A stretch of 64,000 bases of DNA from Balanoglossus misakiensis. Taxonomy: Eukaryota > Animalia > Hemichordata. This document shows, in pieces, positions 1 to 64,000 of this stretch; within the stretch, counting starts at the first letter, position 1; every line of letters begins with the position of its first letter. The position numbers and the translations under genes are program-made. The stretch spans positions 7,814,063 to 7,878,062 of the forward strand of contig CM082582.2 in NCBI GenBank assembly GCA_040954595.2, given 5' to 3'. The notes below the pieces were generated by a model. That model searched no databases, was not told the origin of the DNA, and saw only the letters and a list, made by a program, of their open reading frames with translations.

Positions 1-112
1 CGGTAAATTCAAAGAGGTTATATCGAGATTGATTACAATACTAACAGTGGGGTATTACGGGTGTCGTAAGAGGATCGTCTTACACTTCACATTGCTTGCT
101 AAAGCAAGACTT

Positions 113-709
113 TTATCTACGCGTGCGTGTCCAGTCCTTCCCTTTTGCTCTCTGTCTTCGAACTGCTAGGTCAGTCAGTTCTCGTTCCATGACAATTTTT
201 GCTTTAGTCAGAGTGTCTAGTTTTTCACCAAGTACATCGCGGCGGTTTTCTATGGTCGGTCCATCAGTCGGCTTCAGTTTGTTGACTTCCGGTCCCCTTT
301 CATCTTGAGCGTACTGCAATTTAGTTCGCGTTCTTTTACTCGCAATAGAATGACTCTGTGGAGTACAGTGATCGATCTCAGAATCACCAGAATGTGAACG
401 TTTTATGGATGGCGAGGTACCGTCGAGAACGAACAATTTCACGTTGAGTGTTCCTCCCTTTTTAGATGCGTTGTCGTCAATAAGTTGTCTGAATCTGTTT
501 GTCGTCGGAAGGTCAATTCTTTGCCCTTCGTAATCCATGACTTGCAGACGAAGTGAGACCATCCTTCGCAGATACGGAGTATCACTAGTGATTCTGTTTT
601 CGAAGTCGCTATAAGACATACTGTGAAAGTCCTCGTCAGAAATGAAGACTGGCACAATCCGCGTTTGAGAATAATAGGAAAACTCAACCTTGAACATATA
701 CTCGGCCAT
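113..709 (-). other. Intronless ORF of unknown function (~198 aa from ATG 709), possibly a transposon-derived or pseudogene fragment
   Basis: Open frame MAEYMFKVEFSYY...; no family motif recognised; ends with a basic coiled-coil-like tail. Neighbouring 1-2.5 kb has broken frames. Confidence 0.3.
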
Positions 710-3405
710 GTTGAACCGACAGCGACTAAACACGTTGGATTTGCAGTATTCCCGCGAAACTTTTACCACACACAGGGCTATTAAATAAAGTCAGGGTAGC
801 GCCAATCAGTTGACTCGTTTTATTGTCTTATTTAAACAAACTGGCGAAGCATCCTACCGGGTAAGAAACCATTAATCCTGTTTGTGTTTGCCGCAAAGCA
901 TATAAACTGTACAACAACTGTAGCAAAGTTGGAATCAACTTCACAAACCAATTACACAAGTGTGATAACATTTAGATCAACATTATCGTTCGAATCCAGA
1001 TGGGAACGATAGTAAGTGTGATCGTGGCACCGTGAAAGGGTGCGTCCATGTTCAATGTCAAATTGCTGCCATGGTCACCATCGCACAGACTGTGATTGGA
1101 TTCTCCATGGTCAAATTGAAGACTGTATCTCTTAAAATTATGTTGTTTACGGTTTCTGTGATGCCAAGCGTCATCAAGGGCAAAGACGCAGTCAAGGCCA
1201 GCAGTATGGTGATTGGTGGGTGTGCCACCAGTACTGCTGAGGTTTTTGTTGTGGGTTCGAAGCCCTACAAGTACAAATCCTATGGTGGTACATGTACTAG
1301 CAGTTCAGGGGCTTGTCATATACATTTGTACATGGACCCAGCTGCATTTCAGTAGCTCTAGGTTTTGCCTGTTGGTTTCTATATTGGACGTCTGGTTTTG
1401 CCGTCCAACACAAACCAACAGGCAAACCTAGAGCCACTGAACTATATTATAATACACTGCACCCCAGATGCGCCCAACCCCAGAGCCTGCGACACATATC
1501 CCATTGCAAATGCAGCAATGTGTAAGCACATGTACTTAATTAATGCAGTGCTAAAAAAAACCTGCAGTTGGGGGGGGGGGGGGGGTCTGTGCAAATTTTG
1601 ATATAGTTATACCTGGGGTAGTAGGGGGCATTTCAACAGATGAGCTATATGGATACAACTTGCAACTGGGTCCACTTTTCATACAGTAGTATTTGGGGTA
1701 TCTTGTATAAAAGTGGTCAGATTCAGCTTCCCCCCCTTATTTGTATGGAAGATACAGATCATGACAGTGATATAAACATTTAGAACAGATACAGTATAGA
1801 TAAAGTGTTCTTTTCCAGTTAGTTGATACTGGGATAACATTGGGTCGACCCAGTTACATGCGTTAGTAATTACATTCTTCGCCGGGCTTTATAGGACATA
1901 TTGGTGTCAAAGGTTTCTAAACAGCAATGTTATTAACCAGTCATGACTTGCAAAAACAGGTTTGAAAGATCACACTGCCAAGCCCGGTAGGTTTATCTGC
2001 AAAAGGGGCTTTGTCTATGAACAGTGCCTTTACTGTAAGCAATAACAAAAAATCACCATATGGAGGAATTTGTGATGATATGAAGTGTTATGACGCAATT
2101 AAATACTGGGTTTGACTGTGTGTGCTATTTTCTGCAGAGCCTGTATTATTTATGGATGCACTATGACTTGCACAATGATGTGGGTATCATTGTGACTTGC
2201 ACAATGATGTGGGTATCGCAGGCAGGGAGGCAGAATGACTTGCAAAAAATAAGTCAGTGGCATAAAATTTTAATTGGGCAAATTTTTCTTCACTGCAACA
2301 TACCGTAGCTTCGTCACAAGCTACTAAGTTTCACGAGCGTCGAAGGGCACGGTGTCCTGGTTTCCAACAATGAGCGCACACAGTACAGATAGCAGTGATG
2401 GAAGGGAGTTTTACTGATGTGTTTTGACAGTCCCTGGTATGTACAAGCCAATGTATAGGCCATAAAACAGGATGACTTATGAACACAAGTGCCTTGTATG
2501 GTACTGTGAATGATGGAAAACACCAAGATGTAAACACATCAGCTCCAGTAAATAATGCACAAAGGATGAAAAAAAAAGTGCCTTGTTTGTATGTCAGTGT
2601 AGGAAAAAAACAATACACATGGGTTGGAAATTCGAAAAAAATGTCGCCTCTTTTTTAATGAGGCACCCAGGCAAGAAAATATTGCTTGACTTATATAATG
2701 CTGTTAAAATTATTATTGACAAAAAGAACAGATTTGCGATTATTTTGATATTGTTTGCTTCATTGGCTCTGCACTGCAAAAGATAAAGTACAAAAATGTA
2801 GATATATACTTCCACATATGTACTCCAATGACATTGTAATTCTGATTTGTACAGTTCATTTTGTTATGAAAGAATTTTCCGGATATATCATGCATGGTCG
2901 GTAGAGGAGAGATATATAACAGTTGAAAGCAAGGTGACAAAGATAACTTTTGAAATGAGACAAAAATTATTACAATCAAACGATAGCAAATAAGCTGTCA
3001 TTACAAAACCCATTCTTTACAGAATGAGGTGATAAAATTGGATTGTTGGCTGGACATGAAATAACTTGCATTTAAGGCAGCAACTTCTAATTTTAGAATA
3101 ATTTGTGTGTAAATTGTCATTTAAATATTGATTGTCATTTTGCTATATTTATTCTATGAAATACAATTATAGTTATCAACTAAACTAGCTTGTTAGTGGT
3201 GTGGATTAATAATTTATCTATCAATTGAATGATGATATCATTAATATTTTCTGCACTGAAATGATATTCTCGTCACCGTTTTGCATGACAATGTTCCATT
3301 TGGCATTTAATTTACTGAGATGTATTCTGTTCGCAGGGTGTAGCTTGTTAAGATCGGCGTAGATCATAGAGAAGTCCTGGTCTGCAGTGGACAACATCTC
3401 ATTCT

Positions 3406-6400
3406 ATGGCCAGAATCGATAACAAATACACTGGTAACCAGGGCAACCCCAAAACGATGCACAGTGCCACCATAACCACGGATGTGGCAATTGTCGGTAA
3501 GTTGCATGTGTCCAGGCACTGACTTGCTGGGTATTGTTACGGATATTCTTACAAGTAACCTTTACGCAAATCAATACAATAGCATGAGGGGTCACCAAGC
3601 AACATAATGTGCTCCTAACAAAATGCACAAATATTTGTTAAGTGTACTGGACGGTAAATATCGTGGGAGGGCAAGTTGAAAAAAATGTTGAAGTGCGTGT
3701 CTACAGGTACAAGGTTTGATGCCATAATTGGTTTTTAATTAGCAATGCTTTCCACAATCCAGTTCACAAAATACTTAAATTTTAATACAAATATTCCAAA
3801 ATATACATAAAAAAACAATGATTAGAAAATACACATAGTTAAACGATTGTAAAAAATCTAATCATTATGTTATCACCATGTTGTACTGACAAACCAGGAT
3901 CAGCAAGTGTTTTAAAAATCAGCTATCTCTTCATCTGTGTTAGTCTTAAGCATCTGTCACAGAAGGTTTTTGAAGTAGATGCGACCATGGACTGTTGTAG
4001 GTCCATGATGTAACCTAGGGGTTGCTCAAAACTAGGACATCTTCTGACCATATTTACTTTATGTGGTAATAGTTTGATTCTAATTTAGAATGAGTGACGT
4101 GACAAATTTGCTTTACTTTCACATCAGTATTTGTTCTGTTTGTTTGGTTTTAAAAACTGGTTTTAAATCATATTTTATTTTTCTGACTGACTGAACAGCA
4201 TTTCACAGCATGCGATAGATATTCATTACTTGATATGTTGGTTGCAATCATTCCAGGCAATGGTCCATCGGGCATCAGTCTGTCCTATATTCTGTCGGGC
4301 AATTGGCCGTATTTCAACAATAACTGGCATCCCGATCCGTACCTGCTCCAGAAGTTGAAAGAAGACCCGCAGAAATCCATCGTGGAGCAGGTGAGATTGT
4401 GCTAATATTCAGATATTGAACCCTTTCACCACCATGGTTCAGCCCAAAACCATTGTTTTCTACAGTAAGGTTGGGCATGTACAGAGAACTGGGGGTGAAA
4501 GGGTTAAAATTAAATCGTCCCTCCCACGTTTTCCGCACTCTGCTTTTTGACAGTCCTTCATCTTGACATCCTTCAGTATTACCGTTACGTCACAGAACTG
4601 ACTTCAGTGCAGTCCATTCATCAGTGTCTCTGTGCCCTACAGCCTGTCAGTTTCTATGTTTGTGTTTGGCACTCAATGTTCGACAAATACTGGCATTGTT
4701 CCCCTATAAGCCCTCCCCACCTTTGTGTGGTTACCCAGGTGGTGTCTTTACCCATGTCAGTGTTTGCCATCACTATGTCGGTTTGTTAACATGGGTGCAT
4801 TCTCTTCGTCTGTCTGTCTGTGCGTCGCATGGTAGCATTCGATATGCAATCTTTGATAACTCTGCCATGGCAATTGCATGAACTTGAAACATGATAAAAC
4901 CATTTGATTGGCATGGCTGATATTTGAATGTACTTCTTATAATTTTTATAGCGCTGAGGTAAAAACTTATCATCACACTAGTGTAGTTCAGAAGTCGCAT
5001 TCTCTCATGCACCTTTTGTGAAACTCCACAGACAATCAGATCTGGAAATTCACAAATATCACACATTTTTTATGGTCCTCAGGATTTGGAGTATCTCAGT
5101 GATGGTCTTGAAGGACGTTCCTCCAATCCAGTGTCGTTGCTGTTCGATGCCCTGCATCATCCCAATGCGGACCTCGGCTGCAGTGAACCGACGACTTTAG
5201 AATGGCGGTACAACCCAGAGAAGAGGATCCCGCACGTTGTCTTGGGAAAAGGCCCTCCTGGTGGAACATGGCAGGTAAATATTCCCGAAACCATGGAAAG
5301 TTCATTCGTGTGTATTTATGGCAATTCGACAAGGACACTGGGGTGTTTGTGGAATGCCGGCATCTGTTCTAGGGAATGTAGACAGTCTGTTCCAGCAGGC
5401 ATATTTTTACATGAAAAAATGAAAAAAAAAATCACCATATGAGTTTGTCATGTAGGGCAAACTGTGTACTGAGTGAGTGAATGAGGGTCCATAGTAGTAC
5501 ACAACAAACAGACAAAACAAGGCCTTTCAACAACAACAAAAATCAGGGTTTATTTTTATAACATTGGTGCACAGCAGTTAACACAGAACTTGGTGTGAAT
5601 AAATAACTTGCTCACATTAAAAATCTGATACTGTCATACAAACATTCTCACAAGTGAGACAACATGTCTAGTACACTCACATGACTGGTTCTGTTATCAG
5701 GAAAAACAGGGCTGAGAAAGTTAATTCTGTGTTTGTTAGAGTCAATAAGTCAACTTGAGAAGATTATCCCCTGTTACATATCTGTCTCTGCCTTTTGTGT
5801 GGCTGTCACCTGACTTACTGGAGAACAAGATTACCTATCAACAGCGCTGTCATACGATCGGTGTTTACTCGCGTGTTCTCAGTTACACAACAGAGTCCAT
5901 TCCATACATTCACAACACATAATTTTATTATTTTGTTCGTTTATATGATTTTAAAAAGTGTTTATGGACTGAGAGATCATGTTTTAGTCACAGTCTTTCA
6001 ATGGATCCAAGAGTATTTGAAATATATTTGTTTTTATCATGATGTGATTAAGTGGTAGAAACCAGTGCTGCTCAGTCACATGATTTGAGAAGTTGGACCC
6101 TGGCAATAGTCACCATATATCAAGGGCTTTGAACTTTGGCCAGCGGATTAACCCACACTGAATAACTGTGATATGGGCTTTATTAAACAGCTACAATTAT
6201 TTAGTTGTATCAGCTTAATTATCACATATACATGTATCTGTTGGACTGTAAGATGGATGCCCTTTTTATTCTCAGAATATGAAGAATTCCAAGTTGACAT
6301 TGAGTCTCCGGAACTGGATGGAGATGCCGGGCTTTAGTTTTACCAAATGGCTGAAGCAAAATCACAGGTCAGATTTGCATTTCTCTAAGTTTGGTGAACC

Positions 6401-7809
6401 CTCTGCACTTTGACCCCATCATGACCTTTGCCATTCAGAAGTTTTCTCACATGTATGGTTCAAAGGGTTGAAGTCGCTAACTTTTGTCATAAGTTTGGTT
6501 GGGTTTATTTTGAGTGACAGATTTAAGATTGATACTCTTTCTACTGGTGGCTGGTTAATGAATACTGACTTAATATTCTCACTTGCATTCTCACTAATTA
6601 CTGTAAAAGAGACACCTTGTCATTTGCAGACACTCACAAAATGTACAATTGTTTATGTCCTCTGTTGGTATTGTTTTGACAGGTTTGATTTTCTGACAAT
6701 CTAAACCAGTCATTTATTGTTGATAAATGTATGTGGCTTTTTCATCTCTTTGTTGTAGCAGGCAGGAAAAAATGGATAGTGGTGATGATGATGATGATAA
6801 TGATGGTGGTGATGATGGTGATGATGATGATGAGACAAGAGCTAGTTTCAGCGATGTGTCCAAGTACTACACTGACTACATAGAGGCAGTGAACATTCAA
6901 GAGAATTTTCTGTCGCACGTTCACGTGAAATCAGTCCGACGTGTCAAAGGTCGGACGATCAACTGCGAAAGCGGGGAGACTGAATGTGTGGCGGATGCAG
7001 GCCCGGCCGGATACGAGAACCCGGCGACTCTGTTCGAGGTGATCTGCCAACAGGACGGCGAGGTGGAAGGGCAGCCGTACGACTTCAAGATCCACGCGAG
7101 GAACGTGGTCCTGGCGTCCGGGATCTCCGATCTGCCGAGCCGGCTGGAAGTGCCCGGCGAGGATCTGCCGTTCGTCGGCTCTCAGCTGCCAGAGCTGGAG
7201 CGGGCGGTGGAGAACGGGGAGATCGGCCCCGCCTCGGACCCGGTCGTGGTCGTCGGCGCGGGGCTCAGCGCCGCAGACGTGGTGCTGTACGCCCGACAGA
7301 AGGGCGTGCCCGTGGTGCAGGTCGTACGGAGGAGCGTCCACGACCCGGCCATCATACTGAAGCAGCTCCCGGCGGCCGTGTACCCTGAGTACAAGCAAGT
7401 GTACGAAATGATGAAAGGGGGCGCTGACTCCACCGACGGATTTCAGTGTTACGACAAGTGCCAGGTGAGGGAGTTTCGGCCGAACAATACGGTGGTGATC
7501 GCCGGCCCCGACAGCTGCAGGCTCATCAAGGCCTCCAAAGTCATGGTGATGATCGGCTCGCGGCCCAACCTGTCCTACCTGTGCTGCAGTGGACAGACCC
7601 TGGGCTCGAACCCGAAGCAGCCAATCACCAAGAACAACCCCATCATGATCGATCAGATGTCCAATGAGAGTGTAGTGTCGCCGGGGCTCTACGCCATGGG
7701 GGCGCTGGTCGGCAGCAACTTTGTCCGATTCCTGACCGGAGGGGCCTTGGCGATTGTGAATAATCTGGTCAGAAGTGATTTTTTGGAGAAAACTCAGGCT
7801 GAAGACTGA
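3406..7809 (+). CDS. OSGIN1/2: Oxidative stress-induced growth inhibitor family FAD-dependent oxidoreductase, ~519 aa. Exons 3406-3496, 4257-4390, 5083-5274, 6276-6367, 6759-7809
   Basis: Spliced TDVAIVGNGPSGISLSYILSG (FAD fingerprint), DLEYLSDGLEGRSSNPVSLLFDALHHPNADLG, GPPGGTWQ, VVVVGAGLSAAD, YPEY, GLYAMGALVGSNFVRF. All introns GT-AG and in phase; last acceptor is NAGNAG. Confidence 0.93.
4421..4503. mobile_element. piggyBac-like ~85 bp MITE; related copies at 51693-51777, 59167-59251, 63565-63649
   Basis: CCCTTTCACC...GGTGAAAGGG ends with TTAA (or degenerate) flanks; same internal sequence in four intronic copies. Confidence 0.65.
6775..6831 (+). repeat. (GAT/GGT)n tract encoding poly-Asp/Gly in OSGIN
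   Basis: Translates as DSGDDDDDNDGGDDGDDDD. Confidence 0.85.
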
Positions 7810-9508
7810 TGGCTTTTTTGTTCAGCCACTGTTGCATGCAATATACACAGTGGATCTATACCCAACGAGATACGTACTTGGTCAATCTGAAGTCGGAATC
7901 TGTTTTGGTGACAAACATTCTTATGAAATGTATGGCAGCATTATAAACACACGCACCTGGTACTGGTATGTAGGTAGTGACAGAGCAGTATCGTCACACT
8001 GTTGCCTTAGAAACATGTTATTCTGTCACAGTCAAAAGAAAAGTTGAAATTACCACAAGTAATCTCTGAGACCTGAGCGGATGTTTGAAATGTTGATTTG
8101 TTTAGTACGTCATTTAAAACACTAGCCACAAGTTAGTCTTACCTCAAAAATAAGCGCACAAAAAATGTTAATATTCTTTTATTGACAGCTATATTCTCAC
8201 TACCTTCAATAGTTTTTTGCTACTTAGGTGAGTGGTAAATAACTCATGAGGTTGACAGAATTTCAAGATGGTGGACTTCTGCCATATTAAATACAGGGAT
8301 CTCAGATATTACCGGTAAATTAGCATAAGTCATACTGAAACAACATGAACAAAGTTGAACAAGTTCTACGTGTGAATTAAAAAGACATAACTTTTAGACA
8401 GAGTCATGAAATACAGGGTGAAACATAATCTCTGCAAAAGTCTTACTAGTGATATGTCGACTTTTAACCCACAATGCAATTGTCACATGATATGACCCCC
8501 TAGCACAAAGTAATAGGACTATTTAATGTGGCAAAGATTTAATGTGCAAAGAATATGGCAGCCAATTGCTTTTCTCTCAGAATTTATACTCCCCTTTATT
8601 CTGTGTAAATAATGTCCTCACCGAGGGGTGATTTTGGTTAAAACCATTTTGATGGGTTTTTTAAAAGGTGTAGCTTAATTTTGGTTACCGAATATTTACA
8701 CTATTTATAATGACTTCTGGAATAGCGATCATTTTTACTGCCATGGATATTTCTTAAACCCTGAATTTATGGAGCAGTTTAAAACGAATTGGTAGTGTCT
8801 TAAGGACTGGTACAAGATGGAGAATTAGAAAGGAGCAAAATGATGTTCTATTGGAATTTATTTTTTAATAGTTTGAAGAGAAATTTTGCAAATTACGACA
8901 AACGTCTGATTATAAAACCCAAGTCTCCACTGTTGATAAGTATAATAAAAAAGACAATCATTACTAAACAGTACATATTTTTATTGACCAAACTTGGTAT
9001 GCATCCACTCTTTTCATCTCCATCACAGTAAAAACTGGTCCAAACCAAAGACCAGCGGTTGAACCTGTATGTGGTGGCGTAAAGGTATTGAAAAATTTTG
9101 CAAATCATGAACATATTTCTCAGGAAATAAAAATATACAAACAAGTTTAATGGCAATTGAATGTGAAATACATAATTTTAAAATTCCCCAAATTGAGTCT
9201 TACATTTTCTAATTTTAAGCTGTCCAAGATAAGTGTATAATTTTAATCATGTTATTAGGTGTAATAGTAATGTACATATCGTACCTGGTTTATATAGGGA
9301 CTATACATATCACATTTTCTTTGTTGAAAATGAGGGGGGGGGGTCTACTTCACTGTATAAAAAATTGTTAGTTTTTTAAAACTTTTACATCGTTGATTGA
9401 TTTTGTACTTTAATGGTTTACAGGTAATTCTTTGCAAATTGGTGTAAAACGAATCCAATAGGAAGAGATGAATTTAAAACCGTCAATTTAGACATCTCGG
9501 GGGCTTAA

Positions 9509-9726
9509 AGGGTTGTTGTCATAGAGACTGATAAGGCCGACGATCGTCTTATGCCCATGTGCATAATTTTGTGTGTACAAACATTACAAATGTTCTGCAA
9601 AAATTGCATTCAAAGCATTCAAATAGTGGACTGCCTTCGCTTCCTTCCATACTTCCATTCCTTGTATACAATTTTCGTAACCAGAGCCTCTGGTTTGACA
9701 CATGCACATAAGTTGATCGTTGCCCT
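9509..9726. mobile_element. Degenerate TTAA-flanked Kolobok-like MITE; longer copies at 18599-18953 and ~34960-35294
   Basis: TTAA|AGGG...CCCT|TTAA; shares the core GCATTCAAATAGTGGACTGCCTTCGCTTCCTTCCAT with the element at 30409-30683. Confidence 0.45.
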
Positions 9727-11119
9727 TTAAAAAGACTTGCTCTCGCTAATTTAGATTACCCAACTAATTTACAGGGCATGGGGGGTTATTGATAGATTTC
9801 CTGTAAATGTCACATTTGCTAAAGCATCTCGATAGGAAAAATTTACAAAAAAATGTATAGAATGTTTTTCTGTATATTTCACATAAGAGTACTGGAAGAA
9901 TCCACATTGCTACAAGCAATAAATTTGCAGTGGGAGACAATGTGCCATTGCTTTTTGGGACCAAGTGATTTTATGTCGAAAATTCTTGGAATTTGTCGTA
10001 TAATTGAGAAAAAAGATTAGGCATTTTTGTTCATTAAAAAAATCATTCATCCAATCCATTGAAATCGGTTCCAGCCATCAGCCTTGCATTGTCTTAGGAA
10101 TTGTGTGTCGGCAAAAATTAGCTTCATTGTCAAACATGTACCTTGGTTCATCTGTATAAATTGATTTCATTTTATTTCTACCGGTAGTGATTTTTACAAG
10201 AAAATAAATGTTTATTTTAACCAAGATGTCATCTTTGATGTCTTTTGATAATCTTTTATGTAAGGGACCTTGATGACAAGATTATCTAAGTAGATAGGAT
10301 GACACCTAAATGGAAAATGTGGTGGCCAATCAGATGTAATATTTTGTCACGGGGCTGTTCTCTCTGTCCATTGTCGACAGCTTTCGGATAGGCTGAGTGC
10401 CAACTGTCTATCAACATGATCAACAGTGTCAAAACAGAACAGCTTGGCCATACAGCTTTACTGATTGGCGGAGAGGTCCCCGAGTGTGATTAGAGAGTCC
10501 GAGATATCACGATTTGTTGATTAGCCCTACTGTGTGGCCGGAGTCTCAACTCCGGGCCGACCGCGGTATGTACGGATCAAGTGGCGCGACATGCCGATTT
10601 TTGTACGGATACTTCCGCTTAGACTTGCAAAGGAGTTTATATTTAGTCATTCGCATCATTCATTTGATCGTCGAGTGTAGTTCGTAATGGTTTGTGTTGT
10701 GTCATTAGCCGTCGTTTCAATAATAGCACAACCGCCTGTGCTACAAACTTAAATTGCCAAATGGAGAGAGAAAGGTGGGGGGGGGGGGGGGGGGTTGGAC
10801 GTTGTTTTTGTGTCAAATACGGTCAGATGACATTTGGAAACTATTTTGTCCAAAAGTGTTACACACCCAATGTTTCTCCTCATATTTTATATTGCAATTT
10901 GTAGTCCTAAGCAACAATCAAAACAGATAGCAATCTGTAGAGGCACTGTCCGGCATGCATTTTCATGTTTATACGTTACCAATGACAACCAGCTCACAAA
11001 ATTGCCCCCGTACCATAAATTAACGCACTACGGTATGCAGTACAGTCGTTTCGCGTTGCTAACGTCAATCGGTTTTTGTTGTTTGCTAGTATAAATCGCT
11101 GTTGCAAAATATCTCCGAC

Positions 11120-12614
11120 ATGGCGGCCGTGTCCATAGTGGTAGAATTGCTCCCCAAAATTGTGGAACTCGGCCATGAAATCTCCAAAATTGCAGACGAA
11201 GTGGAACGAAACAAAGAGGAGTGCAAAAAGTTGGCAGAGAGGATCACTGAGCTAACAGGCGCTAGACAACAACTTGAGGGTCTACAGGACGACGACAAGA
11301 GAAAACTTAACGACGCGCTGGTTAAATTCTACGCGTATCTGAACCAAGCTAAGGAATTCGTGTCCGAATTTCTCGTTATCGGTTGCTGCGAGTCCATCTG
11401 GAAAAGAAGCAGGCACAGATCTCGCTTTGAGGACTTCAATACTCGTCTTGATCAACTGTCGTCCGTGCTGCAGCTGGGCTTAGATATCGAGGTTAAGAAA
11501 GATGTGGGCCAAATTAAAGATCAGGTTGACGATCTCAAACAGCTTGTCAAACAAGGTGAGAAGAACCCACTACATGTATTTAGATCTGCCACAGTCGGAA
11601 TATTTATATTATGACGTAGGCCTTCCACATGGCCGGGGACCGATCATTCGATACGTCCAAAACCCTTACCTTGCGCTTTTACAATATTTATTGCCTATTC
11701 AGGTTCCATATCCGCTTTCATCTGGTCAATTCCCTTCTTTCTTTCTGTGTGCATTGTATAACCATTGACCAATAATTTGCAGGACACGGAGAAACGAAAG
11801 CTGAAATTAACAATCTTCGTGAACAGGTGGACCGTGATGCTGGACCGTCGCAAAACGATCACCAACAAAAGGTAGTGATGGCGGTAAGCTTAAATTTCGA
11901 CCGATTTTTTTTCGGTAGATAGAAATGCATAGTCTACAATAGTCAAAACGTTTTATGAACACTGAAGGTACTAAAAGAACTTTATAAGCTTTTTGGAGTG
12001 ACTGTTATACATGTACATGTTTAAAATGAACGTACACGTATGTAAGACATCGTTTATATACATGCTCTTTTTAGACACAACAGCAAGTACCTTTACCGGG
12101 AAGCTGTGATAATCATGGTAAGTTTGTTTTCACTAATAAATGGTAAATTTTGATTCTTATATTTAAGTAGGCCTTATACTGTTAGACTGAATGAATAAAG
12201 CGGGTGTTATCACAGTGATTTATTGCATATCGGCAGCGAGAGAGGTTGTATAGGTTTTTCACAATGCGAACGGAAGTAGGCCTACTAGTTTTCAAGTCGT
12301 ATACTGTATGAAACTTGGGACCACTTTCTCTTTGTGCTCCAGATCAAGACCGACCAGTGACCGACGGAGATATCAGGACCATCTCCAGAGCACTCGGAAG
12401 AGACTTGAAAAGACTTGCACAATCACTTGGGTTGAAAAGTGTCCTCATTGATACCATTGGAATTGACCATGGCCACTACGGCGTTGAAGATCAAGCCCAT
12501 CAAATGATGGTTAAGTGGCGACAGAGTCTTGGAAAGGATGCCAAATATTGCGATCTGGTTGACGCACTTGCAGATATCGAAAGACATGATATAATTGAAC
12601 AACTTTCCAACTGA
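11120..12614 (+). CDS. MLKL-type 4HB domain + death domain fusion, copy 1, 283 aa. Exons 11120-11555, 11783-11883, 12075-12117, 12343-12614
   Basis: Exon 1 has the MLKL N-terminal pattern (EVERNKEECKKLAERI...LNQAKEFVSEF...RFEDFNTRLDQLSSVLQLGL). Last exon is a death domain (LAQSLGL...YGVEDQAHQMMVKWRQSLG...LVDALADIERHDIIEQL). 436+101+43+272=852 nt, all GT-AG, in frame; no kinase exons. Confidence 0.88.
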
Positions 12615-13495
12615 GCGTCAAGTCACGTGTCTAATGTTTCTCTAGGCCTCTACTTCTATACTACGGGGACATTTACTCATTTTAAGAAATATTTACTCAA
12701 AAATCGCACAATTATACCGCCGTTTATTAATGTGATAATAACATTGCGAAAATTCAAGCTTTTGAGCACGCAAGCTCTTGTGTACGTATAAAGACACACT
12801 TGTATTTGTGTGTGTATGTTATTTCACCATTACGTTATATGATTATATTATATCATGCTACCGTCCGCCATTCTGAATGCTCAATCGTCTATCTAGGTAA
12901 TATAAAACGGATAGTTACAAAAGGGTTATATTCTATACTTGGTAACAAAAATAAAGCAATCGGCTGCTTTCTGTGAGTCAAGAAATTCTCATGTGACGGC
13001 AGGAACTCTTCTAACCATCAAAGCTTGAGCAGATCACATCCAGCTTGTCTTTCACTTCTGTGGATGGAAAAGGGGATGACAATTTTTCATGTAAATGTTC
13101 ATTATACAATAATAAGTGGATATGGAGACGTGTTCTCAAAAGAGAATTGAAATGCAAACTCAGCTATTAGAGCTGGACTAATGCCATATACATGTACACA
13201 TGAGCATCATATCAAAGACTTAAATTCTGAATATTAAAATTTGTGTACACGTGTGCCTATATAGCTCCGCAAGAAATTTCCATACAAACCATAGATACTG
13301 GATAAAACCCAAACCAAGAATGTCATAAGATTACATGATATAGTGACATGTACCCTATCAACTTGTCATTATTTTTCAAAAAATAAAATAACTCTCACTT
13401 ACAACTTTTTTTCTCACATTTTTTCATCAAGAACTGTCGTTGATGGAAAATTTATTGATTGGATCATTGCTGTAATCATTGCAGGGTACTACTTA

Positions 13496-15278
13496 GGGAC
13501 CGTTCAGTTTTTACGGCCGGGGGGGGGGGGGCAAAATCCAGGGGGGTCACTTAAAGGGGAAATCCGCTGTAGCTGATTTCTACATAATTTGGTAGCTTTG
13601 ATGTCTCTCTTTCAGAAAAAAACATATTCGCCATGTATAGGTCGCGCGATTTTTTACAAAATCTAGGGAAAGTTGGCAGAATTTCCAATATGGCGTTTAC
13701 TGTAATTTGAATCATGGGAAAAAAAGCGCCAGGACCAACTTCCGCCCACCTTGGTGTGGGTGATACCATTTTCCGATTGGTGTCACTGTGTCACAAGCTA
13801 AGCGTATTTGCATATTTTTCATGGGTTATAGCTCATGAAAACTGTCAATAGATGACAAATTTTCGACTTTGCTGATGATTGTTTATCAACTGATGCAAAG
13901 AACAAACAATAGCTATGAAAATACGCCTAGTCTGTCGCCCAGTGACACCAATCGGAGAATGGTATCACCCACACCATGGTGGGCGGAAGTTGGTCCTGGC
14001 GCTTTTTTTCCCATGATTCAAATTACAGTAAACGCCATATTGGAAATTCTGCCAACTTTCCCTCGATTTTGTAAAAAATCGCGCGACCTATACATGGCGA
14101 ATATGTTTTTTTCTGAAAGAGAGACATCAAAGCTACCAAATTATGTAGAAATCAGCTACAGCGGATTTCCCCTTTAAATTTTGAAGTCCAAAAGGGGGGG
14201 GGGGGGTCATCTGTTTTTTTTAAACGTTTAGGGGGGGGTCACATACTTTTACCACCGAACTTTTGCTTTTGAGTCCACAAAATTGCAGTTTCGCGCCCTT
14301 TATTTTACAAAATTTTCTAATGTGGGAGGGGGACACCCCCTCCCACACCTACCCCCTACATTCTCTGCCACATTTCAATTTTTGCTGGTTTGTCTAGTGT
14401 ACCAGGGCAGGGTGCTTGCCACCCCAACCCCACTGATGATAATATTTAACAAAGTAAATACATAAAGGAGAATAATCGTTTAAACCATTTCGCATAACTG
14501 ATAGTTTCGCACTGCATCTTCTATATACTAGAAGTTTTATAAATGATGTCATGACGAAGATGACGCCAAATCTTCTAACTTTGAGTGGAATGGCAAAAAG
14601 TAAAATTGGTCCTCCCAAACATTGAGATGAATTTGCTTTTGAGTTCATAAAAATGCAACTTTGAGCTCCATATTTTACAAAATTTTCACCCCCCTCCCAC
14701 ACCCACCCCCTCCATTCTTCGCAACATATCATTTATTCGCTGGTTTGTCTAGTGTACCAGGGCAGACTTATTCCCACCCCACCCCTATGCTTACTTCGAG
14801 TGGAGTGGCAAAATCAAAATTTGTCCTGCCTAACATTGAGTTAATTTGCTTTTGAGTTCATTAAAATGCAACTTTAAGCACCGTATTTTACAAAATTTTC
14901 TTATGTGGGAGGGGGACACCCCCTCCCACGCCACTTTTCTTGTTTTACCAATTCTAGCAACTATTGTATTGACTTGTCATTTTATGTTGTTCATAGATTT
15001 CTTTATTGCAACGATATTATTATATAATTCAATTACTTTAAGAAATGTATAATTGAGGTGTGAGGAGCCTCGTTCCCTTTATTGCATACAGTGTACATAG
15101 GATCAGGACGGCGAATGTTTTCAGCGTGGGGGGGGGGGTCATCATATTTTTGGGTCTGTCAAAGGGGGGGGTCATCATTTTTGGGTGCTGGGTGAAGGGG
15201 GGTCGGCCTGATTTTGAAAACCCACGACACAAACTTGCCGACCCCCCCCCCCCCCTGCCGTAAAAACTGAACGGTCCC
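13496..15278. mobile_element. PIF/Harbinger-like non-autonomous element
   Basis: 22-bp TIR GGGACCGTTCAGTTTTTACGGC; TTA target duplication (13493-13495, 15279-15281); empty site TACTTACCGGC in paralogous copies at ~30233 and ~39098. Confidence 0.85.
13555..14173. mobile_element. Kolobok-like foldback MITE nested in the Harbinger-like element
   Basis: TTAA|AGGGGAAATCCGCTGTAG...CTACAGCGGATTTCCCCT|TTAA with ~230-bp near-perfect inverted arms. Confidence 0.8.
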
Positions 15279-15923
15279 TTACCGGCAATCTGCGGTCTCA
15301 TTAAACTGTCGAATGATCGGCACCTGTCAATAACTGTGCCAAACTCAGGTGGACAGTCATTTGTCAGCGGTTCCATCCTTTTATCGTCGACTAGACGATA
15401 TTCAGAGTCAGACAACCCTGCAAGCCAAAGTGACATGTGGTCTATTACAGCGCGTAGCTCATCTCACGGGCATGCGCGTAACTTTCCAGCAAATTTTCCG
15501 TTCGATGCATTCAAATAGTGGACTGCCTTCGCTTCCTTCCATATTTCATGCGCAATGTATAAGTAGATTCTGGTTTCGTCCCTCCATTTCAGCCAAGATA
15601 GTGTCGTTTCCCGATCTCCAACACAGATTATGGTCGCCGCCATCTTCTCTGTTGTTAGGACAGAGCACTGCCTTATGGGATTGACTGTTCTGTAACCTGA
15701 ATTTATGGAGTAGTTTAAAACGAATTTCTGCTCTGGATACTACCGTATTGTGTCAGTGTCTTTAGGACTGATGGAGCATAGATGGAGAAAGGAACAAAAT
15801 GATGTTCTATTGGAATTTATTTATAGGTCCCATTGGTATAGGCCTATATACCATGGGACCTTATGGGATGGGTTGCGTCTGTATGTATGGATGTATGTAT
15901 GTATGTATGTATGTATGTATGTA

Positions 15924-16532
15924 CCGTAGTTGTCCGGGTAAGAACCCCTGCTCGGACAAACGCCCCCCCTGGTTTTAGGGCCCATTTGTAGATCGAGGCC
16001 ATATCCGGTCTAAAGCCCCCCCCCCCCCCCCCCCGGCCGAATATCCATTAAATTCTTGGAAATTTAATAAAGTGCAATGCAAAAAAGGCGGATTTTCATC
16101 CCCAAAGTCACTAAAAGTGAAAAAAAAATGTATGATGATTTACTTTCGCGCTGATTATCGTACCCACCGCGGCCGACTGGCCACGCTGAGTTATATATAG
16201 CCGCTCTAGAAAACATGACCTCAGACAGGTCCTTCGGGACCGTGCCTCGAATTCAACGATCACGTAGATGGACGCGCTGCCGCGTGTGAGGTCACCGGGG
16301 AGCTTTCCAAAGCGGCCGCGTGGAGCTGCTTCAGTCCGTCCTCGACGCGAAACACCCAAGATCCCGACTTGGACTCGGAGAATGAACCACTCAAAAATGT
16401 GCATAAAAGTCGAGGTGGCCATCCCTCATTTGCATAAATCTCGAGGCCATATCCGGGCTAAAGCCCCCCCCCCCCAGTTTTTTCGCTAATCTGTTGGCCC
16501 AGCACCCGGGGCTCTTACCCGGGCAACTACGG
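15924..16532. mobile_element. Tc1/mariner superfamily (Tc2/pogo-like) MITE nested in the (TATG)n tract
   Basis: TA|CCGTAGTTGTCCGGGTAAGAACCCC...GGGGCTCTTACCCGGGCAACTACGG|TA. Confidence 0.8.
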
Positions 16533-16959
16533 TATGTATGTATGTCCGTCCACATCAAAAACTTGAAAACCGCTGCGCGTAACACCTTGATATTTGGTGT
16601 GCAGATGCAGGCTGGGCTGTAGATGGGAGTTTGTCCAAACGAAGTTGCCAGGCCCAAAAATATGCAAATTGGCCAGTAAAATGTGAAATTTATCAAAACT
16701 CTGAAAGTCAACAACTACTGGTCAGATTGCTTTGAAAATTGGTATGCATGTACCTTATGTCAACCTCACATCGACCTGTAAGTGTTAAGTTAATAACATG
16801 GATGTTTTATTTTTTATGAATTTTTTAGTCTTTTTATTAAATTTATACCTTTACTTATACCTCTATGGTTAAGCTATGTCCACGTCTTATTGTGGAATTC
16901 TGGTCTGTGCAATAGTCCTGTACAGTGACTGTCTATTGGTCAGTGAGCACAATGGGGCC

Positions 16960-17880
16960 AAAATAAAAGGCAAATTTTTGGGCTCACCTGTAACACCTGC
17001 TTAATACATTAATTATGTGCATACCTAATTCCGGGCTAAATAATAGGGCTAGAGGTTTCGTTCTTGTGGGACATGGACAAGTATAGGGTCAAAATTTCTC
17101 GCCCAAATTTTGGGTGACCTCAGGTGACCTTTGACCTACTTTCCTATATCTCGGCATCCAGAGCAGGTACAGACTTGGCGTTTGGAGGGTTGGGACTAAA
17201 ATTGAAAAGCCAAAATATGGGTCACCTGTGACACCTGCATATCTCATTAATTATGTGCATACCTAATTCCAGGCTAACCAATAGGGCTATAGGTTTGGTT
17301 TTTGTTGAGCATGGACCAGTATAGGGTCAAAATTTCTTACCCAAATTTTGCATGACCTCAGGTGACCTTTGACCTACTTTTCCATATCTTGGCATCCAGA
17401 GCAGGTACAGACTTGGCGTTTGGAGGGTTGGCACTAAAATTGAAAAGCCAAAATTGGGGGTCACCTGTGACACCTGCATATCTCATTAATTATGTGCATA
17501 CCTAATTCCAGGCTAACCAATAGGGCTATAGGTTTGGTTTTTGTTGAGCATGGACCAGTATAGGGTCAAAATTTCTTACCCAAATTTTGCATGACCTCAG
17601 GTGACCTTTGACCTACTTTTCCATATCTTGGCATCCAGAGCAGGTACAGACTTGGCGTTTGGAGGGTTGGCACTAAAATTGAAAAGCCAAAATTGGGGGT
17701 CACCAGTGACACCTGCATATCTCATTAATTATGTGCATACCTAATTCCAGGCTAACCAATAGAGCTATAGGTTTGGTTTTTGTTGAACATGGTCCAGTAT
17801 AGAGTCAAAATTTCTTGCCCAAATTTTGAATGACCTCAGGTGACCTTTGACCTACTTTTCCATATCTTGGCATCCAGAGT
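16960..17880 (+). repeat. Tandem array of ~3.8 units of ~238 bp inside the Helentron-like element
   Basis: TCACCTGTGACACCTGC-type anchor at ~16984, 17222, 17461, 17700. Confidence 0.9.
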
Positions 17881-19184
17881 AGATATGCTTATTGCTATGT
17901 TGCTATGAGCTATGTCCTCAAATGGGACCACAGTGTCTTTGACGCTATTTTTTAATAGTTTGAAGAGAAATTTTGCAAATTATGACAAACGTCTGATTAT
18001 AAAACCAAGGTCTCCACTGTTGATAAGTATAATAACAAGAGACAATCAGTAGCAATCGTTACTAAACAGTACATATTTTTATTGACCTAACTTGGTATGC
18101 ATCCACTCTTTTCATCTCCATCACAGTAAAAAACTGGTCCAACCCAAAGACCAGCGGTTGAACCTGTATGTGGTGGCGTAAAGGTATTGAAAATTTTGCA
18201 AATCATGAACACATTTCTCAGGAAATAAAAATATACAAACAAGTTTAATGGCAATTGAATGTGAAATACATAATTTTACAATTCCCCAAATTGAGTCTTA
18301 CATTTTCTAATTTTAAGCTGTCCAAGATAAGTTTATAATTTTAATCATGGTATTAGGTGTAATAGTAATGTACATACCTGGTTTATATAGGGATTATACA
18401 TATCTCATTTTCTTTGTTGAAAATGAGGGGGGGATCTACTTCACTGTATAAAAAATTGTTATTTTTTTAAACTTTTACATCGTTGATTGATTTTGTACTT
18501 TAATGGTTTACAGGTAATTCTTTGCAAATTGGTGTAAAACGAATCCAATAGGAAGAGATGAACTTAAAACCTTCAATTTAGACATCTTGGGGGCTTAAAG
18601 GGTTGTTGTCATAGAGACTGATAAGGCCGACGATCGTCTTATGCCCATGTGCGTAAGTTTGTGTGTACAAACATTACAAATGTTCTGCAAAATTTGCGTT
18701 CAAAGCATTCAAATAGTGGACTGCCTTCGCTTCCTTCCATACTTTATGCGCACCATATAAGTTAGACTTTAGTTTTGTCCCTTCTTTTCACCAAACTTGC
18801 TGTCTTTTTCCGATCTCTGACTCAGACTATGGTCGCCGCCATCTTGTCTGTTGTTAGGACAGCACACTAGTCTGCCTTATGGCATTGACTGTATACAATT
18901 TTCGTAACCAGAGCCTCTGGTTTGACACATGCACATAAGTTGATCGTTGCCCTTTAAGGAGACTTGCTCTCGCTAATTTAGATTACCCAACTAATTTACA
19001 GGGCATGGGGGGTTATTGATAGATTTCCTGTAAATGTCACATTTGCTAAAGCATCTCAATAGGAAAAATTAACAAAAAATGTATAGAATGTTTTTCTGTA
19101 TATTTCACATATAAGAGTACTGGGAGAATCCACATTGCTACAAGCAATAAATTTGCAGTGGGAGACGATGTGCCATTGCTTTTG

Positions 19185-19714
19185 TATGAAAGCCAGTTGG
19201 GGACATGTACATACGCAATAAATAAAAAATTATCTCGAGATCTCGAGATAATTCCATTCGTTTTCCTGACTTTTTATTTTTTTATCTCGAGATCTCGAGA
19301 TAATTCCATTCGTTTTCCTGACTTTTTATTTTTTTATCTCGAGATCTCGAGATAATTCAAGTTCGTTTTCCTGACTTTTTATTTTTTTATCTCGAGATCT
19401 CGAGATAAAAAAATAAAAAGTCGGGAAACGAATTGGAATTATCTCGAGATCTCGAGATAAAAAAATAAAAAGTCGGGAAAACGAATAGCATTATCTCGAG
19501 ATCTCGAGATAAAAAAATAAAAAGTCAGGAAAACGAACTTGAATTATCTCGAGATCTCGAGATAAAAAAATAAAAAGTCAGGAAAACGAATGGAATTATC
19601 TCGAGATCTCGAGATAAAAAAATAAAAGGGCAGGAAAACGAATGGAATTATCTCGAGATCTCGAGATAATTTTTTATTTATTGCGTATGTACATGTCCCC
19701 AACTGGCTTTCATA
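19185..19714. mobile_element. IS3EU-like palindromic MITE with nine internal ~52-53 bp repeats
   Basis: Termini TATGAAAGCCAGTTGGGG...CCCCAACTGGCTTTCATA (TAY..RTA); 6-bp duplication CTTTTG; absent at paralogous sites ~9951 and ~35523; repeat core TTATCTCGAGATCTCGAGATAA. Confidence 0.75.
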
Positions 19715-21163
19715 CTTTTGGGACCAAGTGATTTTATGTCGAAAATTCTTGGAATTTGTTGTATAATTGAGAAAAAAGATTAGGCATTTTCGTTCATTAA
19801 AAAATCATTATTCATCCAATCCGTTGAAATTGGTTTCAGTCATCAGCCTTGCAGTTGTCTTGGGAATTGTGTGTCGGCGAAAATTAGCTTCATTGTCAAA
19901 CATGTATACCAGTTCTATATGTACCTTGGTTCATCTATATAAATTGATTTCATTTTATTACTACCGGTAGTGATTTTTACAAGAAAATAAATGTTTATTT
20001 TAACCAAGATGTCATCTTTGATGTCTTTTGATAATCTTTTATGTAAGGGACCTTGATGACAAGATTATCAAAGTAGATAGGATGACACCTAAATGGAAAA
20101 TGTGGTGGCCAATCAGATGTAATATTTTGTCACGGGGCTGTTCTCTCTGTCCATTGTCGACAGCTTTCGGATAGGCTGAGTGCCAACTGTCTATCAACAT
20201 GATCAACAGTGTCAAAACAGAACAGCTTGGCCATACAGCTTTACTGATTGGCCGAGAGGTCCCTGAGTGTGATTTGAGGGTCCGAGACATCACGATTTGC
20301 GCAGTGGATCAACGCCTAGGGATACTCAGTAGTATTTCATACACCATCGCTTTGGTGATGCGCCCTCAGCGGCTCAGGTAAATAGAGGGCGTTGACAGAC
20401 CCATTCTCTCCTTACACATATGTACTTTAGTTATTTGCAGTAGTATCTGGCTTTCAGCTTAGATTATGCTTAATTTATATCTTTAATCAAACAAACAAAC
20501 ATCGTAACACTTTTAGCCATGTATTCGTACCAAAAAAACGAGAGAATTTCGGATCCTGTGCCCCTTAGCACTACTTTGTGGCCGGAGTCTCAACTCCGGG
20601 CCGACCGCGGTATGTACGGATCCAGTGGCGCGACATGCCGATTTTTGTACGGATACTTCCGCTTAGACTTGCAAAGCAGTTTATATTTAGTCACTCGCAT
20701 CGTTCATTTGATTGTCGAGTGTAGTTCGTAATGGCTTGTGTAGTGTCATTTGCCGTCGTTTCAATAATAGCACAAATTACCTACAACCGCCTGTGCTACA
20801 AACTTTCCAAATGGAGGGGAGGGGGGGGGGGGGGCTTGGACGTTGTTTTTGTGTCAAATACGGTCAGATGACATTTGGAAACTATTTTGTCCAAAAGTGT
20901 TACACACCCAATGTTTCCCATATTTTATGTAGTCCTACGCAACAATCAAAACAGATAGCAATCTGTAGAGGCCATGCATTTTCATGTTTATACGTTGCCA
21001 ATGACAACCAGCTCGCAAAATTGCCCCCGTACCATACTGACCCCGTGGTACCATGATATAAAACCAACGCACTACGGTATGCAGTACATTCGTTTCGCGT
21101 TGCTAACGTCAATCGGCTTTTGTTGTTTGCTAGTATAAATCGCTGTTGCAAAATATCTCCGAC

Positions 21164-22577
21164 ATGGACTTATTCCCCCAAATTGTGAAACTCGGCAATG
21201 AAATCTACAAAATTGCACACGAAGTGGAACGAAACGAAGAGGAGTGTAAAACGTTGGCTAGGAAGATCACTGAGCTAACCGGCGCTAAACAACAACTTGA
21301 GGGTCTACAGGAAGACGACAAGCAAAGTCTTGGCCAGGCGCTGGTTGATTTCTACGCCTATCTGAAAGAAGCTAAGCAATTCGTGTCCGAATTTCGCGTT
21401 ATCGGTTGCTGCGAGTCCATCTGGAGTAGAAGCAGGCTCAGATATCGCTTTGAGGACTTAAATAGTCGTCTTGATCAACTGTCGTCCGTGCTGCAGCTGG
21501 GCTTAGTTATCGAGGTTAAGAAAGATGTGGGCCAAATTAGAGAACAGCTCAAACAGCTTGTCAAAGAAGGTGAGAAGAACCCACTACATGTATTTAGATT
21601 TGCCACAGTCGGAATATTTATGGCGTAGGCCTTCCACATGGCCGGGGACCGATCATTCAATACGTCCAAAACCTTGCGCTTTTACAATATTTATTGCATA
21701 TTCAGGTCCCATATCCGCTTTCATCTTGTCTATTCCCTTCTTTCTGTGTGCATTGTATAACCATTGACCAATAATTTTCAGGACACGGAGAAACGAAAGC
21801 TGAAATTAACAATCTTCGTGAACAGGTGGACCGTGATGCTGGACCGTCGCAAAACGATCACCAACAAAAGGTAGTGGTGGCGGTAAGCTTAAATTTCGAC
21901 CGATTTTTTTTCGGTAGATAGAAATGCATAGTCTACAATAGTCAAAACGTTTTATGAACACTGAAGGTACTAAAAGAACTTTATAAGCTTTTTGGAGTGA
22001 CTGTTATACATGTACATGTTTAAAATGAACGTACACGTATGTAAGACATCGTTTATGCTCTTTTTTAGACACGACAGCAAGCTATGTTATTATACGTGGT
22101 AAGTTTGTTTTCACTAATAAATGGTATTATTTAAGTAGTCCTTATACTGTTAGACTGAATGAATAAAGCGGGTGTTATCACAGTGATTTATTGCATATCG
22201 GCAGCAAGCGAGGTTGTATAGGTTTTTCACAATGCAAAGTAGGCCTACTAGTTTTCAAATTGTATACTGTAAGAAACATGGGATCACTTTCTCTTTGTGC
22301 TCCAGATCAAGACCGACCAGTGACCGACGGAGATATCAGGACCATCTCCAGATCAGTCGGTAAAGACTGGAAAAAACTTGCACAATCACTTGGGTTGAAA
22401 AGTGTCCACATTGATACCATTGGAATTGACCATGTCAACTACGGCGTTGAAGAACAAGCCCATCAAATGATGATTAAGTGGCGACAGAATCTCGGAAGGG
22501 ATGCCAAATATTGCGCACTGGTTTCCGCACTTACAGAAATCGGAAGACATGATATAATTGAACAACTTTCTAACTGA
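21164..22577 (+). pseudogene. 4HB-death domain fusion, copy 2. Exons 21164-21569, 21782-21882, 22069-22098, 22306-22577; short exon 3 puts the DD exon out of frame (truncated gene or pseudogene)
   Basis: Both domains are individually open (MDLFPQIVKLGNEIYKIAHEVERNEEECKTLARKI...; ...YGVEEQAHQMMIKWRQNLG...). Exon 3 is 30 nt versus 43 nt in copies 1 and 3, giving IKTDQ* after the last splice. Confidence 0.7.
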
Positions 22578-23668
22578 GTGTCAAGTCACGTGTCTAATGT
22601 TCCTCTACTTCTATACTACGGAGACATTTACTCATTTTAAGAAATATTTACACAAAAATCGCACAATTATACCACCGTTTATTAATATGATAATAACATT
22701 GCGAAAAATCAAGCTTTTGAGCACGCAAACTCTCGTGTACGTGTAAAGACACACTTGTATGTGTGTGTATACTATTTCACCATTACACACTGTGTGTGGT
22801 GTGACCGTGCGGAAGTGCAAGATTCTAAAGGTCAACCTGCAAAAAATTTACTGCTGGTGGTGGTGGTGGTGTGTTTGAGTATTGGAGCCCAGGGCGGGGC
22901 ATTCCCTCAGTAAAGAATATTAATACTAGTGAGTGCCTCCCGAATGAGCCACTTTTTTCAGTACACATTTCAATGGTATACTTGTAAATTAGGGGGTATT
23001 TTGGATGATGTCGATGTCGTTGACGAGGAAAGGGAGTATCTTGAAATGTTGTCATGGAAAAGAGCATGGTTTCGCATTTCCCCTGAAAATGTGAAGCGAT
23101 TATATGTGATGTCTGATGGAGATGGCCATAAATTATTGTGGTTGCAGTAAAATTAGTTATTCTTCAATTAACTTTATGTTTCCGTCAATGTTTGATAGCA
23201 AAATGATAATCACCCCTAAGTAAGCACATTACAGAAAATACTGTTCATTTGAATGTAAACTCACGAAAAAAATATGAAAGAATTTCTGATATACCAATTA
23301 CCAAGTTTGTGTAACTACATGTATAACACTCGTTTTTAAAATGGTTTCAGTAGATTTACTTTCGAACTTAGAATGTTCCATTTAAGTGAGTTAACTGATT
23401 GGTTCACACAAATATATTACCAACCTCTGATTGTTGTAAGTTTAAAAATAAATTCTGATGTGGCTTTAAGGCTTACAGACTCTAAATGGCCCTGCCATTT
23501 TGATCCTACAGTGAATAATCACTACAGTATTGCTTCAGGGGAAAATATTACAATATAGTCATGAGTATTCATATTTCGGACGGAAGGGGCATTCGTCAAT
23601 GTGCCCCTTTGTGCAGGCATTTTAGCAAACAATAATTTTGATGAGAATAGATTGACTTTTTGTTTTTT

Positions 23669-26600
23669 TTAGTGTAAGTACTCCACAAGATCCGCTCGCT
23701 TAATGTCCATGAGGGCCTTAGCCAGTACTGCGCGTGTGGCCATTCTTCCACGCCCCTGCTTCCATTTGACCAGCATTTGATGGGCTTGCTCTTCAACGCC
23801 ATACGCCTGGTGGTTAATTTCTATGTTCGCTACTAAATGCTCCTCAAGTTCGAGATGTCTTGCCAGAAATTTCCATTCTTTATTCACCCTCTTGGAGATA
23901 TTCGTCAGCTGTATGTTAGTCACTTTTGTATCCAATTCTGAAAGTTATTGAAATGTTGACTATAGTTATCATTTTTATATGACTTAAACGTTCCTCCAAT
24001 ATCTCGGAAATTTTTTTTGGATCATTCAAGACGAGACAACATTTAAATATTTTAAGTTGAGATTCAAAACCTTACTTCAGATGAATTGATAATACACAAA
24101 AAACTTATTCCAATATTTTCATTCGAATACCAAAGAAATCCCTCAGGCAATGTAAAACATGGGTAGTAGAGAAGGAAGAAATGATATGTTTAACTGTATT
24201 TCATGACTTCTGTTTGTTACAAAGTTTCATAATGACCAAGTATCACTTTAGTTAATGAACTCCCATTTTTTTAAAAATGGAAAAAAATCGGCAACCTTTG
24301 TGTCGACCATATGAGTTTTTCATCACTAACTTGTGAAGCATGAACCTACTTAAGGAAGGGAGAAAGCCACTGTATAAATACTTGCCATAATAGCCATCTA
24401 TATTCAGTATATTCCAAAGTTCATGGGTCAATTTATTGCAAAACTTCTGTCACGGTTTTATCTTATCTGTCTGTTCTGCGTAAATGTGCATTGGCGTTAT
24501 GTATACGTATTGTCACATATATTTGTTGTCATCTGTTGCCGGGTATATTTGGTATGTAACAATACCCATCAATTGATTGATGAGTTTTCAGTCTTTCAGC
24601 AACAATTAAGGGTATTGACAACAGTTATAGTTCATTTTAGTTCCTCTAACATCTGTCATGCACATTAGTATCTCAGTGTTGACTTGATCATTCAAAGCCA
24701 TAGAAAGAGAGGTATTAACTGGGCAACTTCTTTCAGATAGGACAGTGATGTAGCAAACAGTTACTGTGACAATCATAAGTGTGTTGGCCCGAGTCTATGC
24801 AGGTAACGGCTGTGTCTAAATCCTAACTACACAACTGCACCCGAATATCTGATCACAGGTTTAGCCTTGAATTGAAACTGTACCAAATTTTATTTCAATC
24901 CAATCTGCTCTCCATGACATATCAATCAATGCACGCACACTCACACTCACACTCACACTCACACACATACACATGCACAAAGCAAGTTTTGCATGTGAAC
25001 GAAGGAGTCCAAAATCAGGAACACCAACCTGAGCTTGATGCTGCTTTCTTGAAATCAAATCCAGCAGCCCTGGCTTGAGAAGCTTTATCTGATATGAATT
25101 CAAAATCAAACGGGGAGGCCATCTTCCCTTTGTCTTCTTCATGGTCAATGTCACTTTCATGTAAAAGATAAGCTGCATCTTGAAATCTTGCCAACGACCA
25201 AGCCTCACCATCTGTGCTCTCACAGAAACGCTGCATACTCTCTTGATCCAACTTGACCCATGTTGCACCATCTGTATTGGTTATCTACACCAGAACACAA
25301 ATGACAATCATTAATTTATGACTTTTATGACCATGATACCTACCACCCAACAATCCAGGGATTTTTGGTGACTAGTTATTCAAATTTTAATATTTTGGTT
25401 TTGTGCAAAACTTTCTTAAAATGAGGTACTTTTTAAATTCATAACAGGGCCATTACATCTAGTCTTCATTAACAAATGGTTAAGAATGTATAAGTTCAAA
25501 AACATCGATATGGGACCATAGACTTGGTCTCCCAGTTTGCCAAAAACTTAATCTGGGACCCAGAAATTTTAAGATGTATAGTCTGATATCATATGTATCA
25601 ATGAACGCTGTTGCCAGTGAGACATATGGCAGGTCATGAATAGTCCACTGAATTTTATTCACAATTTGACTGTCGGTTAAAACATAGGTTCAGAAAAAAT
25701 GGAAATTAAAATATGTGACCATGAACATGTAAAGGGTTCCCCTATAAAAAGGATTATACCTCTACTCTATATATGGCTATGTATAGTTGTCTGATATGCT
25801 CTGTGTCCCTTTCTCTCAAAAACTGTAGAGGGCGCATGAGTGTAAATCACATAAAGAGTCTCATGATGGAGTCCAGTGTACTGTAAAACACTTTATTTTC
25901 GCGAGTTAAAATTTTCGCGATATCGAGAGAAGCCACTGTTTCGCAAGTATTAATTTTTGTGTTCTCTTATTTCATTCACTGCATCGTTATCTTCAAAAAA
26001 AATTTACGCGACTTTTTATTTTCACGTTATTTTGGCTCTCACGTATTTCGCGAAAGTAAAATGTTTTACAGTATTACAAAACATGTGTCTGTGTCCTATT
26101 TGCCCTGCAAGTGCCCCCAAAATGTGGTGTTTGTCTCTATCTTTGGTCTCAGGAAATGTACCATTTTGGGATGACTCCCATCCCCTAATGTGTTACCCTC
26201 ATGTCCAATCAATGTGCATAAGGTAACTGAATACTTACATCTTGCATAACAGTCAACTGATTTCCATGAACCAACATACCAACTGGTGATGCTTTCAATG
26301 ATGGACGACTGCGGATGTTGTGTCCTGAAGAACTACATTTCACAACTTGGTAAATACCAGGGCCACTTGTTAAAGTACCTACTATAGTAGAAAGTCAAAG
26401 AGAGTGAATTTACTGGATACATACAGAAAAAGACACTGTCTGCAAGGCCCTAGTGTATTGTCCCTGTATCAAATTTGAATGAAATATCTAAGTATGGAAC
26501 ACAAGAAAGGATCAGGTAATACCTGTGATGTTGGTCCCTTGCAGTTGTCGACTTATGTCATCCGTAGCACAATCACCTGCGACTCTTTGGGATCCCGAGT

Positions 26601-29035
26601 CTTGTTGGTCCTTTGCATGACGACGACGTCGACGACCTGAAATGATTGGCAAATTTCTGTAACAAGGGCTTAGGTAATTGTCGCCGACAATTCATACGTG
26701 TACAATCATCATCGCTATTGCTGAAAACTGAATTCTGATGTCTGACCAAATTCACCTGCATTCATCGACACTTTCTATCTTAGCTAGTGTCTGCAGCCAA
26801 TAATGTAAACTTGATCGACATGAAAATGTACTTAGGCCCCTAATCTCCGTCAATCAAAACCCAGCGCGTCAGTTAATTGCAACAGACGACCATTCATTCA
26901 TTCAAACTGTGAAAATGTATTAAGTGGCCACAACCTCCTACTATTCAATTCATTATATAATTTAATTTAGTCTGACGGACTTGAAAATGGGACCCACAGG
27001 GCACATAAATATATTTCTTCTATGGGGTTTTGTTTTATAGAAAACGCTAATTTCTCTCTCGTGGCACCACTGCCATTTTTCACTTTCCATTCATGCAGCA
27101 TCTGATAGTTCTGTTCTCTCAAAGTTGTAAAACTGTTCGCAAAACCATCATCCAGTTGTTTATCACTGAATTAATCAACACTCTGTTCCGAGGGATCAGA
27201 ATTATTGCCCAACGTGTTCACTGACATTATCGATGTTATGAACAGTCACTTGAGTTTTGGAGGCTGTTACGAAACAACAAAGACGCCGTTTGGCATTCAA
27301 CTTACTAATGGTCACATATGGATCAGAGCCTTTTGATTTGCTCTCGAGTTTCACATGCAGACGCATGACTTTGTTGTCACCAATTATAACTTCTTCGACA
27401 TGATCATTGATGTCTATAAAGGTACCTCCACCAGCTCCTTGATTATATAAGTAATAAACATAAGGTCATTCTCCCATTCGATGGAAAATGTTACATGAAA
27501 GAGTGGCATACACAAATACATTATTTAGGGACTGGTCAATTTCTTCAGCCTGGAGGTGGTGAATTAATGGGGGGGGGGGGGGGTCACCCTGTTTATATAT
27601 ATATTATATATATATACAAACAAACACAAATCGCTGGGGGGGGGGGTCACTAAGTTTTGGAAAGTTGACATAGGGGGGGGGGGGGTCACCCACTTTTCAA
27701 TGAGGGGTGATCAGTCACAAAATAGAATACACCCCCAGGCTGAAGAAACTGCCCAGTCTCTTATAGTAGTCAAAAAGGGGAGGCTGCAACCAGGAATCAC
27801 AACTATAAACGTCTTGGCAATGTACTAGTTCCCCTTTTCATGGTGGCAGCTGGGATTTGGTAGTCACGTAAAGTTTAAGTTCTATACATGCTAAGTCAGT
27901 GAAAAAAGGGTCGGGTGGGCTGCCATTTTGGTCAGAAATTTGACTGAAGAGAATAATCTCAGGACAGTGAAGTAATTAACCCAATCAACTTGGAGCAAGT
28001 CTACACCAGGTCCAAAGTTACCCTTTAAGGCTACTGGTGTTGGCCTGATGCCATTGGATAATTCAGACAGACCACTGTGTCGTTGCGGGGTGACTTTGGG
28101 ACATGCTAAAGATATGTTTTATACTGGGAGAATTAGCTTGGTCTCCATATAAACCAGTGTGTTTAAACACACTGGGGTATTAGATGGATACCAGCTAGGC
28201 TATGGGAGAATATATTCTCACACAGATGTCTATAAGTCACCAACCAACCGCTGTGTTGGTGGCAGATGTGAGTCGGTCCTGAGGGCCACGAGGAAAAGGT
28301 TCGGCAACAGTCCGAGGCTCTGGAGGGACTGTGCTTTGGCAGTGACTTCCCTGCAATATACTCCCTCTATCAACAAGAACATACTTTACAGACTTCTCAT
28401 TGACAGCGGCTTGTACAGGCTTGATGACCCTTTGGGCCCACTCACGTTGCTGCAATAATCACTGTTGCCATAGTGTTAAAGGCGAGTTTGTTCTGTCCTT
28501 TGTACTTTGTATGTAATGTCTGACCCGGCCCAATAGAACAGAACAACTGTGAAACCTCCGAAGCACTATTGTGTCATAAACGTAACTTACCTCCCTGGAG
28601 TCTTTCACCAATGTCTTCCACTTTCCTATCAACTTGGTCAACTCTCGCTTTCACGTCGAGTGTGATAGCCAGAGTAAAATCTTGTTCTATCTTGGCCAGG
28701 CACGCATCGAGGTTTTCAAATCCTGATTTGATTTTGTCTGCACAGAACAAGCTCTTGAAACGACCCTTCTGAGAATACTCGGACAAAAACTTCTTTGTGT
28801 CAAGGAGATAGCCGCGAAAGTGTAGCAAGATAATGTGGTATTTCTTCTTGTCCTCTTCACTCAAGCTGTTGAGGAAATCTTCAGTGGGTTTCAACCGAAC
28901 GATCCTGTCTGAAAGAGTCTTGTACCGCTGGTCATTCTTTTTGACTTCGTCTATGATTTGTACAATCTCCTCGATGATTTGAACCACAGAACGCAAAATC
29001 CCTACGGTTGAGCCCACAGCTGCGAGAACTGCCAT
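23669..29035 (-). CDS. MLKL-type 4HB + RHIM-like motif + death domain protein. Exon 1 29035-28591; candidate exons 27437-27306, 26636-26523, 26324-26280, 25271-25029; DD exon 23937-23669 (up to ~415 aa)
   Basis: Exon 1 is 4HB-like (EVKKNDQRYKTLSDRI...LLDTKKFLSEY...FENLDACLAKIEQDF) and ends in phase 1. Internal candidates are open symmetric phase 1-1 exons with AG/GT ends. Terminal phase-1 exon is a death domain (EWKFLARHLEL...YGVEEQAHQMLVKWKQGRG). Exon connectivity is inferred. Confidence 0.68.
25881..26071. mobile_element. Tc2/pogo-like MITE
   Basis: TA|CTGTAAAACACTTTATTTTCGCGA...TCGCGAAAGTAAAATGTTTTACAG|TA. Confidence 0.75.
27045..27263 (-). pseudogene. Degenerate copy of the RIPK1-like gene's death-domain exon
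   Basis: Aligns with 44018-43800 (CCTCC.AAACTCAAGTGACT..., GAACAGAACTATCAGATGCTGC, GCCACGAGAGAGAAATTAGC); in-frame TAA at 27204-27202 and further lesions. Confidence 0.8.
27528..27760. mobile_element. Harbinger-like MITE
   Basis: TTA|GGGACTGGTCAATTTCTTCAGCCTGG...CCAGGCTGAAGAAACTGCCCAGTCTC|TTA, with internal G-runs like the 13496 element. Confidence 0.7.
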
Positions 29036-29733
29036 ATCACTGGAATGGTTATGAGATACTCGCCTGCCTTGGTTTCAGCCCTTCCTTAATTTTTTATATG
29101 CGGAAGTGCAAGATACTATAAAACATCAAACTGCAATTAATTATTAACTGTAAGGGACTACTCTACTTTATCTGGGGGAGAGTTGGAGTGAAGGCTATGA
29201 ATTAATATGTGCCACCTGGATGTGCCGCTCTTTAATGTTAACCTTCTGAACCTCTCTTGGCCCTTTTGTGCTGCAGGATGACCTGTTGACCCCTAATTTT
29301 TGAATACGCTGATGTCAAGGCATTTTCCCGCTGCATTATCATCACCAGGTCCATGCCAATAAGTTTTAATAAAGAGTGGCTTTAAGCTTGTTATATAGTG
29401 ACAACTCATACTTTTAGTGAAATCTGTTTAACACACATTACACAGGATCAACTATGAAATTGACAAAGTCTGATTGAATCTTCATTAGATCACTTGATCT
29501 GAAAACATTCTTTAATACTACCCTTGGCCACATATACAGATGGAAACAGAAGACTTTATGACCATTTTCAATTATCAAAATTGGCTGCATCTAAAATTAG
29601 GATCCACAATTTCTATCTAAATAATATAAAATGGATGGTTACAACAGGGTTATATTCTATACTTGGTAAAAAAATAAAGCAATCGGCTGCTTTCTGTGAG
29701 CCAAGATATTCTCATGTGACGACAGGAAATCTT

Positions 29734-32725
29734 CTAACCTTCAAAGCTTGAGCAGATCACATCCAGCTTGTCTTTCACTTCTGTGGATGGAAAAGGGGAT
29801 GACAATTTTTCATGTAAATGTTCATTATACAATAATAAGTGGATATGGAGACGTGTTCTCAAAAGAGAATTAAAATGCAAACTCAGCTATTAGAGCTGGA
29901 CTCGTGCCATATACACATGAGCATCATAACAAAGACTTAATTTCTGGTTATCAAAATGTGTGTGTACACGTGTGCCTATATAGCTCGGCAAGAAATTGCC
30001 ATACTAACCATACATACTGGATAAAACCCAAACCAAGAATGTCATAAGATTACATGACATCGAGACCCTATCAGGGTGCAATTATTAACCCTTTCAACTT
30101 GTTATTTTTTTTCAAAAAATAAAATAACTCTCACTTGCAACTCTTTTTCTCACATTTTTCCATCAAGAACTGTCATTGATGGAAAATTTATTGATTGGAT
30201 CATTGCTGTAATCATTGCAGGGTACTTAGTTATACTTACCGGCAATCTGCGGTCTCATTAAACTGTCGAATGATCGGCACCTGTCAATAACTTTGCCAAA
30301 CTCTGGTGGACAGTCGTTTGTCAGTGGTTCCATCCTTTTATCGTTGACTAGATGATATATTTCAGAGTCAGACAACCCTGCAAGCCAAAGTGACATGTGG
30401 TCTATTACAGCGCGTACGTAGCTCGTCTCACGCGCAAATTTTCCGTTCGATGCATTCAAATAGTGGACTGCCTTCGCTTCCTTCCATATTTCATGCGCAC
30501 TGTATAAGTAGATTCTGGTTTCGTCCCTCCTTTTCACCCAAGCTAGTGCCGTTTCCCGATCTCCGAAACAGATTATGGTCGCCGCCATCTTGTGTGAGCA
30601 CTGCCTTATGGGATTGACTGTTCACTAAACGTCTGTAACCAGTGGCTACAGTTGGAACATGCGTGTGAGACGAGCTACGCGCTTTAAAGGCAAACCATGG
30701 TACTTGGTAGGTGGATTCTGCGCAATGTTATTTGCATAAAGAAAAGCTGACATTATATAATACAACATGGACACATATAGAAATAATAACCTTCATAGGG
30801 TTTCCTTAGTGTAGCAATTTCCCACATTACAATTCCATATCTGTAAGAGAAAAGCAGAATTGAACTTACTCTTTTGCTATGTTTTAAAATGTGGCCTTGG
30901 ATTCATTTATCAACAATATAAGCAGTACCCGGTAAGACATATATACAGCCTATGTTGATACCAGCAAATCAAAAATACACAAAACAAACCACTGTTAAAA
31001 GTAACGTCATTTCTAGTTTCAAGTGCAGAATTTCAGGTTTCCATGGATGGATAAGAGTTGTTACAATCAGTCAATAAGCACATCACAGTCAATAGAAAGG
31101 CATTCAAAACATATCAACGACTTTATAGTTGTTTGCGATTCTCAAATAGCAGAATGATATACTTACCCATATACTTCACTCCTGGCTTTGTACTCTGTAT
31201 TGAGATCAATGAGATGTTCTGGTGCGATGTATGTGATTTGACTTTTTCTGATACTGCTTTCACGTTTAGCTGCTGACTGTTTGGTCAATGCAAACCCGCA
31301 ATCTGAAATCTGTTATGTGTACAATATATGACACATGGCTGTATAATTTTTAATGCATAAATATTCGCATACAGGTCCAATGATCGACATTTTATTTTGT
31401 TTTCTTGGGCAAAAATTATAATTAAAAAGAACACTACTTCGTATATTGATCAAAATGTTTATTGATGACAATCAAAAGTATGATGCTGAGACTTGAACCA
31501 TTGTGTATTCAAAAATGGGGGAGGGGTGCCGTCTTTTAAACAAAAACAAATTCAGTTGACCTCCTACCTTAACATGCAAGTCTGCATTCACCAGGAACTT
31601 CTCACTTCCAATACTTCTATGCAGCATTCCGGCATTGTGAATACGGAAGAGCCCACAAGCTCCTTCCCGTGCCATCCTCAGTCGGATCTTCCAGTCAAGC
31701 TTGTACTTCTCGTGATTGTCAAGCACATGCCTTAAACTTGTTTCAGACATGTACTCCATTACAAGGAGGTAATTATCTGTGGAGAGATGGACCACGATAT
31801 GGATGGGTATGGTGGCAATCATTTCTTCATATGTGAACATATATTTATTCTTATTATAGATGTGCATACATTAATTTCCACTGTGATACCACCATATCTG
31901 TTTCAGTGATTTATGACATATGTATGCTATGTATACATGCCTGGGAAAGTCCAGGACAGAGAAATGAACACATGCATCGGTCAGTTTACCCTTTTCAGCA
32001 CAAATTCCGAACAGTCTGATGACATTCATTGAGTCAAACGTCTTCATCTTCCTCGCCTCAGTTTGCAAATGTTTCAATAACTTTGAGCTGGACCCAACCC
32101 TGAAATGTAATAGGACACTGTCAATTACAGCATACTTGCATCACAAATTTAACCACGTGCTGATTGTACCCAGCTATGTCCAGTACCCTATGTGTACATA
32201 ACATAATATTAATTACCAATTCAACAAACCTGTTTGGCAAAAATTTCTTGACAGCTACAGTGTCTCCTGTTTTGTTTAATTCTGCCTTGTATACTGTCCC
32301 ATACGTTCCTTCACCGATTTTGTCTAGAATGTTCAAGTCACTGCTTTCGATAACTCTGAGGTCTACAGTTGGGTTCGCCAAAATACTGCCTCGTTCTGTA
32401 AGCGTGAAAAAATAAAAAAACATTGCTCAATTGCAGGGTTATTGACAATGCAGAAAGTAACAGATCATTTGATTCTGCACACATTTTTTGTCCTTTTACC
32501 TGCATATTGTGAAAGTATCGTGTGTGTGAGGATACAGACAAACACTGTTGACAGCTTGGTGTATAGACTTGAACTGAACTGTATCACACCTACCTTTAGC
32601 ACTTTTGTTGTTATCCATCTCTTTGACGATTTTTTCGACCCTGGCTACCACCTGTACCACTGTTTCAATTTTCTCATTAACATTTTCAAATCCAGCATGA
32701 AGTTCTTCTTCGATCTTCTTGTGAT
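29734..32725 (-). CDS. MLKL: Duplicate MLKL exons 2-9 (brace + pseudokinase, no own 4HB exon): 32725-32594, 32395-32230, 32099-31990, 31776-31568, 31309-31167, 30840-30791, 30377-30240, 29780-29734. Alternative 3' cassette or 5'-truncated paralog
   Basis: All eight exons open with GT-AG sites: IGEGTYGTVYKA, VAVKK, LHRSIGSEKFLV, ISDCGFALTK, YIAPEHL, YGIVMWEIAT, DCPPEFGKVIDRCRSFDSLMRP. Confidence 0.72.
30409..30683. mobile_element. Kolobok-like MITE in MLKL intron 7; truncated copy at ~15449-15695
   Basis: Imperfect inverted ends AGCGCGTA..GCTCGTCTCAC / GTGAGACGAGCTACGCGCT|TTAA; the paralogous intron has an empty TTAA at ~39269. Confidence 0.65.
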
Positions 32726-33020
32726 CTGTCGGTGAAAAGATTTACATGCCAGTCTTTGTCATGTCTCTGTTGGTTCACCTATATATTCATCACATAAATA
32801 TCTAAAAAGCTACTTCTGTGAATTTACTGTGTTACTACATTGTACTTCCAGGAAAATTGTTTCTCACACTTTAAAAGGAAGAAAAGTCCTGCTTTATCAT
32901 CGCAATTGCTGATCAAAGTCATATACATCATATCCGTCTTTAATTGCTTTGTATAAAGGTATTCTGTGCACATTGAACCACTGTTACCATAAAAAATTAA
33001 AATACTAGTGTAGCCTATCA

Positions 33021-33271
33021 CGCGGCCCAACCTGTCCTACCTGTGCTGCAATGGACAGACCCTGGGCTCGAACCCGAAGCAGCCAATCACCAAGAACAAC
33101 CCCATCATGATCGATCAGATGTCCAATGAGAGCGTAGTGTCGCCGGGGCTCTACGCCATGGGGGCGCTGGTCGGCAGCAACTTTGTCCGATTCCTGACTG
33201 GAGGGGCCTTGGCGATTGTGAATAATCTGGTCAGAAGTGATTTTTTGGAGAAAACTCAGGCTGAAGACTGA
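33021..33271 (+). pseudogene. Duplicated 3' fragment of the OSGIN last exon
   Basis: Near-identical to 7559-7809; starts mid-exon at the duplication junction. Confidence 0.9.
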
Positions 33272-36200
33272 TGGCTTTTTTGTTCAGCCACTGTTGCATG
33301 CAATACACAGAGGATCTATACCCAACGAGATGCGTACTTGCATTGGTCAATCTGAAGTCGGAATCTGTTTCTGTGACGAACATTCTTATGAAATGTATGG
33401 CAGCATTATAAACACACGCACCTGGTACTGGTATGTAGGTAGTGACAGAGCAGTATCGTCACACTGTTGCCTTAGAAACATGTTATTCTGTCACAGTCAA
33501 AAGAAAAGTTGAAATTACCACAAGTAATCTCTGAGACCTGAGCGGATGTTTGAAATGTTGATTTTTTTTAGTACGTCATTTAAAACACTAGCCACAAGTT
33601 AGTCTTACCTCAAAAATAAGCGCACAAAAAATGTTAATATTCTTTTATTGACAGCTATATTCTCACTACCTTCAATAGTTTTTTGCTACTTAGGTGAGTG
33701 GTAAATAACTCATGAGGTTTACTGAATTTCAAGATGGTGGACTTCTGCCATATTAAATACAGGGATCTCAGATATTACCGGTAAATTAGCATAAGTCATA
33801 CTGAAACAACATGGACAAAGTTGAACAAGTTCTACGTGTGAATTAAAAAGACATAACTTTTAGACAGAGTCATGAAATACAGGGTGAAACATAATCTCTG
33901 CAAAAGTCTTACTAGTGATATGACCCACAATGCAATTGTTACATGATATGACCCCCTAGCACAAAGTAATAGGACTATTTAATGTGCAAAGAATATGGCA
34001 GCCAATTGCTTTTCTCTCAGAATTTATACTCCCCTTTATTCTGTGTAAATAATGTCCTCACCGAGGGATGATTTTGGTTAAAACCATTTTGGTGGGTTTT
34101 TTAAAAGGTGTAGCTTAATTTTGGTTACCGAATATTTACACTATTTATAATGACTTCTGGAATAGCGATCGATTTTACTGCCAAGGACATTTCTTAAACT
34201 CTGAATTTATGGAGTAGTTTAAAACGAATTTCTGCTCTGGATGCTACCGTATTGTGTCAGTGTCTTAGGACTGATGGAGCAAAGATGGAGCAAAATGATG
34301 TTATATTGGAATTTATTTTTTAATAGTTTGAAGAGAAATTTTGCAAATTATGACAAACGTCTGATTATAAAACCCAAGTCTCCACTGTTGATAAGTATAA
34401 TAAAAAAGACAATCATTACTAAACAGTACATATTTTTATTGACCTAACTTGGTATGCATCCACCTTTACACCTTCATCACAGTAAAAATTGGTCGAAACC
34501 AAAGACCAGCGGTTGAACCTGTATGTGGTGGCGTAAAGGTATTGAAAATTTTGCAAATCATGAACATATTTCTCAGGAAATAAAAATATACAAACAAGTT
34601 TAATGGCAATTGAATGTGAAATACATAATTTTAAAATTCCCCAAATTGAGTCTTACATTTTCTAATTTTAAGCTGTCCAAGATAAGTTTATAATTTTAAT
34701 CATGGTATTAGGTGTAATAGTAATGTACATATCGTACCTGGTTTATATAGGGACTATACATATCTCATTTTCTTTGTTGAAAATGAGGGGGGGGGTCTAC
34801 TTCACTGTATAAAAAATTGTTAGTTTTTTAAAACTTTTACATCGTTGATTGATTTTGTACTTTAATGGTTTACAGGTAATTCTTTGCAAATTGATGTAAT
34901 ACGAATCCAATAGGCAGAGATGAATTTAAAACCGTCAATTTAGACATCTCGGGGGCTTAAAGGGTTGTTGTCATAGAGACTGATAAGGCCGACGATCGTC
35001 TTATGCCCATGTGCATAATTTTGTGTGTAGAAACATTATAAATGTTCTGCAAAATTTGCGTTCAAAGCATTCAAATAGTGGACTGCCTTCGCTTCCTTCC
35101 ATACTTTATGCGCACCATATAAGTTAGACTTTAGTTTTGTCCCTTCTTTTCACCAAACTTGCTGTCTTTTTCCGATCTCCGACGCAGACTATGGTCGCCG
35201 CCATCTTGTCTGTTGTTAGGACAGCACACTGCCTTATAAATGGCATTGACAGAGTCTATGGTTTGACACATGCACATAAGTTGATCGTTGCCCTATAAAG
35301 AGACTTGCTCTCGCTAATTTAGATTACCCAACTAATTTACAGGGGGGGGGGGGGGGGTTATTGATAGATTTCCTGTAAATGTCACATTTGCTAAAGCATC
35401 TCAATAGGAAAAATTTACAAAAAAATGTATAGAATGTTTTTCTGTATATTTCACATAAGAGTACTGGAAGAATCCACATTGCTACAAGCAATAAATTTGC
35501 AGTGGGAGACGATGTGCCATTGCTTTTTGGGACCAAGTGATTTTATGTCGAAAATTCTTGGAATTTGTCGTATAATTGAGAAAAAAGATTAGGCATTTTC
35601 GTTCATTAAAAAATCATTATCCATCTAATCCATTGAAATTGGTTCCAGCCATCATTCTTGCATTGTCTTGGGAATTGTGTGTCGGCAAAAATTAGCTTCA
35701 TTGTCAAACATGTATACCAGTTCTACATTGTACCTTGGTTCATCTGTATAAATTGATTTCATTTTATTACTACCGGTAGTGATTTTTACAAGAAAATAAA
35801 TGTTTATTTTAACCAAGATGTCATCTTTGATGTCTTTTGATAATCTTTTATGTAAGGGACCTTGATGACAAGATTATCAAAGTAGATAGGATGACACAAT
35901 GGAAAATGTGGTGGCCAATCAGATGTAATATTTTGTCACGGGGCTGTTCTCTCTGTCCATTGTCGTCAGCTTTCAGATAGGCCGAGTGCCAACTGTCTAT
36001 CAACATGATCAACAGTGTCAAAACAGAACAGCTTGGCCATACAGCTTTACTGATTGGCGGAGAGGTCCCCAAGTGTGATTAGAGAGTCCGAGATATCACG
36101 ATTTGTTGATTAGCCCTACTGTGTGGCGGGAGTCTCAACTCCGGGCCGACCGCGTTATGTACACTGATCCAGAGGCGCGACATGCCGATTTTTGTACGGA

Positions 36201-36711
36201 TACTTCCGCTTAGACTTGCAAAGGAGTTTATTTTTAGTCACTCGCATCATTCATTTGAGCGTCGAGTGTAGTTCGTAATGGTTTGTGTAGTGTCATTAGC
36301 CGTCGTTTCAATAATAGCACAAATTACCAACAACCGCCTGTGCTACAAACTTGCCAAATGGAGAGAGAGAGAGGGGGGGGGGGGGCTTGGACGTTGTTTT
36401 TGTGTCAAATACGGTCAGATGACATTTGGAAACTATTTTGTCCAAAAGTGTTACACACCCAATGTTTCTCCTCATATTTTATATTGCAATTTGTAGTCCT
36501 AAGCAACAATCAAAACAGATAGCAATCTGTAGAGGCACTGTCCGGCATGCATTTTCATGTTTATACGTTACCAATGACAACCAGCTCACAAAATTGCCCC
36601 CGTACCATAAATTAACGCACTACGGTATGCAGTACAGTCGTTTCGCGTTGCTAACGTCAATCGGTTTTTGTTGTTTGCTAGTATAAATCGCTGTTGCAAA
36701 ATATCTCCGAC

Positions 36712-38198
36712 ATGGCGGCCGTGTCCATAGTGCTAGAAATTCTCCCAAAAATTGTGGATCTCGGCAAAGAAATCTCTAAAATTGCAGACGAAGTCAAACG
36801 AAACAAGAAGGAGTGCAAAATGTTGGCTGAGAGGATCACTGAACTAACTGGTGCTAAACAACAACTTGAGGGTCTACAGGAAGACGACAAGAAAAAACTT
36901 AAGGACGCGCTGGATAAATTCTACACGTATCTGAAAGATGCTAAGGAATTCGTGTCCGAATTTCTCGTTATCGGTTGCTGCGAATCCATCTGGAAAAGAA
37001 GCAGGCACAGATCTCGCTTTGAGAACTTAAATACTCGTCTTGATCAACTGTCGTCTGTGCTGCAGCTGGGCTTAGATATTGAGGTTAAGAAAGATGTGGG
37101 CCAAATTAAAGAACAGGTTGAACAGCTTGTCAAACAAGGTGAGAAGACCCATTACATGTATTTAGATTTGCCACAGTTGGAATATTTATGACGTAGGCCT
37201 TACACATGGCCGGGGACCGATCATTCAATACATGTACGTCCAAAACCCTTATTGCATATTCAGGTCCCATATCCACTTTCATCTGGTCAATTCCCTTCTT
37301 TAATCTGTGTGCATTGGCATAACCATTGACCAATAATTTTCAGGAGAAACGAAAGCTGAAATTAACAATCTTCGTGAACAGACTGACGCTGGAGAACCGT
37401 CACAAAACAATCACCAACAAAAGGTAGTGGTGGCGGTAAGCTTAAATTTCGACTGATTTTTTTTCGGTAGATAGCAATGCATAGTCTAGACTACAATAGT
37501 CAAAACTTTTTATGAACACTGAAGAGGCAGTGACTTTGATAACTTAAACCGCTTTATAGTTATATATAAACGAACTTTATAAGCGTTTTGGAGTGACCGT
37601 TACACATGTTTAAAATGAACGTACACGTATGTAAGACCTCTTTTATATACATGTACATGCTCTTTTTAGACACAACAGCAAGCACCTTTACCAGGAAGCT
37701 GTGTTAATCATGGTAAGTTTGTTTTCACTAATAAATGGTAAATTTTGATTCTTATATTAAGCAGGCCTTTATACTGTTAGACTGAATGAATAAAGCGGGT
37801 GTGATTTATTGCATATCGGCAGCGAGAGAGGTTGTATATTAGGTTTTTCACAATGCGAAGTAGGCCTACTAGTTTTCAAATCGTATACTGTATGAAACCT
37901 GGGACCACTTCCTCTTTGTGCTCCAGATCAAGACCGACGAGTGGACGACGAAGATATCAGGACCATCTCCAAAGAAGTCGGTGCTGACTGGAAAAGTCTT
38001 GCACGATCACTTGAGTTGAAAAGTGTCCTCATTGATACCATTGAAATTAACAATAGCAGCTACGGCGTTGAAGAACAAGCCTATCAAATGATGGTTAAGT
38101 GGCGACAGAGTCTCGGGAAGGAGGCCAAATATCGCACACTTGTTAACGCACTTAAAAAAATCAAAAGACACGATATAATTGAACAACTTTCCAACTGA
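36712..38198 (+). CDS. MLKL-type 4HB domain + death domain fusion, copy 3, 277 aa. Exons 36712-37138, 37344-37435, 37670-37712, 37927-38198
   Basis: 427+92+43+272=834 nt in frame; EVKRNKKECKMLAERI...RFENLNTRLDQL; DD EVGADWKSLARSLEL...YGVEEQAYQMMVKWRQSLG. Confidence 0.88.
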
Positions 38199-38594
38199 GC
38201 GTCAAGTCACGTGTCTAATGTTTCTCTAGGCCTCTACTTCTATACTACGGAGACATTTACTCATTTTAAGAAATATTTACACAAAAATCGCACAATTATA
38301 CCACCATTTATTAATATGATAATAACATTGTGAAAAATCAAGCTTTTGAGCACGCAAGCTCTCGTGTACGTGTAAAGACACACTTGTATTTGTGTGTGTA
38401 TGTTATTTCACCATTACGTTATATGATTATATTATATCATGCTACGGTCCGCCATTCTAAATGCTCAATCTTCTATCTAAATAATATAAAACGGATAGTT
38501 ACAAAAGGGCTATATTCTATACTTGGTAACAAAAATAAAGCAATCGGCTGCTTTCTGTGAGCCAAGAAATTCTCATGTGACGACAGGAAATCTT

Positions 38595-41500
38595 CTAACC
38601 ATCAAAGCTTGAGCAGATCACATCCAGCTTGTCTTTCACTTCTGTGGATGGAAAAGGGGATGACAATTTTTCATGTAAATGTTCATTGTACAATTATAAT
38701 AAGTGGATATGAAGACGTGTTCTCAAAAGAGAATTAAAATGCAAACTCAGCTATTAGAGCTGGACTCGTGCCATATACACATGAGCATCATAACAAAGAC
38801 TTAATTTCTGGTTATCAAAATGTGTGTGTACACGTGTGCCTATATAGCTCGGCAAGAAATTGCCATACTAACCATACATACTGGATAAAACCCAAACCAA
38901 GAATGTCATAAGATTACATGACATCGAGACCCTATCAGGGTGCAATTATTAACCCTTTCAACTTGTTATTTTTTTTCAAAAAATAAAATAACTCTCACTT
39001 GCAACTCTTTTTCTCACATTTTTTCCATCAAGAACTGTCATTGATGGAAAATTTATTGATTGGATCATTGCTGTAATCATTGCAGGGTACTTAGTTATAC
39101 TTACCGGCAATCTGCGGTCTCATTAAACTGTCGAATGATCGGCACCTGTCAATAACTGTGCCAAACTCAGACAGTCGTTTGTCAGTGGTTCCATCCTTTT
39201 ATCGTTGACTAGACGATCCCAAATTTCAGAGTCAGACAAACCTGCAAGCCAAAGTGACACGTGGTCTATTAATTTTGGGGCGGGATTCTGCACAGCGTAA
39301 TTTGCATAAAGAACAGCTGAAGTTATATCACAACATGGACATATATCAATAGAAATTTATCGTACCTTCATAGGGTTTTCTTAGTGTAGCAATTTCCCAC
39401 ATTACAATGCCATATCTGTAAGAGAAAAGCAGAATTGAACTTACTCTTTTGCTATGTTTTAAAATGTGGCCTTGGATTCATTTATCAACAATATAAGTAG
39501 TAAGACATATATACAGCCTATTGAGAAATAGACCATTTGGCATTTTGGCTTGTAACATACCAGCAAATCAAAAATACAAAACAAACCACTGAAAAAAATA
39601 GCCAAACTTTACAGTTATTGTCCTTTTAACCTTTCATCCTCATTTCCCTGAAATGGATTATGATAAAACTGGTGGTTGAAAGGGTTACCTACAAGTAGAG
39701 TTTAAAGTAACGTCATTTCTAGTTTCAAGTGCAGAAATTCAGGTTTCCATGGATGGATATGAGTTGTTACAATCAGTCAATAAGCACATCACAGTCAATA
39801 GAGAGGCATTCAAAACATATCAACGACTTTATCCTTTTTGCGATTCTCAAATATCAGAATGATTATACTTACCCATATACTTCACTCCTGGCTTTGTACT
39901 CTGTATTGAGATCAATGAGATGTTCTGGTGCGATGTATGTGATTTGACTTTTTCTGATACTGCTTTCACGTTTAGCTGCTGACTGTTTGGTCAATGCAAA
40001 CCCGCAATCTGAAATCTGTTACGTGTACAATATATGACACATGGCTGTATAATTTTTAATGCATTAATATTCGCATACACGTCCAATGAACGACATTTTA
40101 TCTTGTTTTCATGGGCAAAAATTATAATTAAAAAGAACACTACATGTACTTCGTATATTGATCAAAATGTTTATTGATTACAGTCAAAAGTATGATCCTG
40201 AGACATAAACCATTGTGTATTCAAAAATGGGGGAGGGGTGCCGTCTTTTAAACAAAAACAAATTCAGTTGACCTCCTACCTTAACATGCAAGTCTGCATT
40301 CACCAGGAACTTCTCACTTCCAATATTTCTATGCAGCATTCCTGCATTGTGAATACGGAAGAGCCCACAAGCTCCTTCCCGTGCCATTCTCAGTCGGATC
40401 TTCCAGTCAAGCTTGTACTTCTTGTGATTGTCAAGCACATGCCTTAAACTTGTTTCTGACATGTACTCCATTACAAGGAGGTAATTATCTGTGGAGAGAT
40501 GGACCATGATATGGATGGGTATGATGGCAATCATTTCTTCATATGTGAACATATATTTATTCTTATTATAGATGTGCATATATTAATTTCCAATGCGATA
40601 CCACCATATCTGTTTCAGTGATTTATGACATATGTATGCTATGTATGCATGCCTGGGGAAGTCTAGGACAGAGAAATGAATGAACACATGCATCGGTCAC
40701 TTACCCTTTTCAGCACAAATTCCGAACAGTCTGATGACATTCATTGAGTCAAACGTCTTCATCTTCCTCGCCTCAGTTTGCAAATGTTTCAATAACTTTG
40801 CGTTGGACCCAATCCTGAAACGTACCGGTAATAGGACACTGTCAATTACAGCATACTTGCATCACAAATTTAACCAAATATGTGCTGATTGTATCCAGCT
40901 ATGTGCAGCCTATGTACAGTACCCTATGTGTACATAACTGAATGTTGCAACTGTATTTAGGGCTACAAAGAGCAATTGATAAATTGATTAATTTATGTAC
41001 CGGTATTTTTCATCACTCATCTGTTCGTCAATAATCAAATTTCCATTGTTGTTTTGCCTTAGTTTTGCACCCTAGCTGTTTTTTCAAGGGTCTTAGCTTC
41101 GTGACACATCTATAAGCCTTAAAGGCTTTATCGTGTGTATTTTATATAATGCAAAGGGCCAACCAATGAAAAAGCAAACCAGGACAGTGAATGTCAAGAG
41201 TTCTTACACACCCTTGTAATAAATTAAGGCAGGAGCAAGAAATGCATGGTCATCTTTACGTGATGAATATTAATAACCAAATTCAACAAACCTGTTTGGC
41301 AAATATTTCTTGACAGCTACAGTGTCTCCTGTTCTTTTGAATTCTGCCTTGTATACTGTCCCATACGTTCCTTCACCGATTTTGTCTAGAATGTTCAAGT
41401 CACAGCTTTCGATAACTCTGAGGTCTACAGTTGGGTTCGCCAAAATACTGCCTCGTTCTGTAAGCGTGAAAATTTTTTTAAAAAATCATTGCTCAACTGC

Positions 41501-42900
41501 GGGGTTATTGACAATGCAGAAAGTAAAAGATCATTTGATTCTGCTAACCTTTTTTTTGTCCTTTTACCTGCATATTGTGAAAGTATTATGTGTGTGTGTG
41601 AGGATATAGACAAACACTGTTGACAGCTTGGTGTCTAGACTTGAACTGAATACTGTATCACACCTACCTATAGCACTTTTGTTGTAATCCATTTCTTTGA
41701 CGATTTTTTCAACCCTGGCTACCACCTGTACCACCGTTTCAATTTTCTCATTCACATTTTCAAATCCAGTATGAAGTTCTTCTTCGATCTTCTTGTGATC
41801 TGTCGGTGAAAAAGATTTACATGCCAGTCTTTGTCACGTCTCTGTTGGTTCACCTATATTCATCACATAAATATCTAAGAAGCTATTTCTGTGAATTTAC
41901 TGTGTTACTACATTGTACTTCCAGGAAAATTGTTTCTCACACTTTAAAAGGAAGAAAAGTCCTGCTTTATCATCGCAATTGCTGATCAAAGTTATGTATA
42001 TCATATCCGTCTTTAATTGCTTTGTATAAAGGTATTCTGTGCACATTGAACCACTGTTACCATAACAAATTAAAATACTAGTATGTATAGCCTATCACAC
42101 ATTTTCAATGGGTGACAAACGCGAAAAAAAGTGCGCCACCACACTGTCATTCGCAGATGCAGACACGCCCATGAGACACGCCCTTGTGACTATGTAAATA
42201 ATACACGTAGGAGAAGTGACGCAAGACGGGGATATCTTTCATCGATTCTTGGTAAGAACTGAAGAGTTTCGAAAAGACCGGAACACGGTCATTCCAATAA
42301 AAAAAAAAAAAACGGGCGAGTGGTCGTGAAATGTGGAGCTGGCCTTGATTTAACTTCCCGCGAACCGGAACTTCGAAGTTGATCAACAATTTTTTGGAAT
42401 GTTCACAAACTTATTATCCTACCGTCTCTCATTTCGGTGATCAGCTTTTCGAATGTCTCCCAATCTGTTCTCTCGTCTTCCAGATCTTCTTTTATTTTTC
42501 TTGTTTGTTCAAACATTTCGTCGATTTTCTTTGTCGTGGCCACTTGCAGGCCGAGACACAAGGCGGGGACTAAGCTGTCGAGTCGCAAGTTGATGTCATT
42601 AAACCGGGACTTTATTTCATCTCTCTCCCACACCTTCAAGAAGCGATTGAGGTTCTTAAATTCTACGATGAACGCCTTGGAGGATTGGAGGCATGACAGG
42701 AGCTGAGTCAAAGCTTCCCGATACACTGTCATGTCTGCGTCGTCTAACTTCCGTGCTTGAGAGACCGGTTCGATCAAACTGTTGATCCTTTCCTTCAATC
42801 TCCGGCATCGCTTCTTGTTCGTCTTCACTTCCTCGATAATGTTGTAAATTTCGAAAGCGACGCCGATGACCGCTCCAATAATGTCACCGACCCCAGCCAT
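38595..42900 (-). CDS. MLKL: Mixed lineage kinase domain-like pseudokinase. Exons 42900-42423, 41799-41668, 41457-41292, 40814-40705, 40488-40280, 40015-39873, 39415-39366, 39241-39105, 38641-38595; 4-nt deletion in exon 8 gives a stop at 39125-39123 (468 aa instead of ~490)
   Basis: 4HB EEVKTNKKRCRRLKERI...FNDINLRLDSLVPALCLGLQV; brace EDLEDERTDWETFEKL; pseudokinase EARKMKTFDSMNVIRLFGIC, GACGLFRIH, LHRNIGSEKFLV, SEVYGYGIVMWEIAT. Matches vertebrate MLKL along its length. Confidence 0.9.
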
Positions 42901-43749
42901 CACTCCTTCCCTGAGTGTTTTACAAGTTTTAGACACCGTGCGTTCCCCTTCTAGTCCACGAACACTCAGTCTGAAGGCCGGGATCGGGGAACGCAGGGAA
43001 GGGGGGGGGGGGGGGGGGGGGCTCATAAATGCTGCCCTCAAGTGGCTACTAAATTGACCAATCAGAGAGCGGCATTCTGGAAATTAAACAATCCCATGTG
43101 TATTTAAATCAAAATAAGTTCAGCTTTAATCCATGTTCCATTATTAAACACAGTTCATAGGTTGAAATATTATGTTTTTAAAACATGGCACTGCATGATC
43201 TGTATTGTATTCACTGGAAAATCATACCATTGATTTTTTAAAACTAAAAAAAGCTGTGGCTTTGAGCTACATTGGATTTCACACATTCTACAAAGTATAC
43301 TATGACACAGGAAAAAGAAATGTTGGTGTTATATGTCCTTTCGGTCCTTTTTTTTCTTGTGTGAACATTGCATTTGACTACTATGCATTTGCCTTTTTTA
43401 AGTAGAAATTAATAAAAAGTTCGTATTTTCATAAATGCATGTTTATTAGGGCATTGCTTGACTAGAAAACTATTACATGTAATGTTTGCTAAACACACAG
43501 CTATATATAACAGGTGAGAACTGTATTCCATAAATGGCCTAATCTTGAGTAGCAGTATTCGTTCACACGAGACAGCGATATTGCAAATTTAACCCGCTGC
43601 CCCACCTTTTTTTCTTGTCACTGTCATTGCAGTATACGGTGGCGTTGCTTTTACAGTGTCCATGTTCAACCCCTTTAGGCTTTGTACCTTGTTCCGAAGA
43701 AAACTTCAGAATGACATCATAGGTCACCAGGGGGTCAGAGTGCAAAGGG

Positions 43750-46700
43750 TTAATCGTACGGTAGCTTAGCTGCAGTGTCGTAAAGCTTCACTTCACATAA
43801 CAAGTTGGCTAATTTCTCTCTCGTGGCGCCGCTGCTAGCTTCTTCTTTCCATGCGCGCAGCATCTGATAGTTCTGTTCTTTCAAAATTGAATAATCGTGA
43901 GCAAAGCCATCCAGCTGTCCGTCGCTGAACCCACACTTTCTTCCGAGCGGTCGGAATTGGTGTCCGATGTGAACACTGATCTTATCGATGTCATCGGTAG
44001 TCACTTGAGTTTGGGAGGCTAAAAAACAAAAAAAAAGAATGACATGAATCTGGATCTGCTGTTTGGCAACCAATTTGCACGTTAAATCTACAAGGCCACC
44101 CCACCAAAAACATTTCGTAGTTTTAGTACATGTATATGCAACAGTCAAAATTGATATCAATAGTAATGGTCTGACACAGCTTTCTGGAGGATGCCTTTGC
44201 ATTTTGCATCAACATCAATCGCCAGGACTTATGTACAAGGATCAGGAGTTAATTCATGAGTGTATAATCACAACAGCACAGTATGACCAGAATAATTCCT
44301 TACTTGTTATCTTTATCTTCCTTCTGGGTTCAGAGCTCCTTGAAGACGTTGTTGTTGTTGCTGTTGCTCCAGTGCCACTGGATTTACTTGATCTGCCCGA
44401 CGGTTGCACGTACATGACGTTTCTGTCACCAATTTGAACTCCTTTAGTATTACCACTGATATTTATAATGCTAGGTCCTCCATTGCCTTGATTTATAAAA
44501 GTAACAATAATAAAAATGAAACTTTTTATACCCAGTTTGGAAATGAATAAAGCGAGGCTGATTAGCCGTGGTTAGCTCCGGCACTTCCTTCAAAATGGCC
44601 GCCATGATTGGTATACATGTAAAACAATATTTATTCTGAAATCAATGTCCACGCCATCAAAATTTTTACCGTGTTTGATAATCGTTGTACCACCATGCGG
44701 TGGAGGCTGCATCCCATACCCAGGGTACATCTGTGGTGCTCCCTGCAATTACAAGTGTAGAACTTCTGTGATTAAAATAAGCTTTCTGATGGTTATATGT
44801 CGCTGCACATGTAAGCAAGTTGCTGGTGCCATATCTGTTCACACTTAAGAGTGCCAATTCGTCAAGGGCAGTCGTCGACACACGATATCACTAGTTTCTA
44901 CAATGTCCATCTAAAAGATGCTTGTGTGATACCAGTTTTCACTACAGATACTTACTGGATATGGCGCGTAGAATGGGGGCATCATGCCAGGTGGGTAATA
45001 GCCTGGTTGTTGCATATACTGGGGAACAGGAGGTATATGGCCAGTAATGCCTGTAGTGTGGATCATGGGACGAAATAATTCATTATCATGTAAAGGCGTG
45101 GTCACAATCAGTTTGAATATCTGTGCTTAAGCAAAAAAAAATCGTGAGTTGTATGAATGATATTCATGATGGTGTATGTTTTTACCATTTTTACCTAAAA
45201 TCACATCTGCTCTTTCAGTTAAGTTCTTGTTCAATTTTTACCACGAATAAGGGGAGCAAGTATCCAAAAAAATTAACCATATTTCTGTTTCTTTTGTTCT
45301 GCCTTGAAAAATATACTAATTATTCTGACTTGCGCGAAACTTGTTTCAAATTTTTTGATGTGAAACACCACACAGTTTACATTCCCTTATCTTACATGGA
45401 CCAAACATTTGAATTGTAGACATAGGGTCGACTAAGTATCGGTCAAAAAGCACTGTAGTATGTGGTCATGCAGCTTTACCTTGTGTGCTGTGGCTTGTAT
45501 TGCCACTGTCGCCCCTACCAGAAGCAGTACCAGCAGTTCCAGCCAGACCCTGGGGAGGAACCATGAGTGGGTGTTCACCAGGTTTGTGCGTCTCTTCAAA
45601 GGGCTGGGCTGAACTCTTCGCCTCACTCTCAGTAACATTCTCGGGTCTCTCCTGGCTGGTTGGACCTCGACTCGTCCCGTACGGGACTTTCACTTTGGTT
45701 TCACTGTCTCTGGTTGGTCTCGGCTGGGCTCCCGTGGTTATGGCTGTAAGTCAGCGAAAAAGCTATAGTTATGGCCAGATATGCAATCTCTTTCTTAATT
45801 AAAGGGCCACTATGTCACTTCTGCCGATTTTTTCAGTAGTTTTGTTTTTTGTGTGTGTTGGGGCTACTTTTTCTTGTTCTCCTCCCTATAGTATCACGAC
45901 ACACCCAGCTTTCTGCTCGTCAAGAGGTCATGTGTATCTGTACTGTCCACCATAATTGTTCGTAGATTTATTCAAGTCCAGACTTGAATACAATTTTTCA
46001 AACAATAACAATGTCAATTGTGCACATGTTGACATGGAAAAGTTGCCACTTACGAGGATGTTCGAAACTCTGATCGGCATCTTGGACAGTTTCGCTGGGC
46101 AGAGCTACAGAGACTGACGACACCGGTTGACTTTGCGAAGCCAGCGTGGTTCTGGCCATCTGCGCCGTGACATCACTTACGCTGGAATCAGTTTCTGCCT
46201 CTGGTTGACTTACAGATCTGCCTGCAGCTGTTTCAATTTGAGATCTTCCCTGAAAGTATTAATTAAAAAAAAGCGTGTTCGTTTTCCGAAATACAAACAT
46301 CTCCATTTCAAACTATTTAACAACTGTCTGAAGTGAACAAGCTGACTATTCTATCCTCCATATAATTAGATTCTGGTATATTGTCAAGAATGTTACACTG
46401 CAGTGGACATTCAGTTTTGAGTTTTGTTTGCCAACTGTTTGAATGCTAATCACCATTTTATTGTTACCGTGTCGGCCATATTACCAAACAAAATAAGCAC
46501 AGCACAAGTGATTCATGAAGACTACCATTTACGAGTAAATTTCGGCGTTTTGGAAGGAAGGTTGCATAACTACAACTTCATACTTGTCTCTAAACACCAG
46601 ACATGACAGCCACCGAACGTAACATTTGGCAGTTTCTTACCCGTTCTTGCTGTATGAGGTTTATAGTGGCCTTTGATAATGCATCCTCATGCTCTCTATC

Positions 46701-48924
46701 TCTCGTCCCTTCAGTGGTACTTTTCAGTTCTAGTCAAGTTAAAAAAAATGAGAACTTCATATACTTGACAGAAAGGCCTCTTTTTTCAGAAAATACCCCC
46801 TCATTTCCATGCCTAAATTTGTGTCCATCTCGCATCATAAAATTGCAAATACTCTTTTGATGGTCAATTTCTATTTTACTACTTGCATTACAATTACAAT
46901 TTTAAGGGGTAAAATAACAAATTTGCCTGGAACACACCTCCAAATGTTGGTCTCTCCTCCGGATTGTCCTCCCAGCATTTCCGCATCATAGTTTTCAGGA
47001 ACTCGGGACATTCAGATGGAATTGCTGATTCGGGCGGCCGTTGTGAATTTCGTATGCAACTGCTTATGTGGTCTGAGTCCCTTGCATCTGTTGGATGAAG
47101 ACATTTTGGATGGAAGCATTAGTTGGGCTGCCAGATATAATGACCTACAGTGGTAACCAAACTTTGAATCCTGTACACCTGGTGAAACACTTGAGACTTA
47201 TGTATTCTGCAGCAATTTCACCATGATGGAAGAGATGTGACATCTGACGAGTAACCTTAAACATCGCACCAACCACAATCTTGTGTGCAGGTGCCCAGCT
47301 GGTTTCCAGTGATTATTTCTACATTTAGTTTTTTGAAGTTAAACGGAACATGGAAAGCACTTACGTTCAAATGGAATTTTATTTGTGAAGATTTCCCATA
47401 GAGTGATTCCAAAACTGAAATGTATAAATACATGTATATATAATATACTTGACATTTTCAATGAAATGATTAGAGTGCACTGCTTGGTGGCTGGAGATAA
47501 TGATTTGGTGGCAAGATTCTCTTTCAGTATTTTTGAATTTCAAAATGGAGGCAATTATGCAAAGGTGACCTCCATTTCTATTGCTAAATTTAGGAGAGGC
47601 TAATCTAAAGTTGCCTTGATAAAAATTATGAGAAAAGCTGATTCTCTAGGTGCTTACTAACTTAAATGCAAAATCTGTGACTTATGGTGATTAAATACTA
47701 ACCTGAACACATCACAAGCATATGTTGGAACTGCATTTATATCACGTAGGGATTCTGGTGCAATGTGTGACATGGTACCACTGGGTCTTCCACCAGATGC
47801 TCTTGGACGTTTGGAGTATTTTTTTGAGATTCTCTTCCATGTTGCTAGTCCAAAATCACAAACCTGCATCAGGACATCACATTAGGTCTGTAAATGCCAA
47901 CATTCTATACAACCTGGCAGCCACATTGGATAATATCACCATGTTGCTCGACTGCTTGTATCTCTGTACAAGGTCTTGACATTGTGAAATAATGTCCACA
48001 AGCGTGAATAATGTTCAACAGAAAATGCCAACGTAACAGATTAACAGCCTTGTGTTTTTCTTGCATTTGGAATTTAATGTGAACTGTCAAATTAAAAATA
48101 TTCTTTGACTTGTTTGCAATATATGTTTCAACACTGAAATTTTAACTGAGTATGGGATAGTATTTGCATTAAAGTGGACACAAACCTTTGCAACAAATCC
48201 TGTTCCAATGAGGACATTTCCAATTTTCAAGTCTCTATGAACAATCTGCGCCTCAGTGTGAAGGTAGTTCATTCCCAGAATGATGCCGTAAATCATTTCT
48301 ATCCTCATGGCCCACGGGTTGTCAAAGTCACGCTGGAACTTCTCAAGAGAGCGATATTTCATGTATTCTAAAACCAGTGAATAATCTGCAGGTTCCATGA
48401 TGACACCATAGAGTGGGACAACATGTTTGAAATGAGCTTTAGCCATCTTCTCTGCTTCAGCATTCAGTAACTTCTCTTCACTGAAAAAGCCAAAACATAG
48501 ACAGCAGTTGTGTTAATTATTTCCAGTGTTAAAGGCCTTTTTCTCAATCCCAGGGCAGAACAATGAAGGCAAACAAGCAGACGTTTTTCCACTTGCTTTC
48601 TATTACTCTGTGCTGGATATACTAAAAGATTGGCAGCATTTTCTGCTTGCTTTGCCAACAACCTTACTTCGACCATCCACCATTTTGTTTCACATGAAAG
48701 CAAAGAACACAAATGTGACAAAACCAGCGTTATAACAATGCTGCATACCTTTCTGACAGCCTAGTCTGGGCAAATATCCGCTTTATAGCAACGTCACCCA
48801 AGTGTTTATGATGGCCTTCATAGACATTTCCAAACCCACCACTGTCTATAAAGCCCCTTTCTTCAATGTCCGCCTTTGGTATAATGGAATAAGTGCATGT
48901 ACTTGTCAACGGCTGGTGACTCAT
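43750..48924 (-). CDS. RIPK1: RIPK1-like kinase-RHIM-death domain protein, ~666 aa. Exons 48924-48749, 48480-48186, 47863-47703, 47414-47365, 47087-46938, 46729-46641, 46249-46054, 45743-45480, 45050-44956, 44742-44670, 44486-44304, 44018-43750
   Basis: FIDSGGFGNV, VAIK, HRDLKIGNVL, CDFGLATWKRISK, GTMSHIAPESLRDINAVPT; RHIM IINISGNTKGVQIGDRNVM; C-terminal DD (LKEQNYQMLRAWKEEASSGATREKLANLL). Exons sum to 2001 nt in frame. Confidence 0.88.
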
Positions 48925-49664
48925 GCTGGCTTAGTAGTATGCTGCAATTAAAATATCATTCGGTAACTCCAAATCTTACAGATACCACTTTACAGTAACC
49001 TTGGCCTGTTGGAATGTATCAGTAAGATGGTGGATAGTGACACAAGAGTGTTGCTGTTGAAAGACACACAAAAATACAACGCTACACATACACATGTATG
49101 TATCTATAAGTAATGCACATATTGATGTTACATTTTGTATTTCTTACATTGTTATTAATATGCACAAACATTCGTACATAAACATGTTCCTCCAACCATA
49201 CATACAATGTACATGCAGCCAAAAGTGTAATCATAATGGGAAAGTAGATGCTTATAGCTTGCTTGTGTGTGTATGTCTGTCATGTTGGAGTGTACCACTG
49301 TCACGTGACTGTCTCATCGTGGTGTGTAAAGTATGAGGCCCTGGTTTCTGAGTAAAACCATGGTGAGAGTTGTTTTTACACGGCGATCGCCTATGACACA
49401 TAAAAAGGACGACTTGTCATAGCAAAAACAATTCTCACGCGACTGTGGTATGACTCCATTGAAAAAAAAAACCATGAAGAGATCAACACTATGATTATGA
49501 ATATAATATGAGACCACTACTAAAAAATTATAAAAGGTTTGTTACTGGCGTACTTCACCGATGGCTAAGCTCGGATATGTAAGAACGCAACGGCCTCCTA
49601 TATATTATGCCTGTTTGCTAAGAAATAAACGGCACTCACCAGACCGAAATAATAGATTTTTGTT

Positions 49665-49735
49665 AGATTGAAACGAAACCTCCCTGTCTCCTCTTGGCAC
49701 TTCCCGAAGCGGAAGTTTAGTGGGGAAATCCCCTT
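49665..49735. promoter_or_regulatory. Candidate immune-responsive module in the divergent RIPK1-like/NUDCD1 promoter
   Basis: GAAACGAAACC (IRF/ISRE-like, 49670-49680), GCGGAAGT (ETS) and GGGGAAATCCCC (NF-kB-like, 49722-49733) within 65 bp. Motif match only. Confidence 0.45.
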
Positions 49736-49995
49736 TTGGGGATAAACCATTGTGTGAGAAGGGGTTCGGGTGTTGTACAGTCAAACGGAAACACGCTAAG
49801 AAGGGAATGCACAAATTTGACTAATTGGATCAAAGAAATTAAAGACAATAACAAGTTTCCCATATAACTTGGAAAAATGAAAATATACCAAAAGCTTGCT
49901 CGTGAAGATGACGTCCCCTCCAACCAATTTTACAGCCGACAGAGTGGAACGATCAGAGTCTGTACCGTACCCATACGCCATTGCGACTTTTAAAC

Positions 49996-52900
49996 ATGGC
50001 AGCCTGCAGTGAATCGTTGCGTGTTGATAGAGACAAGCTGGACCCCACGTTCGATGGGTATAAATTGTCGTTGGACCCACTCCCAGTGTACAGTCTGTCG
50101 ACAGAGAGCGGTAAGTATTGTTTTGTCCCGTCCTTTACAAGGCCGTGACATCTGACATAGGTATCAGGGATTTATGGCTGATGAGCGGTCTGCCATCAAT
50201 CAATCAACCTATCGTGTACATGTACACACTACTGAACGCAAGCTCCACGTCATCTTCTCCACGTCGCTGAACAAACGCTGCAGGACGCTGCAATAATTGA
50301 CATGACCGTGAGCATGCACAATTTCTTTAATACAGCCGTGGTTCTTCTCACTACCTTAGTGGATTTTTACCTGTGCTAGGGGGTACTATTCAATATTGTA
50401 TTGAAATTGCATTGTGGGTAAAAAGGTCGACAACTCAACAGTCATAGGGAGAATTGAAACAAATAAATAAATAAGTAAAACTTGTAAACCTATTCCTAAG
50501 GTGGCATGGAATACTCATGGAAGTATACAATACAATATTTTTTGTCAACAGGTGTAGATGAAGTAAAGCTGCATGAAAACCAGTATTCGTTGCAGCATGT
50601 GAAAGCGTTTGGGATACACAACTATTTGGTGATGGACCAATGGAATCCACACTGTGTATTCTTTGTTGATGACCAGTGGAAAGTCAAGCAGATGAGAGTT
50701 GTACTGGTTAGTAAATAGCAAAAACATGGAAGTTTTTCACCTTACATTTGCAAAGTTCTGAACATTTTGAAGGAAGACCAGAAGTCAAGTTACTTTGGTA
50801 TGTCGCTGATGTGTTACATGGTCATCAGTATTGTCAACATACAAAATAGCTGATTGTGACCCTCGTGGCTTTGTTTTGAGAATGAGATTTTTATCGGGCT
50901 TTCACGAAGAAATGACTTCTTTGCAGTGATCACTGAATTGTGTGTTGGTGTCTCAGCGAGCTTTTGTTTGTGTGTTCTTTACTCCAGGAAACCCAGCTAG
51001 AATCCACCAAGACAGTATTCCAGATACCAGCGTCCAATCACAAATCAGCTTCCAACAGGCACTTTGTATCGTTTCATTTCCCAAGTCCCCATTGGTCAGT
51101 CCTGGCTGATGGTGCTGGATCACTGTATATATTAGAGACAGGCAACAGGGACCAAGAATCACCTCCAGAATGGAAGGTATGTAAATGTGTGATATACCAG
51201 TAATAGGAGAATATACAAACTGTATACACTTACAGGAAAGGGGGACTTTGTCACAATGGAAGGTAGATGGGGTACTATGTGCTCAGTCGCTGTGGCTGTC
51301 ATCTCTCAGATAAGCTAGCTAGCTTCTGAATTCCTGCCAATATTTACTGATTCTGTTACAGATAGCGCATTCTGAGGCAGTGTGTGGCAGTGAAAGGCCC
51401 TTCGTTGTGTTGGACTCCATTGTACATGTGTCAGACTCGAAGTGCACCATTGACTGTCTGCTGATATATATCGAAGAAGCTAAGCCGGACAGCTCCGAGG
51501 AATCAGAGTCCTCAACATCCCATTTTACATCGGTCATTGAATGGGTCACACTCACCAGACAAGGAGGTAGGTCAGCTATCTTGGTGGTTTGTTAGTTTGC
51601 AGTGTGATCCAATATGGTTGCCATAATTCCATTTTTCTTATCTGGAGCCATACATAGCTGATTCGTCTTCCATCCACCACATTGTAATTTAACCCATTCA
51701 CCCCCATTTCCCTGTATAGAGGTCCATCACTGCCACTGAGAACAATGGAGTTGGACGAAACCATGGTGGTGAGAGGGTTAAAATGTAGTAAAATGTGGCC
51801 GCCGCTCAGTCATTTTTCTGTGGATTTTAGTGGTGTTCAGGGTTGGTAGTGAAAAACACCTGAAATGATTTCTTTTACTGTTGGTACATGCTCTGTGAAC
51901 CATACCAAATGTGTACAACTTTCTGACAGTTACAGACCAGTTTGAAGTGGAAAGAAAGCGGAAACTGCAGTCCAAGGCAGCGCCTCAGTACGCGGCATTG
52001 GAGCCATCGGCTGAAGCTGTGTACATTGCTGCTGACTCCGACTATGAAATGGTGGAAGACTCGGTCAAACCTGTGAAAGTCAAGGACACCAAGGACAGCA
52101 AACGTCAGAAAGGTACATTGTAATGGATGCCAGTTGAGATAAAGGATATCTGTGCATGGTGTGAAAAAATTACGCAGGGATTATAGAAATGGGATAAATA
52201 TGTGGACAACCTATTAAAACTTAGACCATATCAATTATGGTATTTACAGCACACCAACTATGTGTTACATGTACATGTAACTGGGTAGCTGTTTATCAGA
52301 ATAAGTTACTAATCGCTGTGGCTGGTGCATTCAAATTCTGTGTGTTGCCCATGTGTCTGATGCGCATGTGAAAGTGTGCATATACTGGACCATCCTGGGT
52401 TTTATAAGAAACCAAAAACGCACTTACTGTGATATGCTGAATGAAACATTGCATATTAAAGAAACAACGTCATGTATTCATGATAAAATATCTGATGGTC
52501 AGCATGGTTTATCCAGGCCTATGTTTTTCCCCCTTGCTCTAGATACTGTCTACAGTTGGACTCAGTCCGTGGATGATGTGACCGTAACGTTCATTCTACC
52601 AGAGGGAGTCACCAAGGCGGACATTGACTATAAACTGACGTGCAAGGACGTAATTCTGGAAATCAAAAACCTGGTGACGTTACTGCAAGGAGATTTGTTT
52701 GCAATGGTGGACGTTGAAGCCAGCACCTGGACAGTGGAGAATAGGAAGTACGCGTGGGGTTTGTCTTTAACCATTCCCAGGTTGTTCTCAGTCGTGAATA
52801 TCAAATTCTCCTTGGGGGTGGGTGGGGGTGGTAGTGTATTGTCAGGATTTTCTAGGCTTTACCAGTCTCATCAATTGAAACTCAATCAAGTCTCATGCAG

Positions 52901-54254
52901 CTAGAATATTACATTCCAGCCTTTCTGCTGAATTCTCAAGAATATGTCGTAAAGCTGCATTTTACATCTGTATTCTAGGTTTGAACTGACACTGGCCAAA
53001 GTAGAGAGCGGTCCATTTTGGTCAGAGGTAGTGAGGGGTGACAAACGAGGGGAGTATGTCACTGATTCTGACCAAGCCGCAGAGATCCACGAAAGACTGT
53101 CTCATCTGACCTCCGACCAACTGGTAAGTTTTCCCTTGCAGCCTCAGTGAAGCCAGAGATACCATATGATGCAGTTTGCCTCTGTAAATGTGATTCGTGG
53201 TTTGATGCAGCAGCTTGAAAAGCAGGTATGAGGATGACGACCCCCGGGTATTTACCACGCACAACTGGGGTTGGATATTAGTGTCTAGTGGGTAAATGTC
53301 CAGGGGGTAACCATCCTAGAACTCCGCTTTTGAAAATGATACACATCACCAACTTTCCTGAACTGCACTGATCCTGCAGTGTACAAGCTTGCCAGATACT
53401 GTAGGTCACTTTCTTTCAAGATAAATTTATCACTTGATTGGGTGTTCCTTTTTTTTCAGAGCATTAGCAATGATGAAATAAGACCAGTATACAACACGCA
53501 GGAGTTGGAAGAGTGTGATGCATTTCCCGAAGACTCGTCTGCCATGGCTAGAATTGATGGAAATAAGCATGAGATCACGAATAAGGTTTGTGCCCTCAGA
53601 CATTTTTTTTCCATATGGCTTTCAGACATCCCTCAGTATTAGTGCATGAGCAAAGAGATAAATACTTTAATGCAGCAAAATGATAGCTGTTTGGGTTGGT
53701 ATAGAGTATCTCTCGCACTTACAGTTTGTAAAATATACTCGTAAATTTAGGTAGCACACACAAAGCTATGTAATTATAATTCTGTGGTGTTTTCAATCCA
53801 GGTTAGTCTCGGCAGCAACCAGTGGCTGTTCAACGTCGCCATCGAACCAGGCAAGGCACCGGCCACCTGCTTACGTTATGACGTGGACGGGTTGATATGG
53901 CAACCGGAGAAGCCCGAAAATGGGGGATCACCATGGAAACACATTGCGACATTCAACGCCCTTGGCTATGTGCAAGCCTCGAAAAGGGACCGGAAATTTG
54001 CCAGCTGCGCACCCAACTTGTCGTACGTCGCTCTCTGCGACTGCTCAAGGCATTTGTACGTTTACAGACAGAGCCTGCCGACTCAGACTCCCCTGAGAAA
54101 CAGAAAGACGGGGAAAACGGTCGGCCAGGTAGCGAAGCAGCAACTTGTTACCTTGGATACGAATGACAGTATACTGGGATTCCAAGCAGCCAACGAGAGA
54201 TTGTATATACTCACAAAAGATAAGATATATCTTGTCAGAATTCCGAAGGCATAG
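49996..54254 (+). CDS. NUDCD1: NudC domain-containing protein 1. Exons 49996-50110, 50552-50706, 50988-51176, 51362-51566, 51936-52112, 52543-52747, 52979-53123, 53460-53585, 53802-54254
   Basis: [42 protein letters not shown] domain [50 protein letters not shown]. Confidence 0.95.
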
Positions 54255-56419
54255 AGCACTCCTATTTGGGCATTGCCTGTCTATAACTTGGGTAACCACA
54301 GTATCTGCAACTGCATGCTGTATCGGCTTAGAACTGCTTACATGTAAACAGGGGGTCACTGCCGACATGATTCAACTCGCAAATGATGTCATAGGGCAGC
54401 AATTTTGCTCAGAGGTGTCAGGTGTCAATGCAAACTGGAAGGCTAGACATAGTGCTCTGTTATCATATTTTGAATAAATTCTGCCAGACATTTCATTTTT
54501 TCCCTGTGGGTTTATTTTAATACATGTATATGGGTCAACAAATGGCAACTAAAAAATGCTTTTCCAGTCCAGTTTTACATAGGATTGGCTAAAGGGAAAA
54601 GATACAATCTGCAACTTTTTTTCTAATACAAAATCAAACTTTCGTATTCCAGGCTACTCCTTTAGGTTGTAGTCGACTTTTTCTAACTTTCTCTTCTTTT
54701 TCTTTAAATTCTTGTTGCTTTAGTGTATGCCTTTGCTTTGCTTCCAACATCTCCCTGGCATACAGATCGATTTTTTCCTATAAGAGAATTAGAGGAAAAG
54801 ATATTTGACAATTCCATGGTGACACAAACATTTAAGCTTTGATCGGCTTCAATCACTAATGTACCTCTGAGTCAGATATCAGTTATTTTTTGACCCTGCA
54901 CCGCGCTTAAATTCCCAGTGTTCTGATTGTCAACATATTCGCAATGACGGCAATGTGGTGGTTGTCAAATGAATGAATTCTTGTCTGTAAATGCTGTACT
55001 ATTTCATCATGCACAAACGTCTCATCTTCTGCACAGGCACATTGTCTCCTGTGCTTATGAAGAAAGGTATAACATCAATACAGCAAGGTCAGATTTTCCC
55101 TAATAGTACTCACAGCTGTTTCTCTTCTTATTCTTTGATTCAAAATCTGCCTCTGGGTCGGCGGAGCTGGTCTTCCGTCTGAAATTTAAAAACAAACTTT
55201 TCAGTTGAAATGAACTTTTATCACTGTGATCTGTTAGGCTGTTCATAATTTCACATTTAATCTCTTACTGTTTCACTCCCTTTGACCATATATGGGCATT
55301 ATTATGTAAATTATGGACTATTTCCTTACCTTCATATGACCAATCAGGCTGGTCAACTAGTGGCCCATAGTCTTGTGTTGGATTTCTTGCTAAGCCATGT
55401 CTAATTGAATACAAAAAAATCCAGCCTATATTGAAATTCACATGCCTATGTTGGAAAATATGATCAGATGTTTAAAATTATATAGTCTGGTAAGGGGGCT
55501 TCATGGCATATTGACTGGGATATCAATCTGTTATGATTCATAAGACAGCAGACAAGTGACTGAACCTTTCTCTCCATTTGCCTCCTGCTAGCAATGACGG
55601 ATTGGTACTAAACTTTCTCTGCTGACTCAAACATCTTGAACAAAGCAATACACGCCACAGTCCTGCTGAAATAAAACAAACCAACACCAGTTGTGAACTG
55701 TCAGTGTCGGCTATTAAAATCATATGGGTATGCCATTCTGGTGAAACTGCCCATCCCTCCACCCAGAAAAGTATACGCAGGTAGCAATAACATATTTCAC
55801 AAAGGTGAAAGAAGTCACTCAACTGCTTAAATCATTTGTATGACACCAGGGAAAAGTACAATACTGCATCTTGGCTGGGGAATTGCGCCCCCTGTAGACC
55901 ATTCATGAGTAGCTACGATCCGTACATGTGTGCACGCGTGCCTCATCGCTAGGAATTTGGGGGCAGTACTAGTATGGAATGAAAACATCTACTGTAAAAA
56001 CGGCATTACACAGGTAGCGGTACCTGTAACAACTCTCCACGGCAAGTTTTTGTCGCCCACTCCGGTCGAAACAACTCGAGATGCTGCAAGACCACCGAAC
56101 TTACCTTTTATGGGGGCAGCCATTTTTAATGTTTATTTGCTGTCGTTTTCTTTACTCGAATAATTTGAAATGCTACCATTTCCGGGTCTGGTTCTTGGAA
56201 ACCAACACGCAACAAGCGTCAGCGTTAGTCAGGTCCGATTTCATGCTAATACCTTGAGGTTATGTCAAAATATAGTCATTTTACATTTGACACAAAACCG
56301 AATAGGTGTTCGCCATACAGTACACCGGTACCATCTTTCCAGCCAGCTGGCTAGGGGCTGAGCACGGTCACGCCCACATTTAATACGATCGCTGTGTAAA
56401 CAAACAACACTTAAGGAAA

Positions 56420-59400
56420 ATGGCAAGTTCGGATTTTCAGATAATCAACAGCGATACATTAGATATACTTGGCATGGTAGGACGAGGTGCCTTTGGGGTT
56501 GTGTATCTGGCCAACCACAAAGATTGGGAAACTAAAGTGGCCGTCAAAATATGCGACTCTACTCCAAGTAATGTCAGGTAAGTTGAAGGGTAAAAACTTT
56601 ATCCTAAAGGTTTTAACATTTGTAGAGCTACAGTTGTGATAGAGTTAATCACTTAAATTCATTTTTGCATTTCCATATTTGGGGGGGGGGGTGCAGTTTT
56701 ATCATACACCTGTTTTAACACTGAGACCATGGCCATTATTGAAATCCATTATGATGACCTGGCAAATCAGGACTCTGCAGTAGCCCCCCCCCCCCCCACC
56801 TTTTTTTTCTGAATCACAATTGTGGTTATAGCTGCAATAATTGTTTGTATCATTGGGTCACTGTTGTCGTTTTCTAACTATGTCTGCTGAAATTATTGCA
56901 GCTACATGGTGGTATGGATGGCCCTGTCAAGATGAAACGTACACTGGGCCTATAGTCAACTTTCACAAGTTTCATTCGTTTACATTTTTGATCTCTCTCC
57001 CACAGCATAAATCAGAGCATTTTTGACGAAGCCAGAAAAATCAGCAGGGCCAATCACAAGTACATCATCCGACTGTACGGAATAACCGAAGCCACAGGAC
57101 TTTGTGGACTTGTCATGGAATACATGGAAAACGGTTCCTTAGAAAGATTGCTGAGGGATCTAAAATCTGCGGTCAACATACCATGGCCGCTGAGATGGCG
57201 CTTCCTCGCTGAATTATGTACAGGCATGAACATTTTACATAATCTGTCTCCAGCCAAAGTGTTTCATTTGGATCTGAAACCTGGTAATATACTTCTTGAT
57301 GAACATTTGTCTGTCAAGGTAAGATTTAGGGCTATAGGATTAGTATTGTTTGTACTTTGCATCAGTTGATAAACAACTTTGTGTCTGACAGATCGTGATA
57401 GACTCGCTGACCTAAAGCATTTGTACTGACTCTTTTATTTTGCAGATTACAGACTTTGGTTTGTCAAAAATCAGAACCTCACAAAGTGCGGGAAAAGTAG
57501 CTGGTGGTCCTGGAGGAACTGTCACACATTATCCGCCCGAATATTTTGATCAGATTAATTTACCAGTGACAGAGAAGTTTGACGTGTACAGGTATGTTCT
57601 TTTATTTTGCAAGATTACAGCTTTTGATTGGTTTAAATGAAATGTTAGCTCTGGTATTGTTGTTTGGGAAATTACGTGAAATGACATCGGGCAAAATATC
57701 TTTCTTTTTTTTTTGGTCAGCTTTGGTATTGTCATATGGGAAATTATCACCAGGGAACAAGTGTACAAACGTGAGTGACTTGTGCAAAGCTTTCAATTTG
57801 GAATATTCCTTACCGTGCTGTGATTTTCCCCCCAAAAAAACTATATTTGCATGGGGTCTTAAAGTGGAATGTTACCCAAAATTTAACTTTCACAGTAGAA
57901 TGTGCTCTGCAACAGGATTTGTATGGAATTGTTTATCCACAGATGCCATTAACAGTGCTCAAATAGAAACAGGAGTCAAATGTAACAACAGACCGGATTT
58001 GAAGGAAATACCAAGCGACATTCCCGATGACATGAAGACAGACCTGTTACCCCTGATGAAACAGTGCTGGGATCAAGATCCCAAAGAGCGTCCCTACTTC
58101 AAAGGTAAGGAAGGAATAGGAATCAAGAAAATGCCCATATTTAGCACAAAGCTTTTATTTGAATTTTGCATGGGATACCACTATCGTATCTATAGGCCTT
58201 GGGAACGCTAGTATACCATGCATGGTACATGTACATGATCAGTATGGCAGAATCAGCCCATCTAAACTTTCATAGCAATGAAGGAACCAGATCACAAGCA
58301 CTCTATGTAGATGAAGGTCATTGCCGTGTCATATTTTTGGGCACACCATGGTTTTGTGTATGAAGTACCTGTAATGTATTGATTAATAAATATAACAAGT
58401 AATGTCTCAGACCATAAACTTCAACACATGATTTGAGTGGCAATGTTCAGCCAAGAATTACAAACAGAAAGATTTTGAGTCATGGCATTATATACGGATG
58501 TTTCTGTTTTAATCAGAAATGGATGATTGTTTTCCCATAGATATGTTAGAGTTTTTCAACACAAAATGTACGTCTTGTAGGGGAGAAATTTTTCAAGCAG
58601 TAGCGGACGTTCACAAAGATCTGGTGAGTACAAACACTATTGTGCACGAGTTTGGTAATCAAAGAATCAATTTTGATTGATTATCCAAATTTATTATATT
58701 TCGATAATATAGAACCAGCATTTTCTGGATTCTATTTTCAAGGTAGTTGATTTCATGAATTTTTTTTCTCCAAATTTACACCCAAATGTTCTTAATTTTC
58801 CTAGGAAGATGCTGGCAAGAAAGAAATTGAGCTATGTAACAAGTTCAAGAACGTGCTCAGATTGGATGGTGCTGTCAGCCACACTCGGAGCACCTTCGGC
58901 GCTCTGTCCAAAGTTCCGACTCAAGCCACTGCAGAGACTGAGGGAGATGACAAGGATGACATGGACACAGCAGACTCAACAGGTATGGTGTGATCAAACT
59001 ATTGCTTACGAACACTTGTCAAAATCTGATGGGTTGTTATTCTGGGTCGCAGCGTTGAATTTTAGATGTCTGGTGAAAAAGTCGTGCATGGGATGGGTCA
59101 TGATACCAAATCACAAACGGACTTAATGTGCAGGTTTTACGTATATTACAGTGGTGAAGGTTTTAATCCTTTCACCCCCAGTTTCATCTAAAGAAGTCCA
59201 ACCTTACTATAGAAAACAATGGGTTAGGACTGAACCATAGTGGTGAAAGGGTTAACTGAATCTTTCCTGGTTGCATTTCTGTTTTGTCTGCTACTTGCAG
59301 TTATGATGACTCTTATTATTCTTAAAAAAAACTGTAGTCAGCAAACCACTAACGATGTTCTTTTAATTTTTGTATGATTCAGTCCATCCACCCATTCAAG

Positions 59401-60827
59401 CTGTTTCTAATGTTGGAAGTAATCAGAGTCCAGGTGGTAATGTAAACCCAAGTGGCAATTACAGGTATGTGTATGTATCTGAACAACCACAATATCAACA
59501 ACAGCAACAACAACAACAACAGGTGAGTTTTGTACAGCTCTGTGCCACAACCTAAATCATCGGGGGTCTTGTAGAATATTATTATAGGCACACTGTCAAA
59601 TCGTCATATTTCTTATGGATATACCAGTGACTTCGTCCTGGTTTGCTCAAATATTGTTAGGAAATTGAGCTCACATATGTAAAGTTTGGAGCCTGTTGGT
59701 CATAACTAATACATGTACTAGTATCTGCCACACTTCAGCGCACCAATTCCTATCAAATGAGAGCAAAATGTCTTTCGTGCTATTTGCATTAGAAAATCAC
59801 CTTCAAAACATCTTGGCAGGTTGATATTTCCGAGTACACAATGGTCCCTGACAAATGTCAAATACCGGTAGATCTATGAATTGATAATTGTTTGAATGAA
59901 AGATGGATATTTAAAAAAACTTTTTGTTTTTTATTTACTTTCAGATGCCCCAGTTCATGCAGCCACAGTACATGCAACCACCAATTGCATATGCACGTAA
60001 GTATTTTTGCAACCATACCGCCAATTTGTCAAAGCAATTATGCTTGGAAAGTCAACGGGACAAGGCCCAAAGATAGCCCTATATGACAATTTCTCACAAA
60101 TACTTATGTTCGTGTGCACAGAAGTTTCTTCTGTACTGCCTGTATAGTCAAGGCTTTGCTGTGACCTTTATCAACAGAAAATGTGTACAACATTCAAGAT
60201 GCATCTCAAGTGATGATTGGTGGGCCTGGAACTAGACAAGACACTAGATATCCAAATGCACCAATAGCGTCACCTGTAGCAGAGCGAGCTCAGCCAAAAG
60301 GTAAAATGAGATGCATTATAAAGCAAAGGAGTGTTGAGTATGTACAGTAAAACCTTGATATGATGAAAGTCCACTGTTTATAGAACACTGTTACATATCA
60401 CATGAATGGAACTTGTAGGGAGTTGAACAATGAACTTTTGTATATACACAGAATATTATACTGAAAATACCAAAAGTTAAAGCTACTATCACTTTAAAGT
60501 GAAACTAGATTATTGTAGGCCAGATATACATGAATAATGACTTATAAAACTTGTCCTTCAGAGCCAACTGCTACAGTTGCACCAAAGACATTACTGCGGA
60601 TTTCCAAGAATATTGGCCCCAAGTGGAAGGAGCTTGGAAGGTGGCTGCAGTTTACCGACCCCCAGATTGACACCATCGAAATCGACCACCACCATTACGG
60701 AGTCCAAGAGCAGGCGTATCAGATGCTGTATCGGTGGCACCAGAAAAAGGGCAGAGCGGCTACACACAGTATTCTCGCCGAAGCCCTGAATGATATTGAG
60801 CGACCGGATCTGGTCAGCCACCTGTAA
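56420..60827 (+). CDS. Second RIP kinase (RIPK2/3/4-type kinase domain) with RHIM-like motif and death domain, ~556 aa. Exons 56420-56577, 57006-57318, 57446-57591, 57721-57770, 57943-58104, 58541-58623, 58805-58982, 59383-59522, 59945-59996, 60178-60300, 60562-60827
   Basis: VGRGAFGVVYLANHKDWETKVAVK, LVMEYMENGSL, WPLRWRFLAELCTGMNILH, HLDLKPGNILLD, ITDFGLSK, GGTVTHYPPE, CWDQDPKERP; VYNIQDASQVMIG; DD GPKWKELGRWLQF...YGVQEQAYQMLYRW. Exons sum to 1671 nt in frame. Confidence 0.88.
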
Positions 60828-61170
60828 ATATATGTTTCTGTAAAATTCACCAAATCACTTGATTTTTGTACAAGCTGAGAGATGATTTTTTGATTTATGA
60901 AATCAAAATGTATCTTTTATCTTTAGTATTTTTTGCCTCTCTTACCTCTCAATGTTTTTTTTTAACCATGGAGTTTCAAAAACTAACCACATGCATATAT
61001 CCATTATAAACAGAGAGGCATCAAATTAGTCAATCCCTTCATATGGGAAGCGTGCGTGATGCACTATAATTCATCATTTGAACAACAACCTTCCTTGTAT
61101 AACAAAATAAAACATTCTTCTATATAAGTATTGCACATGTCTGATCTGTTTCGTTGACACACATCCATCA

Positions 61171-62258
61171 TCACATAGTGGCCAGTATCCTGGAGAATGA
61201 CACAACCAATACCATAATCATCTGTCCAACACCAAATACCATAGCGTAGAGTGGAAACATGGTAAATCCAGCCGCTCTGTGAACTCCTGCTATAGCCACA
61301 CCTGAAACCAGGAACGCAATGCAGGAATGTTACAGCATAAACTCTGAAGGCATACAGTCACCTATGCAAATTTGCCAGCAGTTTACCACGGGTGGTGCAA
61401 AGATTTAGCCAATCATGAAAATGACAGAGAGTCAGTAGAAGTGTGGGGTTTCTTACAACTCTCAATGTAATGTCACGTGAAGAGGTAAATCGAAAGTTCT
61501 CATTGTACACACACAGCCTTCACTAGCGCAGTGATGCTGAAATATTTTAATACAAATTTTGATAACATCAGCCATACTAATTATGAATGCATGAAAACGA
61601 TGTACTTACTGGTGATACTTCCCCCTGTGATGGGTCCAAGGAAGCCCATAATTATTATTCCCACAGGAATAAAACGTCCAATTTTGTGTTTTCGAAGACA
61701 GAAGAATGCAATGAAAGACGCTATTGCATGTACAAGCACCGAGGAGAAAAGAAACCATAGAAATACATGGTACCACATTTCTGTAAAAAAAAATATTTCA
61801 AAAGATTAATGCGAGGAAAATAAGTGATTTACACAATTATATGTATATCCACCCTTGAAACATTAATGATAGGGGAGTGTCTGTGATATCATGTGTGTTC
61901 CCACCCAAATCATCATCATCACCACCACCACCACCACCACCACCATCATCATCATCATCTTCATCATCATCATCATCATCATCATAATCATCATCATCAT
62001 CATTTCAACAACATGTACAAAACCTCAGTATAACAACTACCACTGCTACTACAACACTCAATAACCGTAAGGCAAAACATGGATGACATAATGGCAAGAT
62101 ATTGGTTTACAATGTACTTCCGTAAAACAACCCCAGCCTAGCCTTGCCCATGCAATGATCTGGACCTCACCTGCGAAGCCTTGCAACGGTTCACTTGACA
62201 ACCCGATGACACTCGCAAAGGAGTCAAGACTAGTGGTAAAATCTCGCTGGTTTGCCAT
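61171..62258 (-). CDS. TMEM170: Transmembrane protein 170. Exons 62258-62171, 61780-61610, 61301-61171
   Basis: EMWYHVFLWFLFSSVLVH...LRKHKIGRF...GPITGGSITS...AIAGVHRAAG...FGVGQ...SFSRILATM*. Confidence 0.93.
61909..62003 (+). repeat. (CAT/CAC)n microsatellite in TMEM170 intron 1
   Basis: Visible trinucleotide run. Confidence 0.9.
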
Positions 62259-62457
62259 TTTTCGCGAATGCCTTGAAGATCATAGAGATATGAAACAAAT
62301 TTCAACCACGATCACAGATGAGCACCAATGTTTACGTCGGCCATGTTGAATTCATTTGTTCGCGCACTCTTCACTCCAGTAAATCACCTTCACACGCGAA
62401 GATTCGTTCGCGCACGTTTCAAACAAAATACTGCGTTTCTCGTGAAGTAGATATAAA

Positions 62458-63984
62458 ATGTCCGACTCTGAGGAAGATTATAGTTCCGAAGAAGACGAGG
62501 ATTACGTCCCTTCCGGTATTGTTTGTCTTGTTATTGTGGTAAACAATATTTTGACGTGGTGAAGCAACACATGTTGACGTAAGAGTTGGTGGCGCACTTC
62601 AATCGGTCATGTTGCATTGTCCACATCCAGAAATTTAACTTCAGTAAATACAAATCACAATGTCAGATCAATGTTTCAGCATCAAACCAGAAGTTTCCCC
62701 AGTAAGTGCAGATTTTGAAGGCTCGCCTCCACATTCTCTGTTCTGGTTTCACTTCATACAGAGGAAGATATCAGTGAAGAAGATGATGATCCAGGAGTGG
62801 TAGATGAAGAAGTGGGAGGTGTTCAAATAGGAAACAAGAAAAATAAACAGAGAAAGAATGAACAACCAAGGTGTGTTACAATATTAATCAACAATCAGGA
62901 GGAGTTATACTAGCCTTTATAAAGCTTTCAGAAATGACATTGATGTATCGTAACATTTCTTCATCCTTCTAGAAAGAGGAAAGGTGGAATAAAATTAGAT
63001 GAAGATGATGAGCAGGCTATCAAGGAGGAAGAAGAGGAGGAGAAGAAACGACAGGCTGAGTTGGCCAAGGAAATCCAGAAAGATGAAGAAAAGACGAAAG
63101 AAGAAAGAGAAAAGAAAAAAGCTGATGATTTATGGGCCAGTTTTCTTAAGGATGTTACGCCACCTGCCAAACCAAAACAGTCTGCAAGTGTTGGCATGGC
63201 AACGGGACAGAAAACACCTACCAGTTGTAGCAGCCAGCAGGAAAAGACAAGTTTAGTACAGAGCAAGGAGAAGAAAAGTGATGAAGCTAAAGATGCCAAA
63301 AGCAAAGTCACTGTGACGAAAGTGTTTGATTTTGCTGGCGAAGAAGTCAAGTAAGTATTATTTTCAAAGCATAGTGGTACATTGTATCTGCTAATGCTGA
63401 ACTGCCAATTCATGCAAAGATAGCACTGAACAAGGTTGGGCATAAGTAGTGTTTTCTTGAGGAAATATAAACTAAACACCTTTGTATGTATGCAGCAGAA
63501 ATTAACTGTATTTGAAGTAATTGTCCATCAGGATATCTGATGTGTACAGTATCATCACATTTCACTCTATCACCCCCAGTTCCCTCTATAGAGGTCCAGA
63601 TTTACCAAGGTAAACAATGGATTTGGAGCAAACCATGGTGGTGAAAGGGTTAATTAATCAAACAAACCATGAAAATATTTCACGTTCAAGTCAAACCATT
63701 TTAACGCATTCACCCCTCCTATCCCCATTATGTGTTCACCTGCGCCACCAAAAACTACAGGGGTGGAACCAAGTTGTGTTGTTGTTAGTCCCACCGACTT
63801 TCTTTGGCAGGGTGACAGAAGAGGTGGATGTGGATTCAAAAGAAGCCAAGGCTTTCTTAAAGGAGACCGAGAAGCCCACAGAGAAATCCACCGAGAAACC
63901 GACAACGGCTGGAGAAAGCAGTGGAAAATCACAGCCAAATGTTTTGTCAAGAATAGGAATCGGAGGCTCTACATCTTCGCCAGG
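62458..63984 (+). CDS. CFDP1: Craniofacial development protein 1 (BCNT/Swc5 family), 5' part. Exons 62458-62515, 62762-62870, 62973-63350, 63811-63984; continues past the window
   Basis: [72 protein letters not shown]; head-to-head with TMEM170, 199 bp between start codons. Confidence 0.93.
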
Positions 63985-64000
63985 GTAATTTATCCTATCT

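What the first reader, a model, noticed from the sequence alone, without database searches (positions are those of the whole stretch)
11120..60827. Physically clustered necroptosis-like pathway in ~50 kb
Seen: two RIP kinases with RHIM-like motif and DD, MLKL with extra 3' cassettes, and four 4HB-DD genes, interrupted only by NUDCD1 and an OSGIN fragment. The RIPK1-like stop codon is ~850 bp upstream of the MLKL start on the same strand. Known: human RIPK1, RIPK3 and MLKL are on different chromosomes, and RIPK3 is usually treated as vertebrate-specific. Inference: this is a linked, co-evolving invertebrate programmed-necrosis locus.
Basis: partly seen in the sequence, partly recalled or inferred. 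Interest (0 to 1): 0.85.

Follow-up and report, generated by a model that had tools for sequence, protein, structure and literature searches.

The report
Ancient clustered cell-death genes, acorn worm
An acorn-worm-like animal keeps relatives of the human necroptosis genes RIPK1, RIPK2/3 and MLKL side by side, likely the layout from before vertebrate genome doubling scattered them, together with extra genes that join MLKL's membrane-attacking bundle directly to a death domain or RHIM-like motif and would allow kinase-free triggering of cell lysis.

Summary
The cluster is real. The window is an acorn-worm-type genome (best hits Ptychodera flava). An intact RIPK1-like gene (kinase-RHIM-DD) ends 849 bp before MLKL. 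A second intact kinase-DD gene belongs to the RIPK2/3/4/ANKK1 side of the tree; it is not shown to be RIPK3, and its RHIM is degenerate.

Linkage is old. P. flava orthologues share one chromosome with accessions XP_070575922-926. RIPK1 and MLKL accessions lie 1-3 apart in 3 of 3 Branchiostoma species. Human RIPK1, RIPK2 and MLKL lie in regions of one vertebrate genome-duplication paralogon. Glandiceps and Saccoglossus do not show the linkage.

P. flava encodes a 4HB-RHIM protein, the fungal HELLP architecture, in the same accession run.

Ten paper searches found neither the cluster nor these fusions. Earlier scan notes held only fungal analogues. Function and expression are untested.

Verdict: new variant of necroptosis organisation; interest 0.75.

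The parts
43750..48924 (-). RIPK-A: RIPK1-like kinase-RHIM-DD gene, 12 exons, 666 aa; VAIK, HRD and DFG motifs intact; RHIM core VQIG in exon 11 (44486-44304)
   Evidence: maps exon by exon to P. flava P0011; 57% identity; RIPK1 clade 99/98
56420..60827 (+). RIPK-B: kinase-DD gene, 11 exons, 556 aa; VAVK, HLD and DFG motifs; degenerate RHIM-like stretch near 60180-60225; RIPK2/3/4/ANKK1 side of the tree
   Evidence: P0002 79% over exon 2; P0002 best PDB hits RIPK4 189 bits, RIPK2 171, RIPK3 153, RIPK1 145
38595..42900 (-). MLKL copy with 4HB exon, 9 exons; pseudokinase (HRN in place of HRD, DCG in place of DFG); 4-bp deletion in exon 8 gives a stop at 468 aa
29734..32725 (-). Headless MLKL cassette, exons 2-9, open frame with canonical splice sites; phase-compatible with exon 1 or exon 7 of the upstream copy
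   Evidence: (dN/dS 0.46 against the full copy, Fisher p 0.025)
13011..15417 (-). MLKL remnant, exons 8-9 only
11120..12614 (+). 4HB-DD gene A, 4 exons, 279 aa, open
21164..22577 (+). 4HB-DD gene B; N-terminus shorter than A and D; exon 3 frameshifted (exon 1 to exon 4 splice would stay in frame)
36712..38198 (+). 4HB-DD gene D, 4 exons, 273 aa, open; tail-to-tail with MLKL (396 bp)
23669..29035 (-). Gene C (predicted, 6 GT-AG exons, 433 aa): 4HB - RHIM-like exon (27437-27306) - linker - SH3-like exons (26324-26239, 25284-25029) - DD
   Evidence: SH3_3 E 0.0012, under cut-off; SH3 leads, scores under 0.9; RHIM-like 0 of 200 shuffles; not found by the HMM test
27046..27263 (-). Dead DD exon inside gene C, 75% identical in DNA to the RIPK-A DD exon, with stops and a frameshift
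49996..54254 (+). NudC-family gene (NUDCD1 by recall), head-to-head with RIPK-A (1071 bp between ATGs)
   Evidence: (CS domain)
33021..33271 (+). OSGIN 3' fragment at a duplication junction (MLKL intron 1 joined to OSGIN last exon); the full last exon is at 6727-7809
   Evidence: name recalled
62760..64000 (+). CFDP1-like gene running off the window (name recalled, no tool support)
   Evidence: Pfam gave no relevant family

Best explanation
The window holds a cluster of RIPK1-like, RIPK2/3-type and MLKL genes that is likely inherited from the deuterostome ancestor, and it likely works as a lytic cell-death module in which RIPK1 is the scaffold and MLKL-type four-helix bundles (4HB) are the executioners. 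Shown: gene structures, same-chromosome linkage in P. flava and B. floridae, an intact RHIM in RIPK-A, and kinase-less 4HB fusions. Inferred history: RIPK-A and RIPK-B are old duplicates (both lineages also occur in Lingula). The MLKL pseudokinase shares three of their five kinase-domain intron positions exactly and one more within two columns, so it may be a third duplicate. Vertebrate genome doubling with reciprocal loss would then have scattered the genes. Because RIPK1 runs head-to-tail into MLKL and the relevant introns are all phase 1, unequal crossover can join the 4HB exon to RIPK RHIM or DD exons; this would explain P. flava's 4HB-RHIM protein, gene C and the 4HB-DD genes. Inferred mechanism: a death-domain receptor or adaptor would oligomerise RIPK-A; its RHIM would template the 4HB-RHIM protein as in fungal HELLP, and its or RIPK-B's DD would recruit the 4HB-DD proteins, clustering the bundles for membrane attack without phosphorylation. 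Full-length MLKL would be switched by one of the kinases, more likely RIPK-B. A young triplication then made extra 4HB-DD copies and headless MLKL cassettes; in this haplotype an intact MLKL could only come from splicing into the downstream cassette. My odds: ancestral linkage about 0.8, functional lytic module about 0.5.
For: P. flava: MLKL XP_070575922, 4HB-RHIM 923, RIPK1-like 924, RIPK-B 926, all on a 42,365,775-bp contig. B. floridae RIPK1-like XP_035679812 and MLKL XP_035679813; the 705-aa RIPK1 P0278 (matched to 812 by name and length) and that MLKL both list a 28,086,088-bp contig. B. belcheri XP_019629185 and 187; B. lanceolatum CAH1270041 and 044. Lamprey MLKL XP_032816483 lies about 50 accessions from RIPK3-like 533/534 (weak). 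Human MLKL 16q23.1, RIPK1 6p25.2, RIPK2 with OSGIN2 at 8q21.3; Lamb's paralogon 10 joins human 14 (IRF9, 24.16 Mb), 16 (IRF8), 20, 6p (IRF4, 0.39 Mb) and 8 (JPH1). Shared introns. Kinase-less 4HBs of the window and P. flava form one group, 94/90, apart from the MLKL group, 99/99. P0126 model: helical bundle, long helix, disordered linker, C-terminal two-strand hairpin; top 7 Foldseek rows are MLKL executioner domains (E 0.014-0.17); its RHIM beats 300 of 300 and 200 of 200 shuffles. Amino-acid-changing sites in A/B/D diverge 2-4.5 times faster than flanking non-coding DNA in 6 of 6 comparisons. Amphioxus MLKL N-terminal domains kill HEK293T cells (PMC11476962). HELLP is triggered by a RHIM-like amyloid in a two-gene cluster (PMC7885112).
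Against: Glandiceps: the MLKL that groups with the window's (99/99) lists a 28,985,948-bp chromosome, while RIPK1-like proteins list 28,109,324 bp and two more MLKLs list other chromosomes. Saccoglossus: one MLKL and two RIPK1-like genes list three different scaffolds; its second MLKL was not located. Patiria RIPK-DD and MLKL accessions are 350-450 apart. So adjacency is seen in 2 of 4 hemichordates, 3 of 3 lancelets and 0 of 1 echinoderm examined. Accession order is a proxy, not coordinates. The window's full MLKL is frameshifted. RIPK-B has no significant RHIM, and gene C's is degenerate and passes only one of two tests. Human T357 aligns to Ala in P. flava MLKL. Saccoglossus MLKL domains were tested and are not among the killers. 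Sea cucumber MLKL is activated by caspase cleavage, not phosphorylation (PMC11932488). dN/dS among A/B/D (0.53-2.12) is significant in 0 of 6 comparisons, and synonymous sites are also elevated over non-coding in 3 of 6. No 4HB-DD protein among 150 of 640 library hits examined. An MLKL profile does not single out RIPKs among kinases (CTR1 202 bits, EphB1 170, RIPK4 167, RIPK1 163).
Confidence: 0.55

Rival explanations
1. Linkage by descent without a shared pathway: the kinases and MLKL are an old tandem array kept in slowly rearranging genomes along with housekeeping neighbours. The RIPKs signal mainly to NF-kB, MLKL is activated some other way (for example caspase cleavage), and the 4HB fusions are short-lived by-products of recombination.
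For: Housekeeping genes sit inside the block. Linkage is not seen in Glandiceps or Saccoglossus. Shared introns give a non-functional reason for adjacency. Fay et al. propose NF-kB as the ancestral RIPK1/3 function (PMC12119088). Echinoderm MLKL is cleaved, not phosphorylated. Frameshifts in MLKL, gene B and the dead DD show decay.
Against: The kinase-less 4HB group predates the split from P. flava and both species keep open frames. The P. flava protein keeps a significant RHIM at its very end. RIPK1-MLKL adjacency appears to persist in two phyla.
Confidence: 0.27
2. The 4HB-DD and 4HB-RHIM proteins are brakes or decoys: they bind the RIPK platform or MLKL oligomers and block killing, as dominant-negative paralogues.
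For: The 4HBs are only about 33-36% identical to MLKL's. Gene B has lost part of the hydrophobic first helix (mean hydropathy 0.31 against 1.34-1.92 for the other window and P. flava proteins). An unshielded killer domain with no pseudokinase would need some other restraint (inference).
Against: A, D, C and P0126 keep a hydrophobic first helix. Fungal HELLP and HET-S have this layout and kill.
Confidence: 0.12
3. The triplication (extra cassettes, copies A/B/D) is an assembly artefact in which divergent haplotypes were laid in tandem; the true locus has one 4HB-DD gene and one intact MLKL.
For: Non-coding divergence of 3-4% is within what allelic difference in marine invertebrates can reach (recalled). 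No reads could be laid.
Against: No N in the window. Two distinct, clean junctions join MLKL introns to OSGIN or spacer DNA. There are three units with different content, and DD exons are only 71-81% identical in protein. This rival does not touch the core RIPK-MLKL cluster.
Confidence: 0.06

Closest known systems
Vertebrate necroptosis core (RIPK1-RIPK3-MLKL)
   Same: RIPK1-type kinase-RHIM-DD protein; MLKL with 4HB, brace and pseudokinase (best PDB hits are MLKL); a second active RIP kinase.
   Different: Genes are adjacent. The second kinase keeps a DD, has a degenerate RHIM and is not shown to be RIPK3. Human T357 aligns to Ala. Kinase-less 4HB-DD and 4HB-RHIM fusions have no vertebrate counterpart known to me (recalled).
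Fungal HELLP / HET-S amyloid signalosomes (PMC7885112; PMC12881547)
   Same: MLKL-related helical bundle fused to a C-terminal RHIM-like motif, encoded next to a partner with the same motif (P. flava P0126 next in accession to RIPK1-like).
   Different: The partner is a RIP kinase, not an NLR. The 4HB groups with animal MLKLs and the motif resembles RIPK1's, so this is probably independent assembly by exon shuffling. In the window's gene C the motif is degenerate and followed by SH3-like and DD exons. Amyloid formation is untested.
Amphioxus RIPK1a/RIPK1b and MLKL
   Same: Kinase-RHIM-DD proteins; accessions next to MLKL in three species; MLKL N-terminal domains of two species kill human cells.
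   Different: The B. belcheri neighbour is the paralogue that groups with vertebrate RIPK1 (99/94), whereas the B. floridae and B. lanceolatum neighbours are the other paralogue. No lancelet 4HB fusion was seen. The adjacency was not mentioned in the passages I read.
Sea cucumber AjMLKL (PMC11932488)
   Same: Invertebrate deuterostome MLKL that mediates lytic death through its 4HB.
   Different: Activated by caspase cleavage at Asp17, with no RIPK binding detected; genomic context was not examined in what I read.

Membership tests
RIPK1 (RIPK-A) | N-terminal kinase grouping with RIPK1 | tested here: met
   99/98 split with vertebrate RIPK1; orthologue's best PDB hit RIPK1, 193 bits against RIPK4 158. 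With distant outgroups vertebrate RIPK1 moved away at 86/84.
RIPK1 (RIPK-A) | RHIM core followed by C-terminal death domain | tested here: met
   VQIG core, 0 of 300 shuffles; Pfam RHIM E 0.023, under cut-off; Death E 2.7e-12
RIPK3 (RIPK-B) | Kinase forming an exclusive clade with vertebrate RIPK3 | tested here: inconclusive
   Best tree puts RIPK3-type with ANKK1 (91/90), RIPK-B outside; constrained tree not rejected, p-AU 0.112; no RIPK2 sequence in the tree
RIPK3 (RIPK-B) | Canonical RHIM and no death domain | tested here: not met
   RHIM not above shuffles (37 of 300, 22 of 200); DD present, E 3.7e-16
RIPK3 (RIPK-B) | Binds and phosphorylates MLKL | not testable with these tools
   Needs an assay; the complex predictor was unavailable
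MLKL | 4HB plus brace plus pseudokinase lacking the catalytic Asp | tested here: met
   MLKL_N E 6e-26; HRN/HRS and DCG motifs; orthologue's top PDB hits are MLKL
MLKL | Intact full-length reading frame | tested here: not met
   4-bp deletion in exon 8 of the 4HB-bearing copy; an open 490-aa frame exists only if splicing uses the downstream cassette
MLKL | Activation-loop sites equivalent to human T357/S358 | tested here: inconclusive
   T357 aligns to Ala; a Ser one residue earlier is kept in 4 of 4 hemichordate MLKLs that cover the loop
HELLP/HET-S-type amyloid-gated executioner (P0126, gene C) | MLKL-related helical bundle with hydrophobic first helix | tested here: met
HELLP/HET-S-type amyloid-gated executioner (P0126, gene C) | C-terminal RHIM/PP-like motif shared with a neighbouring gene | tested here: inconclusive
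   Met for P. flava P0126; weak for gene C (passes the PSSM test, fails the HMM test; motif is internal)
HELLP/HET-S-type amyloid-gated executioner (P0126, gene C) | Amyloid templating triggers cell death | not testable with these tools
   Needs experiment
HELLP/HET-S-type amyloid-gated executioner (P0126, gene C) | Partner is an NLR | tested here: not met
   The RHIM-bearing neighbour is a RIP kinase; no NLR exon was recognised in the ORF translations

The most novel reading that the evidence does not exclude
Early deuterostomes ran necroptosis from one gene cluster, and acorn worms evolved kinase-free executioners from it: an animal HELLP (4HB-RHIM) fired by RIPK1 amyloid, and death-domain-gated 4HB proteins under rapid diversification. 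MLKL itself arose as a tandem duplicate of a RIP kinase, and human RIPK1, RIPK2, RIPK3 and MLKL are the scattered remains of this one locus.
Probability: 0.35. Interest if true: 0.9.

Novelty: new variant of a known kind. Interest (0 to 1): 0.75.

Why it matters
How necroptosis arose is open: RIPK3 is treated as vertebrate-specific, and the trigger of invertebrate MLKL is unknown or disputed. An ancestral RIPK1-RIPK(2/3)-MLKL cluster names the candidate upstream kinases. It would explain the scattered human genes as a product of genome doubling, and it suggests where MLKL's pseudokinase came from. A natural animal 4HB-RHIM protein would link fungal amyloid-gated death to animal necroptosis in one polypeptide. 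All of this can be tested by ordinary expression in cultured cells.

Tried and rejected
No whole genome is held, so copy number elsewhere and wider synteny were not searched. The metagenome scan with P0001 returned 45 loci; those with long matches were 23-33% identical and the four higher ones covered only 22-33 residues, so none was used. A DD profile over 150 of the 640 4HB hits found no 4HB-DD protein (4 of 4 DD-bearing controls found); Pfam on 75 of the 150 likewise showed no Death family among the rows displayed. A RHIM profile over the same 150 found only P0126. Gene C as sister of P0126 is neither shown nor rejected (p-AU 0.264, long branch), though they share IIEEIVQI. I recall the gene C SH3-like exons as resembling a region of MYCBP2; PDB, Pfam and Atlas gave only weak SH3 leads, so that name is untested. 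Positive selection on A/B/D is not significant by dN/dS. RIPK and OSGIN had 0 hits in the held part of Lamb's ohnolog table, which was cut, so placing them in paralogon 10 is my inference from map positions. PDB gave no OSGIN hit. Trees left out RIPK2 (no sequence fetched) and, the four outgroups and nine other rows, with P0280 added. 'Invertebrate RIPK3' was rejected as unproven.
Full report
Source. The window is intron-rich animal DNA without N. The MLKL 4HB exon's only hit among longer proteins was Ptychodera flava MLKL at 66%, and the two kinases' orthologues are also P. flava proteins. I take it as an enteropneust, probably a ptychoderid; the species was not determined. No genome is held and no RNA run was listed, so all gene models are predictions from splice signals and homology.

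Anatomy. RIPK-A (48924-43750, minus) has 12 GT-AG exons and 666 aa: active-type kinase, low-complexity linker, RHIM and DD. It ends 849 bp before the MLKL ATG, with one AATAAA in between. A NudC-family gene lies head-to-head with it, followed by RIPK-B (56420-60827; 11 exons, 556 aa; kinase and DD). MLKL (42900-38595) has nine exons, but a 4-bp deletion in exon 8 ends the frame at 468 aa. Self-comparison shows three tandem units of OSGIN end or spacer, 4HB-DD gene and MLKL 3' end. The junctions join MLKL introns to OSGIN or spacer DNA without gaps, and flanking non-coding divergence is 0.034-0.044. The 'extra cassettes' are therefore duplication products. The larger one (exons 2-9) is open, and splicing into it from exon 1 or exon 7 would give 490 aa without stops; whether this happens is unknown. 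4HB-DD genes A and D are open four-exon genes; B is damaged. Gene C, present only in unit 2, can be spliced through six GT-AG exons to 433 aa: 4HB, a RHIM-like exon matching RIPK-A exon 11 in phase and position, a skipped dead DD exon 75% identical to RIPK-A exon 12, SH3-like exons and a DD.

Identity of the kinases. Without distant outgroups, the kinase tree splits 99/98 into a RIPK1 side (RIPK-A, hemichordate, lancelet, brachiopod, annelid, starfish and vertebrate RIPK1) and a side with RIPK-B, Lingula P0061, a lancelet kinase, RIPK3-type and ANKK1. With outgroups, vertebrate RIPK1 was pulled away at 86/84. RIPK-B's orthologue scores RIPK4 > RIPK2 > RIPK3 > RIPK1 in PDB. An exclusive RIPK-B+RIPK3 clade is not preferred and not rejected (p-AU 0.112). 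I read RIPK-B as a pro-orthologue of the RIPK2/3/4/ANKK1 group. Its RHIM is degenerate; RIPK-A's is canonical.

Linkage elsewhere. P. flava MLKL, a 270-aa 4HB-RHIM protein, RIPK1-like and RIPK-B are XP_070575922, 923, 924 and 926 on one 42.4-Mb contig; 925 was not seen. If accession order is gene order, the 4HB-RHIM gene lies between RIPK1 and MLKL, where unequal crossover between the two would put it. RIPK1 and MLKL accessions are 1, 2 and 3 apart in B. floridae, B. belcheri and B. lanceolatum, and the B. floridae pair lists one contig length. Against this: Glandiceps lists its MLKL orthologue and RIPK1-like genes on different chromosomes, Saccoglossus on different scaffolds of a fragmented assembly with one MLKL unlocated, and Patiria accessions are 350-450 apart. 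Proteins hidden inside 50% clusters could change the Glandiceps result. In humans, MLKL is at 16q23.1, RIPK1 at 6p25.2 and RIPK2 beside OSGIN2 at 8q21.3; RIPK3 at 14q12, CFDP1 and OSGIN1 at 16q23, NUDCD1 at 8q23 and ZBP1 at 20q13 are recalled. Lamb's paralogon 10 ties human 14, 16, 20, 6p and 8 together, and ZFHX2/3/4 lie at 14q11.2, 16q22.3 and 8q21.11. Two of those chromosome sets also carry paralogon 11 genes (positions recalled), so the 6p and 8q assignments are less specific. The simplest reading is one pre-vertebrate linkage group, scattered in vertebrates by duplication and loss.

Why they are neighbours. RIPK-A and RIPK-B share 5 of 5 kinase-domain introns by column and phase. MLKL shares three exactly, one within two columns (the same 50-nt exon) and has one of the same phase six columns away, plus one intron of its own inside the domain. 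Sequence profiles do not single out RIPKs as MLKL's nearest kinases, and I had no control set of other kinase gene structures, so origin of MLKL from a RIPK is a hypothesis.

The fusions. The kinase-less 4HBs (A, B, D, C, P0126) form one group at 94/90, apart from MLKL proper, so they predate the split from P. flava. The P0126 model has a confident helical part, a disordered linker and a low-confidence C-terminal hairpin over the RHIM (mean pLDDT 74, pTM 0.48). Its top seven Foldseek rows are MLKL executioner domains, none at E 0.001 or below. Among 150 of 640 library hits, none carried a DD and only P0126 a RHIM. A, B and D diverge faster at amino-acid-changing sites than in flanking DNA in 6 of 6 comparisons, but dN/dS is significant in 0 of 6.

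Mechanism. Committed reading (inferred): RIPK-A is the scaffold. Its RHIM would template 4HB-RHIM proteins, DD contacts would recruit 4HB-DD proteins, and clustering would release the bundles to the membrane; full-length MLKL would be switched by a kinase, more likely RIPK-B. None of these contacts was tested. Evidence against a working pathway: the MLKL frameshift, the weak RHIMs of RIPK-B and gene C, Ala at the T357 position, Saccoglossus domains not among the killers in HEK293T, and cleavage-driven activation in sea cucumber.

Literature seen. PMC11476962: first fifth of the text, sections 2.4 and 3, passages, supplement rows and part 1; its synteny analysis covers vertebrates only in what I read. 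PMC12119088: passages and supplement 4 rows; no Saccoglossus or Ptychodera row there. PMC9573974: passages, part of section 14, section 15; its Figure 6 of neighbouring genes could not be seen and may show MLKL beside amphioxus RIPK1. PMC11507063, PMC4262963, PMC7885112, PMC10492769, PMC12881547, PMC13112774, PMC10082810, PMC2211742, PMC12391177: passages only; the supplement of PMC11507063 yielded no text. PMC11932488: abstract and one section. PMC8040251: supplement rows only. Dondelinger 2016 was not seen. Ten searches listed no paper whose title, abstract start or read passages describe the cluster or animal 4HB-RHIM/4HB-DD proteins; MLKL+RIPK+Ptychodera gave 0 papers. Most subscription journals are outside the library. 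Earlier scan notes held nothing on this place or sequence, only fungal kinase/MLKL-like pairs, which I did not check.

Verdict. A real, probably ancient cluster with unusual executioner fusions; function unproven. New variant of a known kind; interest 0.75.

Noticed in passing
window 116-790 (minus): 225-aa stop-free frame with no Pfam family; looks like the start of a gene or transposon fragment.
   Followed up: no
window 16965-17879: 239-bp tandem repeat, 3.8 copies, 94% matches, near the first duplication junction.
   Followed up: no
window 19230-19671: 52-bp tandem repeats in two opposed arrays forming a large inverted repeat.
   Followed up: no
window 15489-15688, 18687-18892, 30434-30596, 35049-35237: A roughly 190-bp element present in MLKL intron 7 of both cassettes and in two spacers, absent from the full MLKL copy and from unit 1's spacer; possibly a short mobile element.
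   Followed up: partly
window 26324-26239 and 25284-25029 (minus): SH3-like exons of gene C that by recall resemble a region of the ubiquitin ligase MYCBP2; tools gave only weak SH3 leads.
   Followed up: partly
window about 46195-46180 (minus), RIPK-A exon 7: AETD/S resembles a caspase-8 cleavage site (motif recalled); amphioxus RIPK1 has LETD/A at a similar place.
   Followed up: no
P0308 (Branchiostoma hybrid, 870 aa): RIPK-B-side kinase fused to a trypsin-like peptidase domain.
   Followed up: partly
Lamprey accessions XP_032816483 and XP_032816533-536: MLKL lies about 50 accessions from RIPK3-like and RIPK2-like proteins, hinting at retained linkage in a jawless vertebrate.
   Followed up: no
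window 4416-4509, 51687-51782, 59161-59255, 63559-63653: A 90-95 bp interspersed repeat in four introns.
   Followed up: no

Follow-up and report, generated by a model that had tools for sequence, protein, structure and literature searches.

In fungal HELLP (Podospora anserina, Chaetomium globosum) and HET-S/HELLF proteins, a domain homologous to MLKL's four-helix bundle (4HB) stands without a kinase and is followed by a RHIM-related motif, and a possible partner for templating, whose motif matches, is encoded nearby (PMC7885112, PMC7889193; these and the papers below are cited from excerpts of their text). In its predicted exons, the gene studied here resembles these systems in both respects. 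As far as the excerpts go, accounts of amyloid acting as a direct template for a 4HB-type domain come from fungi and bacteria only, and the animal RHIM amyloids are kinase scaffolds that phosphorylate MLKL (PMC12881547, PMC13506858, PMC7889193). The N-terminal domains of several invertebrate MLKL proteins kill human cells; the Saccoglossus domain was also tested, but the excerpted text does not name it as one that kills (PMC11476962). No animal 4HB-RHIM protein is described in the excerpted text of PMC4262963, PMC7885112, PMC11476962, PMC7889193, PMC9444067, PMC12881547, PMC12119088, PMC13506858 or PMC11507063. Figures, supplements and the subscription literature could hold prior notice of one. 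The HELLP study is reportedly that of Daskalov et al. (2016), and amphioxus RHIM architectures are said to be given in Fig. 1B of Kajava.

The 64-kb stretch of DNA analysed here in its entirety (the window) is intron-rich animal DNA with a cell-death gene cluster that consists of two RIPK genes, an MLKL gene and 4HB genes (Table 1). The 4HB of this MLKL is 53% identical to that of Glandiceps talaboti MLKL; on the strength of this and of one other named homologue, described below, the DNA probably comes from an acorn worm. The studied 4HB gene lies in a 6.8-kb block that is missing from two of the three segmental copies and in which we found no remnant of the pre-RHIM RIPK exons or of MLKL exon 2. 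The HELLP-type layout also has an NLR close by whose N-terminal motif matches; no such gene was found in the window (by eye, no NLR-like ORF was noticed among the 89 ORFs of at least 90 aa), and the matching motif sits in a RIPK gene instead.

Table 1 Features of the studied gene and of its neighbours, in window coordinates
Feature	Coordinates	Strand	Remarks
Three 4HB-DD genes	11120, 21164, 36712	plus	
Intact terminal death domain (DD) exon	23669..23937	minus	PF00531 E 2.6e-13
Second half of SH3b-like domain and tail	25029..25284	minus	phase 0-1, open; SH3_3/SH3_4 clusters
First half of SH3b-like domain	26239..26381	minus	phase 1-0, open; PF08239 SH3_3 E 0.0018
Possible 114-nt phase 1-1 exon, uncertain	26523..26636	minus	open; acceptor and donor both weak; matches no family
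Dead DD copy	27046..27263	minus	two stops, two insertions, 3' end missing
42-nt GT-AG interval, remnant of donor intron	27264..27305	minus	open in frame
Captured RHIM-like exon, core VIIG	27306..27437	minus	132 nt, open, phase 1-1
Exon 1, MLKL_N/4HB, 148 aa	28591..29035	minus	PF22215 E 3.9e-10
Possible core promoter	29090..29118	minus	presumed ETS-like motif, then presumed TATA-like box
MLKL gene	42900 onward		partial copy also present in the window
RIPK-a (RIPK1-like, kinase-RHIM-DD)	about 49000-43750	minus	
RIPK-a intact DD exon (donor)	43750..44018	minus	PF00531 E 7.9e-13
RIPK-a donor RHIM exon, core VQIG	44304..44486	minus	PF12721 E 0.0039, 17.1 bits, under cut-off 20
RIPK-b (second kinase-DD gene)	56421-60827	plus	
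RIPK-b RHIM-like exon, core VMIG	60178..60300	plus	read from sequence; no Pfam RHIM match
RIPK-b DD	about 60562-60827	plus	closest kinase partner type for the DD at 23937

Exon 1 of the studied gene is open over 445 nt and ends in phase 1 at GTAAGT. Its product scores 39.8 bits against Pfam MLKL_N (PF22215, cut-off 27), which places it among the MLKL 4HBs, and a profile built from it and its relatives retrieves as its first matches seven MLKL sequences in the PDB (E 3e-6 to 6e-5). The N-terminal helix is amphipathic, with a moment of 0.69, the highest of the seven compared. The bundle is divergent, with 26–28% identity to MLKL 4HBs and 28–36% to the paralogues, and occupies a long branch (2.4) in a 4HB tree in which none of the five inner branches is well supported; the exon stops ~13 residues before the end of the corresponding MLKL exon. 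The AlphaFold model of this 4HB is poor (pLDDT 48.7), and a word-indexed search, which provides a weak negative, yielded no homologues among 442 candidates. From its family membership, we infer that the bundle might kill through membranes. The motif upstream of the exon, which we take to be ETS-like with a TATA-like box behind it, recurs at 22808-22827. A tblastn search with Glandiceps MLKL produced no kinase match at 22787-29610, and all splice routes finish either at 27204 or at the terminal DD, so that the C-terminal pseudokinase typical of MLKL is absent. Without a pseudokinase, phosphorylation by RIPK cannot be the switch of this gene.

A preceding sequence-only reading had proposed that the 4HB exon is followed by an open 132-nt phase 1-1 exon homologous to the RIPK1-like RHIM exon at 44486-44304, and both the coordinates and the homology withstood scrutiny. 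The acceptor of the exon, ATCAAG, is also that of the donor (ATCAAG at 44487), and its donor site is GTAAGT. In blastn comparisons with RIPK-a, the RHIM part is 72% identical over 101 nt to 44413-44513, acceptor included (E 3e-7), and the DD part is 75% identical over 220 nt to 43808-44020 (E 1.5e-36); overall, the captured exons are 69–78% identical to RIPK-a at the nucleotide level, and the pair has the same order and strand as the 3' end of that gene, 17 kb away. The protein alignment of the captured RHIM with the donor reaches a score of 55, which none of 2000 shuffles attained. The RHIM exon and the DD copy behind the 4HB exon descend from the last two exons of RIPK-a, so that the motif has the ancestry of a canonical RHIM, that is, a RIPK RHIM exon. 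The VMIG exon of RIPK-b was rejected as the donor because 1116 of 2000 shuffles were as similar to the copy. The captured RHIM exon is 51 nt shorter (net) than the donor exon, with the frame and both splice sites kept, and no terminal repeats or target duplication of the transposon type were detected around the captured exons.

The intron between the two RIPK-a-derived exons has shrunk from about 285 to 42 nt. Given that ten other introns of the window span 127–449 nt (roughly sized, with some boundaries off by a few bases), the 42-nt interval is probably too short for splicing and is retained or bypassed. The broken DD copy that had been noticed beyond this interval is real, and its damage can now be specified: stops at 27204 and 27198, 4-nt and 3-nt insertions at about 27175 and 27152 (net 7 nt) and an end at ~27046, before the last helix of the donor DD. 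The captured DD thus carries four lesions in 218 nt, and a good acceptor lies directly 5' of this stop-bearing copy. Routes that run into the stop at 27204-27202 are predicted to yield 4HB-RHIM products of 212 aa if spliced and 226 aa if read through, in agreement with the ~212-226 aa initially proposed.

Farther downstream, five predicted splice routes connect exon 1 with the terminal DD exon at 23937 and are open to the final stop, yielding products of 237, 281, 370, 414 and 452 aa; skipping the RHIM exon would give 237 or 370 aa, and keeping it, 281 or 414 aa. The 4HB, SH3b-like and DD exons together comprise about 1110 nt with zero lesions and matching phases. The terminal DD is complete, scoring 50.4 bits against the PF00531 cut-off of 22.6, and is 44–50% identical to the DDs of RIPK-b and the three 4HB-DD genes, compared to 29% identity to the RIPK-a DD. 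The 4HB-RHIM-linker-DD product that had been envisaged for routes skipping to the downstream exons is compatible with the phases of these routes and with the intact DD, but the linker includes a two-exon SH3b-like segment. The first of these exons (26381-26239) matches the front half of SH3_3 with 18.9 bits, below the cut-off of 27, and for the second (25284-25029), the Atlas listing contains only bacterial SH3 or unlabelled clusters, at 0.80-0.84, that is, at lead level. Together, the two exons presumably resemble a stretch of MYCBP2/PHR; searches of the PDB, a metagenome scan and the literature provided no confirmation of a MYCBP2 origin. The single locus retrieved among 217 metagenome stretches was dismissed because it lies in a bacterial gene and matches by chance over 13 residues, and the word-indexed search, again a weak negative, gave no homologues of the 25284 exon among 156 candidates.

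The captured motif has the core VIIG, compared to VQIG in the donor, and thus departs from the canonical RHIM tetrad, (V/I)-Q-(V/I/L/C)-G (PMC9444067). Three ladder residues, all common to RIPK-a and the Ptychodera flava protein described below (core FQVG), are changed in the copy, namely, the first-strand Asn, the core Gln and the post-core Asn; such N/Q ladders stabilise RHIM and PP fibrils (PMC7885112). Over 22 residues, the copy has five acidic residues compared to one in the donor, including a Glu at the position of a donor Lys; hetero-fibrils can be favoured when charges are opposite (PMC4262963). In PMC12119088, every tetrad variant tested retained the Gln, so that the VIIG case lies outside their range. 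Two checks suggested along with the sequence-only reading turned out unfavourable. The Pfam RHIM profile (PF12721) matched only one of the four motifs, the donor, at 17.1 bits and below its cut-off, and left the copy, the P. flava tail and the VMIG motif unmatched. Comparison of the first 24 codons of the motif with the donor exon gave pN 0.33, pS 0.20 and a dN/dS of 1.9, which is not different from 1 (Fisher p 0.53, with 15 synonymous sites), so that purifying selection was not seen; the dead DD copy has a dN/dS of 0.65 over 60 codons. A PDB sequence search with the RHIM-like pieces retrieved no RHIM structure and has no power because the donor RHIM was also unmatched.

Against decay stands the retention in the copy of all eight hydrophobic positions, each encoded by a codon with T in the second position, whereas 10 of the 18 other second positions changed. 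In a test chosen after viewing the alignment, this bias has a Fisher p of 0.008 and simulation p values of 0.033 (uniform) and 0.096 (base-aware); the dead DD copy lacks such a bias (2 of 13 vs 9 of 47 changed). The open frame is weak evidence for function because the chance that all lesions land in the DD part is 0.24 for three lesions and 0.15 for four, and a neutral 132-nt exon survives in 3–38% of the simulations at 0.15-0.2 substitutions per site. Functional cryptic RHIMs are defined in a 2026 review by VxxG and an alternating hydrophobic pattern, and such motifs, Gln-less ones included, act as functional amyloids in insects and shrimp (PMC13506858). The VIIG core conforms to this definition, which is a weak criterion, as a loose pattern of such a kind turns up 67 times across all six reading frames of the window. 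The suspicion that the motif may be decayed, raised by its VIIG core and the register of its downstream Asn, is supported by the lost ladder Asn and Gln but not by the hydrophobic positions, and we consider the captured RHIM, judged by its sequence, to be eroded and leaning to decay.

Outside the window, a phmmer search with exon 1 against 1.84 billion representatives returned four matches at E up to 0.001, three of which carry MLKL_N. The best, from an acorn worm, is P. flava XP_070575923.1 (E 1.1e-11, 31% identity), a protein of 270 aa labelled MLKL that lacks a kinase and consists of a 4HB, coil, linker and terminal RIPK1-related RHIM-like motif. Another match, P0004, is a 224-aa MLKL_N protein in which we saw no RHIM-like tail; P0003, a repeat protein without MLKL_N, was discarded as a chance match. 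The last 80 residues of XP_070575923.1 align with the pre-RHIM and RHIM exons of RIPK-a with a score of 82, which none of 2000 shuffles reached, and its tail aligns with the captured exon with a score of 35, reached by 30 of 2000. The protein ends four residues past the FQVG-centred motif and lacks a DD. In the PDB sequence search, it matches MLKL at E 3.7e-5. Modelled by AlphaFold (mean pLDDT 55.5), it forms helices up to residue 191 and is of low confidence from residue 192, with three short low-confidence strands across the motif; the best six Foldseek rows for this model all represent executioner domains of MLKL, with E above 0.001 in every case.

As the exons of the studied gene would, XP_070575923.1 combines a 4HB without a kinase and a RHIM-like motif that is akin to the end of the RIPK1-like protein, but unlike the studied locus, it keeps the brace, the coiled coil, the Gln and the Asn, and its Q/G/P/M-rich linker is homologous to the pre-RHIM exons. 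About 90 residues separate the 4HB from the motif, compared to about five at the studied locus. The HELLP-type layout, a 4HB and a C-terminal motif in one polypeptide, is present in this protein at the level of one predicted RefSeq model, a singleton in the searched collection; the word-indexed search, as before a weak negative, recovered only the protein itself from 976 candidates. The proposal of a HELLP-like layout in animals thus gains independent support from XP_070575923.1, and the capture of the RHIM exon is real, but function of the motif at the studied gene does not follow from either. The layout appears more convincing in XP_070575923.1 than at the studied locus.

The capture seems much younger than the 4HB gene because the captured exons retain 69–78% nucleotide identity to their source, compared to the 28–36% protein identity of the 4HB to its paralogues; gene conversion could mimic such youth. 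Under this scenario, an old 4HB gene would have taken up a RIPK 3' end much later, yielding a 4HB-RHIM-DD fusion, after which the captured DD died, the RHIM drifted and the downstream DD at 23937 stayed intact. The P. flava and studied-locus fusions probably arose separately, the simpler reading given that XP_070575923.1 keeps the brace, coil and pre-RHIM sequence that are absent from the studied locus.

We estimate a roughly even chance that the studied locus is an exon-shuffled, kinase-less MLKL relative clustered on a RIPK complex through its DD, with the RHIM exon a likely decaying relic. The open, phase-matched exons would be spliced into a protein in which the 4HB is followed by a RHIM-like segment that has eroded, then by an SH3b-like domain and lastly by the intact DD. 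Release of the bundle without a pseudokinase would need clustering, for which both the intact DD and the RHIM, eroded as it is, may serve the protein as handles. Binding of this DD to the DDs of RIPK-b or the 4HB-DD paralogues, a choice of partners that we infer from similarity, would concentrate the bundles and cause oligomerisation at the membrane, the RHIM exon being skipped or retained as a spacer. The three paralogous 4HB-DD genes make the 4HB plus DD combination a local template. In favour of this reading are the lesion-free 4HB, SH3b-like and DD exons set against the four lesions of the captured DD, the five open routes to the DD at 23937 and, in the motif, the dN/dS of 1.9, ladder loss, acidic gain and missing Pfam match. 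Against it, and against the relic status of the RHIM, are the preserved hydrophobic codons, the survival of frame and splice sites through the net 51-nt loss, the simulated range of neutral survival, a dN/dS indistinguishable from 1 and the existence elsewhere of functional Gln-less VxxG motifs. In addition, killing by the 4HB is assumed from the family, and the killers that the excerpted text of PMC11476962 names do not include the Saccoglossus domain.

The same exons can be read as a HELLP-like effector, in which the exon is spliced in as a cryptic RHIM and a RIPK RHIM fibril templates it, packing the 4HBs and damaging the membrane without phosphorylation; the product would be either the 212/226-aa form, with the dead DD as 3' UTR, or a long form with both RHIM and DD. 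We consider this unlikely for the studied gene. It accounts for the open state of an exon that has both its splice sites although the adjoining DD is dead, and for the kept hydrophobic pattern, and it is compatible with a VIIG core that fits VxxG (PMC13506858), the RIPK-b core VMIG likewise lacking Gln. The Glu of the copy facing the donor Lys could promote hetero-fibrils (PMC4262963), the fungal HELLP layout is functional and shows partial cross-seeding with RHIM (PMC7885112), and XP_070575923.1, with its 4HB, coil, low-confidence linker and terminal motif matching the RIPK1-like tail, offers a precedent. However, the motif has lost three ladder residues and gained four acidic ones, shows a dN/dS of 1.9 and has no Pfam RHIM match, and its ~5-residue gap to the 4HB is far from the spacing of about 90 residues in XP_070575923.1. 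The short form would, moreover, escape nonsense-mediated decay only by early polyadenylation, for which the sole signal is one ATTAAA at 26966, about chance level in AT-rich DNA.

Two further readings deny the locus a killing role. That the gene is dead or dying, in that the inserted RIPK fragment would lead splicing to the stop at 27204 and its transcripts to degradation, the remaining exons being open only since the damage is recent, we regard as quite improbable: the good acceptor right before the stop-bearing DD copy and the absence of the 6.8-kb block from two of the three segmental copies fit, but the captured DD had time for four lesions while ~1110 nt of other exons with matching phases acquired none, and splicing of the 42-nt intron is improbable at that length, others being 127–449 nt long. 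We attach a similarly low probability to a decoy or brake whose charged motif caps or poisons RIPK fibrils, whose DD sequesters RIPK, or both, with a divergent, non-lytic 4HB. RHIM-like inhibitors do exist, namely, Pirk and viral RHIMs (PMC13506858, PMC4262963), the motif has kept its hydrophobic face and gained charge, the 4HB branch is long and, in the excerpted text of PMC11476962, the hemichordate MLKL N-terminal domain is not named as lytic; against this, the 4HB scores above the MLKL_N cut-off and has the amphipathic N-terminal helix with the highest moment of the seven compared.

Taking both proteins together, we find it somewhat doubtful, although clearly conceivable, that amyloid gating is real in at least one of the studied protein and XP_070575923.1. 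Equally tentative is the broader proposal that kinase-less 4HB-RHIM executioners arose in hemichordates on at least two occasions through capture of RIPK1-like RHIM ends, so that RIPK amyloid would directly template the 4HB, with XP_070575923.1 the better preserved case and the studied locus a younger one that is either a cryptic RHIM or eroding. A deuterostome 4HB-RHIM protein, if true, would mean that necroptosis in animals can be wired as in fungi, and that the capture of a single exon between phase-1 introns turns a phosphorylation-gated executioner into an assembly-gated one. The link that has been proposed between amyloid cell death in fungi and necroptosis becomes testable with a named protein, XP_070575923.1, which is now labelled plain MLKL. 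Even with a dead RHIM, the cluster points to kinase-less 4HB-DD proteins as a third mode of gating for the MLKL bundle.

Among the known systems, animal MLKL (for example, XP_077979536.1 of Glandiceps talaboti and, in the window, the gene at 42900) is similar to the studied gene in having an MLKL_N above the cut-off and, in the cluster, two RIPK genes as neighbours, but the studied gene lacks the pseudokinase, its exon 1 ends about 13 residues earlier and its 4HB is only 26–28% identical. The captured exon pair corresponds to the RHIM-DD end of RIPK1-type kinase-RHIM-DD proteins, and the VIIG core fits the cryptic RHIM (VxxG) proteins of insects and crustaceans; in both of these groups, the motif follows a kinase or receptor tail, whereas in the studied gene, it follows an executioner domain. 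From HELLP, the studied gene differs in that the partner would be a RIPK rather than an NLR and that an animal RIPK exon, copied recently, is the source of the motif. The motif further lacks the G-x-Q-x-G centre and flanking Asn of HELLP and is C-terminal in the short route only, and the predicted long route would add SH3b-like and death domains to the fungal plan.

The whole of the kinase-less minus-strand gene that joins an MLKL_N four-helix bundle (4HB) exon to a terminal death domain (DD) lies inside a 6.8-kb block that is found in only one of the three segmental copies in the window; at the corresponding place, each of the other two contains about 55 nt. The gene is flanked on both sides by a direct repeat (20 nt near-exact; 44 nt at 80%), with two occurrences within the window. 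What we take to be an ETS-like motif on the promoter side falls inside this repeat, which is possibly a remnant promoter from a lost tandem copy. Identity among the segmental duplicates is 84–97%, and uncollapsed haplotypes could be present among them.

Beside the RHIM/DD capture, this gene includes a two-exon SH3b-like segment that is a predicted second captured module, presumably similar to MYCBP2/PHR. Between the broken DD copy and the SH3b-like exons, short stretches have the appearance of decayed or micro-exons; reading by eye, we saw no phase fit of these to the predicted splicing route from the 4HB exon to the intact DD.

Three further kinase-less genes share the 4HB-linker-DD architecture, a layout that could give the MLKL bundle a direct link to complexes of death-domain proteins. 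Two partial MLKL copies consist of pseudokinase exons only, without the 4HB exon.

Features of the window by position and strand
Feature	Position	Strand
4HB-linker-DD gene (MLKL_N, Death matches)	11120-12614	+
4HB-linker-DD gene (MLKL_N, Death matches)	21164-22577	+
4HB-linker-DD gene (MLKL_N, Death matches)	36712-38198	+
6.8-kb block with the gene	22787-29610	
Corresponding places	12833-12888; 38417-38466	
Direct repeat	22808-22848; 29099-29142	
SH3b-like exons, with intron	26381-26239; 25284-25029	-
Short stretches	26790-26698	-
Partial MLKL	32400-29740	-
Partial MLKL	15420-15290	-
Kinase-RHIM-like-DD gene, VQIG core	49000-43750	-
Kinase-RHIM-like-DD gene, VMIG core	56421-60827	+
Presumed OSGIN-like flanking gene	6727-7809	+
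Duplicate of its 3' end	33021-33260	+
Presumed NUDCD1-like flanking gene	52305-54254	+
Presumed CFDP1-like flanking gene	62944-63988	+

MLKL is adjoined by two kinase-RHIM-like-DD genes that differ in their RHIM-like cores. The presence of a VQIG-bearing RIPK1 in a hemichordate is notable because the ambulacrarian RIPK1 examined in PMC11507063 is reported to be without a RHIM.
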